A stretch of 64,000 nt of DNA, from assembly GCA_036785375.1 (NCBI GenBank), contig JAWMAR010000026.1, forward strand, positions 7,874,001 through 7,938,000, read 5' to 3'. Below are positions 1 to 64,000 of this stretch, piece by piece. The stretch's first letter is position 1. Every line of letters starts with the position of its first letter. The stretch is from Leucoraja ocellata. Taxonomy: Eukaryota. The notes beneath the pieces are model-generated. The model did not search any database, was not told the DNA's origin, and was given only the letters and a program-made list of their open reading frames with translations. The position numbers and the translations under genes were made by a program.

Positions 1-431
1 CTCTTCCATTGTCAAAGTGAGGTCCACCGCAAATTGGATGAACAATTGAATGACTCTAACGTCCAATATATAAACAAACACTTGTTCTAACGCAGGCGAA
101 ATGGTACATCGTATGGGGTCACCCACTACCATAGTTGCATATGTCTTTTACGTATTCACGACGGGCACTACAATGCTACCTGTATTGTACTGATGTTATG
201 CTGTGCTTTGGAAATAAACATCCAATACATAAGATACGTTTTGATTAATATCGCTAACACGTCTTGTTTATACATATCAGCATGCAGACCATCTATGGTA
301 TGATTTACCAATTACAATATTTATAGTATTCATCTGGCTGAATGAATCATTAAAATCTGAAAAAACACGTTACTTGCAGGGCAATATCACAGTCGCGAAA
401 TCGCATTCGTTACACGTTTAAACATACTTAC

Positions 432-968
432 CCCACACAACTAATGTCGATCCGGTTCCGTTGCCAACTAAAGTGCCCCGGCGGGTGATGGTACAATAAT
501 ATACTCCGGCATCCTGTCGGCTCACATTGGCTATTTTCAGGAAGCCACTGAATTTAGTGCTGACGCCGGAAATCGTTCTCCCGTCAGGGTCTGGGATGAA
601 AAAAGTATTTTCACCCTGTTTCCACCAATGTACGCTTACGCTGGGCCCTTCACGAAAGAAGGGAAGAGAGCAGTGAAACGAAGCATGTTGGCCCGTCGAG
701 ACATTTACTGCTTGAGGAAATTGATTTACTTCGTCTGCAGTTTCCCCAGAGCCTAAAGGAAAGAAAAACAGGCCAGATTAGGAATATTTCACCCCAGAAG
801 GTTAAACGCAAGAGCAGGGCTAAATGCAAATGGAAATAAAGACACGCATTAAAGAAACCTTGAATAGATGTAGGTTTTAGTCGGTATAAACGGTTTATGG
901 GGATGCCATGTACCTGTGAAAATTATCCCCCAAAAAGAGAAACAGCGAAGTGCAATACTGGACAACAT
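432..968 (-). CDS. Gene A (partial): VJ-type IgSF receptor, leader exon 914-968 plus VJ exon 432-752; remaining exons lie left of the window
   Basis: Leader [18 protein letters not shown] (55 nt, GT donor). The 321-nt phase-1/1 exon reads [106 protein letters not shown], flanked by a pyrimidine tract plus AG and by GTAAGT. Canonical C, W, DxGxYYC and a J-like G-strand are present. Confidence 0.9.
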
Positions 969-1705
969 TCTGCAGCAAGTGATCACAGGGCGTGTGGAGC
1001 AGTGAACGTATCTGAAGGTTGAATTGTCAGACGATGAAGCGCGTCACTCCTTCTGTGACTGCAGCGCGGCTCATGTCGATGTGGCGAGACTTAAGTTTAC
1101 TTGCATTGCTGTCAACAGCGGCACAATCTGCTGTGGACTTTCACTGAATGAAGAGATAGCAATACACCAAACAAATATAACACAAGCTATGATGACGACA
1201 TTTAAACGCTAATCCCCATTTTTGAAATTCCCCTGCTCTCCATACTGAATTTAGCTTGATTTTCCGCACAGGATGAAGAGAAAAGTCCCATTTTGCTCAG
1301 TTAGTCTCTGCAAAAACATCGGTACACTGTTGTGCAATGATAGCGGATGTTTGCATAATTTCAGCAGAAAAATCTGCGCAATCATTTCAGATAAGATTGG
1401 TGAGACCCATTGGTCTATAGTTTAGCAAAGAAATAGATAATACATACTTAAAGTTCATAACAGAGGGATGTATTCGCCATTCAATAGAGATTGCAGGTGA
1501 AACTGCGTCGGGTTTAACAGGAAACAACCATAAATTGCTTCACCGCTGCTTCTGAGGCATTCGTTCTTCTGTTGTCGGCGTTTCTGCTTTCGCCACCACC
1601 GAAAAGCTCTCAGTGTTACGTCGGTTTTGTGAAACGGTTTTGTATTATTCAGTGAGAAAATCCATAATCGACGAGGATGGCGGTGGGCGGGCACTGTGAA
1701 ACAGG

Positions 1706-2447
1706 TAGCAGGGGACCGGGGGTCAAATTAGATGGATGATGTGAGTAAAATCCAGGTTAGACGGGAAGTGGTGTTAGGTAAATTGAATGGATTAAAGACC
1801 TATAAATCACCAGGGCCAGATAGGCTGCATACCAGAGTACTTAAGGAGGTAGCCCCAGAAATAGTGGGTGCATTAGTGATAACTTTTCAAAATTCTTTAG
1901 ATTCTGGAGTAGTTCCTGAAGATTGGAGGGTAGCTAATGTAACCCCACTTTTTAAAAAGGGAGGGAGAGAGAAAACGGGGAATTACAGTCCAGTTAGTCT
2001 AACACCGGTAGTGGGGAAACTGCTAGAGTCAGTTATTAAAGATGGGATAGCAGCACATTTGGAAAGTGGTGAAATCATTGGACAAAGTCAGCGTGGATTT
2101 ATGAAAGGTAAATCATGTCTGACGAATCTTATAGAAATGTTAGAGGATTTAACTAGTAGAGTGGATAAGGGAGACCCAGTGGATGTGTTATATCTGGACT
2201 TCCAGAATGCTTTCGACAAGGTCCCACATAAGAGATTAGTATACAAACTTAAAGCACACGGTATTGATGTGGATAGAGAACTGGCTGGCAGACAGGAAAC
2301 AAAGAGTCGGAGTAAACGGGTCCTTTTCAGAATGGCTGGCCGTGACTAGTGGGGTACCGCAAGGCTCAGTGCTGGGACCCCAGCTATTTACAATATATAC
2401 TAATGGTTTGGACGAGGGAATTGTATGCAACATCTCCAAGTTTCGCT
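1706..2447 (+). mobile_element. CR1 (HER1-type) LINE internal RT fragment
   Basis: KSPGPDRLH...[16 protein letters not shown]...YLDFQNAFDKVPH and [10 protein letters not shown]; near-identical to other CR1 copies in the window. Confidence 0.9.
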
Positions 2448-2944
2448 AATTGCATGAGTTGTGGTTATATAAAAATAGCCTGGCAAAGTTTGCTGGGATG
2501 CAGGGAAATCCGTACCTCACTGTTAGTTATTTTTCTATCTTCCTAGATGCTCCAATGCACTTGCATAAGTCCTTCGGACAGTGTAGTCTGAACTGCTTTA
2601 CTTCCTGTGGACGCGAAACCTGAAGGTAACTGGAGACTCCACAGATATCCAGATGGAATGCAATCAGAAAGCAAAGAGGCCCAGTCCTGCTTTATGCACA
2701 CGGTGCTACAAGCTACTGTATATGCAAGGCGGGTGCCACAGTTGGAAGTAATGACCTGGATCAGTAAATGCCTAAAGTAGTTGAAAGTACTGACCTCAAT
2801 TAGAGGGTTTACACTATAGTATTGTCACATCCTTGTGTGCTGGTTGTCAATCAATGCCTGAATCCCAATAATCCATGGAAATCCATATATTACAAGGACT
2901 AAGGGACTCTGGACAGAGACGTTTCCTTATATCATGACATAACC

Positions 2945-3322
2945 GTTCTCTTAATGAAAGCAAGACAAAGAAGTTATGATCGTCTTCGGCAAGCGAAGCG
3001 GTGCACATACCCTGGTATACATTGATGCTGCTAAAGTAAAGATGGCTGAAAGCTCCAGGTTTTTAGGAATACATATCACCAACAATTTGTCCTGGACCAG
3101 CCACGTCGATACAATGGCAAATAAAGCACACCAATACCTCTACTCTCTTAGAAGGCTTGGGCAATTACGCATGTCCCCAACAGCCCAGCCTCAAAAGATG
3201 TGTCATTGAAAACATTTTATCGGGCCGCATCAAGGCATGGTTTGGGAACAGCTACTCCCAAGACAGCTAGAAATTACAGAGAGTTGCGGACGTACTCCAG
3301 ACTACCACGTAGACCAACCTCT
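2945..3322 (+). mobile_element. Degenerate Rex1/Babar-like LINE RT fragment
   Basis: RFLGIHITNNLSWTSHVDTMANKAHQYLYSLRRL. Confidence 0.6.
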
Positions 3323-4084
3323 CTTCGGAGTCAGGGGATATGGGGAGAAGGTAGGAACGGGCTAATGAATGTGGATGATCAGCCATGATCACATTGAATG
3401 GCGGTACTGGCTCGAAGGGCCAAATGGCCTACTCCTGCACCTATTGTCTATTGTCTATTGTTGTTAATCCCGCACCTGACTGCTCAAATTAACAAAGAGG
3501 TGACTGGACACACGTAAGCACACACAGGTATATATGGGAAAATACCAATGTGGATTCGCGTTTGATTCATTGAATCAGAATGGAGAACAGTGAACAAATG
3601 AATCAGAGTGAAGTGGAGGGATGAGATACACCTGTATTTGGAATGGTATCCGTACAGTGGATATAGTAAGCATGGTTTTGTGCATGAGAGACAAATTTCC
3701 CAGAGTATTTTGAAGAAGCAGCAAGGAAGATTGCTGGTGCCTGGGACATAGACGTCGTCTAAATGGACTTTAGCAAGGCCTTTGAGAAATAAAAGGGACA
3801 GTATAGCATTGGAACAGGCCCTTTGGCCAAGTATATCTGCTCCGAAGATGATGCAGAACTTATTTCTGGTATCATCTCAAGATTAGACTAATTCCGTATG
3901 ATATGATTATTGTCGTCTTGTGTAAAATTTCGTTTACCTTAGCTTACATGGGACTATCATCAAAGCGATAACGTCTGCTTATCTGCCCATAGCCGTGAAG
4001 CATTCGATATATTTTCAAGTCGAACAGAGGGAGAAATTTTAACCTAACCCGATTTTCATTATGAGGTATAATTTCTAAATGTTT

Positions 4085-4375
4085 AAAGATACTGCATGGA
4101 AACAGTCTCTTGGTTCACTGAGCCCACGCTGTACATTGATCATCCCTTCATACTCTGTCTATGGTTATCCCACTTTCTCATCCAATGTCACCACACTAGG
4201 AACAATATACAGCGGCCAATTAACCTACAATCCTGCGTACCCGGAGAAAACACATGCAGTCACCGGGAAAACGTGCACACTCCACATAGACACCACCTGA
4301 AGTCAGGATCGAACTCAGGTATTTGGCGCTGATAGTCAACAGCTGTGCATACATACTGTGCCACTGTGCGGCCCC
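4085..4375 (-). mobile_element. tRNA-derived V-SINE (HE1-like)
   Basis: Reverse strand shows a tRNA-like head (GTTCGATCC B box) and the GTGGAGTGTGCACGTTTTCCCGGTGACTGCATGTGTTTTCTCCGGGT core shared with other copies. Confidence 0.7.
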
Positions 4376-5644
4376 ACATTCCATCAGTGTCAAATCGAAC
4401 CCATTCAAGTGTGTGGTGGATGTGTGTGTGTCTGTGTATGTGCGTTTCTGTGCGTGTGTGCGTGTGCGCAGGCCGGGGCAACTGATTGAGAAAGATTTAT
4501 ATATATATTGTGAAATAATAAGGCCCCGGCACTGATACCTCACGGTACGCTAGTAGTAATTGCCTGCCACCATGAGTAAACCATTCATCGTGTTTATGGT
4601 GGTAAGAAGTTAGCAATAGCGTTTCGCTGATTCTGTCTGCCACAATGCGTTGAACCAGATTCATCAAATAAACAAATCTCGCTACGACATTTAAAAGACC
4701 ATTGGACATACATGGATAAGAATCACGTGGAGGGATGGGGTTTAGGAGCAGCCACCTGGGACTAGGTCGGTTGGCATAGACGAGTTGGGCTAATGTCCGG
4801 TTTCAGTGCAGTGTAGCTCTGTGCCTCTATGTATTCAATAGATTTGGGTGAAACATGACTCCACGTAAAGATATTCACGCCGAATATATCCTACTCTCTT
4901 AACATGATTTGGATGCTCTATCGTCTATCATAACGAGTATCGTAAATATCGCAAGGATGTCAGGCGCATTTTGGCCACTTAAGGATATAATGAAAATAGG
5001 ACGGTGAAACAGTAAGTTGTGAAATTATCAGAATGTGGAAATCTTACAGAGGATGTTAGTAACAATACCAGAAAATGGATACAATATATTCCTGCACTAA
5101 CCTTTTCTTTCCATGTTTTCTTTACAATCAAATGAAGGACACTAACCATTCATCCACACGTGTTAGATTCATCAATAACATCTATTAAATTATGAAATTA
5201 CAATGCAAGGATTTATTATTGGATATCATATTCCACGTTGAATGTCCAGTACATTGTTAGACATTTATTGTTTTGGAAAGCAGGTCGTGGAAGTGCTACA
5301 GTTCTACCTTTTAAAAGTATTCGTCAGTGATGTTTAGCGAATTTTGGACGATGGGAATATTGACCTGCAAGGACCTTTGATGATCGTTTCTCGGCACCCA
5401 GCAAATCACATGAACAGTGGATTGTAGACGATAATAGCAATTAAAAAAGATGTTCGTCGCTTGTCTCGCATATACAACGATTTAGTGAAACATAAATGTG
5501 CCCAATTATATTTATTGAATGACTGGGATTAACCTTCTTGATCCAAGTTGAAAATTCTGGGAACAATCCGACATCGTTGACATGGATTGCTCGTGCAACG
5601 AGTAGGCAGACCTTGTTGGGGGGGGGGGGGGGGGGGGGGGGGAA

Positions 5645-5912
5645 TAAGGAATTAAGAAATAAGGGACAAAAGTTTAGGGGTAACATGAGGGGGAACATCT
5701 TTACTCACAGAGTGGTAGCTGTGTGGAATGAGCTTCCAGTGAAAGTGGTGGAGGCAAAATAAATTGGATAGGTATATGGACGGGAAAGGAATGGAGAGTT
5801 TTGAGCTGAGTGCAGGTAGATGGGGCTAGTTGAGAGCAAGTGTTCGGCACGGACTAGAAGGGCCGAGATGGCCTATTTCCGTACTGTAATTGTTATATGG
5901 TTATATGGTTAT
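5645..5912 (+). mobile_element. CR1 3' end of a second subfamily with (ATATGGTT)n tail
   Basis: FRGNMRGNIFTHRVVAVWNELP C-terminus followed by 3' UTR and octamer tail; preceded by a poly-G run. Confidence 0.75.
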
Positions 5913-5957
5913 ATATCTGCCCATCCCATTGCCTGCTCGCCTACTTCCGTTATGTTC

Positions 5958-6767
5958 ATTATCCATTTTGGTGGCAAAAACAGGAAAGCAGACTATTATC
6001 TAAATGGTGGCTGATTGGGAAAGGGGGAGATGCAGCGAGACCTGGGTGTCATGGTACACCAGTCATTGAAGGTAGGCATGCAGGTGCAGCAGGCAGTAGA
6101 GAAAGCGAATGGTATGTTAGCTTTCATTGCAAAAGGATTTGAGTATAGGAGCAGGGAGGTTCTACTGCAGTTGTACAGGGTCTTGGTGAGACCACACCTG
6201 GAGTATTGCGTACAGTTTTGGTCTCCAAATCTGAGGAAGGACATTATTGCCATAGAGAGAGTGCAGAGACGGTTCACCAGACGGATTCCTGGGATGTCAG
6301 GACTGTCTTATGAAGAAAGACTGGATAGACTTGGTTTATACTCTCTAGAATTTAGGAGATTGAGAGGGGATCTTATAGAAACTTACAAAATTCTTAAGGG
6401 GTTGGACAGGCTAGATGCAGGAAGATTGTTCCCGATGTTAGGGAAGTCCAGGACAAGGGGTCACAGCTTAAGGATAAGGGGAAATCCTTTAAAACCGAGA
6501 TGAGAAGAACTTTTTTCACACAGAGAGTGGTGAATCTCTGGAACTCTCTGCCACAGAGGGTAGTTGAGGCCAGTTAATTGGCTATATTTAAGAGGGAGTT
6601 AGATGTGGCCCTTGTGGCTAAGGGGATCAGGGGGTATGGAGAGAAGGCAGGTACGGGATACTGAGTTGGATGATCAGCCGTGATCATATTGAATGGCGGT
6701 GCAGGCTCGAAGGGCCGAATGGCCTATTCCTGCACCTAATTTCTATGTTTCTATGTTTCTATGTTTC
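5958..6767 (+). mobile_element. 5'-truncated CR1 LINE
   Basis: ORF2 C-terminus ([19 protein letters not shown]) and (TTTCTATG)n tail. Confidence 0.92.
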
Positions 6768-7097
6768 TTGCATAGGTGACACTGAAGAGAGCGCAGGGAA
6801 TGTTGATTCTAGGCTTTCAACGATCAATGGACTCCACAGAGATTGGAATGCTCCATCGAGACAACAAAAACAATATTTTATTATGTTTTTACTAATTCAA
6901 TTGTTTAATAATGTTATGCATAAACAGAAATATAAATTCAAATAATTTCCATAATATTGTCCTATCAAAAAGAAGGGTTTCGGCCCGAAAAGTTGCCTAT
7001 TTCCTTCGCTCCATAGATGCTGCTGCACCGCTGAGTTTCTCCAGCTTTTTGTGTACCTTCGATTTTCCAGCATCTGCAGTCCCCTCTTAAACACTCC

Positions 7098-7447
7098 GAT
7101 GCTAGATGCAGGAAGATTGTTCCCGGTGTTGGGGAAGTCCAGAACAAGGGGTCACAGTTTAAGGATAAGGGGGAAATCTTTTAAGACCGAGATGAGGAAA
7201 ACATTTTTCACACAGAGAGTGATGAATCTCTGGAATTCTCTGCCACAGAAGGTAGTTGAGGCCAGTCCATTAGCTATATTTAAGAGGGAGTTAGATGTGG
7301 CCCTTGTGGCTTAAGGGATCAGGGGGTATGGAGAGAAGGCAGGTACAGGATACTGGGTTGGATGATCAGCCATGATCATATTGAATGGCGGTGCAGGCTC
7401 GAAGGGCCGAATGGCCTACTCCTGCACCTAGTTTCTATGTTTCTATG
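7098..7447 (+). mobile_element. CR1 3' end, adjacent to a Penelope terminal fragment (6966-7085)
   Basis: Same 3' UTR and tail as the other CR1 copies. Confidence 0.88.
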
Positions 7448-8953
7448 AATATACGTGTTGGTTTATATTTAGCGCCAAACGAAATACTCGCCATATTATC
7501 ATGGGACACAATTGCACAAGGATTTGTTGTTATTAGAATTTGTGCATACACTTATTTTAGTTTATCAATTCTCAAACAAAGACATAATCTTTTTGACCCG
7601 TGTGTTAATTATATGTAGCGTGGAAGATCACTTTAAAATGTACCCGCCAGCTTCAGGGCCCATGCTCCAGATTGTTGGCGTGGCTCGTCGTCGTCGCCGT
7701 CCCGCCATCTCAATTCTGGAAAGAGTCCAACTGCGCAGGCGCGGCTGAGGACTCGTTGGGTGCCCTTCGCGACGACAGTAAAGATGCGCACGGGAACTGT
7801 CCCCAAAATGCGCAGTCGCGGGTTTTACGGTTTTTAAACCTTAATAAGTTTTTAAATATACCATCGATCTGAACAAAACTTATTGAATTTACAGCACAGG
7901 ACAAAGGGGAGCAAGGTGGGGAAAACCGGTTTTTGTGCAAATAGAAAAACAATGCAAAGCTGCAGATATCAAGATGAGTTTGAATTACATACATAGATAA
8001 ACACGACATATAACATTACAAGTATTAGTACTACAATATTTAACTCGTGTACTAAAGATGTCACAAGACCAATGACTTGGACTCATATTACTCATATGAA
8101 TGAATTGGCCGGAAAGGGTCAAGGGTTAAAGAAAACAACAAGGACACAATCCCCACATGATGTGAAACATTCCTCACATCAACCAAATCTCCATAATTTT
8201 CGTTATACATTCCAAACTCTGTTTTATGAAGGAAGTTAGATGGTGTACAGTTATTCTGACCCACATCACCACAGTTGAATCATAGGAACTTACGAAGATA
8301 GGTGGAGGGGTAGGTAGTGTAGAGAAAGCAGGGACACTGCAGAATGAATTGGGCAGGTTGAGAGAGTGGGCTGAGAAGTGTCTGGTGGAATACAGCATAG
8401 CAAAGTGCGGAGACATGTATTTTGGTAGTAGGAATAAAGGCATAGACTATTTTCTAAATGGGGGAGAATTCAGACTTGGGAACGCCCCTTTTATTGGTGG
8501 TATCTATTTAAACGTTTAAGTTTCTCCATGTTGAACATCCCCTCCAGTCGGAATTGTTTGAGGTGCAATTTGGTAGAGTAAATTAATATGCCAGCCTACA
8601 CATTATTTCAGGGAACATATCACATGGCGCTGATCGTTATCTTCGTAGTTCATATAAGGATAACTTAGGGGGAATTTGCCATGAATAGACATAACATTTA
8701 GTTGCAACGAATTCATGAAATATGACTTCCACTCACGATGAACAAACACGGCATCTATCAATGCAATTGCAAAAGTCGCCATTGAGTTATTTCTATTTGA
8801 AAAAGATCAACAGCAAGAAATAAAAATACAAATGCACACAAGCTAAATTATTGATGTCAAACAAATATAGTTAAATGACAACAAGAATGTTTCCACGTTG
8901 ATAATGCATAATTTGGCACGGATTTTATGTTGATGCCGTTAAATTCTAGTCCT

Positions 8954-9988
8954 TCATTTTTTCTTCGATTTGGCCCCATCTGTTTTCGAGAATCCATTCA
9001 GCTCCTCAGAGGCAGAAATCAGCTTCTGACTGGTTTTCACTAGTTTAATCTGTGAATACAATGTTTACGAAAAGGTCATTATTTATAGAAGAAAGCCACT
9101 TAAAAAAAAAAAAACACGTTTACTGTTCCGAATGACTTGCAACAACCCACAACCTACCTCTGCGTATGTGGTTCTTTCCTCCGTGCCTTTCATATTTGAA
9201 ACCATCTTTGACTTGGATAAATCTAATTCTGCATATGAGCAGAACTCATCATTTTCTTTTCCCGTTCGCTGCAAAATAATGTTTTATTCATATGTATCAC
9301 TCCTTATATGCAATTGAATTCGGATAGTGAATGCACAAGGGCAATTTCTCAAAAGAGTAAAAAAAATGCCATGGCAGCATGCCGAAAATCTTTACACGTT
9401 TGACTAATTTTATCAATGACATAACGTTTTCTTTTAAAACGCTGGAACATTTTGGGTCCTGCTTGTTAATCGATTTGAGCTCATCCTAATTGTTTCTGTG
9501 TTGTACGACTCCGGAATCACGTAGTACCCACACAGAATCATGCCATCCCGCCCACCGGGCTATGCTGATCTTTACGGCCTTGTACATTAATACCACTTGC
9601 TCTTATTCCCCACCTTATTCCCCATCTATTTACCTTGGTATCCTAAAGATTTTCGTACATAGAAATTGCATTTACCTCCATCGTCTGCTCTTGCTGTGCT
9701 TTTCAGGTCTCAACTGCTCCTTCTACAAGAACGACTGAATTCACTTCATTCTAAAACGTTCATCTTAATTAAAAGGAACCCACAATTGACAAAAAAATTG
9801 TAGTTCAAAACTAGGATGTCAGAGCTGTTCAAGGTGCATAAATAAATCCAATCGATATTCATGCGATATAGTTACAGGTTACTGTACTTGAGTGGAGAGC
9901 GTTAATGCCATAGGTTGAAATAACTCGTAAAAATCTTAGCTTACCGTGTCTTCAGCAATGTTTAAGGCGTTCGCCTGCCGTCCATTCC
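8954..9988 (-). CDS. Gene B cytoplasmic exons (9945-9988, 9158-9268, 8954-9049) with CSYAEL and TTYAEI motifs
   Basis: [15 protein letters not shown] | [37 protein letters not shown] | [31 protein letters not shown]; all junctions GT/AG and in frame. Confidence 0.8.
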
Positions 9989-12900
9989 CTAATAGAAAGT
10001 AAATTGAGGCCTCGGTGTTTAAACATGCGTTATATATACAATTGCTGCTGATTCTCACTACTTTGGCAGTACATTGACTGTAAATAACACATTTTTGCTT
10101 TGTTCAGATGCAGCTCCTCTGTCATCTTAATAGACACTAAACTTTATATTGCGCTAAACCACAGAGTAAGCAATATCTGTCAGGCATGATTACGCTCGCG
10201 ACCGAGCTGAAACAATCTCCACGTGTTTGTGCTGTGAAGCACTGCAGCATTTTATTTTGCAGATATTGCATCTCATCAAGATGGGTTTTGGGTCTAAAGG
10301 TTGTTACTTGTTTGTTATATCTGCTTTGGGGGAACATGTTGAACGAATCCTATGGTCCAAGTGGAATAGGATCTGACTGAATGATACTCCTCCGATGTGT
10401 GAAATGAATTTGCAGTATCACTTGTGAGTTCATTTCAGAAATTGTATGAATTATGTGAGAGGGGAGGGATTGCGGTAGAGTGGAAGGAAAAAACATGTCC
10501 TGGTGGACAGGAGGGGCATTGCAGGGCGGAAAGATTGGACTCAGTTGAAGAAGTAGAAATTATTAAGGAGAAATTTAAACTACTGGCAGTTGGCTGAATA
10601 TGTTTCTTTTTTTCTTTGAGGGGTACGACCATGGATCAGGCTGGAATCATGAGCGTTCCAACTAGGTCACATATAACGATCACGACCAGGCGAACTATTT
10701 GGAATAAGGAACGAAACCGAGGAATGGATAAAGTTATAAATGATGGTAAACATAGAAACATAGACACATAGAAATTAGGTGCAGGAGTAGGCCATTCGGC
10801 CCTTCGAGCCTGCACCGCCATTCAATATGATCATGGCTGATCATCCAACTCAGTATCCCGTACCTGCCTTCTCTCCATACCCCCTGATCCCCTTAGCCAC
10901 AAGGGCCACATCTAACTCCCTCTTAAATATAGCCAATGAACTGACCTCAACTACCCTCTGTGGCAGAGAGTTCCAGAGATTCACCACTCTCTGCGTGAAA
11001 AAAGTTCTTCTCATAGTAGAAATGCAAATATCTGCATTGATAAAGCCAGCTCAACCATAGGACAAACTGTGCTGTATGAGCGGAAATATATACTTGGGAA
11101 TTGTCATGCTTAGTTCTCTAGAGATTAAAATGGGGAGATGAAAACGTTTATTATGTCTTGTTGTAGAATCGGAGACCCCATTACAGTATTATGGAAAAGC
11201 CAATATCATGTGGTGTTGTTAAATAAATGTCCACCATGTTCGCCTTTGACCACCACGACTCTGTACGATCAGGATATTAAGGTGGTGGATTGTGACTGTT
11301 CGTGATGGCTATTAAGGAAGAAAAAGTAACCCTGATTCTTGTCTCATTCAGGTAATGCTTTTAGACATTTCGGAATGATGCACTAGTGAGGAATTATTTA
11401 AACATATGTTAAGGCAGCAGCAGAACCCGAAGCGGGATCAACATAGATAATGCATAGATAATGCGAGCAGTGTATGCAACGGGGCTATTCTTGATTTCAT
11501 GACCAATTATAACAGCTGATGGAAAAGACACAGAGAGTGGCGGCAAAGTGAATTAAAAATGACAAAAACACCATGTGACGCAGGGGAAGAAGCAGCGCAA
11601 GTATTTCTTAGGGATGTTAAAATACTCAAAGCATATGAGGAGACAACAAATAGAATGATAGACTGCGTGAGTAATATTTTTTCAGCAAGAACATAGGGAG
11701 CATGTGCGAGGTGTCAATCTCATCTGACCAGGGTCAAAGCGACGGGAGGCTTTCTATAATTAACTAGCCACCAAGTCGCCAATTGGATATCGACTCAACC
11801 ACTAAAGCAGTGGAGTCAAGATATGCGAAATGATTGCAACCTACGATCACTGACTACAGCTAGGCAAAGGGATCAAATATACCATGGACATCTGGGAGCA
11901 TGTATAATATGAGTTATGCTCCATGCCTCACACCGATTGAAGAATATAAGATTAGTCCCATACCAGCTTGAATAAAAGTACACAATGCCCCAGACCCGGC
12001 TGAAATGATTGACGAGCAAACAATGGCCATCTGTTTGGATGTATATCATCAAACGGCGAATGACTGGGCATGCCCAGAATATATTAATTAATATGATAGA
12101 GTATAGTTAGAGAGACTAAGAGTCGTGGAGGTATAGAGCCACACAAAACTATATCTTGCGTGACTCTATAAACGCACGTTGGCGCAACGGTTGGGTTGCT
12201 GCCTTACAGCGACAAAGACCCGGATTCGATCCTAACTACGGGTGCTGCTGGTACGGAGTTTGTAGTTTCTCCCTGTGACCTGCGTGGGTTTTCTCCTGGA
12301 GCTCCGGTTTCCTCCCACACCCCAAAGACGTACAGGTTTGTAGGTTAATTGGCTTGGTAAAGTTGTAAATTGTCCCTAGTATGTGTAGGATAGAATTAAT
12401 ATGCAGGGGTCGCTGGTCGGCGCTAGGTCGGTGGGCCGAACGGCCAGTTTCTGTGCTGTATGTCGAAACTCTAAAATCTAAACACGGAAACAGACCTTCG
12501 ACTCGACTTGCTCCTGTCGACCAAAATGCCACAACCACGCTAGTCGCTCTTGCACGCATTTGGTGGTATCTATGTAAACCTTTCATATACATGTACCCGT
12601 CCAAATGTATTTAAAATGTTGTTATGTTACGTGCTCCTACCACCTCCCATAGCAGCTCTGTCCGTTTACTCAACACCAAGAAAAATGTTGAAAGATAGAA
12701 CACCTGTGCGAAGATAACTGAAAGGTCGTGCTAGGAGAGGCAATGAATAGACGTTTACGGAGGTTTTAGATGACATGGCATAGCGTGGTGGTGTAAAGAT
12801 AAACACAGTGGATTGTAAATCAGGCTGAGTGCAATAATACTGATCCTAACCAAATTAACCCTGGCCCTAACCAGGCAAGAGAAGATTGAAAATTAGTCTG

Positions 12901-15900
12901 TGAATAAAGGGTGAAAGTTACAAAGAATCGTTGGTCACTTCTAAATGATTTCAAATACGTAAAGTCCGCATTGAACTAGCGTGTTGAGAGTGTAAAGCCT
13001 GTGGGCGCTGAATATAATTGGAACACCTTACGTTTTCTCAGAATGTTTCACAGCATATGCTGTTAATGCCTTGAATAAACCGACTTGTTTGAGAAACTCA
13101 CCACTAATCAATATTCTTGGTGTATGTCCCATTCTGCGCCGTAATTAAGGAGGGCAATTCACAGACGTGAAAGCTAGATTCAGGGTATAGGTCAGCACAT
13201 AATTCCCTCCATCACGACGTTGCCATAAAGTGGAGTATAACCCTAACCCACTTATGACCATTTTAAAAACACACGAAAAAGAATAAATACAAGCCGATTA
13301 ATTAGATGCTCACGTTTACTTCTCTTGATGTGTCGACACACCATCGTAATGATAAGCAGAAGAATAAATATAATTCCACCCGTTGCGCATCCATAAATAA
13401 GAAAATAGGTCGAATTATTCTCTGTAAAATAAAAGAATGAAAAACATATAACTAGAATTAACTGCCATTTCCAGAACAAGACAGATTAATTGTTGTCCCC
13501 GACCACTGGACCGTATAATTACCTTAAATTGCCCTAAGATTCTGCTCAACATCGTCACGGTTGGATTACGTACATTCTAGCTCAGAATGTCTTTCTGGGC
13601 ACAATTTGTCTAAATCACTAAAACATTTCGAAATAATTTTGCTCTATTTGAAAATTCCAACTACTTACATAGTATTAGTCTTAAATCATTCTGATTTGCC
13701 TACATCTGTGACGCAAACATCCGATAACACATTTGATAGTAGGGCTACTATATTTGCAGTTTATCTTCAAAGTGATTGTTATTCTATAGAGCATTGAGCA
13801 TAGAATAGTACAGCACGGGAACGGGCCAATCCGGCCGCAATATTTGTGCTAAAGATGCCGTCAAAAACCGAACACATCTCCCTGTACATAATCCATATTC
13901 CTCTAGTGCCTGTACTTCCATGTACCTCCAACACCACCACTGGCAAAGCACTTCAGATCTCCCTTAAGATCTCCCTTTTCAACTATATATTTAGCCAAGT
14001 ATTCTCCTGATCTATCCTCCTATTACTATATTCATTCGCAAGAGGTACTGGAAGAACTCTCCATTAAACAACTTCAGGGATCTTGCTCCTTAAACGTTTC
14101 CAAAGTCCAAAGTCAATGCACATCCACACTTCCCGATTGTGCTACTACTTTGGCCATTGGACACCAAACGTCTTTTTCGAAAGCGATCAATATTGGTCAC
14201 ACGATGAAACAAGCTATCCATAGCGCCGAAAGCACCGCGGATGCTGCACAGCGAATCCATCCTAAATACCAGATGCTCAAGAACTTAAGTCGGACGCTGA
14301 TGTTTAATGCATTTCCTGAAGGAATGGCCGCGAGCGCCATTAGACTTGTTGCTGGTCTCCCACAAAGCGCAGGATAAACATTGCACGTGCCCATCTCTCC
14401 TGATACGTATTGTACTTAAATTTATTTAATACTCTAAATGGAACAACCAAGTCGGTTAAGGGCTTTATCCGCTCCAACTACAATTTAGTATAATCTGAAA
14501 TCCACGCAGGGCTTAATTAGGAAAGGGGAATAGATTATGAAAGAAAACTGGCAGGGAACATAAAAACTGACTGCAAAAGCTTTTATAGATATGTGAAGAG
14601 AAAAAGATTGGTTAAAACAAATGTAGGTCTCTTGCAATCAGAAACGGGTGAATTGATGATGGGGAACAAGGACATGGCAGGCCAATTGAATAACTACTTT
14701 GGTTCTGTCTTCACAAAGGAAGACAGAAAGAATCTGCCGGAAATAGCAGGGGATCGGGGGTCAAATGAGATGGAGGAACTGAGTGAAATCCAGGTTAGGC
14801 GGGAAGTGGTGTTAGGTAAATTGAATGGATGAAAGGCCGATAAATCACCAGGGCCAGATAAGCTGCATCCCAGAGTGCTTAAGGAAGTAGCCCCAGAAAT
14901 AGTAGATGCATTAGTGATAATTTTTCAAAACTCTTTAGATTCTGGAGTAGTTCCTGAGGATTGGAGGGTATCTAATGTAACCCCACTTTTTAAAAAAGGG
15001 ATGGAGAGAGAAAACTGGGAATTACAGACCAGTTAGTCTAACATCGGCAGTGGGGAAAACGCTAGAGTCAGTCATTAAAGATGTGATAGCAGCATATTTG
15101 GAAAGTGGTGAAATCATTGGACAAAGTCAGCATGGATTTATGAAAGATAAATCATGTCTGACGAATCTTATATAATCTTTCGAGGATGTAACTAGTAGAG
15201 TGGATAAGGGGGAACCAGTGGATGTGATATATATGGACTTTCAGAAGGCTTTCGACAAAGTCCCACATAAGAGATTAGTATGCAAACTTAACGCACACGG
15301 TATTGGGGGTTCAGTATTGATGTGGATAGAGAACTGGCTGGCAGACAGTAAGTAAAGAGTAGGAGTAAACGTTTGCTTTTCAGAATGGCAGACAGTGACT
15401 AGTAGGGTACCGCAAGGCTCAGTGCTGGGACCCCAGCTATTTACAATATATATTAATGATTTGGACGAGGGAATTGAATGCAACATCTCAGGTTTGCGGA
15501 TGACACGAAGCTGGGTGGGCAGTGTTAGCTGCGAGAGGATGCTAGGGGACTGCAAGGTGACTTGGATGGGTTGGGTGAGTGGGCAAATGCATGGCAGATG
15601 CAGTATAATGTGGATAAATGTGAGGTTATCCACTTTGGTGGCAAGAACAGGAAAGTAGATTATTATCTGAATGGTGGCCGATTAGGAAAAGGGGAGATGC
15701 AACGAGACCTGGGTGTCATGGTACACCAGTCATTGAACGTAGGCAAGCAGGTGCAGCAGGCAGTGAAGAAAGCGAATGGTAAGTTAGCATTCATAGCAAA
15801 AGGATTTGAGTATAGGAGCAGGGAGGTTCTACTGCAGTTGTACAGGGCCTTGGTGAGACCACACCTGGAGTATTGCGTACAGTTTTGGTCTCCTAATCTG

Positions 15901-18900
15901 AGGAAAGACATTCTTGTCATAGATGGAGTACAGAGAAGGTTCACCAGACCGATTCCTAGGATGGTAGGACTTTCATATGAAGAAAGACTGGATAGACTCG
16001 GCTTGTATTCGCTAGAATTTGGAAGATTGAGGTGGATCTTATAGAAGCTGACAAAATTCTTAAAGGGATGGACAGGCTAGATGCACGAAGATTGTTCCTG
16101 ATGTTGGGGAAGTCCAGAACAAGGGGTCATAGTTTAAGGATAAGGGGGAAATCTTTTAGTACCGAGATGAGAAAACTATTTTTCACACAGAGAGTGGTGA
16201 ATCTGTGGAATTCTCTGCCACAGAAAGAAGTTGAGGCCAGTTCATTGGCTATATTTAAGAGGGATTCGCGATGTGGCCCTTGTGGCTAAAGGGATCAGGG
16301 GGTATGGGGAGAAGGCAGGTACAGGATACTGAGTGGGATGATCAGCCATGATCACATTGAATGGCGGTGCAGGCTCGAAGGGCCGAATAGCCTACTCCTG
16401 CACCTATTTTCCATGTTTCTATGTTTAACAATACTTTTTACAATACTTTTGCAACATAGCAATCAACCTCTCCATCGAAGCCACGTCGCTCTCCAAACAC
16501 GACTATCTGAATCCGCTACAATCGAACCTTCTAATCCTTTCTACGTTACCTGCTTTGGAATCCGGAACATGATACGTTGCAGTCAGTGGAGTAGGAAGAG
16601 TGAGGTGCGCCACTTGGCATGTATAGATCGACCCGCCCTGGAGTGTCCTTGTTTCCTTTAAATGACTGGAAACTTCATATAATCCAATCATAGTCAGTTT
16701 TACCGTTGTATGTATGCCCACGAAAATCTCAATGCCATTTCGGTACCAAGTAAGGTTAAGTGATCTCGGGTAAAATTCATCCGCTTTACACAAGAGATTC
16801 AATGTGGTGGAGTTTTGATCAGGCAGTTCGGAGATTCTGAGCTGAGCTGGCGGAACTGCAAATGTAAGACAGAAAATGTATTTGTGATCAGGAAAACTAC
16901 TACACGGGCATAACTATGTTGTACAATACTGGTCGGCGACCTCATAATTACACGGTTATGGTGCATGAACGTTCAGGATTAGCATTATTTCGGCAGTTTT
17001 TTCGGATATCAACAACATAAATCGTAGGTGGACAAAAATGCTGGAGAAACTCAACGGGTGAGGCAGCATCCAACGTCATCTATAGGTGACGTTTCGGGTC
17101 GAGACCCTTCTTCAGACTGATGTGGGGGTGTGGGGGGGGGGGGGGGGGAAGAAGAAAGGAAGAGGCGGATACAGAGGCTGTGGGAGAGCTGGGAAGGGGA
17201 TGGGGAAGGGGGAGAAAGCAAGGAATACCTGAAATTGAGAAGTCAATGTTCATACCTATGGGGTGTAAACTACCCAAGCGAAATATGAGATCCTGCTCCT
17301 CCAATTTGCGGTGGGACTCACGATGGCCATGGAGGAGGCCCAGACAGAAAGGTCGGATTCAGAATGGGAGGGGTAGTTGCAGTGCTGATCAGGTTGGTTA
17401 ATGTGAACTGAGTGGAGGTGGAGGGCGAAGCGATCGCCAAACCTGCGATTGGCCTCACCGATGTAAAGCATTTGACTCCTGGAACAACGGACGGAATAGA
17501 TGAAGTTGGAGGAGGTGCTGGTGAACCTCTGCCTCAACTGGAAGGACTGATTTGGTCCTTCGATGAAGTTGGGGGGGGGGGGGGGGGGGGGGGGGGTGGT
17601 AAAGCGACAAGTGTAGCATTTCCTGCAGTTTCAAGGGAAGAGTGTGGGAAGGCGCGAATTGACCAGGGCATTACGGAGGGAGCGGTCGCTGCAGCAAGCC
17701 AAAAGGGGAGAAGATTGGAAGATGTGTCCAGTGGTGGGATCCCATTGGAGGTGGCGAAAATGTCAGAGGATTACCTGTTGCACGTGCCGGTTGGTAGGGG
17801 GGAGGGGGGGGGGAGAGGTGAGGACAAGGGGGACACTGTCCTTGTTATGAGTGGTGGGTTGGAGAGTGTGAGCGGAGCTACGGGATATGGAGGAGACCCT
17901 GGTGAGAGCCTCATCTATAGTCGAAGACGGGAACGCACGTTTCCTAAAGAATGAGGACATCTCCGATGTCATGGTTTGGAACACCTTATCCTGGGTGCAG
18001 ATGCAGGAAGTGGAAGTAGGGGATAGAGTCCTTACAGAAAGCAGGTTGGGAAGAAGTGTAGTCCAGATAACCATGGGAATCAGTGGGTTTGTAGTAAATG
18101 TCGGCCAGTAGTTCGCTGCCTGCGTGGAGATAATGAGGTCTAGAAACGGTAGGGAGATGTCGGAAATTGTCCAGGTGAATTTGAGTGCCGGATGAAAGTT
18201 CGTGGTGAAAAGGATGAAGTCAGTGAGTTCTGCATGGGTTAAAAATAAAAGCCTTAATGAGCAAGTTGACAGCAAACATCTGAGAAGAATGAAAACTTTT
18301 TTTAGCGCTTCCAATCGTTTCCAATCGAATCTTATAGAATTTTTCCAGGATGTAACTAGTAGCGTGGATAGGGGAGAACCAGTGGATGTGGTGTATCTGG
18401 ACTTCCAGAAGGTTTTCGACAAGGTCCCACATAAGAGATTTGTATACAAACTTAAAGCACATGGCATTGGGGGTTCAGTATTGATGTGGATAGAGAACTG
18501 GCTGGCAAACAGGAAGCAAAGAGTAGGAGTAAACGGGTCCTTTTCACAATGGCAGGCAGTGACTAGTGAGGTACCGCAAAAGCTCAGTGCTGGGACCCCA
18601 GCTATTTACAATATATATTAATGATCTGGATGAGGGAATTGAAGGCAATATCTCCACGTTTGCGGATGACACTAAGCTGGGGGGCAGTGTTAGCTGTGAA
18701 CGGATGCTAGGAGACTGCAAGGTGACTTGGATAGGCTGGGTGAGTGGGCAAATGTTTGGCAGATGCAGTATAATGTGGATAAATGTGAGGTTATCCATTT
18801 TGGTGGCAAAAAGGGGAAAGCAGACTATTATCTAAATGGTGGCCGATTGGGAAAGGGGGAGATGCAGCGAGACCTGGGTGTCATGGTACAGCAGTCATTG

Positions 18901-20874
18901 AAGGTAGGCATGCAGGTGCAGCAGGCAGTAAAGAAAGCGAATGGTATGTTGGCTTTCATAGCAAAAGGATTTGAGTATAGGAGCAGGGAGGTTCTACTGC
19001 AGTTGTACAGGGTCTTGGTGAGACCGCACCTCGAGTATTGCGTGCAGTTTTGGTCTCCAAATCTGAGGAAGGACATTATTGCCATAGAGGGAGTGCAGAG
19101 AAGGTTCACCAGACTGACTCCTGGGATGTCAGGACTGTCTTATGAAGAAAGACTGGATAGACTTGGTTTATACTCTCTAGAATTTAGGAGATTGAGAGGG
19201 GATCTTATAGAAACTTACAAAATTCTTAAGGGGTTGGACAGGCTAGATGCAGGAAGATTGTTCCCGATGTTGGGGAAGTCCAGGACAAGGGGCACAGCTT
19301 AAGGATAAGGGGGGAATCCTTTAAAACCGAGATGAGGAGAACTTTTTTTCACACAGAGAGTGGTGAATCTCTGGAACTCTCTGCCACAGAGGGTAGTTGA
19401 GGCCAGTTCATTGGCTATAGTTAAGAGGGAGTTAGATGTGGCCCTTGTGGCCAAGGGGATCAGAGGGTATGGAGAGAAGGCAGGTACGGGATACTGAGTT
19501 GGATGATCAGCCATGATCATATTGAATGGCGATGCAGGCTCGAAGGGCCGAATGGCCTACTCCTGCACCTAATTTCTATGTTTCTATGTTTCTATGTTTT
19601 TTCGAAGAGTGTGAATTGCTACCTCTGTTGAATTTTTTTTTTACAAAAAATGGTCAGTTTAGCATTAACTAACTCGGCACTTCACGGATTTGCTCTGTTT
19701 TTCAAATCCCAGACTGAAGTTTTCTTGAAGTAAGAACAAATTAATTGGTAAAAAAAACCAACACATAGGAATATCAGGTGTCGCCATTTATGTTTACTCG
19801 GGGGAGATGAGGAGACGTTAGATATCGCTCCGGCAATTTGATACCGCGTTGGATGTAAACAAAATCTAGCTATGGTAGAAGGCCGATAGGGAGGGTCCAT
19901 GATGAGGGGAATGTTGGAAACGGGAGAAGTGACCGTAACAGGGCGGCCGTTGATGCCGCTCCGGCAGTTGGAAATAAAATAGTCCAAAGAAATTACATCC
20001 AACGTTTTGTCCTGCCCCTCCACTCTTCCAGCTTTATACCTCCCACCCAATGCAGATATCAGATCACATTCATCGGCCTCGGAAAGTACTGCTCAATATA
20101 GGAACTGTGTTGGAATCTGTGTTTCGGCGAATTTGGAGCAACGTCCTCATATTAACAGCAAACAAACCAACCAATTAGACAGTCCTGGGATATTAAGACA
20201 CAATATTACATAGAACTTGGGTACTTCGAATGGAAAACCAGGCCACGTTGCTTTCCCGAATTATAGAATTGAATAATAATAGGGTAACATCTCCATATTG
20301 CAGCGCATTTGCTTTTACTGTTACACATACCGAAGACGTTGATTCTGGAGCCAGATCCATTCACAATTTTACTTCCGTGGATACCCACTCCGCAGTAATA
20401 GACTCCAGCATCATCTGCACGGATATTCAATATCTGCAAGGAGGCTGCACCTTGTTTAAAACGAACAAATATCTTCCTACTGTCAGAGGCTGTTTGCAGA
20501 AAGTTCTGTTCGCCAAGTTTCCACCAATAATATTCCACAGGTAGACTATTTTGCGATAGTCCAATAAGGCAATATAGGGTGATATTTGAATGTAAGATCA
20601 CGTGTTTGCTCGTCGGAGATTGTTTGACTTGGTAGTGAGCATCAACGGCAACTGTAGCAGAAGAAAATCAAAAATTATCGCATAACAGACGAGGCCAGAC
20701 ACAATTAATCGCACTTTTGAAAGATGCGTGAATGTGGATGTGCGGTCGATATACGGGTGTTGATCAAAGAGGGTGTAGGTCAGTAAGAAGATAAAAACAA
20801 AAGAAAAGTCGAGAAATACCTGCATTTATAATCAGGAGCGACGAAAACAACAGAACCACATCCCGAAAAGGCAT
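8954..20874 (-). CDS. Gene B: complete VJ-C1-TM-cytoplasmic IgSF receptor (346 aa), inhibitory type; exons 20820-20874, 20331-20651, 16550-16855, 13314-13421, 9945-9988, 9158-9268, 8954-9049
   Basis: Seven exons with GT/AG boundaries and compatible phases sum to 1041 nt, open to TGA at 8954-8956. Exon sizes match paralogues (55-nt leader, 306-nt C1, 44-nt first cytoplasmic exon). Confidence 0.85.
10748..11012 (-). mobile_element. CR1 3' end
   Basis: (CATAGAAA)n tail and the reverse complement of the CR1 3' UTR. Confidence 0.9.
12172..12480 (+). mobile_element. V-SINE (HE1-like)
   Basis: TGGCGCAACGG...GATTCGATCC head; CTCCGGTTTCCTCCCACACCCCAAAGAC core. Confidence 0.8.
13314..13421 (-). CDS. 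Gene B transmembrane exon (uncharged TM)
   Basis: [36 protein letters not shown]; TTTTACAG acceptor and GTGAGC donor (an alternative GTAAAC donor 6 nt earlier has the same phase). Confidence 0.82.
14507..16425 (+). mobile_element. CR1 LINE, about 1.9 kb, 5'-truncated and disrupted, in the gene B C1-TM intron
   Basis: Continuous RT homology with stops and frameshifts; ends in TTTCTATG. Confidence 0.93.
16550..16855 (-). CDS. Gene B C1-set Ig exon
   Basis: [23 protein letters not shown]...GLYEVSSHL...[13 protein letters not shown] carries the C1 motifs CxxxxFYP, W and YxCxVxH; 306 nt, phase 1/1. Confidence 0.92.
17025..18236 (-). mobile_element. Penelope-like element (RT end, GIY-YIG, terminal repeat)
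   Basis: [25 protein letters not shown]; [35 protein letters not shown]; terminal hammerhead motif. Confidence 0.85.
17088..17115 (-). ncRNA. Minimal type I hammerhead ribozyme motif in Penelope terminus
   Basis: Reverse strand CTGAAGA-A-GGGTC-TC-GACCC-GAAAC-GTC: conserved CUGANGA and GAAA cores, stem II and a GUC cleavage triplet. Confidence 0.7.
18327..19598 (+). mobile_element. CR1 LINE, 5'-truncated, in the gene B V-C1 intron
   Basis: [23 protein letters not shown]2 C-terminus and (TTTCTATG)n. Confidence 0.93.
20331..20651 (-). CDS. Gene B VJ exon
   Basis: [30 protein letters not shown]...[11 protein letters not shown]...[36 protein letters not shown]; acceptor CTACAG, donor GTATGT; 321 nt. 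Confidence 0.9.
20820..20874 (-). CDS. Gene B leader exon
   Basis: [18 protein letters not shown] plus phase-1 GT donor; 55 nt as in genes A, C and E. Confidence 0.85.
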
Positions 20875-21691
20875 ATTGAACCATGAAAATCATATCCTAG
20901 ATATTGGAAGTCTGAAATTCACTCAGGGATTGCGGAAAGCAGCATGTAAGTCAAGTATGATCTGCATAAAGAGAAATAGACTTTTCTGTTCGAAAGACTT
21001 TGTCAAATGGAACATGTTGCACAATGCATTACCATGTCGCTGCTGTGAAAGAAAGGTTACGCGATTTGACGTGGGCTGAAGGAAATGACTTCCGATACGA
21101 AATGACCCAATTGCAGCTGTTCAGAAATGAGCTTCGGGATAAATTCTGGAAACAACCTGTTGGAAGTGCATGTCATGTACCATGATGCAAACACATATTT
21201 GCCATCCATCCAGACGAATCTTGTCTTTGCTGAGTTTACCAATGATCTTCATGCTAGTGGCTGCGGTTTTATATCAGAACAGAAAATTAAAAGTCTTCCA
21301 CGTATGTAGACTTACGATATACACGGAAATAAAGTCTCAATTACTTAAGTTGGAGAGGTCTGGGATGTGCTTAGATGATTGAGCGTTCTTATAACAGTTT
21401 CATTTGGATTTCGATGGGTAAACAGAATAGTCAGTGGGAGAGGGACGCCACCGGATGCTCAGAGTCTCTCTGAAGAGTCACCAAACAATCTAGTTTAGTT
21501 TCTCCAATGCAGAGGGGAACGATTTGTGAACACCGAATTTTAATGTCAAACCGGAGGAAATGCAAAAAAATCGCTACTGAAAATGGAAAAAATATTTCAG
21601 TCTCTGCATGTTGGGAAAATCAATTGTTCCTTCTATGGTATAAATGCTAAAATAAAAACCGGATCTATTTAGGTGAATGGGATTGAGCAGA

Positions 21692-23624
21692 CCAAAGGGC
21701 TTAATTAGGAAAGGAAAAATAGATTATGAAAGAAAACTGGCAGGGAACATAAAAACTGACTGCAAAAGTTTTTATAGATATGTGAAAAGAAAGAGATTAG
21801 TTAAAACAAATGTAGGTCCCTTGCAGTCAGAAACAGGTGAGTTGATCATGGGGAACAAGGATATGGCGGACCAATTGAATAACTACTTTGGTTCCGTCTT
21901 CACTAAGGAAGACATAAATAATCTGCCGGAAATAGCAGGGGACCGCGGGTCAAAGGAGTTGGAGTAATTGCGTGAAATCCAGGTTGGTCGGGAAGTGGTG
22001 TTGGGTAAATTAAATGGATTAAAGGTCGATAAATCCCCAGGGCCAGATAGGCTGCATCCCAGTGTACTTAAGGAAGCAGCTCCAGAAATAGTGGATGCAT
22101 TTGTAATAATCTTTCAAAACTCTTTAGATTCTGGAGTAGATCCTGAGGATTGGCGGGTAGCAAAAGTAACCCCACTTTTTAAGAAGGGAGGGAGAGAGAA
22201 AACGGGGAATTACAGACCAGTTAGTCTAACATCGGTAGTGGGGAAACTGCTAGAGTCAGTTATTAAAGATGGGATAGCAGCACATTTGGAAAGTGGTGAA
22301 ATCATTGGACAAAGTCAGCATGGATTTACGAAAGGTAAATCATGTCTGACGAATCTTATAGAATTTTTCGAGGATGTAACTAGTAGCGTGGATAGGGGAG
22401 AACCAGTGGATGTGGTGTATCTGGACTTTCAGAAGGCTTTCGACAAGGTCCCACATAAGAGATTAGTATACAAACTTAAAGCGCATGGCATTGGGGGTTC
22501 AGTATTGATGTGGAGTAGAGAACTTGCTGGCAAACAGGAAGCAAAGAGTAGGAGTAAACGGGTCCTTTTCACAATGACAGGCAGTGACTAGTGGGGTACC
22601 GCAAGGCTCAGTGCTGGGACCCCACCTATTTACAATATATATTAATGATCTGGATGAGGGAATTGAAGGCAATATCTCCAAGTTTGCGGATGACACGAAG
22701 CTGGGGGGCAGTGTTAGCTGTGAGGAGGATGCTAGGAGACTGCAAGGTGACTTGGATAGGCTGGGTGAGTGGGCAAATGTTTGGCAGATGCAGTATAATG
22801 TGGATAAATGTGAGGTTATCCATTTTGGTGGCAAAAACAGGAAAGCAGACTATTATCTAAATGGTGGCCGACAAGGAAAAGGGGAGATGCAGCGAGACCT
22901 GGGTGTCATGGTACACCAGTCATTGAAAGTAGGCATGCAGGTGCAGCAGGCAGTGAAGAAAGCGAATGGTATGTTAGCTTTCATAGCAAAATGATTTGAG
23001 TATAGGAGCAGGGAGGTTCTACTGCAGTTGTACAGGGTCTTGGTGAGACCACACCTGGAGTATTGGGTACAGTTTTTGGTCTCCAAATCTGATGAAGGAC
23101 ATTATTGCCATAGAGGGAGTGCAGAGAAGGTTCACCAGACTGATTCCTGGGATGTCAGGACTGCCTTATGAAGAAAGACTGGATAGACTTGGTTTATACT
23201 CTCTAGGATTTAGGAGATTGAGAGGGGATCTTATAGAAACTTACAAAATTCTTAAGGGGTTGGACAGGCTAGACGCAGGAAGATTGCTCCCGATGTCGGG
23301 GGGAAGTCCAGGACAAGGGGTCACAGCTTAAGGATAAGGGGGAAATCCTTTAAAACCGTGATGAGAATAACTTTTTTCACACAGAGAGTGGTGAATCTCT
23401 GGAACTCTCTGCCACAGAGGGTAGTCGAGGCCAGTTCATTGGCTATATTTAAGAGGGAGTTAGATGTGGCCCTTGTGGCTAAGGGGATCAGAGGGTATGG
23501 AGAGAAGGCTGGTACGGGATACTGAGTTGGATGATCAGCCATGATCATATTGAATGACGGTGCAGGCTCGAAGGGCCGAATGGCCTACTCCTGCACCTAA
23601 TTTCAATGTTTCTATGTTTCTATG
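21692..23624 (+). mobile_element. CR1 LINE, about 1.9 kb, 5'-truncated
   Basis: ORFs 21677-23331 carry RT motifs ([23 protein letters not shown]); octamer tail. Confidence 0.94.
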
Positions 23625-23944
23625 GAGGTAATAATTTCAATGGACAATAGACCTCACATTTATCCGCATTATCATATTTGCGGAGATGATGGCAGGCATG
23701 GGCGGAAATCCTGGGGGGGGGGGGGGGGGGGGGGGGGAGGAGGAGGGGGGGGGGGGGTGTACGTGTGGGGGACACGTCCCTCCCATGTTTTGAATGGTAG
23801 GGGACAATCCCTCCCATGTTTTGTAATCCGGATTTTGAAATTCGGTGAAAAAAAATCAATTAAATTCTTCGCTTTCCGCGAGACAGAGGGGGTGTCACTG
23901 TTAATCACTTGTTAAATGTTTCTGTTAACACGATGGGTCACCAA

Positions 23945-26900
23945 TTGTGTTTTGACCTTGGAGGAGGGGTAGCACTATATGTGGATACAACTCTGAACTA
24001 TAGGGTATTAAATAATTTGATAACTGTGGTTGATAATCTGCAGGAATGCATAACTATAGAAATATACAACGGTAGAAATAAAAATGTCATCATTAGCTGC
24101 ATATATAGGGTACCGGGGTCAAGTATTGAAATTTTCAGGTGCTGGATAGAGAGTATGTTTTCAATAACAAGTAGCAAATCAGTTTTTTTATGTGGAGATT
24201 TCAATATCGACCTATTAAATCCTAACCTACATAACCTTACAGAAGACGTTATCAACACAATGTACAGTATGAGTTTATTTCCCAAAATCACCAGACCCAG
24301 TAGAATTACTTCCCATTGTGCTACACTCATTGACAATATATTGAACAATGACATTGAAAACAAAAGAGTAAGTGGATTATTAATCAACGATATAAGTGAC
24401 CACTTGCCAGTTTTCATAGTTTATGATTACATCCACAGGAACAACAAATCAAACAAACTGACAGAATATAGACGAGTGAGATCGGAGGAAGCTATCAATG
24501 CACTAAAAAAGGACCTATTGGCACAAAACGGGGACATAATATATCAAAAAAGAGACATTGACAGTGCTTATGAATCACGTATCACTATGTTTAAGTCACT
24601 ATATGATTAAAAACTGTCCATCAAAGAATATAACAGAAAATCAACAAATACTAAATGTCCATGGATTACAAAGGGATTACAAAATGCGTGCAAAAAAAAG
24701 CACTATACAGAGATTTCATAAGACAGAGAACTAAAGATACAGAAAATAAATATAAAAATTACAAAAATAAGTTAACTTATATTATAAGAACAAGCAAGAA
24801 AGATTATTATCAGAAAAAATTAGATGATAACAAAAACAACATAAAAAGAATACGGGGCATATTAATAGTATTATGAGAAATGGCCCGGGGAAAACAAACT
24901 ACCCGAAGTATTTTATTGATAAGGACAATGAAAATTATAATATGGAGGATGTTGCTAATAGCTTTAATAATTTTTTTGTAAATGTTGGACCAGACCTGGC
25001 TAAACAAATCCCTGATCCAGGGACATCTGGAGAAACTCCCGATAATTTATTGGAGAGAAATCCCTACTCTATGTTTCTTATGGCAGTAGATGAAAAAGAA
25101 CTGTTGGATATTGTTAAAACATATAAAAAACAAAATGTCTGCTGATTTCAACGACATTGACATGTCGTTAGTTAAGATGGTCATTGAGGGGATTTCCAAA
25201 CCTCTAACATTCATCTGTAATTTATCTTTCCAAACCGGTACTTTTCCAATCAAAATGAAAATAGCAAAAGCCATACCATATACAAAACTGGGAACAAGCA
25301 TCATTTCACAAACTATAGACCTGTTTCTTTATTCCCTCAATACTCCAAAATACTAGAAAAAATGTTCAACAAAAGACTAGACATATTTGTAGAAAAGCAT
25401 AAATGAATCAGTGAAAGTCAATGTGGATTCAGATCAAACAGATCAACATCACTTGCAATAATAGAATCAATTGAAGATATCATAAACGCTATTGACAATA
25501 AACTATGTGCAGCTGGGATATTTATTGATATAAAGAAAGCATTTGATACGATCAATCATGATATTTTATTAAAAAAATTAGAAAGGTATGGCATCAGAGG
25601 TCTAGTACTGGATTGGATAAAAAGCTATTTAAGCAACAGGCAACAGTTTGTGAAGCTGGGTAGCTACAGTTCTACATGTTTGGACATTGCTTGTGGTGTC
25701 CCACAGGGGTCAGTGTTGGGTCCAAAACTATTCATCATGTATATAAACGACATTTGAAATGTGTCCAATGCCTTGAGGCTGGTCTTGTTTGCAGACGACA
25801 CAAATATTTTTTTGTTCTGGGGAGAATTTAAAACAACTACTGGCCAAAATAACAAAAGAAATGGGCAAACTGAAAACATGGTTTGACAGGAACAAAATAT
25901 CATTAAACTTGAGCAAAACCAAAATAATGTTATTTGGTAATTGCAGAACAATCACACAAGCAAATATAAAGATAAATGGGGTTGAAATTGAACGAGTTCA
26001 TGAAAATAAATTTCTTGGGGTTATAATGGATGATAGAATCAGCTGGAAATCACACATTAAACATGTACAATCCAAACTGGCAAAAAGCATTTCTGTATTA
26101 CACAAAGTTAAGCAGGTTCTGGATTACACGTCACTCCGCATTCTCTACTGTTCACTAATCTTACCCTATTTAAATTTAAACTTGTGCAGAAGTCTGAGGC
26201 AATAACTATAAAAGTTCGCTATATTCATTAACTATTCTGCAACAAAGAGCAATACGTATTATTCACAATGTCAGGTATCTGGGTCACACTAATCCATTAT
26301 TCTTACAGTCAAAATTATTAAAATTAGAAGATTTGGTTGCATTTAAAACAGCACAGATAATGTTTAGGGCCAAAAATAAAAACTTACCTGGAAATATACA
26401 AACATTATTCAATGAGCGAGTGAGGGGTTATAATTTAAGAAGAATATTTAATTTTAAGGTACAAAGAGTCCGCACGACCAGAAAAACCTTTTGTATTTCG
26501 GTCTGTGGAGTAGGATTGTGGAACAGTTTGAATGTGGAGCTAAAGCAATGTCCAAATATGAACCAGTTCAAAATGACATACAATTTTTTTTCACAAGGTA
26601 CAGGGATGAAGGGGATGGTTGACAAACAGGGGTTAATGGTTATTTATTATTTTATTTATTATTTATTTATGTTTTTTTGGTTACTTCAAACATATTACTT
26701 GTAGGGGAATATCAGATGTATGTATATATATGTCTGTATGCATCTCTAAAAATTGTCTGGGGTATTAATATTATTAATTAATTAATTATTACATATGGAA
26801 GAAGGGTTTAGGGAGAAGGGGTGAGATTAAATAAGTTATTCTTCTTCTCACTCCTTTTCGAGATTTTAAAGAAAAAGTGTTGGACATTTAAATTTTGCTT

Positions 26901-27022
26901 TATGCTTTTCATTGCTTTGCAAATATTGCCTGGAATGTCCAATTGTTTGACTATTTCGATCTTGTTGTTGTTATTTATTCCTATTATGTCTTTACTTGTT
27001 CGGAACAAATAAACAAATAAAA
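23945..27022 (+). mobile_element. L2/Crack-clade LINE, near-complete ORF2 (APE endonuclease plus RT), frameshifted
   Basis: GGGVALYV...CIYRVPG...CGDFNIDLL...TLIDNI...SDHLPVF endonuclease; [10 protein letters not shown] and FADDT RT motifs; AT-rich 3' UTR ending AAATAAACAAATAAAA. Confidence 0.85.
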
Positions 27023-28704
27023 GTATTACTGAAGGTATTCACAGAGAATTTCTTAAAGCTGTCTGATGCGGGCATAATTACCATTTGAACTAATTAGATG
27101 TATTGGTGGATGGGAAAGATTTAATTGGGTATCCGATTTAAAAGGGGCAGGTCATTAAGGGCTCCGGTTGAACAGGTTTCCTGGCTGGCTTGCAGGTAAG
27201 TCCCTCATTCACGGTCACGCACGTTATTTAGTTTTTTTTTTCCCATCTTTCTCTCTCCCCCTTCCAAGGATGGTTCTTCTGTTTGCCTTTATTTGTTTCA
27301 GTGTTATTTGTTTAAGTGTTATTTATCACATTGTGATCCATTGTAGCTTTTGATATACTCAAGCGGGAATCAGACGCTTTCTAAGGGTTGAATTCGCCCG
27401 TTCGCGGATCTTTTCATCGCCCGGCGCGACTCAAGATCAAACTACAGTATCAAGGCGATCGAGGCTCCGGATGTTGAAGCCCCCGCCGGCCGATTTTAAG
27501 CTGCGTCGGGCGATGAAAGGCCCCGTGAACTGGCCGATTCAAGCACCACGATTCGGGGCGGACGAATCTGCTGTTGCTGGAGTTCGGAGTCGTTCGCCAA
27601 CCAGGTCAGCTCCCGATTTATAGTCCACAGCAAAGATAATATCTTTGGTCCACAGGGCCCATGGCTGAAGCCTCCAAAGCCTCGCATGTGTGTGTGTGTG
27701 CCTGTGCGCTTGTGTGTGTGTGTGTGCGTTGATGAAGTCAGTCACAGTAGTGACGTACTCATTCAGGTTAGCAGCGGTATCCATGAATATGCACCAGTCC
27801 ACTGACTCAAAGTTTGCCAACAGTGTGTGGTCGAGAAGTACAAAGTGTTTGTGTGAATGTATGTCGAGGCGGGGAGTGGGAGGGGAGAGTCTTTGTCCGT
27901 AAACTGGGGAAATAAAATCGTCCCAGTGAAGGAATATGACAAAGAGACCGATGGTCAATGCCAATTAGATTGGCCTTTTCGTGTTGTGTATTTCTATGAC
28001 TCTCGGTTATCTAATATTTTTCCATTGGTAAGGACATTGAGGTTAGGATTTTTGCAGCGTCATAAATAATCTTGGTGTGAATATGCCTCTTGTGAACCTT
28101 TGACCTGGAATCATATCTCCAAAACAAACCACTCTGCATAATTGTGACATATATGTTTTGATTAATTGACAAGGAAAAATGCTATGATGTCCTCCAAAAT
28201 TAGGTTTCGATAAAGGATAGCAAATATTTTATTTAGAAAACGTGAATTGCTTAGAAGTCGCAGTGCACATTTCAGAATGTTTGATTCAAATAGAAAACCA
28301 AATATTTCAGACCTCTAACATTAATTTCACTGTTCTAAGGAACAACATGTTTATCATTTAAAACCGTATGTGATATGCAGATTTTCATACATTTAAAATA
28401 AAATATACAAATGCTATAGATGTGGATTAAAAAATAATAAACTGGAAACACTCATTTGGTTTGATAACATTTCTGGAAAGAAAAACGGTATATGTTTCAA
28501 CCACGAGCTTCTGCTGTAACAGGGAAATAAAGATAAAAAACAGTAAGTGTACGTGTTGGAGAAGGTTGCAAGAGGGATGGATTGCCACCGTTCTGTAACT
28601 TGGAAATATATCTTTTAATTTCTCTTTTCCAGTTCTAATGGAACAATCTCCGACGTGAAACATTAAAACTATTTCTCTTTCCACACATGCTGCCTGACTT
28701 TCCC

Positions 28705-29330
28705 TTGCATCTGCAGGAAATGCTACACTTGTCACCTCCCCCCTTGACTCAATTCAAGGACCCAAGCAGTCGTTCCAGGTGCGGCAGAGGTTCACCTGCA
28801 CCTACTCCAACCTCATCTATTGCATCCGCTGCTCTAGATGTCAGCTGCTCTACATCGGTGAGACCAAGCGTAGGCTTGACGATTGCTTCGCCGAACACCT
28901 ACGCTCGGGTTGCAATAACCAACCTGATCCCCCGGTGGCTCAGCACTTCAACTCCCCCTCCCTTTCCGAATCCGACCATTCTGTCCTGGGCCCCCTCCAT
29001 GGCCAGAGTGAGGACCACCATAAATTAGAGGACCAGCACCTCATATTTCGCTTGGGCAGTTTGCACCCCAGCGGTATGAACATTGACTTCTCTAATTTCA
29101 GGTAGTCCCTACTTTCTCCTCCCCTTCTCAGCTCTCCCTCAGCCCACTGGCTCCACCTCTTAATTTCTTCTTCCCGCCCCCCCCCCCCCCCCCCCAGCCC
29201 CACCCACCCTCACATCAGTCTGAAGAAGGCGTTCGACCGGAAACGTTGCCTATTTCCTTCGATTCATAGATGCTGCCTCACCTGCTGAGTTTCTGCACCA
29301 TTTTTGTCTACCCGCTGGCTGACTTGCTGA
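28705..29330 (+). mobile_element. Penelope-like element 3' part (GIY-YIG plus terminus with degenerate hammerhead at 29220-29247)
   Basis: QRFTCTYSNLIYCIRCSRCQLLYIGETKRRLDDCFAEH...[18 protein letters not shown]. Confidence 0.88.
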
Positions 29331-30392
29331 GTGTTTTCGATGATTCCAAATCTTGAGTATCTTTCTAATGGAGAAGACAGACCAGTTTGGTTCCACTACA
29401 AGACATTAAGAGACGACGTTCACAGCCAAATGATTATGAGCCCACTCCTACAAAAAGCCTAATGGTTACAAAGAGAATTGAGCCCCAGAATATTTCACCA
29501 TATTGAATTAGATATCTAAGAGGCCTGCAATGGGGAACTAATACCTGGTGCCTAAAATTCCTTAGCTTATTGGTGGATCAAACGAGGAGGTGATAAGAGT
29601 GTCTCTAATATCACGGCGCGAAATGTGCATGTGCTGTCAGTTTGACGAGAGTAATCCAGTGAAATAAAAATGCTTAACATTTGAAAACCACAAGTCATGC
29701 GATTGAGGGATTATGGATGTATAAAATTTCGAATTCATTAACATTCACTAAATCGGAATCTTGAATTAATTACTTGGTATGAAAGAAAATAATCAATTGA
29801 TAACCACATGCACCAAGCTTCCAAATAAAACAATAATAACAATGAGATGGTCTTGCAACAATTATAAGTTAGCCAAGCTGCGCGAGCCCCCTCAATCAAG
29901 AAGGAAACGTGCCTATTATAACTTCACAGTACATTAAAAAAAGTAGGTCCGCGGCAATGAAAGTGAAGAATTACATTTTGTGAATAGATAGGCGAATGCA
30001 CAGAGTATTTTACCCAGAGTACTGGAATGAAAAACTCAAGGACAATTGTTGAAGGTGAGGGGAGAGAGATTTAATTTGTTTTAAATTGACAGGCACTGCA
30101 TTCACATAGCGGGTTCGCAACGAGTCGTGTCAGATACTACAACAGCATGTATTGTATATTTAGGTAGGTACATATATAGGAAACGTTTAGAGGGATACGG
30201 GTCAAACGCGGGTAGGTGTGATTATTGGGGCATATTGGACGGCATGAAGCATGTCCCAAGGGCCTGTTTCCATGTTGTATGACAATGATACTATGATTCT
30301 AGGACTCCATTAATAGAATCAAATTAGCGAATAATTCATTTCCACCAGAGTAACTGACATTTTTCGATTCGCTGCCACATCGCCCGTCGAAT

Positions 30393-32273
30393 TTAGTTGT
30401 TATTTTTCACCCCGCTATATATTACACTTATTTCTTTATGTTGCCGTTTCAAATTATTTTTGGAGCTTGACGTGTTCAAGGAAGCGTACGCCAGTTGGGT
30501 ATCAGCAGCAGCCATAATTGCGATCTGTGCACAAATGTTTGCTATTGTTAATTGGACAAGAACATTACAAATTTCTCCGAATAAGACGGATCTGTGTTCT
30601 CAGATGTGTTGAGTGAAAGCGTGAAACCAACTTTACCTTTGCATACACTGGGCTCTCCATGTGCTCTTCAGGTTTCCCTTATTCTTTGCAGCGGACACGA
30701 TGGGCGTGCATCGGATTGCGGTTAACGTTCTCACCTTCTTCCTGGGAATTCATGAACTTATTTTAAGATTAGTTATACTACAGATGAAGGTTTCGCTCGG
30801 AATGCGCTGTCAAGAATATACGAGGGACAATTATTTTTTGTTTTGTCTCGAATGACTTATTGCATGAAGACCAATTTCCAGTGTCTAAACGACTGTGGGG
30901 CAAACAGTCGCAACTGGACAGATCAAAATGATAACTGCACATAACATAGAACATAGACCGGCACAGCATAGGGACGCGCCCTTCAGCCCAAACTATTTAG
31001 ATCCAATTGGTTGAGCCTTGGATACCCTCTACTTCCCTTCTTAAACAAAGAAACAACATGGCCACTCTCCAGTATTCCAAAATCTCGCATGTGGCTGGAC
31101 AAGGAACAGTAAGGCGCAATGAAAATATTCCTTTCACCACACCTGGTGTAAACAATATATTTGATATTTATAATAAATGCGAACTTCTGAAATGCATGTT
31201 GTATTGTTCAGTATGCCCTCTTTTGTGTAGTGTACTGTGAACTTCACTGATTGTGAATACATTCAAACAGAATAAGATAGGTTGGGTGAGTGGGCAAATG
31301 CATGGCAGATGCAGTATAATGTAGATACATGTGAGGTTATCCACTTTGGTGGCAAGAACAGGAAAGTAGATTATTATCTGAATGTGGCCGATTAGGAAAA
31401 GGGGAGATGCAACGAGACCTGTGTGTCATGGTACACCAGTCATTGAAAGTAGGCACTCAGGTGCAGCAGCCAATGAAGAAAGCGAATGGTAAGTTAGCAT
31501 TCATAGCAAAAGGGTTTGAGTATAGGAGCAGGGAGGTTCTAATGCAGTTGTACATGGCCTTGGTGAGACCACACCTGGAGTATTGCGTACAGTTTTGGTC
31601 TCCTAATCTGAGGAAAGACATTTTTGACATTGAGTGGGTACAGAGAAGGTTCACCAGACTGATTCCCGGGATGGCAGGACATTCTTATGAAGAAACACTG
31701 GATAGACTCGGCTTGTACTCGCTGGAATTTGGAAAATTGAGGGGAATCTTATAGAAACTTACACCATTCTTAAAGGGTTGGACAGGCTGGATGCACGAAG
31801 ATTGTTCCCGATGTTGGGGAAGTCCAGAACAAGGGGTCACAGTTTAAGGTTAAGGAGGAAGTCTTTTAGGACCGAGATGAGAATTTATTTTTTCGCACAG
31901 AGAGTGGTGAATCTGTGGAATTCCCTGCCACAGAAAGTAGTTGAGGCCAGTTCATTGGCTACATTTAAGAGGGAGTTAGATGTGGCCCTTGTGGCTAAAT
32001 GGATCAGGGGGTATGGGGAGAAGGCAGGTACAAGATACTGTGTTGGATGATCAGCCATGATCATATTGAATGGTGGTGCAGGCTCGAAGGGCCGAATGGC
32101 CTACTCCTGCACCTATTTTCTATGTTTCTATGTTAGACGTGCTCCTTATTAAAACGGCTTCGTTTCAACAAAGGCACAATCCTGTCTCTACTTCACAAGT
32201 GGAATAGTCATATATTAAATTAGCCTTACCCAACTTTGTGTCCGATTTGTATTTACTGTACGCTTCTTTGCAC
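30393..32273 (-). pseudogene. Relic ITIM-bearing cytoplasmic exons of gene C (32230-32273, 30637-30741, 30393-30524), downstream of the stop
   Basis: 44-nt exon GAKKRTVNTNRTQSW; 105-nt exon EEGENVNRNPMHAHRVRCKE*GKPEEHMESPVYAK with in-frame TAA at 30679-30681; final exon IAIMAAADTQLAYASLNTSSSKNNLKRQHKEISVIYSGVKNNN*. Exon order and phases match gene B. Confidence 0.78.
31277..32133 (+). mobile_element. CR1 LINE 3' part, between the relic exons of gene C
   Basis: ORF2 C-terminus and TTTCTATG tail. Confidence 0.92.
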
Positions 32274-32451
32274 CTGGTCGGAAAAATAAAATAGTGATAA
32301 ATGGCCGTGCGACATGGTGGGTTTTTTTGCACGCCAAGAACGTAATACCATGTCATAATTGCACGATAGAGTTTCACTATATACGGCTTCACTACATATG
32401 AATGAAGGCTTAAACCACGTTGTTTGTGCCACGCTTTTTCCAAAATGTTGG

Positions 32452-32712
32452 ACGACACAGTGGTGTTGCATGTAAATGCGGAGTTTGGGGCACGTTCTCC
32501 CTGTGACCACGTGGGTTTCATCCCTTGCTCCAGTATACTCCCAAATCTCACGAATGTGCGGATTTATGGGTTAATGGACCTCTTTAAATTGCCGCCACTG
32601 TGTATTGAGTGGCTGCGAAAGTAGGTTAACGTAGAGCTAGTGTGAACGGATGATCGATGGCCGGCGTGGAATCGATGGGTTAAAAGGCCTGTTTCTCTGC
32701 GCTAGCTTTCAA
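32452..32712 (+). mobile_element. Degenerate V-SINE
   Basis: CACGTTCTCCCTGTGACCACGTGGGTTT core. Confidence 0.55.
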
Positions 32713-33030
32713 CCAATGAAACACATTTTTATCACAAAATTCACAGATGTTCAGATCTTGACCAATAGGTACAATTAAATGCTGGCTGCTATGTGATGAT
32801 GTGTTGAAATAATACATAAATTCAAAATATGTGATCATCAAACATTAGTCACATGCAAAATTGAATATCTTCGTTAAGTCGGTGCTGTTTGCTATAAATT
32901 ATTATACTATAATCATAATTTTTCCCCGTGCAAATGTTTCATTTTCTCTATTATCAAGATCGTGTAATTACCAACACTGTTATATTATACTGGGATAATA
33001 TGTATGTTAAAAAATGGTTGAGAAACATAC

Positions 33031-33131
33031 CTATATATATATATGTGCCATCACGATGATAACGATGAATATTAAAATGAATACTGCACCTCGGATACTT
33101 CCAGCGATTAGAGCAGATACACCCTCGACAG
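33031..33131 (-). CDS. Gene C transmembrane exon with Arg (CGA at 33091-33093), ending in TAG
   Basis: CCCACAG acceptor; hydrophobic stretch alignable to gene B TM; TAG at 33031-33033 directly followed by a GTATGT donor. Confidence 0.8.
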
Positions 33132-36100
33132 CTGTGGGAGGTTAAACCAATGACACAAATGTTTATGTTTTATTAAGTTGTTTTAAAGTAGACTTTGCGG
33201 AATACAAATCAAGATATTTCAAATGTTCACTCATTGGATTTCACCAGAACCGCGTGGAATGCGGCAACAGCCAACAATTTCGATATATGGCGCGATTACG
33301 AGTGAAATAAATAGATCTTAAGTGAACCTTGTGGGATATTGACCGTTACGAGACAGAAAATTGTGGAAGATAATACATTAATTTAGATATATTCTGTTCA
33401 CCAAATCTCGAAGGAGATGTTAATGTTACTGACGCTGGCCAGGAGTGAATTATTACAGACGTCTTCTCTCCACTGACAGTCCCCAATTAATGCAAGAGCC
33501 AACAAGTTAGTTCTCATAGATAGACTGAAAATGCTGGCGTAAGTTAGCGAGTCAGGCAGCATCATTGGAGAAAATGGAGAGGTGACGTTTTGTGTCGGGA
33601 CTATTCTTCAGACTGGTTGGTAGCAACAAAAAACAGGAGCAATCGGGACTACGATATGGCCCCACGCAGGGAGATTCCTGATAGGCCGACGTTATCCCAA
33701 GAGGGATACATTGTTGCGAATTGTGGGACTGGAAAATCGATATTTAGAGGAGGAAGGGGGAAATTGAGAGGGCGAGGGAGGTGAGTGCTTATGGACATTA
33801 CTAAAATTTGTGAATTCAACGTTCATGCCGCTGGCTTGTATTCTATACAAGTGAAATATGAGGTGCTGTTCGTCGAATTTGCTTTCGCCACTGTGCAAGG
33901 CAGGTCCTCGGACAGAAAGGTCAGTGTAGAAATGAAAAGGGCAATTAAAATACTTAGCTACTGGGAAGGTGCGTGTGAACTACTGTCCAACCTGGAGAGA
34001 CTGTCGGAGTCCGTGCATAGAGGCGAGGAAGGAGGTAACAGGGACAGGTGTTACATCTCCTGCTGCTGTAGAGAAACGTACATCGGGTTGGGGTGGTCTG
34101 GGTTTAAATGGATGAATGAACCATAGGTGTGGAGGAACAGTCTGCAAAAAGCGGAAATGCATGGAAATGTACATATGTGATTAATTATGGGATGATGTTG
34201 GGGGCGACGGAAATGTCCGAAGATGATGTTTAGGATTGCGGTGGCTGGTGGGTGAATGGAGAGAGAGAAGGGAAGCAGAGAGCGGTATCAGAGATAGTCC
34301 AGGTAAATTTGAGGGCAGGGTGGGAATAAGTGGGAATTTGAGTTCTGCACGGGTGTAGGATGTAGCATTTATTGTCGAGGACTGGCCGCTCTGTATCGCA
34401 AAGGAGGTCAGGGGGTGGTGAAAACACGACAGAGGTGAGGGCCGGGGGCAGGGGCGAGCAGAGGTGCAGAAGCACGCTGCGGGCGTGGGAGACAGAGGGC
34501 TTCAGAGAGGAGGGGTTGGGAGGAGCTGTGCATGGGCGGGCAGGGGAGGGTTATTAAGGTCATAAGGAATAGTAGAAATGGGCAATTCGGCCCATCATGT
34601 CCACTGCGCCATTAAATCATGGCTGATATATCTCGCCCTCCTAACCCCATTCTCTTGCCTTCTCCCCATGACGTCTGACATCTGTAGTAGGAGTAGAGTG
34701 GTTAGGAGCACGAAAATCTCATGGCCTCTGTTTCTTCCTTGAAACGAGACCAAATATATTTTTCTCTACGAACAATCTCCTGTGTCTAGAGGAATTTGTC
34801 GTCACCCTCAACAACTTCTCTTTTGACTCCTCTCACTTTCTCCAAGTTAAAGTTGCAGCTGGACACTCACATCAGCCACAGCTACTGGCTACCAATTTGT
34901 TTGTTACATTGTGCAGTGGAATTTTATTTAAGTACAAAATAGAACCCGCTGGCGTTACCCTCGTTCTCGAATACATCGACCACTACGCTGGGGCTACTTC
35001 CTGCTATCCGTGCAACACTTTACCTTCATGAGGAACCGTGTAGTTGGCAGTTGCTGGAGTTAGCATAGAACGGTGAATAATTTTACATGTGTAAACGGTT
35101 CCTTCTTTGACTGGCCGTTTCTCCTCTAAAAAACTGATAACTTCATACAATCCGTCTGCCGTTGAACTTTGTTCATGCCGAAATCCAGATTGGATGACGG
35201 AACCATTTGTATGCCAGGTGAGATTAAATTCTTTCGGGTAAAAGGCAGCCGTTCTGCACTGCATTTTCAGGAAATGAGTCGCAGTATTTCTAGATCGAAC
35301 GGATACAATCTTCAGAGGAGAAGGGACAGCTAGGTAAAGAGGAATAAAATTAAAAGAAAGGGGAAAAGTCGATTACATTATCCAATGGCATTTGTTCCAA
35401 CGCTACTTAATTCCATCATAATTTTTAAATCGGGAGCCAGATGAAGGTGTAATTCATCGCGATTGACTCCCCCCCCCCCCCCACCACTCCCCCCCCCCCC
35501 ACCCCTCCCTTGACATGCATTCCCTTGACATTTAATTTAAGAAAAAAGCACTAATTTGCACACTTGTTTCTTGTGCTAACATGCGCGAATCAACTTTCAA
35601 GTTTCAACTCTTTAAAGGCACAGTACTGTGACACATAAACAGTTGCAGACTTTGACTGGCTTACAGAGGATGCTTTCACTAACATTTATTGTTTCTCTAA
35701 TTCGGCGCAAGAAATATAATTTATATTTCAATTATTTTGTGGAAGTAAAAACCTCGCTCTTTCAATTCACAGGATTATATGTTGATAACATCATTAGGAA
35801 AACATCTGGAGGATCCCCGCCTCGGCGTTCAGTGTCAAATTGAAACGTTGTATTTATTCATCTTCCACTCACTACCTTCAATATACATCAACTCAAATAT
35901 CATCCCTGTCATGCCCTCTGAACTATATTTTCAAACGAATCAATCCAGAACAATGTCCCACCGTTTTGCACATTTGTATTCTGGATTAAAGACTTTTGTG
36001 AAGCAAACCCAAATTCGAGCTGCAACTAAAGTACCGTTCGCTCACCATAAACGATCAGTTGCTCTCTTGTTTCCTTCCCAACCGGTCGGCCCGCTTGTTT

Positions 36101-36705
36101 TGGAAGACAATAGTATGTTCCGGCGTCCGAGACCGTGACATTCAGCAGGTGAAGGTAGGCGCCTCCTGCCCGTATAGTGAAGATTTTCCTGCTATCTTCT
36201 TTCAGGAAGCCTTTATTTCCATCTTTCCACCAGAAAACCTCCAGGTTTGACAGATTTACATTGAAGGGGAAGGGACACCGACAGGTAAAATTTATGCCAA
36301 TGATCACCGTATTCTGAACAACATTCGATATCGTCTTGCCCGACCTGTTCTCAGCAGCTGCCAATAGATGGTGCACAATCCAGTTTAGTCATTGATATAT
36401 AGCAATGGAAATGTAACAATGCAGGCAAAAATCTTATTGCACTCAGCCCAAAAACTTACAATGAATTGAACCGAATTATTATGCCCGCTTTTTGTGTCCA
36501 CGTAAAGGTTTCGTAAATTACACTCCTTTCCAGAACTCATACAACAGCAAAGACATAATGGACAATTCGGCATGACATTATAAGGTACAACTATCATATC
36601 TGCGTAAATTAAAGACCCATAAATAAAAAGCAATAGAAGCCCTAATTTACCCGCATTCAAAATTCCAAGGAAATACATCGTCCAAGGTGACACTTTCAGA
36701 AACAT
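33031..36705 (-). CDS. Gene C: VJ-C1-TM IgSF receptor (257 aa) with Arg in TM and no tail; exons 36651-36705, 36046-36357, 35024-35329, 33031-33131
   Basis: Leader MFLKVSPWTMYFLGILNA; V ...FTCRCPF...VFWWKDGNKGFL...LLNVTVSDAGTYYC...; C1 MQCRTAAFYPKEFNLTWHTNG...GLYEVISFL...YTCKIIHRSM; TM AVEGVSALIAGSIRGAVFILIFIVIIVMAHIYI*. Total 774 nt in frame with GT/AG junctions. Confidence 0.82.
33515..35010. mobile_element. Degenerate Penelope fragments (33515-34330 on -, about 34700-35010 on +) with an intervening CR1 tail (34560-34690, -)
   Basis: EQHLIFHL...GMNVEF and [12 protein letters not shown] on -; the + segment encodes VVTLNNFSFDSSHFLQVK. Confidence 0.6.
35024..35329 (-). CDS. Gene C C1-set exon
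   Basis: 306 nt, same size as gene B C1; CRTAAFYP, W and YTCKIIH motifs. Confidence 0.9.
36046..36357 (-). CDS. Gene C VJ exon
   Basis: 312 nt, phase 1/1; DAGTYYC; GGCAG acceptor, GTGAGC donor. Confidence 0.88.
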
Positions 36706-38174
36706 ATCGACGACGAAGCACGCCTGGCTGGGAAAGATGAAAGTCTGGTTAATACTCGTCACGGTATCTTCTGCACTGACTCCTCATCACATCGGTCACC
36801 CACAAGACATGGCCGGGAAATGTGTTGCTTTTAATATAGGGCTTGGCTGAGTGCCTGAAAGCGGAAATGGAGTCAGGAAATAGAAGGCTGTTTAATTTGA
36901 GGGCACCAAACAGTGTGCACATCGATCATTTCTCGATTTTCGCCAAATAAGTAAATTGCTCCCTCGAGAAATTGATAGGCCATGAATGAACCAATCTTTG
37001 TTTCAAACGCCGCTTTTCTGTTCTTTTCCCCTTTAACGACCCTCAAAGCTCATTTATTTGCTCAGATTTCGCCTTGTATACATTCAATAACGCCCGCCCA
37101 AATCTTTCTCTTTTCTGTTTAGCATGTGTTCCACCCTTTGGTTTCCTTAAATTTCGTTCTAGAAACCCTAACTAAAAAGTACGTTCCCGAAATCAACCCG
37201 ACCGCCCACAACCCGGAGGATTTATATGTTTCAATATGATCACCTCTTGTTTTATGTAGTCAATCACGACATAACTGTAGATTTAATTAGTTATGCCTGA
37301 GTACCTTGCTGTGGCGAATGCTGTGGCATTCCGCCATTCACTGTTAGTCAATCTAGCAATCATCCATTCATTCCATTGCCCTTTTCAGATAATTAACCGC
37401 CATAGCATCCATTTCCTTATAAATTATATCGATAACACGTTCGCGTGTTCCTATCTTGATCAGATATCTTTTATAGGGAATACTATAAAGTGCTTCAGGA
37501 TATCCATATCCAGATTCGCAGTTCCCTTTTATTCACATTGCTCCCTCCATCGTGAAATGATGCTAGAAGATGTATCAAAATATGTGTGTTTTTCATAAAC
37601 CTGTATCAAAATATGTGTGTTTTTCATAAACCCACGGACTCTTGATAGACATAGTTTCATCAACGTCCCGCTACACTTTAATCAGTAATGGATCTGAACA
37701 CTTTCCCAACAGCAGTTGACAGAATAAATTGCCAATAGTTTCCTCCTATTCGTGCCCCTCTTGTCTTTACACTGTCATGACATTTAGAGTTTTCCCAGAT
37801 CTATTCAACATCCATGGAGTTTTATTTCAGTACAAAATAGAACCCGACACATCTCCAGTCACCTCACAGGTTCGTAGTTAAATCACCGAGAACGTTCTTC
37901 TATCGCCATGGCTTCTCCTTAGTTATTATTGTTCGATGTTCCCAGTTTCCTCTACCGTGAAAACCAGATACTAAGCAATTATTTATAATCCTTGACACAT
38001 TTTTCCCCATGAATAATATAATACACACATTCGTTTTGCGGCAAAATGTTTAATTTAGTTACTCTCTTCCTTGTTATCAATGTGAAGAATATCTTGCTCT
38101 CTGCTTCAATGTTATTTATTGCATTACGCACAGGCGACCTGTTCTCGTTATATTATTTTACCTCTCTGATCTTA

Positions 38175-38440
38175 GTTTAGATTAGCTAAGATACAGCGTG
38201 GAAACAGACCTTCGGGCCGCCGAGTCCGGCCGACCAACGATCATCTGTATATTGCTTCTCTTCTACACACCAGGGAGAATTTACAGAGGTCAATTAACCT
38301 ACAAACCTGCAAGCCTTTTGGGATGTGGGACGAAAACGGAACAGCCGGGAAAACCCAACGATCATAATCAGAACATGCAGACATCACTCGTCGTCAAGAT
38401 CAAGCCCGCGTCCCTGGCGCTGTGAGGCAGCGCATAGTCT
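38175..38440 (-). mobile_element. V-SINE (degenerate)
   Basis: Reverse complement matches the 12172-12480 copy. Confidence 0.6.
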
Positions 38441-38749
38441 GTGTCGCCCTAAACTTGTTGGAAGTCGACATAATCCTGTTGGCAGTCCACATACGAAGAC
38501 AATGCCAAAGTGCTACTGGATAAATCGTGCTATTTTGTCAACGCTGCCGGGATAGCAAACGATGAAGTCTGCGACTCCATGGCATTTCTGTTGAAACAGC
38601 GATAATATTTTCCCACTAAATCGAATGAGTCGATCTTGAAGATTTGAATCGATTAGTGAGACCGGTTTCGTCCTCGTCATTTCCATCGTTCTAACTAAGA
38701 TGTCTGAATTACAGGTATTATGAGCAGGCCGTATATATAGCTGAACATA

Positions 38750-38968
38750 ACGTGCAGGAAAAACTGCAGGTGCTGGTTTAAATCGAAAGTAGACACAACA
38801 TGCTAGAGTAACTCAGGGGGACAGGCAACATCTCTGGAGCGAAGGAATGGGTGACGTTTCGGGTCGAAGAAAGTCTGAAGAAGGGTCTCGGCCCGAAACG
38901 TCACCCATTCTTTCGCTCCAGAGATGCTGCCTATCCCGCTGAGTTACTCCAGCGTTTTGCGTCTACCT
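38750..38968. mobile_element. Solo Penelope terminus arranged as an inverted repeat, with hammerhead motif at 38875-38902 (+)
   Basis: Arms 38789-38867 and 38888-38966 are reverse-complementary; CTGAAGAAGGGTCTCGGCCCGAAACGTC. Confidence 0.75.
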
Positions 38969-39269
38969 ATAGTTGGACAGTTAAAAAGAATATCAGTTAC
39001 GTGAATAATATGTACAAATTGACTATTCATGCTAACGCATGTTGTTTACATTCAAAATATTATTAGTCTCCGTGGTATTTATTTTATTATCCTTCATAAA
39101 GATCCAATCAAATAACATCAGTCGTATAGTCCTTGCCACGTTTGATGTAATCTGTGTCAGGATGGAGGCACAATGTTTAATCGCTGGATAGTAACATGGA
39201 GACCCGCAAACTTGTGCGAAGATTGAAGTTCGACAAGGAAAGTTAAATTCTGATTAATAATTCGGAATT

Positions 39270-39558
39270 TTAAATAAGAGAAACGGGTCCTCCGGCCCAC
39301 CGAGCCCGCACCGACCAGCGACCACCACACCATAACACCACCCTACACATATTAGGGACAAGTTTACATTAATACCAAGCCAATTAACCTTATAAACCTG
39401 TACGTCTTTGGAGTGTGGGAGGAAACCGAAGATCTCGGAGGAAACTGACGCGGTTACGGGGAGAACGTATAAAGTCCGTATAGACAGCACCCGTATTCAG
39501 GATCGAACCCGGGATTCTGGCGTTGTAAGGCAGCAACTGTACCGCTACGCCACCTTGC
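39270..39558 (-). mobile_element. V-SINE (HE1-like)
   Basis: Reverse strand GGTGGCGTAGCGGTACAGTTGCTGCCTTAC...GGGTTCGATCC head plus core. Confidence 0.8.
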
Positions 39559-39764
39559 CACACTTGAATCTTATTGCACTGCTGCGCTTTAGATATACCG
39601 ATTAGACTTTGGAAATCCCGCATACATGCTGGGTCTGTTCTCATCAAATATGGTTCCAATCGATTAAAAAAGTCATTTTTATGGACGTCTTTTTGCATGA
39701 AAACCATGTTAATCCTTCAGCAACACCCAATGTGCTTCACATTTGAAATTCAATCGCCCCTCAC

Positions 39765-40060
39765 ATTATATGATAGGTTCTTGACTGGTTTCATTTAAAA
39801 CCGTTTAACCCGCAAGTTTGTGGAATGTGGAAGTGCATTGTACTGTCAGCACGCTCACATTCAGCTACAACGGTTGCGCCCCCTACCCGTAATGTTCTGC
39901 TATCTCTTCTCAGGAAGTTCTTATTTCCGTCTTTTTGCCAGTGCACCGTTACGTTGGGTTGATTAAGATCGAAGAGGAATGGAAATTGGGGTGTAACGTT
40001 CATTTTGTTGAGCTGCGTCTTCTGAGCAGCATCGGATGTCGCTTTCCCCCATAGGTCCAG
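39765..40060 (-). pseudogene. V pseudo-exon (D), paralogue of the gene C V domain; 5' boundary approximate
   Basis: FPFLFDLNQPNVTVHWQKDGNKNFLRRDSRTLRVGGA aligns with gene C FPFNVNLSNLEVFWWKDGNKGFLKEDSRKIFTIRAGGA. Both cysteines are lost, frameshifts and stops follow, and a GTGAGG donor remains at 39759-39764. Confidence 0.72.
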
Positions 40061-40251
40061 AGTAATGGGCAACATAAATTACATCATTAAACCAATCTTC
40101 TCGTGGTTTATCAACACGAGCAACAAAAAGTTTCGGATTCAAGTTGTTTTTGCTGACATTTAATGTAAGATTTTTTATCGGTTCTTGTATCTTTCTCATT
40201 TACAATTGTTATAAAAGCAAGACAAACAATGAGTTTTGTTTCACACAATTT

Positions 40252-40253
<2 letters not shown>

Positions 40254-40314
<61 letters not shown>
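40254..40314. repeat. (CAT)n microsatellite
   Basis: About 20 perfect units. Confidence 0.95.
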
Positions 40315-41039
40315 TTCTATCATACACTGACACACAAACCGTTTTTCATCTGTAGTTATTGTACAATAATCAAAAAAAAGCAGGATTTGGTTGGAATTTT
40401 CTTTGCCATTGTGAAAGGGGCTTTAGATTTCAAACTTGCTAACTTGGGTAATTTTGAATTAACTCAAATGTTTTTCCTGAAAAAGAAAATAATTAATGAC
40501 ATTAGTGATTCATTCAGTCCTGAAATCGAATTATTAACATCTTATATACATCGCAAAATACGAGGTTAGAGTACAGTAAATACCGGCGGAAGAACGAGCA
40601 CACTTTACTTACCTTTACTAACTCTACTAAAGTGAGTGACTACTAGTCTCTAGTCATAGGTAATAATTAAATAATGTAAGGAAACTTGTTTTAATGGATT
40701 AGGGCGGTCAAAAGGACGCAGCCCCCCCCCCCCGTGTTTAGTGCTGTTGAGGCGGAATTAATCATCACTGACGATTTCTTTTGCAGTAAATCATGAAAAT
40801 TCGTAATCTGTATTCATTTATAATATATTTCCCCATAAATGAATGACTACATTTACCTTTTGAATTCAGAAATTATCCAGACCTGTTCACTCAGTAGCAG
40901 GTGGAGAGAAATCAGCTGGTGATGGTGTTTGTTTACGTTTTGTTTGTGGTCGTTCTGCCGCCAGATGGCTGCACCGATGTGATTTCTCATTCTCTCGGGT
41001 GGAAATAAAGTGTGCGGCATGTTTAAAAAGTGTTTTTTT

Positions 41040-41170
41040 TTCCAATTTACGTAGTCTCTGAAATTTATGTGGAGGTCGGAATCGGGACTTTGTTACCGAC
41101 TCCGACTCCAGCCGCATCAAAATTGCTCCGACTCCGACTCGATGTCTCCCACTCCGACTCCACAGCCCTG
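41040..41170 (-). mobile_element. hAT-like DNA transposon end
   Basis: Terminus CAGGGCTGTGGAGTCGGAGT on - with reiterated (CCGACT) subterminal repeats. Confidence 0.55.
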
Positions 41171-42514
41171 AATTCAACAATGTATAATTATTTCAATAAG
41201 GCGAAGTAACATATTTATTATCCTCCTCGTTTCCCTGGTGGACCCTGTATTGATTCTCACCGTACTACTACTGACGATGTGCACCTTAGGCGCAAGATCT
41301 TATTTAGCAATGAAGATGTCTGTGTTTCTTCTCGATAATGAACTTAATCACGGACTCGGTGTTGAAGGTATTGGAGAATAAACAAAACAAATCGGGAGGT
41401 AAAGTGAAGGCGCATTCTTATGCAGCTCATCATCTAGTAAGGGCTAGGTTCAAATTTCGCTATGGAAATTATATTTTGTTTAAAATTAAGAATTTAGTCA
41501 TAATGATAATTAAATTGCGAGGTTGTTCTTGAAATCTCGTGTGGCTCAATTAAGCCCTTTATAGGATAACCTTGCCCCAATCGAGGCAACGTAATTCCAA
41601 CCCATTAATGTGGTTCGCTTTCAATGTCACCTAAAATATACTAGTAATTGGGGTGAGCTACTCTTGAACACAAAATGAAACTATGTTTTGTAAAAAAAAA
41701 AACTGTACCTGCATGCAAAATCCGCAGAGGAAACACGTCTAAAGTTGAAATGAGTTGAAAGAAATCGACAATGAATTTTCTGATCAGAAAGGAAAGAATG
41801 CGTCAATCATGTGGCTCTGCATCTGCTAGAATGATCTCCTTCATGTGCAATCACAGAACAATTACGCGCTTACTTGCAGGGACTTTGAAGAATGGAAACT
41901 AAATGCGTGGCTCAATCCAGAACAGGTCAGGCAATAATTAGACAGCACGATAGTAAAAGAATGTAGAGAGCGTAATCATTCACTCAATCAAATGTCCTTA
42001 TGTCTATACTCCGTCTGAAACGATTAAACTAACAGGTCTTCATTACCGGCTGTATATAATCAAATTACGAGACCTTGCATGAACGGAAGCGGACCTCCCG
42101 AGTACATTTTTCCTTATTTTACGAAGGCTTATATTTAAGATGTTAAAAGGGCCACATGCTCACAGATTAACGGCAAGATTATATTATAGTTAGTAAATGT
42201 AAAGCAAAAACGGCGTTGTTTATATTTATCTTCAAATTCATGTTCCAGGTTGACGAACGTCGTGTGGTTAATGCTATGAGGTATTTAGTTGAAAGATTCA
42301 CAACTAATTCGATTACGAGCTCATATTGGCTGCACGGCTATTCTTCAAATTGTAATGATGACTGGATGCAACAAAGTGAGTTTTAACTGTTCTCAACGTC
42401 GAACTGGGCGGTGGTGTTGTGCGAAGCGCACGCCAAGCCTGCGCTTGGTCTCACCGAGGTTGATCATACGCTGAATAATCCAACCACATTTTTGTTTGGA
42501 AGTGGAAAGAAATA

Positions 42515-43327
42515 ATAGAAACATAGAAACATAGAACATAGGTGCAAGAGTAGGTCATTCGGCCCTTCGAGCCTGCACCGCCATTCAATATGATCATGGT
42601 GGTCATCCAACTCAGTATCCTGTACCTGCCTTCTCTCCCTACCCTCTGATCCACAAGGGCCACATCTAACTCCCTCTTCAATATAGCAAATTAACTGGCC
42701 TCAACTACCTTCTGTGGCAGTTAATTCCACAGATTCACCACTCCCTGTGTGAAAAAGGTTTTTCCCATCTCGGTCCTAAAAGATTTCCCCCTTATCCTTA
42801 AACTGTGACCCATTGTTCTGGACTTCCCCAACATCGGGAACAATCTTCCTGCATCTAGCCTGTCCAACCCCTTAAGAATTTTGTGAGTTTCTATAAGATC
42901 CCCCCTCAATCTTCTAAATTCTAGCGAGTACAAGCCGAGTCTATCCAGTCTTTCCATGGTCACCAAACTCATGGATTTAGTACTCCCCAACATCGGGAAC
43001 AATCTTCCTGCAGCTAGCCTGTCCAACCCCTTAAGAATTTGTAAGCTTCTATAAGATCCCCCCTTCGTGTCATCCCCAAACTTGGAGATGTTGCACTCAA
43101 TTCCCTTGTCCAAATCATTAATATATGGGGTCCCAGCACTGAGCCTTGCGGTACCCCACTAGTCACTGCCTGCCATCGCAAACCGGATCCGTTTACTCCT
43201 ACTCTTTGCTTCATGTCTGCCAGCCAGTTCTCTATCCATAAATACTGAACCCCCAATACCGTGTGCTTTAAGTTTGTATACTAATCTCTTATGTGGGACC
43301 TTGGCGAAAGTCTTCTGAAAGTCCAGA
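42515..43327 (-). mobile_element. Rearranged CR1 (3' end, duplicated segment near 42985-43062, RT fragment)
   Basis: (CATAGAAA)n tail; the [15 protein letters not shown] segment occurs twice; internal deletions. Confidence 0.85.
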
Positions 43328-44529
43328 TTTTCCTTGCCCTCCTTTTCAGAATAATAGTGCTTTAAGCCGATAACCCGACACTGGCAATAAATAATTAAAT
43401 AATTAAATAACGCAGCTTTCCAGCCCCTTATCTCATTGGCTACGCTCGGCTGCAAATCGGTGTCGCTGTCAATCTGGTGGACCATCTTCCTCTAGTGGTG
43501 AGGGTGGGGGATTGGGAGGGGCCTCACAAGTGGAACAGCCTAGGACTTCTCTTCATCTAAATCCGGCCCTGACAGCAGCTGATGAATACGTGATAGACGG
43601 GAGCTGTCTTTGAACGTCTGAAATTAGTTCCGCCAGTCAGAGAAAGGCTCAATGTTAACTCATTCAGCGTATTTCTGATCAAATATTTGTGATTCAGAGA
43701 AGAAATAAAAAGTATGAAAACATCTTGTTTATCTAAATCTTCTGAACGTCACTGTTAAATTAGTTCAAATGAAATAGTGACAATCGCCTCCAGTCAATGG
43801 TATCACTGGCGGCAAGAGATACTCAAGAATGCTCTGTCCTCACTCTGTTGTCTGATGTTACGGATGTCACGTGGCAAACACGGAATATTGTGAGACGGGA
43901 GGATGAGAACTCATATCTCGTGATCCATATTAGCATCAATGCCATATGTAGAAAGGGACACGAGGGGCTGCAAAGAGAATTTAGGGAGTTCGGTATTCGG
44001 TGAAAGAAACAAGACCTCCTGTATTGCTATGTCAGGATTATAAAACTGTATCGAAAGGAATAGCAAAATAATCCAAGTGAATACGTGGCTAGGGCCCTGG
44101 TGTAGGTGGGAGGGCATAAAATATATGGGTCATTGGGTATTCTTACAGTACAAATGGGACCTATCTAAAACGGACGGGTTGCAATTGAACTGGGAGGTAG
44201 AGGCTGTGTCCTTGCAGTTACTTGGGAGGATTTATGCACGAGGGGTGGCGTGGAGTGAGCACGGGGGGGGGGGGGGGGGGCGGGGGGGGGCGGGGTGGGC
44301 GGTGTGTGGGAGCAGCAGGTCAGCCCATGGAACTACGTGAAAGAAGGGAGATAGGGGGTTATGATCCAGTTATGGCCCAGTGGCAAGATTGGGGTTATGA
44401 CCCATTAGTCTGAAATGGAGGTGAGACAGAAAAAGGTTAATAAAAAAATGTTAAGATGGATTTTCTGAAGTGTGTTTTGAGTGAGGCTAAATAACACGTT
44501 GAAACAGATCGGTTTAGATGTGTTTATTC

Positions 44530-45792
44530 CAAGGAGCATTTCAGGTAAAGCGGATGATCATCAAGGACCCACACCATCCTGGCCATGCACTCATCTCTCC
44601 GCTACCACCGGGCAGAAGGTACAGGAGCCTCAAATCTGTTACATCGAGGATCGGGAACAGCTACTTCCCCACAGACATCAGGCTATGAAACTAGCCAACA
44701 AACAGACTCTGAACTGTAACAGCCGATTGCACTTTATCTGCTTATTTAAGTGTATATTAGAAACATAGAAACATAGAAACATAGAAAATAGATGCAGGAG
44801 TAGGCCACTCGGCCCTTCGAGCCTGCACCGACATTCAATATGATCGTGGCTGATCATCCAACTCAGTATCCTGTACCTGCTTTCTCTCCATACCCCCTGA
44901 TCCCTTTAGCCACAAGGACCACATCTAACTCCTCCTTACATATAGCCAACGAACTGGCCTCAACTACATTCTGTGGCAGAGAATTCCAGAGATTTACCAC
45001 TCTGTGTAAAAAATGTTTTTCTCGTCTCAGTCCTAAAAGATTTCCCCTTTATCCTGAAACTGTGATCCCTTGTTCTGGACTTCCCCGACATCGGGTACAA
45101 TCTTCCTGCATCTAGCCTGTCCAACCCTTTAAGAATTTTGCAAGTTTCTATAAGATCCCCCCTCAATCTTCTAAATTCTCACGAGTACAAGCCGAGTCTA
45201 TCCAGTCTTTCTTCATATGAAAGTCTTGGCATCCCAGGAATCCGTCTGGTGAACCTTCCCTGTACTCCCTCTATGCCAAGAATGTCCTTCCTCAGATTAA
45301 GAGACCAAAATTGTACGCAATACTCCAAGTGTGGTCTCACCAAGACCCTGTCCAACTGCAGTAGAACCTCCCTGCTCCTATACTCAAATCCTTTTGCTAT
45401 GAATGCTTACATACCATTCGCTTTCTTCACTGCCTGCTGCACCTGCATGCCTACTTTCAATGACTGGTGTACCATGACACCCAGGTCTCGTTGCATCTCC
45501 CCTTTTCCTAATCGACCACCATTCAGGTAATAGTCTGCTTTCCTGTTTTCGCCACCAAAGTGAATAACCTCACATTTATCCACATTATACTGCATCTGCC
45601 ATGCATTTGCGCACTCACCCAGCCGATCAAAGGTATGTTGTAGCCTCTTAGCATCCTCCTCACAACTAACACAGCTATTGAACTGAACTGTACTGTATTT
45701 TTGCTTTCAATATTCTGTTGTGCTGCAGCAAGCAAGAATTGCATTGTCCTATCTGGGACACATGACAATGAACTCTCTTGACTTGACTTGAC
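44530..45792. mobile_element. CR1 (44758-45670, -) inserted into a Rex1/Babar-like 3' end (+)
   Basis: Flanks encode IIKDPHHPGHALISPLPPGRRYRSL and end in (CTTGA)n; the centre is reverse CR1 with an octamer tail. Confidence 0.8.
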
Positions 45793-47673
45793 GATCGTAG
45801 ACTGCTAACTCAACATTTATGAGTTTTGATGTTTCATACATTATAGGGATTGGGGTACAAGAGATACAGGAATTGCATTACAAATCAGGAAAATGTCAGC
45901 GGCACTCACATACTCTATTACTGAGGCAATAGGAGTCGAACAAAATATAAAGAGAGGTGTAACAACTCTAATGGGATTACACCATATTGCCTGTGAATGA
46001 GAGAGAAACAGATATGTGGGGAGATTAGAGAAAGATGTAAAAACATCAAGTTTCTGGGATCGGTGACAAAACCCCATTATTGACTGTGACTTCCTTCATG
46101 TGAAAAATCTAAAAAGAGCAAGCTTGGTTAGGTGTGTCCAAAGTAGTTTCTTGAAACAGTCTGTGGATATTGCAACTCGAAGCAGGACCATGTTACACCT
46201 TGCTTTGGGAAATGAGCTTGATGTTTTAGTAGAAGTGTATTTTGGGATCCCTGATCATAAGTCCATACGTTTTAAGATAGCTGCGAATAAGGATCTATCT
46301 AGATATTGGGGGAGATGGTGAGCAGATGTTGTTGGGTACATTTACATTGGACATGGTGGAGTCGATTAAAGGCCAACTGATCAGAAATTAGGACCAGTAT
46401 ACGCCAGTAAGGAGGAGGAATTACGTTATATAGGCGAGGAATGATTGGATGACCTGAGATATTGTAAATTAGAATTAGGTGACAATATGCTGGTGCACTT
46501 TGAGAACAAGAAAGAGGTGTTGGTTCAATTTAAAAGCCTTAAGGTGCATAAATTCCAAGGGTCCGGTGGAATCTGCCCCCTTTTATTGAGGGAGGCAAGG
46601 GAGGAGATGAGATGGCAACGCCTTTGATGAGGATTTTCGTATCCACTTAAGCCACAATCGAATTCCCAGATGACTGAAGAGTCCACCATTTCCAGAAATT
46701 CAGTAATTGAATGCTAATGGAGAAGATTTCAATTTGTGGGAGACATGGTGATTTGTTACTTTGGATTGATTAGCTACATTTAGTTTTACATACAGTTCCG
46801 GTTGCCCCATTACAGGAATGATGTGGATGCATTGGAGAGGATGCAGAGGAGGTTTACCAGAACGTTGCCTGGATTAGAGAGTTTCAGTTACAAGGAGAGG
46901 TTGGATAAACCTGGATTATTTTCTCTGGAACGTCAGAGGCTGAGTGGACAATAGATTAAAATATATATATATATGACGGGCATAGATAGGGTAGTCTGTC
47001 ACAAATGTTATCTTAGGATGCGGTATATCCAACTTTAGAGGGCATAGATATAAACTGAATGGGGGAAGTTTAATATTGATGTATGGGGCAAGCTCTTTAC
47101 ACAGAGATATGTTGGCAGAGGGGCTGCATTGCATCATGCCGATCACGGTGTCCCATCTGCATTAGTACCATCTATCGGCGTTTGTTCTCCAAAACCATCC
47201 ATGTCCTGTTCAAATAGCCTTTAAATGTTGTTGTAGTTTCAGCCTCAATAATCTCATCTGGCAGTTCATTTCATATCCCCACTATCATGTGAAAAATTGC
47301 TCCCCAGCTCCTGATATAGCTGTAACAACATTCCCAATTCTATACTCATTACCCTGACTGATGAAAGCCTGTGTGCCGAAAGCCTTCTTAACCACTTTGT
47401 CTACCTGTGACACCACTCTCAAGGAACCATGTACTGTACCAGCACACCTTGACCCTTCTGCTCTACAAACTCTCTGGCGCTTTACCGTTTACTATACAGG
47501 TCCTGCCCACATTTGACGTCCCAAAATACAAAACCTCACACTTATCTGCATTAAACCCATTAACCATTGATCAGCCTACTTGCCCAACTGAACAAGATCC
47601 TGCTGCAACCTTTGATAACTATTTTCGCTATCTACAATATTACCCAATTAAGTCGTCTGCAATCACACTAATC

Positions 47674-49715
47674 CGGCTTTCCATGGGAATAGTCAGAGGT
47701 AGGATACCAGGTGGTGTGGCTATTCTATGGAACAAGAAGCTTGACTCATCAGTAAATTGATTTGGCTTGATGTTGACTGGTGCATTGCCATGCACTTTAC
47801 TCACAACGACAAGGACTTTGTTATCCTGAACGTATATACACCCTATGAATACCATCAGAATGAGGATGAATATTTAAATAGACTTACTTTCATCTATATC
47901 ATTCAAAACAATAATTATTGTAGTGTATATGTCATTGGGGATATGAATGCAGATATCTCATGTAGGAACTCATTATTTGCCAATCATATGGCCCCGTTCT
48001 GTCAAGATAATAATTTAATATTGTCAAGCAAAATGCTTTTACCTACAGATAGCTACACTTATATTAGTGAGGCCTGGCACACCGCATCATGGCTGGACCA
48101 CTGTATTAGTACAGCTGATGCACATGCCTCATTGGGGTGTATGAGCATGCTGTACGGGGCAGCAATGACTGATCATATACCTGTTGTCATGTTAATGCCA
48201 ATAGCGAATAACCCTTTATTTAAACCATCTCTTATTGATAAGACATATAACCAATGGGAAAGTCTCGGAATTAGAAGGATCCGGGATATGTACGAAATGG
48301 GAAACCTACTATCATTCCAACAACTACAATTAAAATTTAAATTGAAAAACAACCAATATTTTAAATATCTTCAGATTTGCGACTTTGTGAAAAAAATATA
48401 TACAAGGATATTAAAAAGTAACTCCTGACTTATTGGAAGAAGCAATGAATATTGAAGCTGACTCACAAAAATTAATATCCTATTTATATAATAGTATTCT
48501 AAATATAGACCTACCATCGACAGAGGTACTTAGAGAAGAGTGGGAACGGGAATTAATGATAAAAATTACGAAGGTTAAATGGGAAAAATACCTGATATAT
48601 ATTCACAAATGTTCAATTAATGTAAGACATAATCTAATTCAATATAAAATTGTACATAGATTATATTATTCAAAAACAAGATTGAACAAATTTTATCCAA
48701 ATATATCCGCCACTTGTGACAAATGTCTAGCCCAAAAGGCAACTATAACACACTCCTTAGTTTCCTGCATAAAACTTTATAGATTTTGGAATGATATTTT
48801 TGAAATACTTACAAAATTATTCAAGACAAAAATGGAACCTAATACTGAAATGATTATATTTGGTGTAATGGAAGATGGGAATAAGTTGAACACATCTCAA
48901 AATCTATTCCTTAACTATGGTTTAATAATAGCAAAAAAATTAATACTTAAATTTTGGAAGGGTACATCAATACCAATGCTTAAAATGTGGATTGCAAGTA
49001 TGTTGGACACCGCTCATCTTGAGGAAATGCGATTCCTCCTAATGGATAAATCAGACCAATTCATAACGAGTTGGTCTCCATTCGTCGTTTTTTTGGAATC
49101 ATATGGTGCAACACAATTGTAAAAAATAACTGTTTCAGGACTGGACGAGGGTTGGTCAAGATTATAAATAATGATCTCCTTTTCTTTTCACTATTTTCTC
49201 TCTCAACTTTCTTCATTTACTCGTTTTCTTTCTTCACACACTATATATTTCACATCTTTCTATCCTTTACTATCTAACTTATTTTTCTTATTCTCATCTT
49301 TTTTCAATGTAACAAAAAAAAAGAAGTTGTACATAAAATGTATTATGAAAATATATATTAGGCACTCTGGTGCCATATGACTGTACTTACTTCTAATAAA
49401 ATAAAATATTAAAAAAAAAAAAAAGGTAAATGACTCCAAAAATGTGCTTATTGTGGCCTTGACAAACATAAGGGTTAGCACTACACGCTACGAATCCCAG
49501 CTGTGGAGACACTGGTATCATTGTCTCGTTGTAGGACATTAATCATATTTTAATCTGGATTTTTAACTTAATTATTGTGGTTTAAAAAATATATATAAAT
49601 TATGATGTTTTTATAAGCGATATACCATTATTTTACATGTATTTATGATATTTGATATGCAATGCATTTTTAATGTAATGTTTCCCCTTGTCTGGACCTT
49701 GAGTCCGTAATAAAG

Positions 49716-49790
<75 letters not shown>
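47674..49790 (+). mobile_element. RTE-X-like LINE remnant: endonuclease (47674-48190) and C-terminus/3' UTR with (ATT)n tail (49425-49790)
   Basis: GRIPGGVAILW...LNVYTPY...VIGDMNAD...SWLDHCI...TDHIPV APE domain; VNDSKNVLIVALTNIRVSTTRYESQLWRHWYHCL; AATAAAG followed by (ATT)n. Clade assignment is from memory. Confidence 0.6.
48192..49424 (+). mobile_element. L1-clade LINE 3' part with poly(A)
   Basis: PIANNPLFKPS...LLSFQQLQLKF...YLQI; LIQYKIVHRLYYS...CDKC...HSLVSC (CCHC); AATAAA plus A14. Confidence 0.85.
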
Positions 49791-49792
<2 letters not shown>

Positions 49793-49918
49793 GTTCTCAT
49801 CCAAATCGTTGATATACAGTAAGCCACAAATAGCAATAGGCTCAGCACCGATCCTGGAGGCACACCACTATTCAGAGCCATCCACTCCAAACCATCTGAA
49901 GAATGGTCTCGACCCAAA

Positions 49919-50236
49919 AGTCCAGTACAAGGGGTCACAGTTTAAGGATCGGGGGAAATCTTTTTGGACCGAGATGAGGAAAACATTTTTCACACAGAGA
50001 GTCGTGAATCTCTGGAATTCTCTGCCACAGAAGGTAGTTGAGGCCAGTTCGTTGGCTATATTTAAGAGGGAGTTAGATGTGGCCCGTGTGGCTAAAGGGA
50101 TCAGGGGGTATGGAGAGAAGGCAGGTATAGGATACTGAGTTGGATGATCAGCCATGAACATATTGAATGGCGGTGCAGGCTCGAAGGGCCGAATGGCCTA
50201 CACCTGCACCTATTTTCTATGTTTCTATGTTTCTAT
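49919..50236 (+). mobile_element. CR1 3' end inserted in a Penelope terminus (49895-50335)
   Basis: CTGAAGAATGGTCTCGACCCAAAA [CR1] AAAACGTCACCCTTCTCTCCAGAGATGCTG. Confidence 0.82.
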
Positions 50237-51074
50237 TTAAAACGTCACCCTTCTCTCCAGAGATGCTGTCTGTCCCGCTGAATTACTTCAGCATGTTGTG
50301 TCCATCTTTGCTTTAAACCAGCAGCTCCAGTTCCTACGTACACAAACTGCCACCCTGCAATCTTCCGGCACTTCACCCATATTTAATGATGACTCATATA
50401 TCTCAGCCAGTTCACCTGCAATTTGTTATCTAGCTTCCCGCTGTGCCCTCGGATAAATCTGATCAGGCCCGGAGGATTTCTCTACCTTTTACACGTTAGG
50501 ACGTTGAGCACCTCTATCGTAATACCGATTGCCCTCAAGAAACTTCCATTGATTGCCCCCAAGTTCCCAGAACTTCATGTTTTTCATGCAAGGAAAACAT
50601 AGGAACTATAGATCTGTGCCAGACATCTATGGCAGATATGTTGCTGGAGAGTATTCTGAGAGAAGATATATATGCAGCTTTATGAGCAATAGCTGATCAG
50701 CGAAATTGAACCTGGCGTATTTACGAAGGTGATATAGCCTCACATATGATCAACAGTTTTGAAGAAGCAACTTAGAAGGTTGAAGCCGGCAAGGCCAGAG
50801 ATAATGTTTATGTGGAAGGTTCTGCATGCCAAGTTACCCTGGAAAGCTAGATGGCGCGAGAGCTAGCGTAATTGGTATAACATCTGATTTATGGAAGGAA
50901 GTAGTTAAAATTAAAAAACAAAATTCAGATTGAAGGCTGTGACTCTTGCGGTGTTCATGGATCGGGACTGGGTCCATTACTGTTTGTGTTTTATATTAAC
51001 AATTTGGATGAGAAGAAACAAGGCATGATAATAATGTCTGCAGATGTCATTAATGGAGGTGGTATCGCAAACAG

Positions 51075-51320
51075 GGTCGGCACGACAGCGCAGTGGTAGA
51101 GTTGCTGCCTTACAGCGCCAAAGACTCGGGTTCGCTTCTGACTACGGCTGCTGTCTGTATGGAATTTGTACGTTCTACCTGTGACCACGTGAATTTTCTC
51201 CGAGATCTTTAGTTTCCTCCCACACTCCAAAGCAGTACAGGTTTGTAGGTTAATTGGCTTGGTCTAAATGTAAATGGTCCTCAGTGTGTGTACGACAGTG
51301 TTAATATATGGGGATTGTCA
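51075..51320 (+). mobile_element. V-SINE (HE1-like)
   Basis: GCGCAGTGGTAGAGTTGCTGCCTTACAGCGCC head and core. Confidence 0.78.
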
Positions 51321-51586
51321 TAAAGCGCTTAGATTTGACTGGCGAGACATTTCCTTTCGACACATTCCACGAATTCTATTGATGTATTTCTCGTTGCGTT
51401 ACTTTGATATTCTACTTTCCATTGGCCATATCATTTATAGCACCTGTAAGAGTTAATCGGGGTTGTGACATTCGCGAAGCTGCATCAAATCAAAACTTTC
51501 CGTGATACACAAAATGTGTCATATTCTCTAGATAATATCTGCAACGAATGTGTCCTCCGTGACATCGACTGTGCTTTCCAGCGCTA

Positions 51587-51608
51587 TGACGTAAAAGTGA
51601 AACGGAAC
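51587..51608 (+). promoter_or_regulatory. Candidate CRE / IRF-E / ETS cluster upstream of gene E
   Basis: TGACGTAA-AAGTGAAAC-GGAAC about 105-125 nt upstream of the leader ATG; motif resemblance only. Confidence 0.35.
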
Positions 51609-51712
51609 CATTCGGGCCACGCGGTGTTGCAGCAAGACGCTCGCCAACAAGCTCACTGCTTGACTCGCTGTCAGAGAGCAAACATCGTTGAATTTCACCC
51701 CCTTTCTTCAGA

Positions 51713-54700
51713 ATGTTTATGTTTGCTGTGCTGCTGTGTCTCTCGATCCTGCACATGAGTTACACAGGTTAATATGTTTCTTTCTATTAAATGAAAATAA
51801 CAGGGAAAAGTCAATCCGCGAAAAGTATAAGATGCACAACTTTCAAACTTCTACCCTATTGTACTTTTAATTTTCGGTCGATCTATTTCAGCCAATTGGA
51901 TTTTTATTAATCAGTTCTTTGTCATTTCACCAGTTTAATGTTTGTTTTTTAATTCTGACAGTATCTGACCGGCCCTTCTCGCCCAGTGTGCGTCCCGATG
52001 AGGTAACGAAGATGAAAGGTGAAAATGTATCCTTATACTGTGCTTTCCAAAATGTCGGTCAGAATGCACTGCTGGATGTATACTGGAAGAGAGAGGGTCA
52101 AGAAGAAACTTTGGCTCACACCGCAAACAGGAGGATGACAATGAACAATGTCCTGAAGGGATTTGCCGAATTACATCTGTTAGACGTGGGCTTCCGTGAC
52201 TCCGGGATCTATTATTGCAGTGTGAGAGACGGGAAAGGAAAGAGTTCCAAAGGCAATGGCACGAGGATTATTGTACACGGTGAGTCTTACTTGATGTTTC
52301 GTTTCCCAATAGAAACACAGAAATATGGTGTGCTACAGAGTTATAAAGTAGCAATAAACGAACCCTTTCTCAGTCTGTACTAGAGGTTTTGCTGCAATTA
52401 AGTAATTGTTTTTTTTGTGATTGTTGGACCATGAGATCTTTGGACAATCATTATTCTTTAATTTCCTATCATTTAGTTATCATTTTTATGTCTGGGGTTA
52501 ATTTTCTAGGCGGGACCTCAACTGCATCCAGCGAAAGGAGTATGGATTAAGATTGCAGATGTTAGTCAATGAAATGGAAACCATCATATGTTAGCGAGTA
52601 TTGTAGCTGCAGTCGTGTAGTCAAAAAAACATTGAGTTCGAGTCGGGACCTGTGATATCCAGATGGTTGAACGTTCTAGGCAGATCACGAATTGAGCTCT
52701 TTTGCAGAATATCCATGTTTGACCATTTATGTAGCTATTTCTAGTCCATCCAATAAATGTTAACAAAACGTATGATGTTGGAAGAAACATTTGGTGAATA
52801 GCGAGCGTGATATATTCTAACCGCAATCTTGTGTAAAAGACTAGTCTACCGTGATTTTAGGAATTCATAGTTTCAAAGAAAATGAATGATAAAATACGAG
52901 TCACAACATATCTGCGACTACGGAAATTAGTTTCTGCCGAGAACGTTATAGCGGAAGTAACAAAAGTTCACGATGAAAATGATTAAAGAAATTCAGAGTT
53001 ATCGTAAGGAAGAATTGGTCGGGTGCGTGGTGGCGTATTAGTGTGGGTGGAAGACAAAAAAAAATACTTTATAAACGGGGGGAAATCTGAGAATAATGCA
53101 ACGTCACAAAATATGTAAACAGAGGAGATTAAAGTAGTACCGGAATTCAAATAATTAAATTGCAAATTGAGAATATTAATCAAAACGTTAACCGTCATTT
53201 TACGTTGAGTTTCATTGGAACTCAGCAGAGCGTCGAGTGGGAGAACAGAAGCTTCATTCTGAATGATAATTACACGTCATCGTCATAGTCGATTTCTGGG
53301 TGGAAATATGCCAGAAAGACTTCACCTAATTGAGTACGCTCTTCCCTCCGCACAGCGCACGATTTCAATCACATATCAGCAACTACTGAGTACACACAGA
53401 CACGCTACTATACCTTGTCCAGTTTAAGTACCGTGACATGTATTGCGAACACGACAAATACCAAAAGCATCCAATCAATTTCGAAACTTATAATTGCTCA
53501 AAAAAGAATTCAACAACTCCTAAACATAGAACGTGAATAGGCCTTTGGGCCCACAATTTCAGTGCCGAATATGATGCCAAGCTAAATTAATATCCGCTCT
53601 TTGCGAGACATATCGGTCCATTCCCTGCATTTGCCTATTTGAAAATATCTAAGATATCCCTATTGTATCTCCCTCTGCAACTACGCATGATGTAGTTAAG
53701 CTGCAAGGGTATAGATCAAATTTACGAGGATGTTGCCACGACGCGAGGGTCTGAGCTATAGGGAGAGCCTGAGCAGGTTATGACTTGATTCCTTGCAGCG
53801 CAGGAGGGTAAGGGTTGATCTTATTGAGGTTTATATGAGCATGACAGGAATAAATCGGGTATATGCATCGTCTTTTACCCAGAGCAGTGGAATCAAGACC
53901 TTGTACACTAAACATTTCACCACATCAAATTACAATAACACAGGAAAAGAAGTGTTCGTCGCAGTTGAAAGATTAATTGTGTGCGAGCTACCAGGAAATC
54001 GAAATTGTCAGTCCCATGCACCCTTTCTTTCAAGGAACGAAATTCCTTTCCACCAGGTGTTTATTTAATGTATATTTCGCGGTCTTGATTGGCTCTGATT
54101 CCAGCACATTTCCGATCGCTACTTCAGGTTCAAGTTCAAGTTACATTTATTGTCACATGCACCAATTGGTGCAGTGGGATTTGAGTTAACATACAACCAT
54201 ACAAATAAAAAGAACACAATACAAGATAGAATTTAACATGAACATCCCCCACGGCGGAATCAACGTTTCCCATTGTGAGGGAAGGCAATAAAGTTCAGTC
54301 ATCTTCCTCTTTGTTCACCCGTGGTCGGGGCCTTTGTGCCCGCCGCAGTCGCCGCTACGGACGGCCCGATGTACAGGCCCTGGATCTGGATCTGGATGTA
54401 ATACGCTGAAAAGCTCTAGATAGGAGCATACCTCAGCACTATGATGGTGGTGGACGTGCTAGTCCAGATGGAGATGCTTTTGGAGTTGCATCTTTGTATG
54501 TGCTGATGTTTTGGAGATCTCTGATGCTGGCTGGTAGGGTATTCCAATCCCTTGCTGTCTTGAAGAAATAAAAGTTAAAAAGTGCTAATGAAGTGCCGTG
54601 TGGAAAGAAATAATTTCCAGGTTAGTAGCTTCTAGTTGACATGCCTATGGGTGCTTGGATTAATTATATGTGGTCCACCATCTTTAAGTCAATAGTGGTA

Positions 54701-57700
54701 TTCTTGATCTTCTGGAATGTTGTCAATCTGATGATATTGTGACGAGGATGACGTTTAAGGTCCTTTATCATGCTGGAGACTGAGCTCTACCACTTGTAGT
54801 TGTTAGATATGAACCTTGCTGCTCTGTTTTGCTCTGCCTGGATCTTATTGATTTCCCCTTGAGATAAAGGATCCCACACGGAGCAGCAATGTTCAACATG
54901 TGAATCAACATGGCTTTTATATGCTTGGATCTTAACTTCTTTAGGTGCGTTTTGCAGATTGCAATGTAGAAAGCTGATGTCACAGCTGGCTTTGGCTGTT
55001 GCCCCTTCCACATGTTTGTTCCATTTCATGTTTTCAGACAAAGTAACTCCTAAGTATTTCTGACTAGAAACGGCCTCTAGCTGATGTCCAGAGTGTATAG
55101 GAATGATGGATTGGTTTAGATTTCCTAATATAACGCATGACATTACATTTTTCTGGTTAGAACATAATTTGCCATATCTTCTACCATTTCTCCAATGAGC
55201 GCTAAACTTTTTGAAGCATCAGGCAATCATCATGAGACTTGATCAGTCGATAAACCACACAATCGTTGGCGAAGAGGCAGATCATAGATGTGATGTTATT
55301 TCGGAGATTGTTAATGTAGACTAAAAACAGCAGCGATCCCAGCACAGTGCCCTGTGGCACGCGATAGTCGACATGGGCTGGTTTTGAGGACTGGACTACA
55401 ACTGACAGTTAAAAAGCTAGTTATCCAGGAGTGAAGTGAGCCCTCTACACCAAAGTATTTGAGACGGTGAAGAAGCCTCTGATGTGGAACGGTGTCGAAA
55501 GCTTTTGCAAAATATAGCACCACTGCATCCACTTGTTTAGTTTATTCCACCAAGCTGAAGATTTGGTGAATAGTAATTATCAGCTGGGATTCATATGACC
55601 GTCTGACATGGAAACCATGTTGCGTATGACTGAGGATGTTGTTTCTCTCCAGGTGTCCCATGATGTGTCTATAGATGACATTCTCTAATAGTTTACAACA
55701 AACTGAGGTGAGCGATACCAGCCTGTAATTTGCAGGGTCAGTTCCACTCCCTATCTTAAATAAAGCAGTGATGTTGGCTTGCCTCCAATCACGAGGTAGC
55801 TCACCTGTCTGAACACTCTCGGAGAAGATGATTTGCAAAGTGGGTGCCACTTGCTCAGCACACAATTTAAGTATTCTTGGAGAGATGCTATCTGGACCAG
55901 AGGCTTTGTTAGCATCAAGATTCTTAAGTTTCATTATCCCCTCAGTAGTGATGGACAGATCAGAAATCCTTGGAGCCTGTCTAGGTTCTGATGAGGCGAT
56001 GTTAGTCATGTCTTCTTTGGTGAAAGTAGACTGATATTGTTTACTAAGTATCTCTGCTTTTTCTTTGGGGGTGCTGACGAATTTGCCTTTAAATTGAAGT
56101 GCAGCAATTCCACTCGAATCACGTCTCTTTTGCTTGATGAATAACCAAAACCCTCTCGTCCACACTCAGCGGCTTGGAGCTTCCTACCCGAGACCGCGGT
56201 TTCCAGTCCACAGGCCGATTTGGGCGGAGCTGCAACACTGGCGACCCCCCGGCAAGGGATCCCAGGCGCGCGATGTTAACGTCAGCGCCGCCCGCGGTTA
56301 GAAGCTCTGCAAGCTCCACAGCTCTACGGTGTTAAAGTCAGCAGGCCCAACACTCCAGAGCTCCAACGCGGGAAATCCCCGGCAAAGGATTGTCCAGCTC
56401 TGTGATGGTAATTCAGTGCTGCGCCGCTGCTGAAGCTCTGGCCGGTCCCCGGCAGGAAAGGTCGCGCCAATCCTGTTGGTAGGCCGCGGTGGTGGGGGGG
56501 GGGGGGGGGATGAAGATGCGTCACAGAGAAAAGACACATCTCCATCCAGGTAAGTGATTGAGAAACGGTTTCCCTACATCGGTGGGTAAATCTTTGGATG
56601 TACACCGATGTAGACAGAATGCTTTTGTTGCGTGGACGGGAACATGCTGGTGACGCTTCGTTGCCTGTATAGATTGTGTCCGATCTCGTGTGGTTTGAGT
56701 GCAATTGCAGTGTGGCAAGGTTTTGTGGGGGCTTGATGACGCTGGCTGCCTTTTTGGGGCAGCTTCCCCTATAGATCTCTTCGATGGTTGGAAGGTCAGA
56801 ACACCTGATGGACTGGGCAATGTCCACCACTTTTTGTAATTCCTTTCCTGGGTGTTCGAGTTACCGAACCAGGCCGTGATGTAACCTGTAAATACGCTCT
56901 CTACCATATACTGTAAAGGCTTAAGAGTGTTTTCGATTAAACATGTTGTCAAGCAGCAAAGGATGCAGAGAAGACTTACGAGGATGTTGCCACGACTAGT
57001 GGTTCTGAGCTGATGGGTGAGGTGGAGTAGGCTGGGACTCTATTCATTGACGCGCAGGAGGACGAGGTGTGATCTTATGGAGGTTTATAAATTCATGAAA
57101 GGAATAGTTCCGGTAGATGCACAGAGCCTCTTGGCCAGAGTAGGTGAATCGAGGACAAAATGATATAGGTTTAAAGTGAAGGGGAAAAGATTTAATAGGA
57201 AACTAAAGGGTAACCTTTTCAGCAAACGGTGATGGGTATGGAACAAACTGCCAGAGGAGGTAGTTGAGGCAGGGGCTATCCCAACTTTTAAGAAATATTT
57301 AGACAGATACATGGATAGGACAGTTTTGGAGGGATATGGACCAAATGCAGGCAGGTGGGACTAGTGTAGCTTGTCCCATGTGGGCAAGTTGGGCCGAAGG
57401 GCATGCTTCGACGCTGTATGACTCAATGACAACATATCGAATCTCCTCAATCTTCTTAGGAATTAGATGCATTTGAGGGCCTTCATATGAATGTATGGAT
57501 GTGCGGAATTCAGGACAGATCTTCAGAAATATGCATGCCAAGGAACTTTAAGTTTTTGACACTCCATCACTGACCCGCCGATGAAGACGGGTCGATGAAT
57601 CCTGGCCCTTCCTCTTCTAATGTCAACAATCAGCAATCTTACTGACATTGAGAGCCAGGTTGTTGTTCCAGCACAATTTGATCAGATGATGGATCTCCCA

Positions 57701-60700
57701 CCTCTACTCTGACACATCATTACCTGTAATTAGTTCATCAACGCTGGTGTAGTCTGCAAATTTAAAGGTTGAGTTGGAACTGTTCCGGGTACACATCCAT
57801 GGGTATAGAATGAGCACACAGTCTTGAGGTGCCACTCTGCTGATAGTTATCGAGGAGGAAGTGTGAGCAATGTGACAAGCTTCACGACATTGTTCAGTTC
57901 CAATCTGGCCTTTTGTGTACATGCTGTTAGAACATTATCGATTATCTCCAGAGATTTCTTCTTTCCTCTGTGTTATTTTCCCTTATAGATGTAGCTTCTT
58001 CTTCTTGCGTATGGCGTGCATAGCCTAAAGTTGTAGGACAACTTGTTCTATTTGATATTATGCACGCCAGGTTGAATGTATTCGTCGAAACAGGGCGCAC
58101 CACGTGAAGGTTGCAATCTCCCACCCCCTAGATGTGGCAAGCTGATGTCAAAGACCAATTGGATCACTGCCAATACATCACTCATGCTACTTCCACAAAA
58201 ATCTTCCTGCTCCCTCTCATCCCACGCTTGCTGCAGTCAAGATGTAATTCTAAGTTTCATTTGTCAGGATCCTCCTTGTACGTTCAGTTTTTGGGAACAA
58301 ATTACAGTTTCCTTTGGGTGTCATTTACCACAGGTTCAGTGTGAAGCCATTTCTCCACTTCACCTTGTTGAGTCATTAAAGGCTACATATGGAGCAGTAT
58401 TTTCGTGCTATTGTATTATATCTGTACCACATAGAATCATAGAAACATAGAAAATAGGTGCAGTAGGCCATTCGGCCCTTTGAGCCTGCACCGCCATTCA
58501 ATATGATCATGGCTGATCATCCAACTCAGTACCCTGTACCTGCCTTCTCTCCATACCCCCGATCCCTTTAGCCACAAGGGCCACATCTAACTCCCTCTTA
58601 AATATAGCCAATGAACTGGCCTCAACTACCTTCTGTGGCAGAGAATTCCAGAGACTCACCACTCTCTGTGTGAAAAATGTTTTCATCATAACGGTCCTAA
58701 AAGATTTCACCCGTATCCTTAAACTGTGACCCCTTGTTCTGGACTTCCCCAATATCGGGAACAATCTTCCTTCATCTAGCCTGTCCAACCCCTTAAGAAT
58801 TTTGTAAGTTTCTATAAGATCCCCCCTCAATCTTCTAAATTCTAGCGAGTACAAGCCGAGTCTATCCAGTCTATCCATAATACCAATCCAATATTTGTGC
58901 CTCTGCACGGTGTTGCAGCGGTAGAGTTGCAGCCTTACAGCGCTGACAGCGCCAGAGGCCCACGTTCGATCCTAGCTACAGGTGCTTGTCTGTATGGAGT
59001 TTGTACATGTTGATAATAAGAGGGCGCCTTCACTTCACCCAGTTATTACATCATTGGAGGGAAGCAATTACGTTGGTTGGCATGATCGTGTAGGAGGTAT
59101 AATTATCCTCATCGTTTTACATAAGCTAATGTGAGAGGTAATGTCTTAATTTATCAATTGTCCATCGTTAGTCCACTTGGGTAGACAACCCTCCTCTAAT
59201 CGATCTGAAAGATTATGATTTACCAGCCAATTTCTGTACGACATCATTCCTAGTTCAGAACTCGGCATAATTCCTAGTTCTGAACTCGACCTATTATTGT
59301 CTATTACCTTTGATCTATTCTTGATCTGATTATTGGTCATAATTTGATATATGTTCCTGAATATATTTGGCATTGGGTTGACACGTGAGGAAGAAATGAA
59401 TTTAGAGGGAAATTAAAGGAAAATGAAAAGCGGAAACTTTGCAGGTTTTCTTCAAGAGGAGCGATGGCGGCAGTTAACTGCTCACCAGTTCTTTGACTTC
59501 ACAACAGAATTAACCGACAGTTAGACTGTGCAGTAAACAACTTTTGTTTTTTGTTAGATACTATACGAAAATATACTATCTACTACATAGGTACCAATTA
59601 TTTCATTAGTCATAACATGCCTTTTGTTTATGACAATCTTATTCAATCTTAATACAAGTCAAAAACAATACAAGGCATCTTGATATTATTCTATCTCTCC
59701 TTTTAGGCGGAACGCGCCACCATCCCTTCTCTGAGCCAATCATAAGCTCCCCATTTACTGCAACGTTTCTACGGTACAAGCGGCAGGGGGCGAGGGTGGT
59801 CTACAGTAACACACTGCTGCGAGAAACCATCTTCCTCATCTGCATCTACCATTTCATGTTTACATTTACCATCCACCCTTCAACACATTCCTAGACAAGA
59901 GATACTACGTCGAATCTTACTTTGCCCATTCCCACGAACCTTTTCTGCAGCTGGACAACGAGAGATGCCAATTGTCACATCCAAACACCCTTTCATTATC
60001 TTGTTCAATTCCAATCAAAATTAAGTAAGAAAGAATAATAATATTTTCTTCCACGCCATCCTGGAGGACGTAAACAAACATTTCAGCCCAACTTTGCAAT
60101 GCTGACCAAGATGTCCCACCGTAATTGGCCCATATCCCTCAAAACCTTTGCCCCCTTGTATCCGTCCAAATGTCTGGTAAAAGCACCTGCCTCAGTGACC
60201 TCACCTGGCACCTAATTCCATATACGCACCAGCATCTGCATGAAAAGGATGCCCTTAGGTTCTTGGTAAGTGTTCCCCTCTCGCCTTCCCATGAATTCAG
60301 TCCACAAAATACAACATTCCACCATCACCCTTTGCTTCCTTACACGGAGCCATTTCTCTACCCAGTGGTGAGCTCTTCTTGGACTACATGGAATCTAATG
60401 TTCCAGAGCAACATGTGGAACTTTGTCGAAGTCATTTCTGGTCCATACAGACAACGTCAACTACTTTGTCCAAATCATCCTTTTTGGTTGCTTTAAAATA
60501 AATCGGATTCGTAACACACGTTGTTTCACATATACAACCATGATGACAATCCACGATCAGCTCCTTTCTAATCAAATGCTTACATATTTTATCCCTCTGA
60601 ATCCTTTCCAGTGGCCTTCCTACCACAGACTGGTTTACAGTTCCCAGGTTTTTCCTTGCAGCCCTTCTCAAATATAGCCGCAATATTAGCCATCCTCCAG

Positions 60701-61446
60701 TCTTCACATAGGTCTTTTCATGCTATTTCTCTGTGTATACACACTCTTAATTTGATGTTTTGTTTTAATCAATTCCCGACGTCTCTAGATGTATTTCATT
60801 ATAAGACACAACCGATGTGTTAACTCACATCACCACATTCTAAATTAACTGCCCCCCCCCCCCCCCACCCCATGCCCGCCACCCATGTATCCTATTGGCT
60901 GTGACCACAGTAGATGAAACATACCATCTTTCCATATCCTCATCCCCATGAATCTTTTTTTTTCATTTGGCTTCCACTTCTTTGCTTCGGCTTCTCGTCC
61001 TTCGACGCCACGTCCGCACACGATTTCCCAACAACGTAGTTAAAATATTTTACTCTTAAAGGAATGCTCAAGAAGTTATGGTATTATCCATTCCGAAAGC
61101 GATTATATTGTCTTCTAAATAAACATATAGGGGTGCTAACTCCTTTATCTTAAATTGTTTGCAGTGTCACCGACGCCTTTGAAGATTAAACAGATGAACA
61201 CTCCTTCCCTGGCCTTAAACTGTACAACTGCTCCGTTTTTCCCGGCGGACTGTGAACTTACCTGGTATAAAGATGACCACGAAATCACTTCTGGAATAAG
61301 TACTACTAAAATACGGAACGACGAGGGATTATACCTTGTTTTCAGCTTACTGCAAGTGGTGGATAGCCGATCGGTTTATAGTTGCAACGTTTCTCACGCC
61401 ACCCTCCTGGTTCCGACCGTTGAAACTCACAGAATTCTTGAAATGG
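51713..61446 (+). CDS. Gene E (partial): VJ-C1 IgSF receptor; exons 51713-51767, 51962-52279, 61165-61446; TM and tail exons not found in the window
   Basis: Leader MFMFAVLLCLSILHMSYT (55 nt); V ...VSLYCAF...VYWKREG...LHLLDVGFRDSGIYYCSVRDGKGKSSKGNGTRIIVH; C1 SPTPLKIKQMNTPSLALNCTTAPFFPADCELTWYKDD...GLYLVFSLL...YSCNVSHATL. All junctions phase 1, GT/AG. Confidence 0.85.
51962..52279 (+). CDS. Gene E VJ exon
   Basis: 318 nt; DSGIYYC and GNGTRIIV J-like strand; GTGAGT donor. Confidence 0.9.
54381..56150 (-). mobile_element. Divergent CR1-clade LINE with (ATCCAG)n tail, inserted in a GC-rich repeat (about 54125-56570)
   Basis: KASGPDSISPRILK...LPRDWRQANITALFK...NYRLVSLTSVCCKLLE; KAFDTVPH; KYLGVTLSENMKWNKH; the tail reads ATCCAGATCCAGATCCAG on -. 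Confidence 0.8.
57996..58128 (-). mobile_element. 133-bp non-autonomous retroelement (Ingi/Vingi-like ends) with (GAA)n tail and target-site duplication
   Basis: Flanking direct repeat TAGATGTAGC (57986-57995) / TAGATGTGGC (58129-58138); 3' end GCCATACGCAAGAAGAAGAA. Confidence 0.7.
58074..58127 (-). ncRNA. HDV-like ribozyme fold (slightly decayed copy)
   Basis: GGGGUGG(P1)-GA-GAUUGCA(P2)-ACC(P3)-UUCACGU(L3)-GGU(P3')-GCGCCCU(P1')-GUUUCGA-CGAA(J4/2)-UACAUUC(P2'). Confidence 0.62.
58438..58876 (-). mobile_element. CR1 3' end
   Basis: ORF 58507-58908 is the ORF2 C-terminus; octamer tail. Confidence 0.9.
61165..61446 (+). CDS. Gene E C1-set exon
   Basis: 282 nt; CTTAPFFP, W and YSCNVSH; TTTGCAG acceptor, GTATGA donor. 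Confidence 0.88.
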
Positions 61447-62499
61447 GTATGAGGTTAATACCTTCAATAACGTCATGAGATTTATCACTGTTTCATGTCA
61501 AGGCATTTCATGAATTCCCACCCAAAACATACGGCAGACCGTTTTAAGTGTTTGAATGAAGATAGTGGGCGTGTCTTTATTGAAATGAAAAGGCATGACC
61601 AGTCTAGGAAATTAGATACTGGTTAGTAAGAGACATCGTGCAAAGATGACAGTTGTGTTTGTATGTTTTTTTTTAATAGCGGATGCTTAAACTCGCTGTT
61701 TATCTCTGATCATATAGACCTATACAGCATGGAGGCAAGACCCTTCGAACCACCCTGTCGACGTCAAGCAAGTTGGTATTCTGGACTAGAGTCAGCTGCC
61801 CACATTTGACCCATTTCCCCTCTAAATCTTTCCTATCCAAATATCTATCCAAATATCCTTTGAAAATCACAATTGTATACGATTCCTCAGAAAGAATTTG
61901 CCCCTTGCGCCCCTCTTAATCTTCCATGTTAAAAACTCTCTCGCTGGAGTTCAGAAGGATGAGGGGGGGGGGGGGGGTCTCGTTGAAACATACAGAATAG
62001 TGAAAAGCTTGGATAGAGCGCATGTGGAGAGGATGTTTCTACTTGCGAGAGAGTCGAGGACTAGAAGTCATAACCTCAGAATTAAATAATTAAAAGAAGG
62101 CCGTGGAGGCCGTCAGTGGATATTTTTTAGGCAGGGATAGATAGATTCTTCATTAGTACAAATGTCGGAGCTTATGGGCAGAAGGCATCAGTGGGGTTAG
62201 GAGGGAGAGAAAGATTGAATGGCGAAGTAGAATTGATGGGTCGAATGGCCGAATTCTACTCCTATCCCTTATAACCTATCCTGGAGTCTCGATTGCTGCT
62301 GCACAAATCCACATGTCTTTGGGGTTTGAGAGAAACGTGGAGCACCAGGAGAAAACTCGCGTGATTACAGGGAGAGAGTGCAAACTCCACATAGACAGGG
62401 CCCAAGTTAGAATTGAACCTGTATCTATGGTGCTCTGCCTCGGACTTGCTAAATGGCGCTCATTGTTTTATTGGTCTGAGAGTTTCAGGTTTCCAATTT

Positions 62500-62739
62500 A
62501 AGAGAGTGGTGAATCTCTGGAACTCTCTGCCACAGAGGGTAGTTGACGCCAGTTCATTGGCTATATTTAAGAGGGAGTTAGATGTGGCCCTTGTGGCTAA
62601 GGGGATCAGGGGGTATGGAGAGAAGGCAGGTACGGGATACTGAGTTGGATGATCAGCCATGATCATATTGAATGGCGGTGCAGGCTCGAAGGGCCGAATG
62701 GACTACTCCTGCACCTAATTTCTATGTTTCTATGTTTCT
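62500..62739 (+). mobile_element. CR1 3' end
   Basis: 3' UTR and (TTTCTATG)n. Confidence 0.9.
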
Positions 62740-64000
62740 AAATAATGGGATTTTTTAAAAACTCATTACTAATTTTGCAGCATTTAAAATTACTTAAGAT
62801 TTCCTACTGATTATCGGTGAATTTGTGGATTAATTTACTACAAAAGGCTGTGGAGTCCGTTAATGGATATTTTATAGAGATAGTTAGGCAGAGAGAGATA
62901 TATTCTTGATTAGAACAGGTGTCAGAGGTTATGGGGAGAAGGCAGAAGAGTGGGGTTAGGAGGGAGAGATAGTTCAGCCATGATTGCTATGTGGAGTATA
63001 CTTGATGGGCCGAATGGCTTAATTATACTCCTATTCCTTATGACCTTGACCTTATGGACAAGGAGAAAGCTCTTCTTGTTCCAGGTAGGTGTTGGGAGGA
63101 GATATCAGAGCAGAAGACTGATAAATTGAGCATGCATGGTTGAGGACCAAACAATGATGGGGGCAAACACGTTGAAGTAAAGGGTGCTTATCGAAACAGC
63201 GATACAACGTTTCAAGGTTTCAAGGTCAGTTTATTGTCACATGTACCAATTAAGGTCCAGTGAAATTTACGATTACAGAACATGCGATTATCAGAAAATG
63301 TCAACCAATGTCTCAGAAAATACATATAGGTAATGGAGCCCGTTGACGTGGCTGAGTCGGAGGAAATGCGCTGGAGATAACGGTGCGAGTACGCGGGCTT
63401 GCAGTGGGAATTAATAGCAGTATTCCAGCACTCCCCCCCCCCCCCCCCAAGATGAATGTGGAAAATATGATATTGAAATGGAAAGCTAATGTAGAGAAAG
63501 CATTGTAAAGATTGCCCTTAACTTATTTGCCCAATCTTGCACTGGACGTATTATCCAAAAGCAATGGCACATCCTCCTTGCTTTTACATGTTAGTTATTT
63601 CTTGATAAATAATAAGGACCCCATTAGCTATGTACCTCCTTTAACTTTAGTCACCATTATGAAATACTCTCGATAGGTGCCCCGCATTGTATATTTTGTT
63701 CTTTGCTTTATAAATCCAATCGTTTAATCTTGGTTTTCTCTTCATCGTTCCGGTTTTCATAAGGTACAAACGTTAAATGTAAAGTTTACACTTCCCCGCT
63801 ACGATGAATCATAAGCTCAATCGCAGCGACGGAGACTGTATACTTTTCTCCGGGACCTAAACCAACGGTTCGGGTGTACATGTTTTATGTATTTAAAGAA
63901 AGAAAACAGTTGCTTGGGATCAGCTGGACCCCAATTGAACAAAACCTACTGTCGCCCCATTTCATTCTCTGCACAGTTCCACCAACTCCCCACAAAATGA

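Follow-up and report, generated by a model that had tools for sequence, protein, structure and literature searches.

Introduction

The ectodomain of mammalian NKp30 (NCR3), a receptor that binds B7H6, is one V domain lacking any C domain, and the J-like motif of human NKp30 is of the GNGTR type. In sharks, the NCR3 family is reportedly multigene and divergent, and it is said to comprise eight divergent MHC-linked subtypes. SIRP receptors combine a V domain of VJ type with C1 domains and a four-tyrosine tail, and their activating partners have a basic residue in the transmembrane segment (TM). NITRs are paired inhibitory/activating families and are not known to have a C1-set domain. Among the rearranging receptors, FR2 of Ig and TCR holds an interface Gln.

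SIRP, NKp30, PRARP of chicken, and NITR of teleosts are grouped as joined-VJ IgSF receptors in the relevant passage of PMC11599192. In PMC12227049 and a second paper of the field, NKp30/NCR3 is termed a 'VJ' gene and UrIg is presented as a novel 'VJ-C1' gene. UrIg and UrIg2 of cartilaginous fishes have a non-rearranging VJ exon, canonical split leader, and C1-type domains (PMC12227049; PDB 9dmx). As described there, each is one gene; the C domains number three in UrIg, which lacks a TM, and nine to eleven in UrIg2, which has one. Eight nurse-shark NCR3 accessions, MT914154–MT914161, are given in the methods of a Sci Adv 2025 paper, and the white-shark MHC is placed on chromosome 19 in a figure legend.

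Results

Cluster layout

The window, i.e., the whole analysed stretch of 64,000 bases from the skate Leucoraja ocellata, is without any N. A cluster of immune-receptor genes is confirmed on it from position 432 to position 61446, which are exactly the ends of the V exon of gene A and of the C1 exon of gene E. In each of the four genes A, B, C, and E there is one leader exon of 55 nt and one V exon reading in frame into a J-like strand, and B, C, and E have one C1-set exon apiece. All Ig exons are of phase 1-1 with AG/GT flanks. The four V exons are open, have a length divisible by 3, AG before, GT after, and phase 1, and they span from FR1 through YYC to the J-like strand. This strand is GNGTRIIV in E and a ten-residue segment in B; another segment of ten residues was likewise recorded. 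The leaders are hydrophobic ATG...GT exons of exactly 55 nt, located 160–300 nt upstream of the V exon. Counting leader, V, C1, and TM exons, 13 were located in A, B, C, and E, and every one is open with intact splice flanks.

In mutual tblastn, the V exons matched one another with pairwise E values of 1e-8 to 1e-15 (no match was reported for the A–E pair) and the C1 exons with 5e-12 to 8e-20. Beyond five V loci and three C1 loci, tblastn gave no further one in the window, every other match having E ≥ 0.18. LINE fragments are strewn through the cluster. Not a single RSS-like heptamer-spacer-nonamer site was found in the 64-kb window, and no V exon had a heptamer at a distance of up to 150 nt. 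The J-like strand of E can be aligned with J of the mu and gamma chains of TCR, and the best single-domain PDB matches for the V domains of B and E are TCR delta and TCR alpha.

A preliminary description of this DNA had proposed a VJ-C1-TM layout, non-rearranging single VJ exons, for genes B, C, and E a C1-set exon, and a shared W(W)K.G...R signature. The layout, with a split leader, is borne out by exon anatomy and Pfam domains and the non-rearranging exons by the lack of RSS-like sites in the window and the alignment of the E strand to TCR J; the C1-set exons of B, C, and E score 44.3, 37.5, and 50.3 bits, respectively, against a Pfam cut-off of 21 bits (26 bits for V-set), and W, G, and R of the signature are invariant in alignment A2. 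The shared 55-nt leader and single VJ exon were recovered for A, B, C, and E, but not for D, a pseudo-exon without leader that had been counted among them.

Individual genes

Gene A lies on the minus strand. Its leader exon (914..968; 55 nt, 18 codons plus 1 nt) is the one hydrophobic ATG..GT exon of 55 nt in the 400 nt preceding the V exon of A. In length it equals the N-terminus of the Scyliorhinus A-lineage model P0099, with which it also shares the last four residues (IIFT). The VJ exon (432..752, 321 nt) scores 41 bits for Pfam V-set. The remainder of the gene is beyond the window, which stops 431 nt downstream of this exon, and the C1 of A is therefore not assessable in the window. P0053 and P0058, both of which continue into C1-TM, have V domains 95–96% identical to that of A. 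For the RefSeq models XP_032892405 of Amblyraja radiata and XP_055505064 of Leucoraja erinacea, identity to this domain is 95–96%. The orthologues of A are of the long-tail ITIM/ITSM type.

Gene B is on the minus strand as well and has a leader exon at 20820..20874 (55 nt), a VJ exon at 20331..20651 (321 nt, Pfam V-set 36.6 bits), and a C1 exon at 16550..16855 (306 nt). The V exon belongs to a 5-row clade of the V tree (SH-aLRT 99), and the C1 exon clusters with the same four shark proteins in the C1 tree (SH-aLRT 96). The TM exon (13315..13421, donor at 13321 or 13315) is of the inhibitory type and aligns with TM segments of long-tail members. A cytoplasmic exon at 9158..9268 carries the Tyr motifs SYAEL and TTYAE- and matches family tails in tblastn (P0202, E 2e-4). 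The last coding exon, with the stop, is at 8954..9049; it too has a tail match, and Tyr is missing there at the second family ITIM position. Because the TM exon leaves phase 1 by either donor and the next tail exon is in phase 0, at least one small intervening exon was missed. Gene B is predicted to be of inhibitory type. Its inhibitory capacity is uncertain, as the first tail motif has Cys at position -2 and Tyr is lost at the second ITIM. No RNA contigs fell on the exons of B, and two candidate runs cover LINE debris only; these runs are tiny (13–18 million letters) and their tissue is unstated, so their silence means little.

Gene C, on the minus strand, has a leader exon at 36651..36705 (55 nt) and a V exon at 36046..36357 (312 nt) with the degenerate J-like strand GKETREQLIV. 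The V exon scores 21–21.6 bits for Pfam V-set, under the cut-off, and in the V tree it is on a long branch and unplaced. The C1 exon is at 35024..35329 (306 nt). The TM exon (33031..33131) is of the activating type, and the Arg in its TM aligns with the Arg of seven out of eight short-tail homologues; gene C is accordingly classed, on this alignment, as a putative activating gene. The exon is ended by an in-frame TAG that follows a (TA)n run, and C may accordingly be in decay. It was present in no RNA run examined. Downstream of C on the same strand there are two ITIM-type tail exons at about 30665..30637 and 30524..30393 (span 30393..30665) with motifs LAYASL and VIYSGV. They match the tail of P0190 (tblastn, E 3.9e-5) and are either a relic or an alternative 3' end. 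The V pseudo-exon D (minus strand, approximately 39809..40060) is a decayed copy of the V exon of C, with 38% identity over 84 aa (tblastn, E 2e-14). Both Cys, the J-like strand, and the leader are absent from D, and it has no Pfam match.

Gene E is coded on the plus strand, with a leader exon at 51713..51767 (55 nt), a VJ exon at 51962..52279 (318 nt, Pfam V-set 41.8 bits), and a C1 exon at 61165..61446 (282 nt). Its V exon is in an 18-row clade of the V tree (SH-aLRT 100), and its C1 exon is within the E-lineage clade of the C1 tree (SH-aLRT 99). No family-matching TM candidate was present in 61480–64000, and no TM or tail exons of E were found before position 64000. As for gene A, the orthologues are of the long-tail ITIM/ITSM type.

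Relatives in cartilaginous fishes

Sixty-two distinct relatives (48 + 21 database matches) were collected at E ≤ 1e-6 from a collection including GenBank proteins, and all of them come from 17 chondrichthyan species, chimaera included. All 62 are automatic gene models bearing seven kinds of borrowed name. Among the 48 matches, 18 are named SIRP-alpha-like/SIRP-beta-1-like, 12 tapasin-related, 6 Ig lambda, 4 NCR3LG1, 3 MHC II beta, and 1 CD276. In nine out of nine species with several full-length models, all models of one species share a longest contig of equal size. The V domain starts at residue 20–22 in most complete models, which fits the 18-codon leader exon. One C1 domain is present in 61 of the 62 C1-bearing family proteins; the skate model P0053 is the only one with two clean copies (V-C1-C1). 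In the E lineage, models lacking C1 represent splice isoforms of genes with V-C1 (P0139 versus P0184, P0149 versus P0192).

About eight or nine shark clades are found in the V tree. The V and C1 trees are congruent, with B beside the same four shark proteins and E in the E clade in both, and the split codon at the predicted V/C1 joint is Val (B, E) or Ala (C), matching the V/C1 boundary of the homologues; V and C1 exons thus belong together. According to the trees, A, B, and E represent separate old lineages common to skates and sharks. The word 'diversified' in the preliminary description fits these old lineages but not a recent diversification.

At least one [SIVL]xYxx[ILV] motif follows the TM in 29 out of 64 proteins, and 9 of the 64 have Arg in the TM (Gln in one) and a tail of no more than 19 residues. 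In one shark, the inhibitory P0193 and the activating P0200 are identical at 195 of 228 residues (86%). The identity runs through leader, V, and C1, with divergence afterwards.

When the family profile was compared with PDB (3855 matches), UrIg2 was at rank 2 and SIRP-alpha (2wng) at rank 7, and SIRP-gamma was also present. One match stretch of SIRP-alpha 2wng crosses the V/C1 joint. UrIg2 is the top match for the C1 of E by whole-chain E-value, although its best single domain has only 25 bits. By sequence profile, UrIg2 and SIRP-alpha are the nearest solved non-antibody relatives. Human NKp30 is matched along the entire V domain of E, at rank 10 of 123 with an E value of 1.8e-5. NKp30 is absent among the best 60 of 1390 matches for the V domain of A, the best 60 of 244 for that of B, and the best 60 of 1638 for the A2 profile.

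Discussion

The window probably holds part of a tandem cluster of germline-joined IgSF paired receptor genes belonging to a chondrichthyan multigene family. The paired inhibitory/activating character proposed earlier agrees with the two tail classes, the P0193/P0200 pair, and the TM alignments of C and B. Each gene would be built of a split leader, one VJ exon, and one C1-set exon, followed by TM and tail exons. Long-tail ITIM/ITSM members would recruit SHP-type phosphatases, as SIRP-alpha and other ITIM receptors do, and short-tail members with Arg in the TM would pair with a signalling adaptor with acidic TM, as in NKp30 and SIRP-beta. Adaptor, ligand, and signalling are assigned by analogy only; these, as well as the cell type and the expression of the window copies, we infer.

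With TCR and IgL chains, the genes share the split leader, V, J-like strand, one C1 domain, and TM with a basic residue. Unlike in those chains, one exon without RSS encodes V and J-like strand together, the family has ITIM tails, and the FR2 position of the interface Gln of Ig/TCR is not conserved (WWK.G). The family resembles NITR in being paired inhibitory/activating but differs from it by the C1-set domain. Likeness to PRARP and NITR as joined-VJ IgSF receptors is by description only, as given in the relevant passage of PMC11599192.

It is possible, but rather doubtful, that the genes represent, in skate, the shark NCR3 (NKp30) family of Kinlein et al. 2021, with nothing new at family level. 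That paper exists, as cited by title, and the eight nurse-shark accessions in the Sci Adv 2025 methods can be set against the number of shark clades in the V tree. Features in common with NKp30 are V and J-like strand in a single exon and, in the activating form, a TM Arg. The V domain of E matches it in full length. The J-like strand of E also carries its GNGTR motif. Unlike NKp30, B, C, and E have a C1 exon and most members of the family are inhibitory. Moreover, none of the 62 relatives has an NCR3/NKp30 name or originates from nurse shark, NKp30 is missing from the best 60 matches for the V domains of A and B, and two papers of the field (PMC12227049 among them) keep the 'VJ' NCR3 apart from the 'VJ-C1' UrIg. 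The label 'NCR3/SIRP-like' of the preliminary description is consequently right in its NCR3 part for the V domain of E alone, not for A or B or the names of relatives. From the ranks of UrIg2 and SIRP-alpha in the family profile, 'SIRP/UrIg-like' is preferable.

A position of the family as the cartilaginous-fish counterpart (co-orthologues) of SIRP is unlikely. As in SIRP (PDB 2wng, 4i2x), a germline-joined VJ-type V is followed by C1-set domain(s) and TM, and multi-Tyr inhibitory tails occur beside activating short-tail members whose TM holds a basic residue. LTYAxL-type motifs in the tails are similar to those of SIRP-alpha, and P0053 has V-C1-C1. SIRP is also the source of the commonest automatic name (18 of 48), stands at rank 7 in PDB with a stretch across the V/C1 joint, and is counted among joined-VJ IgSF genes in the cited passage of PMC11599192. 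Nevertheless, there is one C1 per gene in the window and in all C1-bearing models except P0053, not two as in SIRP. The activating TM has Arg and not the Lys of SIRP, and relatives at the threshold used come from cartilaginous fish only. Automatic names track the best two-domain SwissProt match, and five other names were assigned as well.

Silent or decaying duplicates, as opposed to working genes, are an improbable explanation of the window copies. In its favour, D is a pseudo-exon, the V domain of C is weak, the J-like strand of C is degenerate, and the stop of C follows the (TA)n run, B has lost a Tyr at the second ITIM position, RNA contigs are missing on B and C is in no RNA run, and LINE fragments riddle the cluster. 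Against it, all 13 exons are open with intact splice flanks and the V domain of A is 95–96% identical to models of two other skates.

With UrIg and UrIg2 of cartilaginous fish, the cluster shares the non-rearranging VJ exon, canonical split leader, and C1-type domains, and with UrIg2 also the TM. It differs from both in having one C1 domain and in being multigene and paired, with many paralogues per species, and ITIM pairing is described for neither of them in the relevant parts of PMC12227049. Novelty was overstated in the preliminary description, because the orthologues are already RefSeq models (XP_032892405, XP_055505064) and the shark NCR3 family, UrIg, UrIg2, and PRARP are known. We suggest only tentatively that the VJ-C1-TM genes may be a chondrichthyan-only family of their own, apart from the V-only NCR3, undescribed as a family, and nearer to UrIg2/SIRP than to NKp30. 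If this is true, dozens of working copies would keep the single-chain layout of TCR/IgL without RAG, namely a split leader, V and J joined in one exon, a single C1 exon, and a basic residue in the TM. The family would then provide natural activating/inhibitory pairs, possibly with a polymorphic CDR3-like loop, and, among living models of the kind of receptor split by the RAG transposon, it would be the most accessible.

Gene structure

The Leucoraja ocellata window holds skate representatives (genes A, B, C and E) of an old family of paired receptors in cartilaginous fish, which are non-rearranging and have the layout VJ-C1-TM. The 64,000 bases contain no N and represent vertebrate DNA rich in LINE/reverse-transcriptase debris. 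A six-frame screen recognized five V-like and three C-like open segments. The same five and three were confirmed by reciprocal tblastn against the whole window, where no further V or C locus was found, all remaining matches having E >= 0.18. In tblastn, the V exons match each other with E of 1e-8 to 1e-15 (the A-E pair was not reported), and the C exons with E of 5e-12 to 8e-20. Exon ends were sought by reading the flanking sequence, limits were then set by script, and database searches were made exon by exon, each singly.

The V exon of A lies at 752..432 on the minus strand and is 321 nt long, as is that of B (20651..20331, minus strand). The V exons of C (36357..36046, minus strand) and E (51962..52279, plus strand) have 312 and 318 nt, respectively. 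C1 exons of 306 nt were located at 16855..16550 in B and at 35329..35024 in C, both on the minus strand, and one of 282 nt at 61165..61446 on the plus strand in E. All seven V and C1 exons have a length that is a multiple of 3, AG before, GT after, and phase 1, which is the classical pattern of Ig-domain exons. Pfam V-set scored 41, 36.6, and 41.8 bits on A, B, and E, respectively (cut-off 26), and 21-21.6 bits on C, under the 26-bit cut-off. C1-set scored 44.3, 37.5, and 50.3 bits on the three C exons, all of which pass the cut-off of 21.

Leaders were searched by a script collecting all hydrophobic ATG...GT mini-exons that leave phase 1 and fall in the 6 kb before each V exon. One leader exon of 55 nt was identified for each of the four genes, 160-300 nt upstream of the V exon: 968..914 (A), 20874..20820 (B), and 36705..36651 (C) on the minus strand, and 51713..51767 (E) on the plus strand. 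In most complete family models of other species the V profile starts at residue 20-22, which gives independent support for a leader of 18 codons and a split codon. The leader of A equals the start of a catshark A-lineage model in length, and their last four residues are identical. The preliminary description had placed a cluster of such receptor genes at 432-61446. These limits are the exact ends of two exons (V of A and C1 of E), and the claimed cluster and gene structures are borne out, with sound exon anatomy, Pfam domains, and leaders.

Each V exon runs unbroken from FR1 via YYC to a J-type G-strand, which is GNGTRIIV in E and degenerate in C. In solved TCR mu and gamma chains, the strand encoded by J aligns with the last 35 residues of the E V exon. 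No RSS heptamer was found inside 150 nt of any V exon, and no heptamer-spacer-nonamer site in the whole 64-kb window. Because the exons are continuous from V to J and the window has no RSS, the V exons are germline-joined and unable to rearrange.

The V pseudo-exon D was ruled out as a fifth gene. It is without both Cys and the J-like strand, no leader was found upstream of it, and it has no Pfam match. It is 38% identical to the V exon of C over 84 aa and is a decayed copy of that exon.

Relatives in cartilaginous fish

A word-indexed search with the V domain of E returned 11 candidates, all of them above E 0.001. Since profile searches went on to reveal relatives, this negative result carries no information. 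When the four V exons were used as a profile in an exhaustive search, 5493 matches were obtained, the best 150 being mostly giant multi-Ig proteins with summed domain scores. Useful were 11 short single-V proteins with one match each over the full profile (109-157 bits), and all are RefSeq models of skates, rays, and sharks. The V domain of A is 95-96% identical to models of Amblyraja radiata and Leucoraja erinacea, both of which continue into C1 and TM; this identity points to a skate near these genera as the source of the window. Family searches were done with a profile of seven full-length members (E <= 1e-10; 48 matches) and a profile of two E-lineage members (E <= 1e-6; 21 matches), together giving 62 distinct proteins. 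The 62 proteins are all of cartilaginous fish (17 species, the chimaera Callorhinchus among them), and no bony vertebrate was among the matches at these thresholds. In each of nine species with several full-length models, the models sit on the same-sized longest contig, which fits clustering of the family genes.

The 48 matches of the seven-member profile bear automatic names only: SIRP-alpha-like (16), tapasin-related-like (12), Ig lambda-like (6), NCR3 ligand 1-like (4), uncharacterised (4), MHC class II beta-like (3), SIRP-beta-1-like (2), and CD276 (1). NCR3 or NKp30 is the name of none of the relatives. The family is thus scattered in public annotation under seven kinds of borrowed name, and comparative studies based on names would miss it. 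It is already present there as unnamed automatic models, so the novelty put forward in the preliminary description was overstated. A literature search revealed no account of a cartilaginous-fish VJ-C1-TM paired family, which is weak evidence of absence, as few subscription journals were covered.

Amblyraja radiata XP_032892405, an orthologue of A, has two near-identical tandem C1 domains (V-C1-C1), a SIRP layout due either to genuine duplication of the exon or to a model that spans two gene copies. The first 68 residues of Leucoraja erinacea XP_055505064 stand in place of the 55-nt leader, are without signal peptide, and map with 92-93% identity to 8738-8782 and 7639-7797 on the minus strand, between B and A. 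This N-terminus probably stems from read-through out of the gene upstream or from faulty construction of the model's 5' end.

Outside cartilaginous fish, the V profile comes closest to receptors of a lizard and turtles (P0122, P0131, P0037, and P0054), in which three to five VJ-type domains with GNGTRVTI-type strands stand in tandem, together with a TM and ITIM tails. Their automatic names are titin-like, pIgR-like, FcRL5 or CD22-like, and they look like another misnamed VJ receptor family. A frog multi-V model, P0057 of a spadefoot toad, is also near the V profile.

Phylogenetic analysis

V and C1 domains were cut by HMM coordinates from 64 family proteins (the 62 matches and two cluster mates); V pieces below 85 profile positions and C1 pieces below 80 were left out. 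The trees, with 63 V rows and 65 C1 rows, were quick IQ-TREE runs on about 100 columns with SH-aLRT support only, and they were computed without outgroups from SIRP, NCR3, UrIg or antigen receptors. Gene A was classified in a clade of 12 rows together with rays and sharks (SH-aLRT 99). Gene B is in a clade of five rows, with support of 99 in the V tree and 96 in the C1 tree and with the identical four shark proteins in both, and gene E is in a clade of 18 rows (100 and 99, respectively). Gene C has a long branch and no supported partner. The agreement of the V and C1 trees indicates that the paired V and C1 exons belong to the same genes, even over the 9-kb intron of E. At the predicted V/C1 joint the split codon gives Val in B and E and Ala in C, like the residue before the PPTPLKI-type C1 start in homologues. 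Two E-lineage models without C1 (P0139 and P0149) have their V domain in common with the V-C1 models P0184 and P0192 and are listed as isoforms; the C1 exon appears to be skipped in some E-lineage transcripts.

Transmembrane types and tails

At least one copy of the [SIVL]xYxx[ILV] motif follows the TM in 29 of the 64 proteins. A short tail of 5-19 residues with a conserved TM Arg was identified in nine, one of which has Gln instead, and the rest are truncated or of unclear tail class. In the shark Heptranchias, the inhibitory P0193 and the short-tailed P0200 are identical at 195 of 228 positions over leader, V, and C1, and diverge from the stalk. Such a pattern is the hallmark of paired receptors. 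By analogy, the ITIM forms would signal through SHP-type phosphatases, and the Arg forms would pair with an adaptor with acidic TM.

Both TM types are represented in the window. The TM exon of C (33131..33031, minus strand) has an Arg early in its hydrophobic stretch, aligned with the Arg of the family, and an in-frame TAG straight after a (TA)n run. The TM exon of B, starting at 13421 on the minus strand, encodes an uncharged membrane stretch followed by a basic stop-transfer stretch, and it aligns with the inhibitory TMs. Cytoplasmic exons of B at 9268..9158 and 9049..8954 (minus strand) are matched by family tails and carry tyrosine motifs. The exon chain of B is incomplete, as the TM exon leaves phase 1 and the first tail exon found begins in phase 0. 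The exons of A downstream of V and the TM and tail exons of E lie outside the window. A "TLYSQI" motif in B was dropped, since its reading frame crosses an intron acceptor.

Beyond the stop of C, ITIM-type exons at about 30665..30637 and at 30524..30393 (minus strand) are matched by family tails. They are open, encode LAYASL and VIYSGV, and lie 2.4 kb past the in-frame stop. These exons may be remnants from a time when C was inhibitory, or they may serve as an alternative 3' end.

Reads, variation, and repeats

No sequencing run recorded as RNA contains gene C; in three DNA runs of a single study, 59-66% of its words are present. For the leader-V-C1 stretch of B (16400-20950), two small runs tentatively taken as RNA give contigs on the LINE part only, at about 17.0-19.7 kb, and none on the B exons, which points neither for nor against expression; these exons are covered by DNA runs. 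In the V exon of B (20331-20651), DNA contigs of two other individuals differ at 13 sites of 321 nt. There are 14 changes, nine residue-changing and five silent, several of them in the CDR3-like loop and the J-like strand. In the C1 exon of B, a 162-nt contig (16653-16814) differs at 0-1 site. The differences in the V exon are due either to allelic polymorphism concentrated on V or to the collapse of a close paralogue.

Introns and spacers are filled by many fragments of one LINE/RT family, at 17000-19700 and as ORFs elsewhere (1732-2349, 6015-6503, 15562-16044, 21968-22994, 31407-32050, and others), and their read depth is very high relative to the exons. Trinucleotide arrays are (TCA) x 23 at 40253-40323, just upstream of D, and (TTA) x 25 at 49717-49792.

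Relationship to known receptors

PDB searches with the V profile and the C1 profile were swamped by summed multi-Ig scores; they give no fair ranking of single domains and are usable for presence and rank only. The full-length family profile had 3855 PDB matches, with an IgA heavy chain at rank 1, UrIg2 at rank 2, and SIRP-alpha at rank 7. SIRP-gamma is also among the matches listed, and the others listed are antibody chains or antibody-derived constructs, save one entry titled "CT3". The best single-domain matches for the V domains of B and E were those of TCR delta and TCR alpha. NKp30 matched the V domain of E over the whole domain (rank 10 of 123, E 1.8e-5), and it is absent from the best 60 PDB matches for A V, B V, and the four-V profile. 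Because of the ranks of UrIg2 and SIRP-alpha, the listing of NKp30 for E V alone, and the TCR-type V matches, "SIRP/UrIg-like with antigen-receptor-type V" appears to suit the family better than "NCR3-like". The preliminary description had read the cluster as NCR3/SIRP-like paired receptors with antigen-receptor-like architecture. The architecture stands (germline-joined VJ, C1, no RSS), as does the pairing, with two tail classes and the Heptranchias pair; the pointer to NCR3 was too narrow.

A shark NCR3 family with eight subtypes, linked to the MHC, was reportedly described by Kinlein et al. 2021. That the window genes are members of this family seems rather unlikely to us. The shark clades in our tree number about eight or nine, and the NKp30 match of E V also speaks for membership. 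However, the searched collection includes GenBank proteins, yet none of the 62 relatives is from nurse shark or named NCR3, and in the wording of the field NCR3 is VJ only. According to PMC10751288 (MBE 2023), NKp30 and PRARP are "VJ genes", UrIg is a novel "VJ-C1" gene, and the white-shark MHC is on chromosome 19. PMC11599192 counts CD79, NITR, SIRP, CD8, NKp30, and PRARP among the IgSF members with joined VJ. In PMC12227049 (Sci Adv 2025), the nurse-shark NCR3 genes are MT914154-MT914161. The latter paper describes UrIg as secreted, with VJ and three C1 domains, and UrIg2 as VJ with nine to eleven C1 domains and TM, both with a split leader, whereas the present family is VJ-C1-TM.

The present family, which may be either identical to the published shark NCR3 family or separate from it, is a large, old, TM-anchored VJ-C1 group with clear activating/inhibitory pairs throughout the cartilaginous fish. 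In the case of identity, the window contributes no more than further skate members; as a group separate from the shark NCR3 genes already published, it would deserve its own name.

What the first reader, a model, noticed from the sequence alone, without database searches (positions are those of the whole stretch)
30393..33131. Gene C: an inhibitory receptor apparently converted into an activating one, with its ITIM exons left as relics
Seen: the gene C TM (LIAGSIRGAVFIL) has Arg where gene B has Gly ([14 protein letters not shown]), and it ends in TAG. Three exons homologous to the gene B tail remain downstream with intact splice sites (44 nt vs 44 nt; 105 vs 111 nt; final exon). In them the first motif YAEL of gene B reads HAHR at the same codons 12-15, an in-frame TAA follows at 30679-30681, and PVYAKI, LAYASL and VIYSGV survive beyond it. 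Established: activating members of paired families (KIR-S, activating Ly49, SIRPbeta) combine a basic TM residue that binds an ITAM adaptor with a short tail, and activating KIR and Ly49 arose from inhibitory ancestors. Inference: the same transition occurred here independently, making B and C a tandem inhibitory/activating pair.
Basis: partly seen in the sequence, partly recalled or inferred. Interest (0 to 1): 0.87.

Follow-up and report, generated by a model that had tools for sequence, protein, structure and literature searches.

The report
Activating-type receptor with fossil inhibitory tail
An immune receptor gene of a ray-like cartilaginous fish looks like an activating receptor but still carries the disabled exons of an inhibitory tail, which is a familiar evolutionary switch seen here in an old, little-studied lineage.

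Summary
The sequence observation is correct. Gene C (minus strand) has intact leader, V and C1 exons. Its TM exon carries Arg and ends in TAG. Three spliceable tail exons follow, with Y>H, an in-frame TAA and two canonical ITIMs.

- The Arg was not gained here. Gene C groups (100/98, 100/99 support) with proteins of four other batoids that all have Arg at the same TM place and short ITIM-less tails.
- Gene B is a distant paralogue (43-44% identity), not a partner.
- The TAG comes from one extra TA unit in a six-unit TA run (exon 101 nt; 99 or 102 nt keeps frame). An independent DNA data set lacks that unit and has a 111-nt second tail exon, as in gene B. TAA is therefore probably the older stop, and TAG a recent change that is not fixed.
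- TAA lies 42 nt before the last junction, so it should escape NMD. TAG lies 149 nt before it, so the window allele may be a weak or null allele.
- Three RNA runs showed no reads on any unique exon. Tissues are unknown, so expression is untested.

First-stage notes list similar tail truncations elsewhere in this genome (unchecked). This is a new member of a known kind and of moderate interest.

The parts
36651..36705 (-). Leader exon of gene C. ATG is at 36705-36703, and the exon has 18 codons plus 1 nt (phase 1).
   Evidence: Sequence. tblastn matches the first 18 residues of Pristis P0168 (78% identity) and Hemitrygon P0178 (72%) at 36705..36652.
36046..36357 (-). V-type Ig exon, open and in phase 1/1, with both Cys and the WW motif kept.
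   Evidence: Pfam gives Ig_3 at 1.5e-5, ig at 1.4e-4 and V-set at 3.6e-4, the last below its cut-off. Identity to Pristis P0168 is 67%. The exon breaks 1 of 12 subfamily-invariant positions.
35024..35329 (-). C1-set Ig exon, open and in phase 1/1.
   Evidence: Pfam C1-set gives 6.3e-9 and 36.5 bits against a cut-off of 21. Identity is 66-67% to Pristis, Mobula and Hemitrygon. The exon breaks 0 of 20 invariant positions.
33031..33131 (-). TM exon of 101 nt. The helix is VSALIAGSIRGAVFILIFIVIIVMA, followed by HIYI and TAG.
33091..33093 (-). Arg codon CGA, about 10 residues into a 25-residue hydrophobic stretch.
   Evidence: It is unchanged in DNA contig record 4 of run X3. The same position holds Arg in 4 of 4 batoid orthologue species and in Heterodontus P0010.
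33032..33044 (.). Alternating A/T run of six TA units at the 3' end of the TM exon. Its length puts TAG (33033-33031) in frame directly before the donor.
   Evidence: Run X3 contig record 4 leaves out 2 letters at 33032. That gives a 99-nt exon with no TAG and the phase-1 end that T1 needs.
32230..32273 (-). Tail exon T1, 44 nt. It needs a 1-nt carry from the TM exon and reads AKKRTVNTNRTQSW.
   Evidence: It has the same length and phase as gene B T1. Its similarity to shark tails is weak.
30637..30741 (-). Tail exon T2, 105 nt, phase 0. His (30708-30706) replaces the ITIM Tyr, TAA sits at 30681-30679, and PVYAK lies at the end.
   Evidence: Run X3 record 3 has 6 extra letters behind 30699 and C>A at 30698, which gives 111 nt as in gene B. 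TAA lies 42 nt before the T2/T3 junction.
30393..30524 (-). Tail exon T3 with two canonical ITIMs (LAYASL, VIYSGV) and the original stop.
   Evidence: It aligns to the C-termini of the inhibitory proteins P0011, P0161, P0162 and P0163, and of P0166, which has a TM Arg plus an ITIM.
30070..30075 (-). ATTAAA, the only canonical poly(A) signal found in the 793 nt scanned downstream of T3. None lies in the TM-to-T1 intron.
31280..32134 (.). Retroelement fragment inside the T1-T2 intron. It is not part of the gene but explains the reads laid there.
   Evidence: Reverse-transcriptase-like ORFs. Depth is very high in all four runs.

Best explanation
Gene C is this species' member of a batoid-wide clade of SIRP-like V-C1-TM receptors. 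These receptors carry an Arg in the outer third of the TM helix and have no signalling tail, so they are of the activating, adaptor-dependent type.

The ancestor of the wider shark/ray subfamily had a three-exon tail with ITIMs. Gene C still carries those exons as fossils.

The likely order of events, inferred from one other DNA data set and from outgroups, is:
1. Arg was present before the batoids split.
2. The first ITIM Tyr became His, and a TAA arose in T2. TAA lies 42 nt before the last junction, so by the recalled 50-55 nt rule the mRNA should be stable. It would encode an Arg-TM receptor with an ITIM-less tail of about 40 residues.
3. In the window's haplotype only, a 6-nt deletion occurred in T2.
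4. Also in the window's haplotype only, one extra TA unit was added at the end of the TM exon. This puts TAG in frame and leaves a 4-residue tail.

No poly(A) signal lies in the next intron, and the tail exons keep their splice sites. The TAG allele would therefore have its stop 149 nt before the last junction and may be degraded by NMD.

Gene B is an unrelated neighbour from another subfamily, not the inhibitory partner.

Shown: the anatomy, the orthology, the Arg conservation and the variant allele. Inferred: adaptor pairing, NMD behaviour, expression and the order of events.
For: -
- Orthology: the V and C1 exons sit in a 5-row batoid clade (100/99* and 100/98*) in 31-row trees, with 61-67% identity to those proteins.
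- Arg: Pristis, Hemitrygon, Hypanus and Mobula read WIVRGAV or WIVRGSL where gene C reads GSIRGAV. Their tails are 1 to about 37 residues past the TM exon and hold no ITIM.
- Recurrent switching: Heterodontus has a pair at 87% identity, with G plus ITIMs in P0011 and R plus a 17-residue tail in P0010. Stegostoma has P0162 (G) and P0166 (R).
- Tail homology: T3 against shark C-termini.
- Ectodomain not degraded: 0 of 20 and 1 of 12 invariant positions are broken, no worse than annotated genes.
- Variant allele: X3 contig record 4 (377 nt, 0 other letters) lacks 2 letters at 33032. Record 3 has the 6-letter insertion.
Against: - No RNA read lay on the C1, TM or T2 exons in 3 of 3 RNA runs, and there was next to none on the T3 bin. 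T1 could not be judged because its bin is swamped by repeat reads. No gene C splice joint was seen.
- No skate protein model of this gene turned up in three protein searches.
- Gene C's terminal branch (0.38-0.40) is about twice that of Pristis (0.14-0.16).
- In the C1 exon, 3 of the 4 differences between the window and X3 change the amino acid (my reading).
- Two stops plus an indel fit a dying gene equally well.
- One of the 5 differences of X3 record 3 is not listed, so retention of TAA in X3 is not fully certain.
- A 2014 survey found no FcRgamma homologue in shark genomes (PMC4016189, passages read), so the adaptor is unknown.
Confidence: 0.58

Rival explanations
1. Recent pseudogene or null allele. 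Gene C, at least in the window's haplotype, makes no stable product. TAG at the end of the TM exon exposes the mRNA to NMD, and the gene is drifting after loss of function.
For: - There are two in-frame stops, Y>H and a 6-nt deletion in T2.
- TAG lies 149 nt before the last junction, and there is no canonical poly(A) signal in the TM-to-T1 intron.
- RNA depth is zero on unique exons in 3 of 3 runs.
- No skate protein model was found.
- The terminal branch is long.
Against: - The leader, V, C1 and TM exons are all open with intact splice sites.
- 0 of 20 and 1 of 12 invariant positions are broken.
- Ray orthologues with equally short tails are annotated as genes.
- The tissues of the RNA runs are unknown.
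- The C1 exon differs less from X3 than the adjacent intron does: 4 listed differences in about 300 nt against 7 listed in about 140 nt.
Confidence: 0.3
2. An inhibitory gene was converted to an activating one locally and independently, creating a B (inhibitory) / C (activating) tandem pair.
For: Arg-TM plus a stop plus relic ITIM exons. Gene B lies next door with the same tail exon lengths and phases.
Against: - Arg is shared by 4 of 4 batoid orthologue species.
- B and C are 43-44% identical and fall in different major clades.
- Gene B's nearest relative is Mustelus P0120, not gene C.
Confidence: 0.08
3. Assembly error. The extra TA unit is a length error in a dinucleotide run, and the true gene reads on into T1 and T2.
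For: The only X3 contig listed across the exon has one TA unit fewer. Dinucleotide runs are error-prone in some read types (recalled).
Against: - X3 differs from the window at 25 listed single-letter places in unique sequence, so it is another haplotype, individual or close species and not a check of this assembly.
- At 33032 only 26.8 of 64.3 depth units carry the deletion.
- A 13-nt run is short for such an error.
Confidence: 0.1
4. Live dual receptor. The lineage kept Arg-TM together with a working ITIM tail, as in Stegostoma P0166. Alleles without TAA and TAG still circulate, and the window shows a broken allele.
For: - T3 is about as conserved against Heterodontus (16 of 35 by my count on the alignment) as the ectodomain (49-55%).
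- All six tail splice sites are intact.
- TAG is not fixed.
- P0166 and Mustelus P0120 combine a TM Arg with an ITIM.
- First-stage note s1-885263 reports such a neighbour gene (unchecked).
Against: - No difference is listed at TAA or at the His codon in X3.
- The four ray orthologues have no ITIM tail.
Confidence: 0.07

Closest known systems
Activating KIR (KIR2DS/3DS), derived from inhibitory KIR; also activating Ly49 and PIR-A (recalled knowledge)
   Same: A basic residue sits in the TM helix. The ITIM tail is cut off by a premature stop in a cytoplasmic exon close to the last junction. The former tail exon remains downstream as untranslated sequence.
   Different: The fold and family differ: V plus C1-set domains, not C2/D-type Ig or lectin. 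No near-identical inhibitory partner lies in the window. The Arg is old and shared across batoids. A second, younger stop comes from a TA-repeat slip.
SIRP family (SIRPalpha inhibitory; SIRPbeta with Lys-TM and DAP12)
   Same: - The N-terminal V domain has a J-like end and is followed by a C1-set domain.
- Inhibitory members have multi-tyrosine tails.
- RefSeq names the relatives 'tyrosine-protein phosphatase non-receptor type substrate 1-like' or 'SIRP beta-1-like'.
- SIRPgamma and SIRPalpha are among the PDB hits of the C1 exon, at E 1.5e-10 and 1e-8.
- A rodent SIRPalpha is a weak hit of P0011, at E 1.5e-11 and 30% identity over 35%.
   Different: There is one C1 domain rather than two. The TM residue is Arg high in the helix, not a Lys as in SIRPbeta (recalled; no call). 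Orthology to tetrapod SIRPs is unproven. One 2026 survey places the SIRP family's origin at Tetrapoda (PMC13262535, passage read).
Heterodontus francisci pair XP_067905931 (P0011) / XP_067905013 (P0010)
   Same: They belong to the same subfamily and have the same TM type (AGCAGGAL versus AGCARGAL; gene C reads AGSIRGAV). Arg is at the same place, the activating copy has a truncated tail, and the inhibitory copy's C-terminus aligns to gene C's T3.
   Different: The two shark genes are a species-specific pair at 87% identity. Gene C has no such partner in the window and belongs to the batoid branch.
KIR2DL4 / chicken CHIR-AB type dual receptors with TM Arg plus ITIM (recalled)
   Same: If the ancestor of gene C carried both Arg and the ITIM tail, as Stegostoma P0166 does, it was of this type.
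   Different: In gene C the ITIMs are now behind a stop.

Membership tests
Activating member of a paired immune-receptor family | Basic residue inside the TM helix | tested here: met
   Arg (33093-33091) lies about 10 residues into a 25-residue hydrophobic stretch. It is conserved in 4 of 4 batoid orthologue species.
Activating member of a paired immune-receptor family | Short cytoplasmic tail without ITIM | tested here: met
   The window allele has 4 residues after the helix. The variant allele would stop at TAA in T2, before the ITIMs.
Activating member of a paired immune-receptor family | Inhibitory partner with a near-identical ectodomain | tested here: not met
   Gene B is 43% (V) and 44% (C1) identical and in another clade. 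Only a decayed V-like fragment at 39791-40075 resembles gene C. The rest of the genome was not searchable.
Activating member of a paired immune-receptor family | Association with an ITAM adaptor (FcRgamma, DAP12 or CD3zeta) through the TM charge | not testable with these tools
   This needs co-expression experiments. PMC4016189 (passages read) found no FcRgamma homologue in the shark genomes of 2014.
Activating member of a paired immune-receptor family | Expressed and spliced mRNA | tested here: inconclusive
   Depth is zero on the C1, TM and T2 exons in X7, X11 and X14. Tissues are unknown, and only 5-25% of each run was read.
SIRP family | V-set domain followed by C1-set domains | tested here: inconclusive
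   One Ig V-like exon (V-set below its cut-off, ig above it) and one clear C1-set exon. Mammalian SIRPs have two C1 domains (recalled).
SIRP family | Orthology to tetrapod SIRP genes / CD47 binding | not tested
   There are only weak sequence links. No synteny or ligand data exist.
Unitary pseudogene | Disabling changes spread over the whole coding region | tested here: not met
   The lesions are confined to the end of the TM exon and to T2. The leader, V and C1 exons are open with intact splice sites.

The most novel reading that the evidence does not exclude
The gene C lineage was a dual receptor (TM Arg plus a working ITIM tail) from before the skate/ray split until recently. In this species a short TA microsatellite placed exactly at the TM-exon donor acts as a length-polymorphic switch. 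Together with the T2 stop, it yields alleles with a 4-residue tail, a roughly 40-residue ITIM-less tail, or possibly a full ITIM tail. The population would then carry activating, neutral and inhibitory versions of one receptor.
Probability: 0.1. Interest if true: 0.65.

Novelty: new member of a known kind. Interest (0 to 1): 0.4.

Why it matters
- Paired inhibitory/activating receptors are well studied in mammals and birds but hardly described in cartilaginous fish. My searches of the held paper library found no account of this shark/ray V-C1 family.
- The locus shows the usual route from inhibitory to activating: a TM Arg, loss of the tail by a stop near the last junction, and fossil ITIM exons. 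It shows this in the oldest jawed-vertebrate lineage.
- G/R switches recur at one TM position in several species.
- Arg-TM receptors are widespread in a group where FcRgamma was reported missing in 2014. That makes the identity of the signalling adaptor in sharks and rays a concrete, testable question.
- The TA-slip allele is a reminder that a stop seen in one assembly may be an allele and not a gene's fixed state.

Tried and rejected
- Comparison with ray and shark loci.
- Skate orthologue models. Searches with P0011 and P0168 returned no skate protein. A search with gene C's V exon alone returned nothing. That tool only sees proteins of 0.55-1.75 times the query length.
- RNA evidence. The single read-laying run gave no read on unique exons, so neither the 3' end nor splicing could be defined. 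Reads at 31280-32279, 34480-34679 and 35280-35679 are repeat families, not gene C.
- Gene B as inhibitory partner: rejected.
- Escape of the TAG allele from NMD by intronic polyadenylation. No AATAAA or ATTAAA lies in the TM-to-T1 intron. An upstream alternative donor in the TM exon would put T1 in a frame with a stop (my reading).
- Dating the tail loss. T3 identity to Heterodontus is about 46%, against 49-55% for the ectodomain. With slow elasmobranch rates this fits both an old relic and recent loss, so it is not decisive.
- Literature. Four searches found nothing on chondrichthyan SIRP-like paired receptors. Supplementary files were not consulted.
- Spliced model. 
Full report
**What is there.** The window has no N and carries several genes of one Ig-receptor family. 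On the minus strand, gene C runs from a leader exon (36705..36651), through a V-type exon (36357..36046) and a C1-set exon (35329..35024), to a TM exon (33131..33031). Three small exons follow: T1 (32273..32230, 44 nt), T2 (30741..30637, 105 nt) and T3 (30524..30393).
- All exons have AG acceptors and GT donors.
- Pfam finds C1-set in the C1 exon ORF (6.3e-9, 36.5 bits against a cut-off of 21).
- Pfam finds weaker generic Ig and V-set matches in the V exon ORF.
- The TM exon translates VEGVSALIAGSIRGAVFILIFIVIIVMAHIYI*. Arg (CGA, 33093-33091) lies inside the hydrophobic stretch, and TAG (33033-33031) abuts the donor.
- T2 reads EEGENVNRNPMHAHRVRCKE*GKPEEHMESPVYAK.
- T3 reads IAIMAAADTQLAYASLNTSSSKNNLKRQHKEISVIYSGVKNNN*.
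- Gene B's exons are 102, 44 and 111 nt plus a last exon. SYAEL stands where gene C has MHAHR.

T1 must receive one nucleotide from the TM exon. T2 is read in phase 0, and T1 is 44 nt (2 + 42).
- Gene B's TM exon is 102 nt (2 + 99 + 1) and fits.
- Gene C's is 101 nt and does not fit.
- The end of gene C's exon is a 13-nt alternating A/T run (33032-33044, six TA units) followed by G|gt.
- With five units the exon would be 99 nt, TAG would vanish, and the frame would run into T1.
- Exactly this form exists. In DNA run X3 (Logan contigs, coded organism B), the one contig listed across the exon leaves out two letters at 33032. It is record 4: 377 nt, 32861-33239, no other differences, depth 26.8. 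At that place 26.8 of 64.3 depth units carry the deletion.
- The Arg codon is unchanged in that contig.

**The second tail exon also differs.** X3 record 3 (30535-30869) has six extra letters behind 30699 and C>A at 30698.
- That makes T2 111 nt, as in gene B.
- By my reading it restores Leu-Asp-Leu after His-Ala-His, where gene B has YAELDL and Stegostoma P0162 has YAALNL.
- No difference is listed at the His codon or at TAA. One of record 3's five differences is not shown, so a small doubt remains.
- X3 differs from the window at 25 listed places in unique sequence. It is therefore another haplotype, individual or very close species, and not a check of this assembly.
- Outgroups share the 111-nt, in-frame state. 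The window's extra TA unit and its 6-nt deletion are therefore the derived, younger changes. Y>H and TAA are shared and older (inference).

**Consequences for the mRNA (inference, using the recalled 50-55 nt NMD rule).**
- TAA lies 42 nt before the T2/T3 junction, so an in-frame allele should give a stable mRNA. That mRNA would encode an Arg-TM receptor with an ITIM-less tail of about 40 residues, much as in activating KIR.
- TAG lies 149 nt before the last junction.
- The TM-to-T1 intron has no AATAAA or ATTAAA. The only canonical signal after T3 is ATTAAA at 30075.
- The window allele is thus a candidate for NMD.

**RNA.** Three RNA runs (X7, X11, X14; 5-25% of each read) were examined.
- They gave depth 0 over the C1, TM and T2 exons and at most 0.5 in the bin that holds T3.
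- T1 lies in a bin swamped by repeat reads and cannot be judged.
- No gene C splice joint was seen.
- All substantial coverage is on repeats.
- Tissues are unknown, so this does not show silence.

**What family.** A full HMMER search with the C1 exon found 452 proteins at E <= 1e-3.
- The single-domain hits are V-C1-TM proteins of sharks, rays and chimaera.
- RefSeq labels them 'tyrosine-protein phosphatase non-receptor type substrate 1-like', 'signal-regulatory protein beta-1-like', 'tapasin-related-like' and similar.
- Many have long tails with several LxYxxL or TxYxx motifs. Others have Arg in the TM segment and short tails.
- PDB hits of the C1 exon are generic C1-set domains. SIRPgamma (1.5e-10) and SIRPalpha (1e-8) are among them. 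The V exon gives only generic Ig hits.

**Orthology.** Among the proteins then held, gene C's exons are closest to Pristis P0168 (67% V, 67% C1), Hemitrygon P0169 (61%, 66%) and Mobula P0170 (54%, 66%).
- I built trees of 31 rows: 28 of the 184 fetched proteins plus three window exons.
- Gene C falls in a five-row batoid clade with Pristis, Hemitrygon, Hypanus and Mobula, with support 100/98* (C1) and 100/99* (V).
- All four species have Arg at the same TM place (WIVRGAV or WIVRGSL against gene C's GSIRGAV).
- Their tails hold no ITIM. Mobula and Hypanus end one residue after the TM exon.
- The Arg and the short-tail design are therefore old in this lineage.

**Shark members of the same subfamily.**
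- Heterodontus has P0011 (AGCAGGAL, long tail ending ...LVYAAVKNSN) and P0010 (AGCARGAL, 17-residue tail), at 87% identity.
- Stegostoma has P0162 (Gly, ITIMs) and P0166 (Arg plus LTYAAL), with identical V domains.
- Gly/Arg switching at this spot therefore recurs.

**Gene B is not the partner.** It is 43% (30 of 70, V) and 44% (35 of 80, C1) identical to gene C. It sits in the other major clade (13 rows), nearest to Mustelus P0120.

**The tail exons are true fossils.**
- T3 aligns to the C-terminus of P0011 (tblastn E 4e-6 in the window).
- T3 beats all 1000 shuffles against 5 of 5 shark tails.
- T2 is reached by 0-42 of 1000 shuffles in 4 of 5 tails and by 709 of 1000 against P0166.
- T1 is weak.
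- T3 is about as similar to Heterodontus (16 of 35 by my count) as the ectodomain is (49-55%).
- Given slow elasmobranch rates, this cannot tell an old relic from a tail that worked until recently.
- It keeps open the reading that the lineage long combined Arg with an ITIM tail, as P0166 and P0120 do.

**Is the ectodomain decaying?** I used a leave-one-out count over 16 subfamily rows. Gene C breaks 0 of 20 invariant C1 positions and 1 of 12 V positions, which is no worse than annotated genes.
- Against X3, the C1 exon shows 4 listed differences in about 300 nt, and the adjacent intron 7 in about 140 nt.
- Three of the four exon differences change the amino acid (my reading).
- Gene C's terminal branch (0.38-0.40) is about twice that of Pristis.
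- Taken together, the ectodomain is intact but perhaps evolving fast. Pseudogenisation, if any, is recent.

**Adaptor.** Arg in the outer third of the helix resembles FcRgamma-type partners (recalled). A 2014 survey reported no FcRgamma homologue in shark genomes (PMC4016189, passages read). The partner is unknown.

**Literature.**
- Four searches found no paper on this chondrichthyan family.
- PMC13262535 (passage read) lists the SIRP family under Tetrapoda.
- PMC11599192 (passage read) lists SIRP among the joined-VJ IgSF members.
- Supplementary files were not seen.

**Earlier notes of this scan.** Unchecked first-stage notes mention a neighbour gene with TM Arg plus ITIM (s1-885263). They also mention other tail truncations in this genome, one by a microsatellite-like stop (s1-885282, s1-885222, s1-885039). 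I used them as leads only.

**Limits.**
- The species is inferred to be a batoid, probably a skate, only from the nearest proteins.

**Verdict.** Gene C is an old Arg-TM, activating-type SIRP-like receptor gene with fossil ITIM exons. The TAG is a recent, unfixed TA-repeat slip that may make the window allele a null allele. Gene B is not its partner. It is a new member of a known kind, with interest of about 0.4.

Noticed in passing
window 39791-40075 (-): A decayed V-exon-like ORF of the gene C type lies about 3 kb upstream of gene C's leader. It matches P0011 at 47% over 70 residues. It has no Pfam hit and, by my reading of the ORF translation, lacks the first Cys. It may be the remnant of a former tandem duplicate or partner.
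   Followed up: partly
window 433-771 (-): Another V exon of the family lies at the window's start. It matches P0120 at 37% with E 2e-18. The rest of that gene lies outside the window.
   Followed up: no
window 51919-52383 (+) and 61155-61478 (+): The V and C1 exons of a plus-strand family member lie about 9 kb apart. Its branch in both trees is very long (1.05 and 1.68). Its TM exon and tail lie beyond the window. First-stage note s1-885263 says a nearby gene combines a TM Arg with an ITIM.
   Followed up: partly
gene B, window 8953-20601 (-): Gene B's nearest relative, Mustelus P0120, has Arg in its TM segment (VIYRSTAGAFIF) together with a LAYASL tail. Gene B itself has Thr/Gly there and only non-canonical motifs (CSYAEL and TTYAE|I).
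   Followed up: partly
fetched proteins P0007, P0165, P0167, P0174, P0176, P0182: A second TM type with Arg, of the form ..LIYRS..(D/N)H.., occurs in shark and chimaera proteins. The shark ones (P0007, P0165, P0167, P0174, P0182) group with gene C's subfamily by ectodomain, whereas chimaera P0176 falls in the other clade. The family therefore has at least two different activating TM designs.
   Followed up: no
window 31280-32134: A retroelement fragment in the T1-T2 intron belongs to a family that is very abundant in DNA and transcribed in all three RNA runs. Many reads end sharply at 32131-32134.
   Followed up: no
window 16800-19700: Gene B's V-to-C1 intron is filled with reverse-transcriptase-like ORFs from LINE copies. 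The same element type recurs at many places in the window.
   Followed up: no
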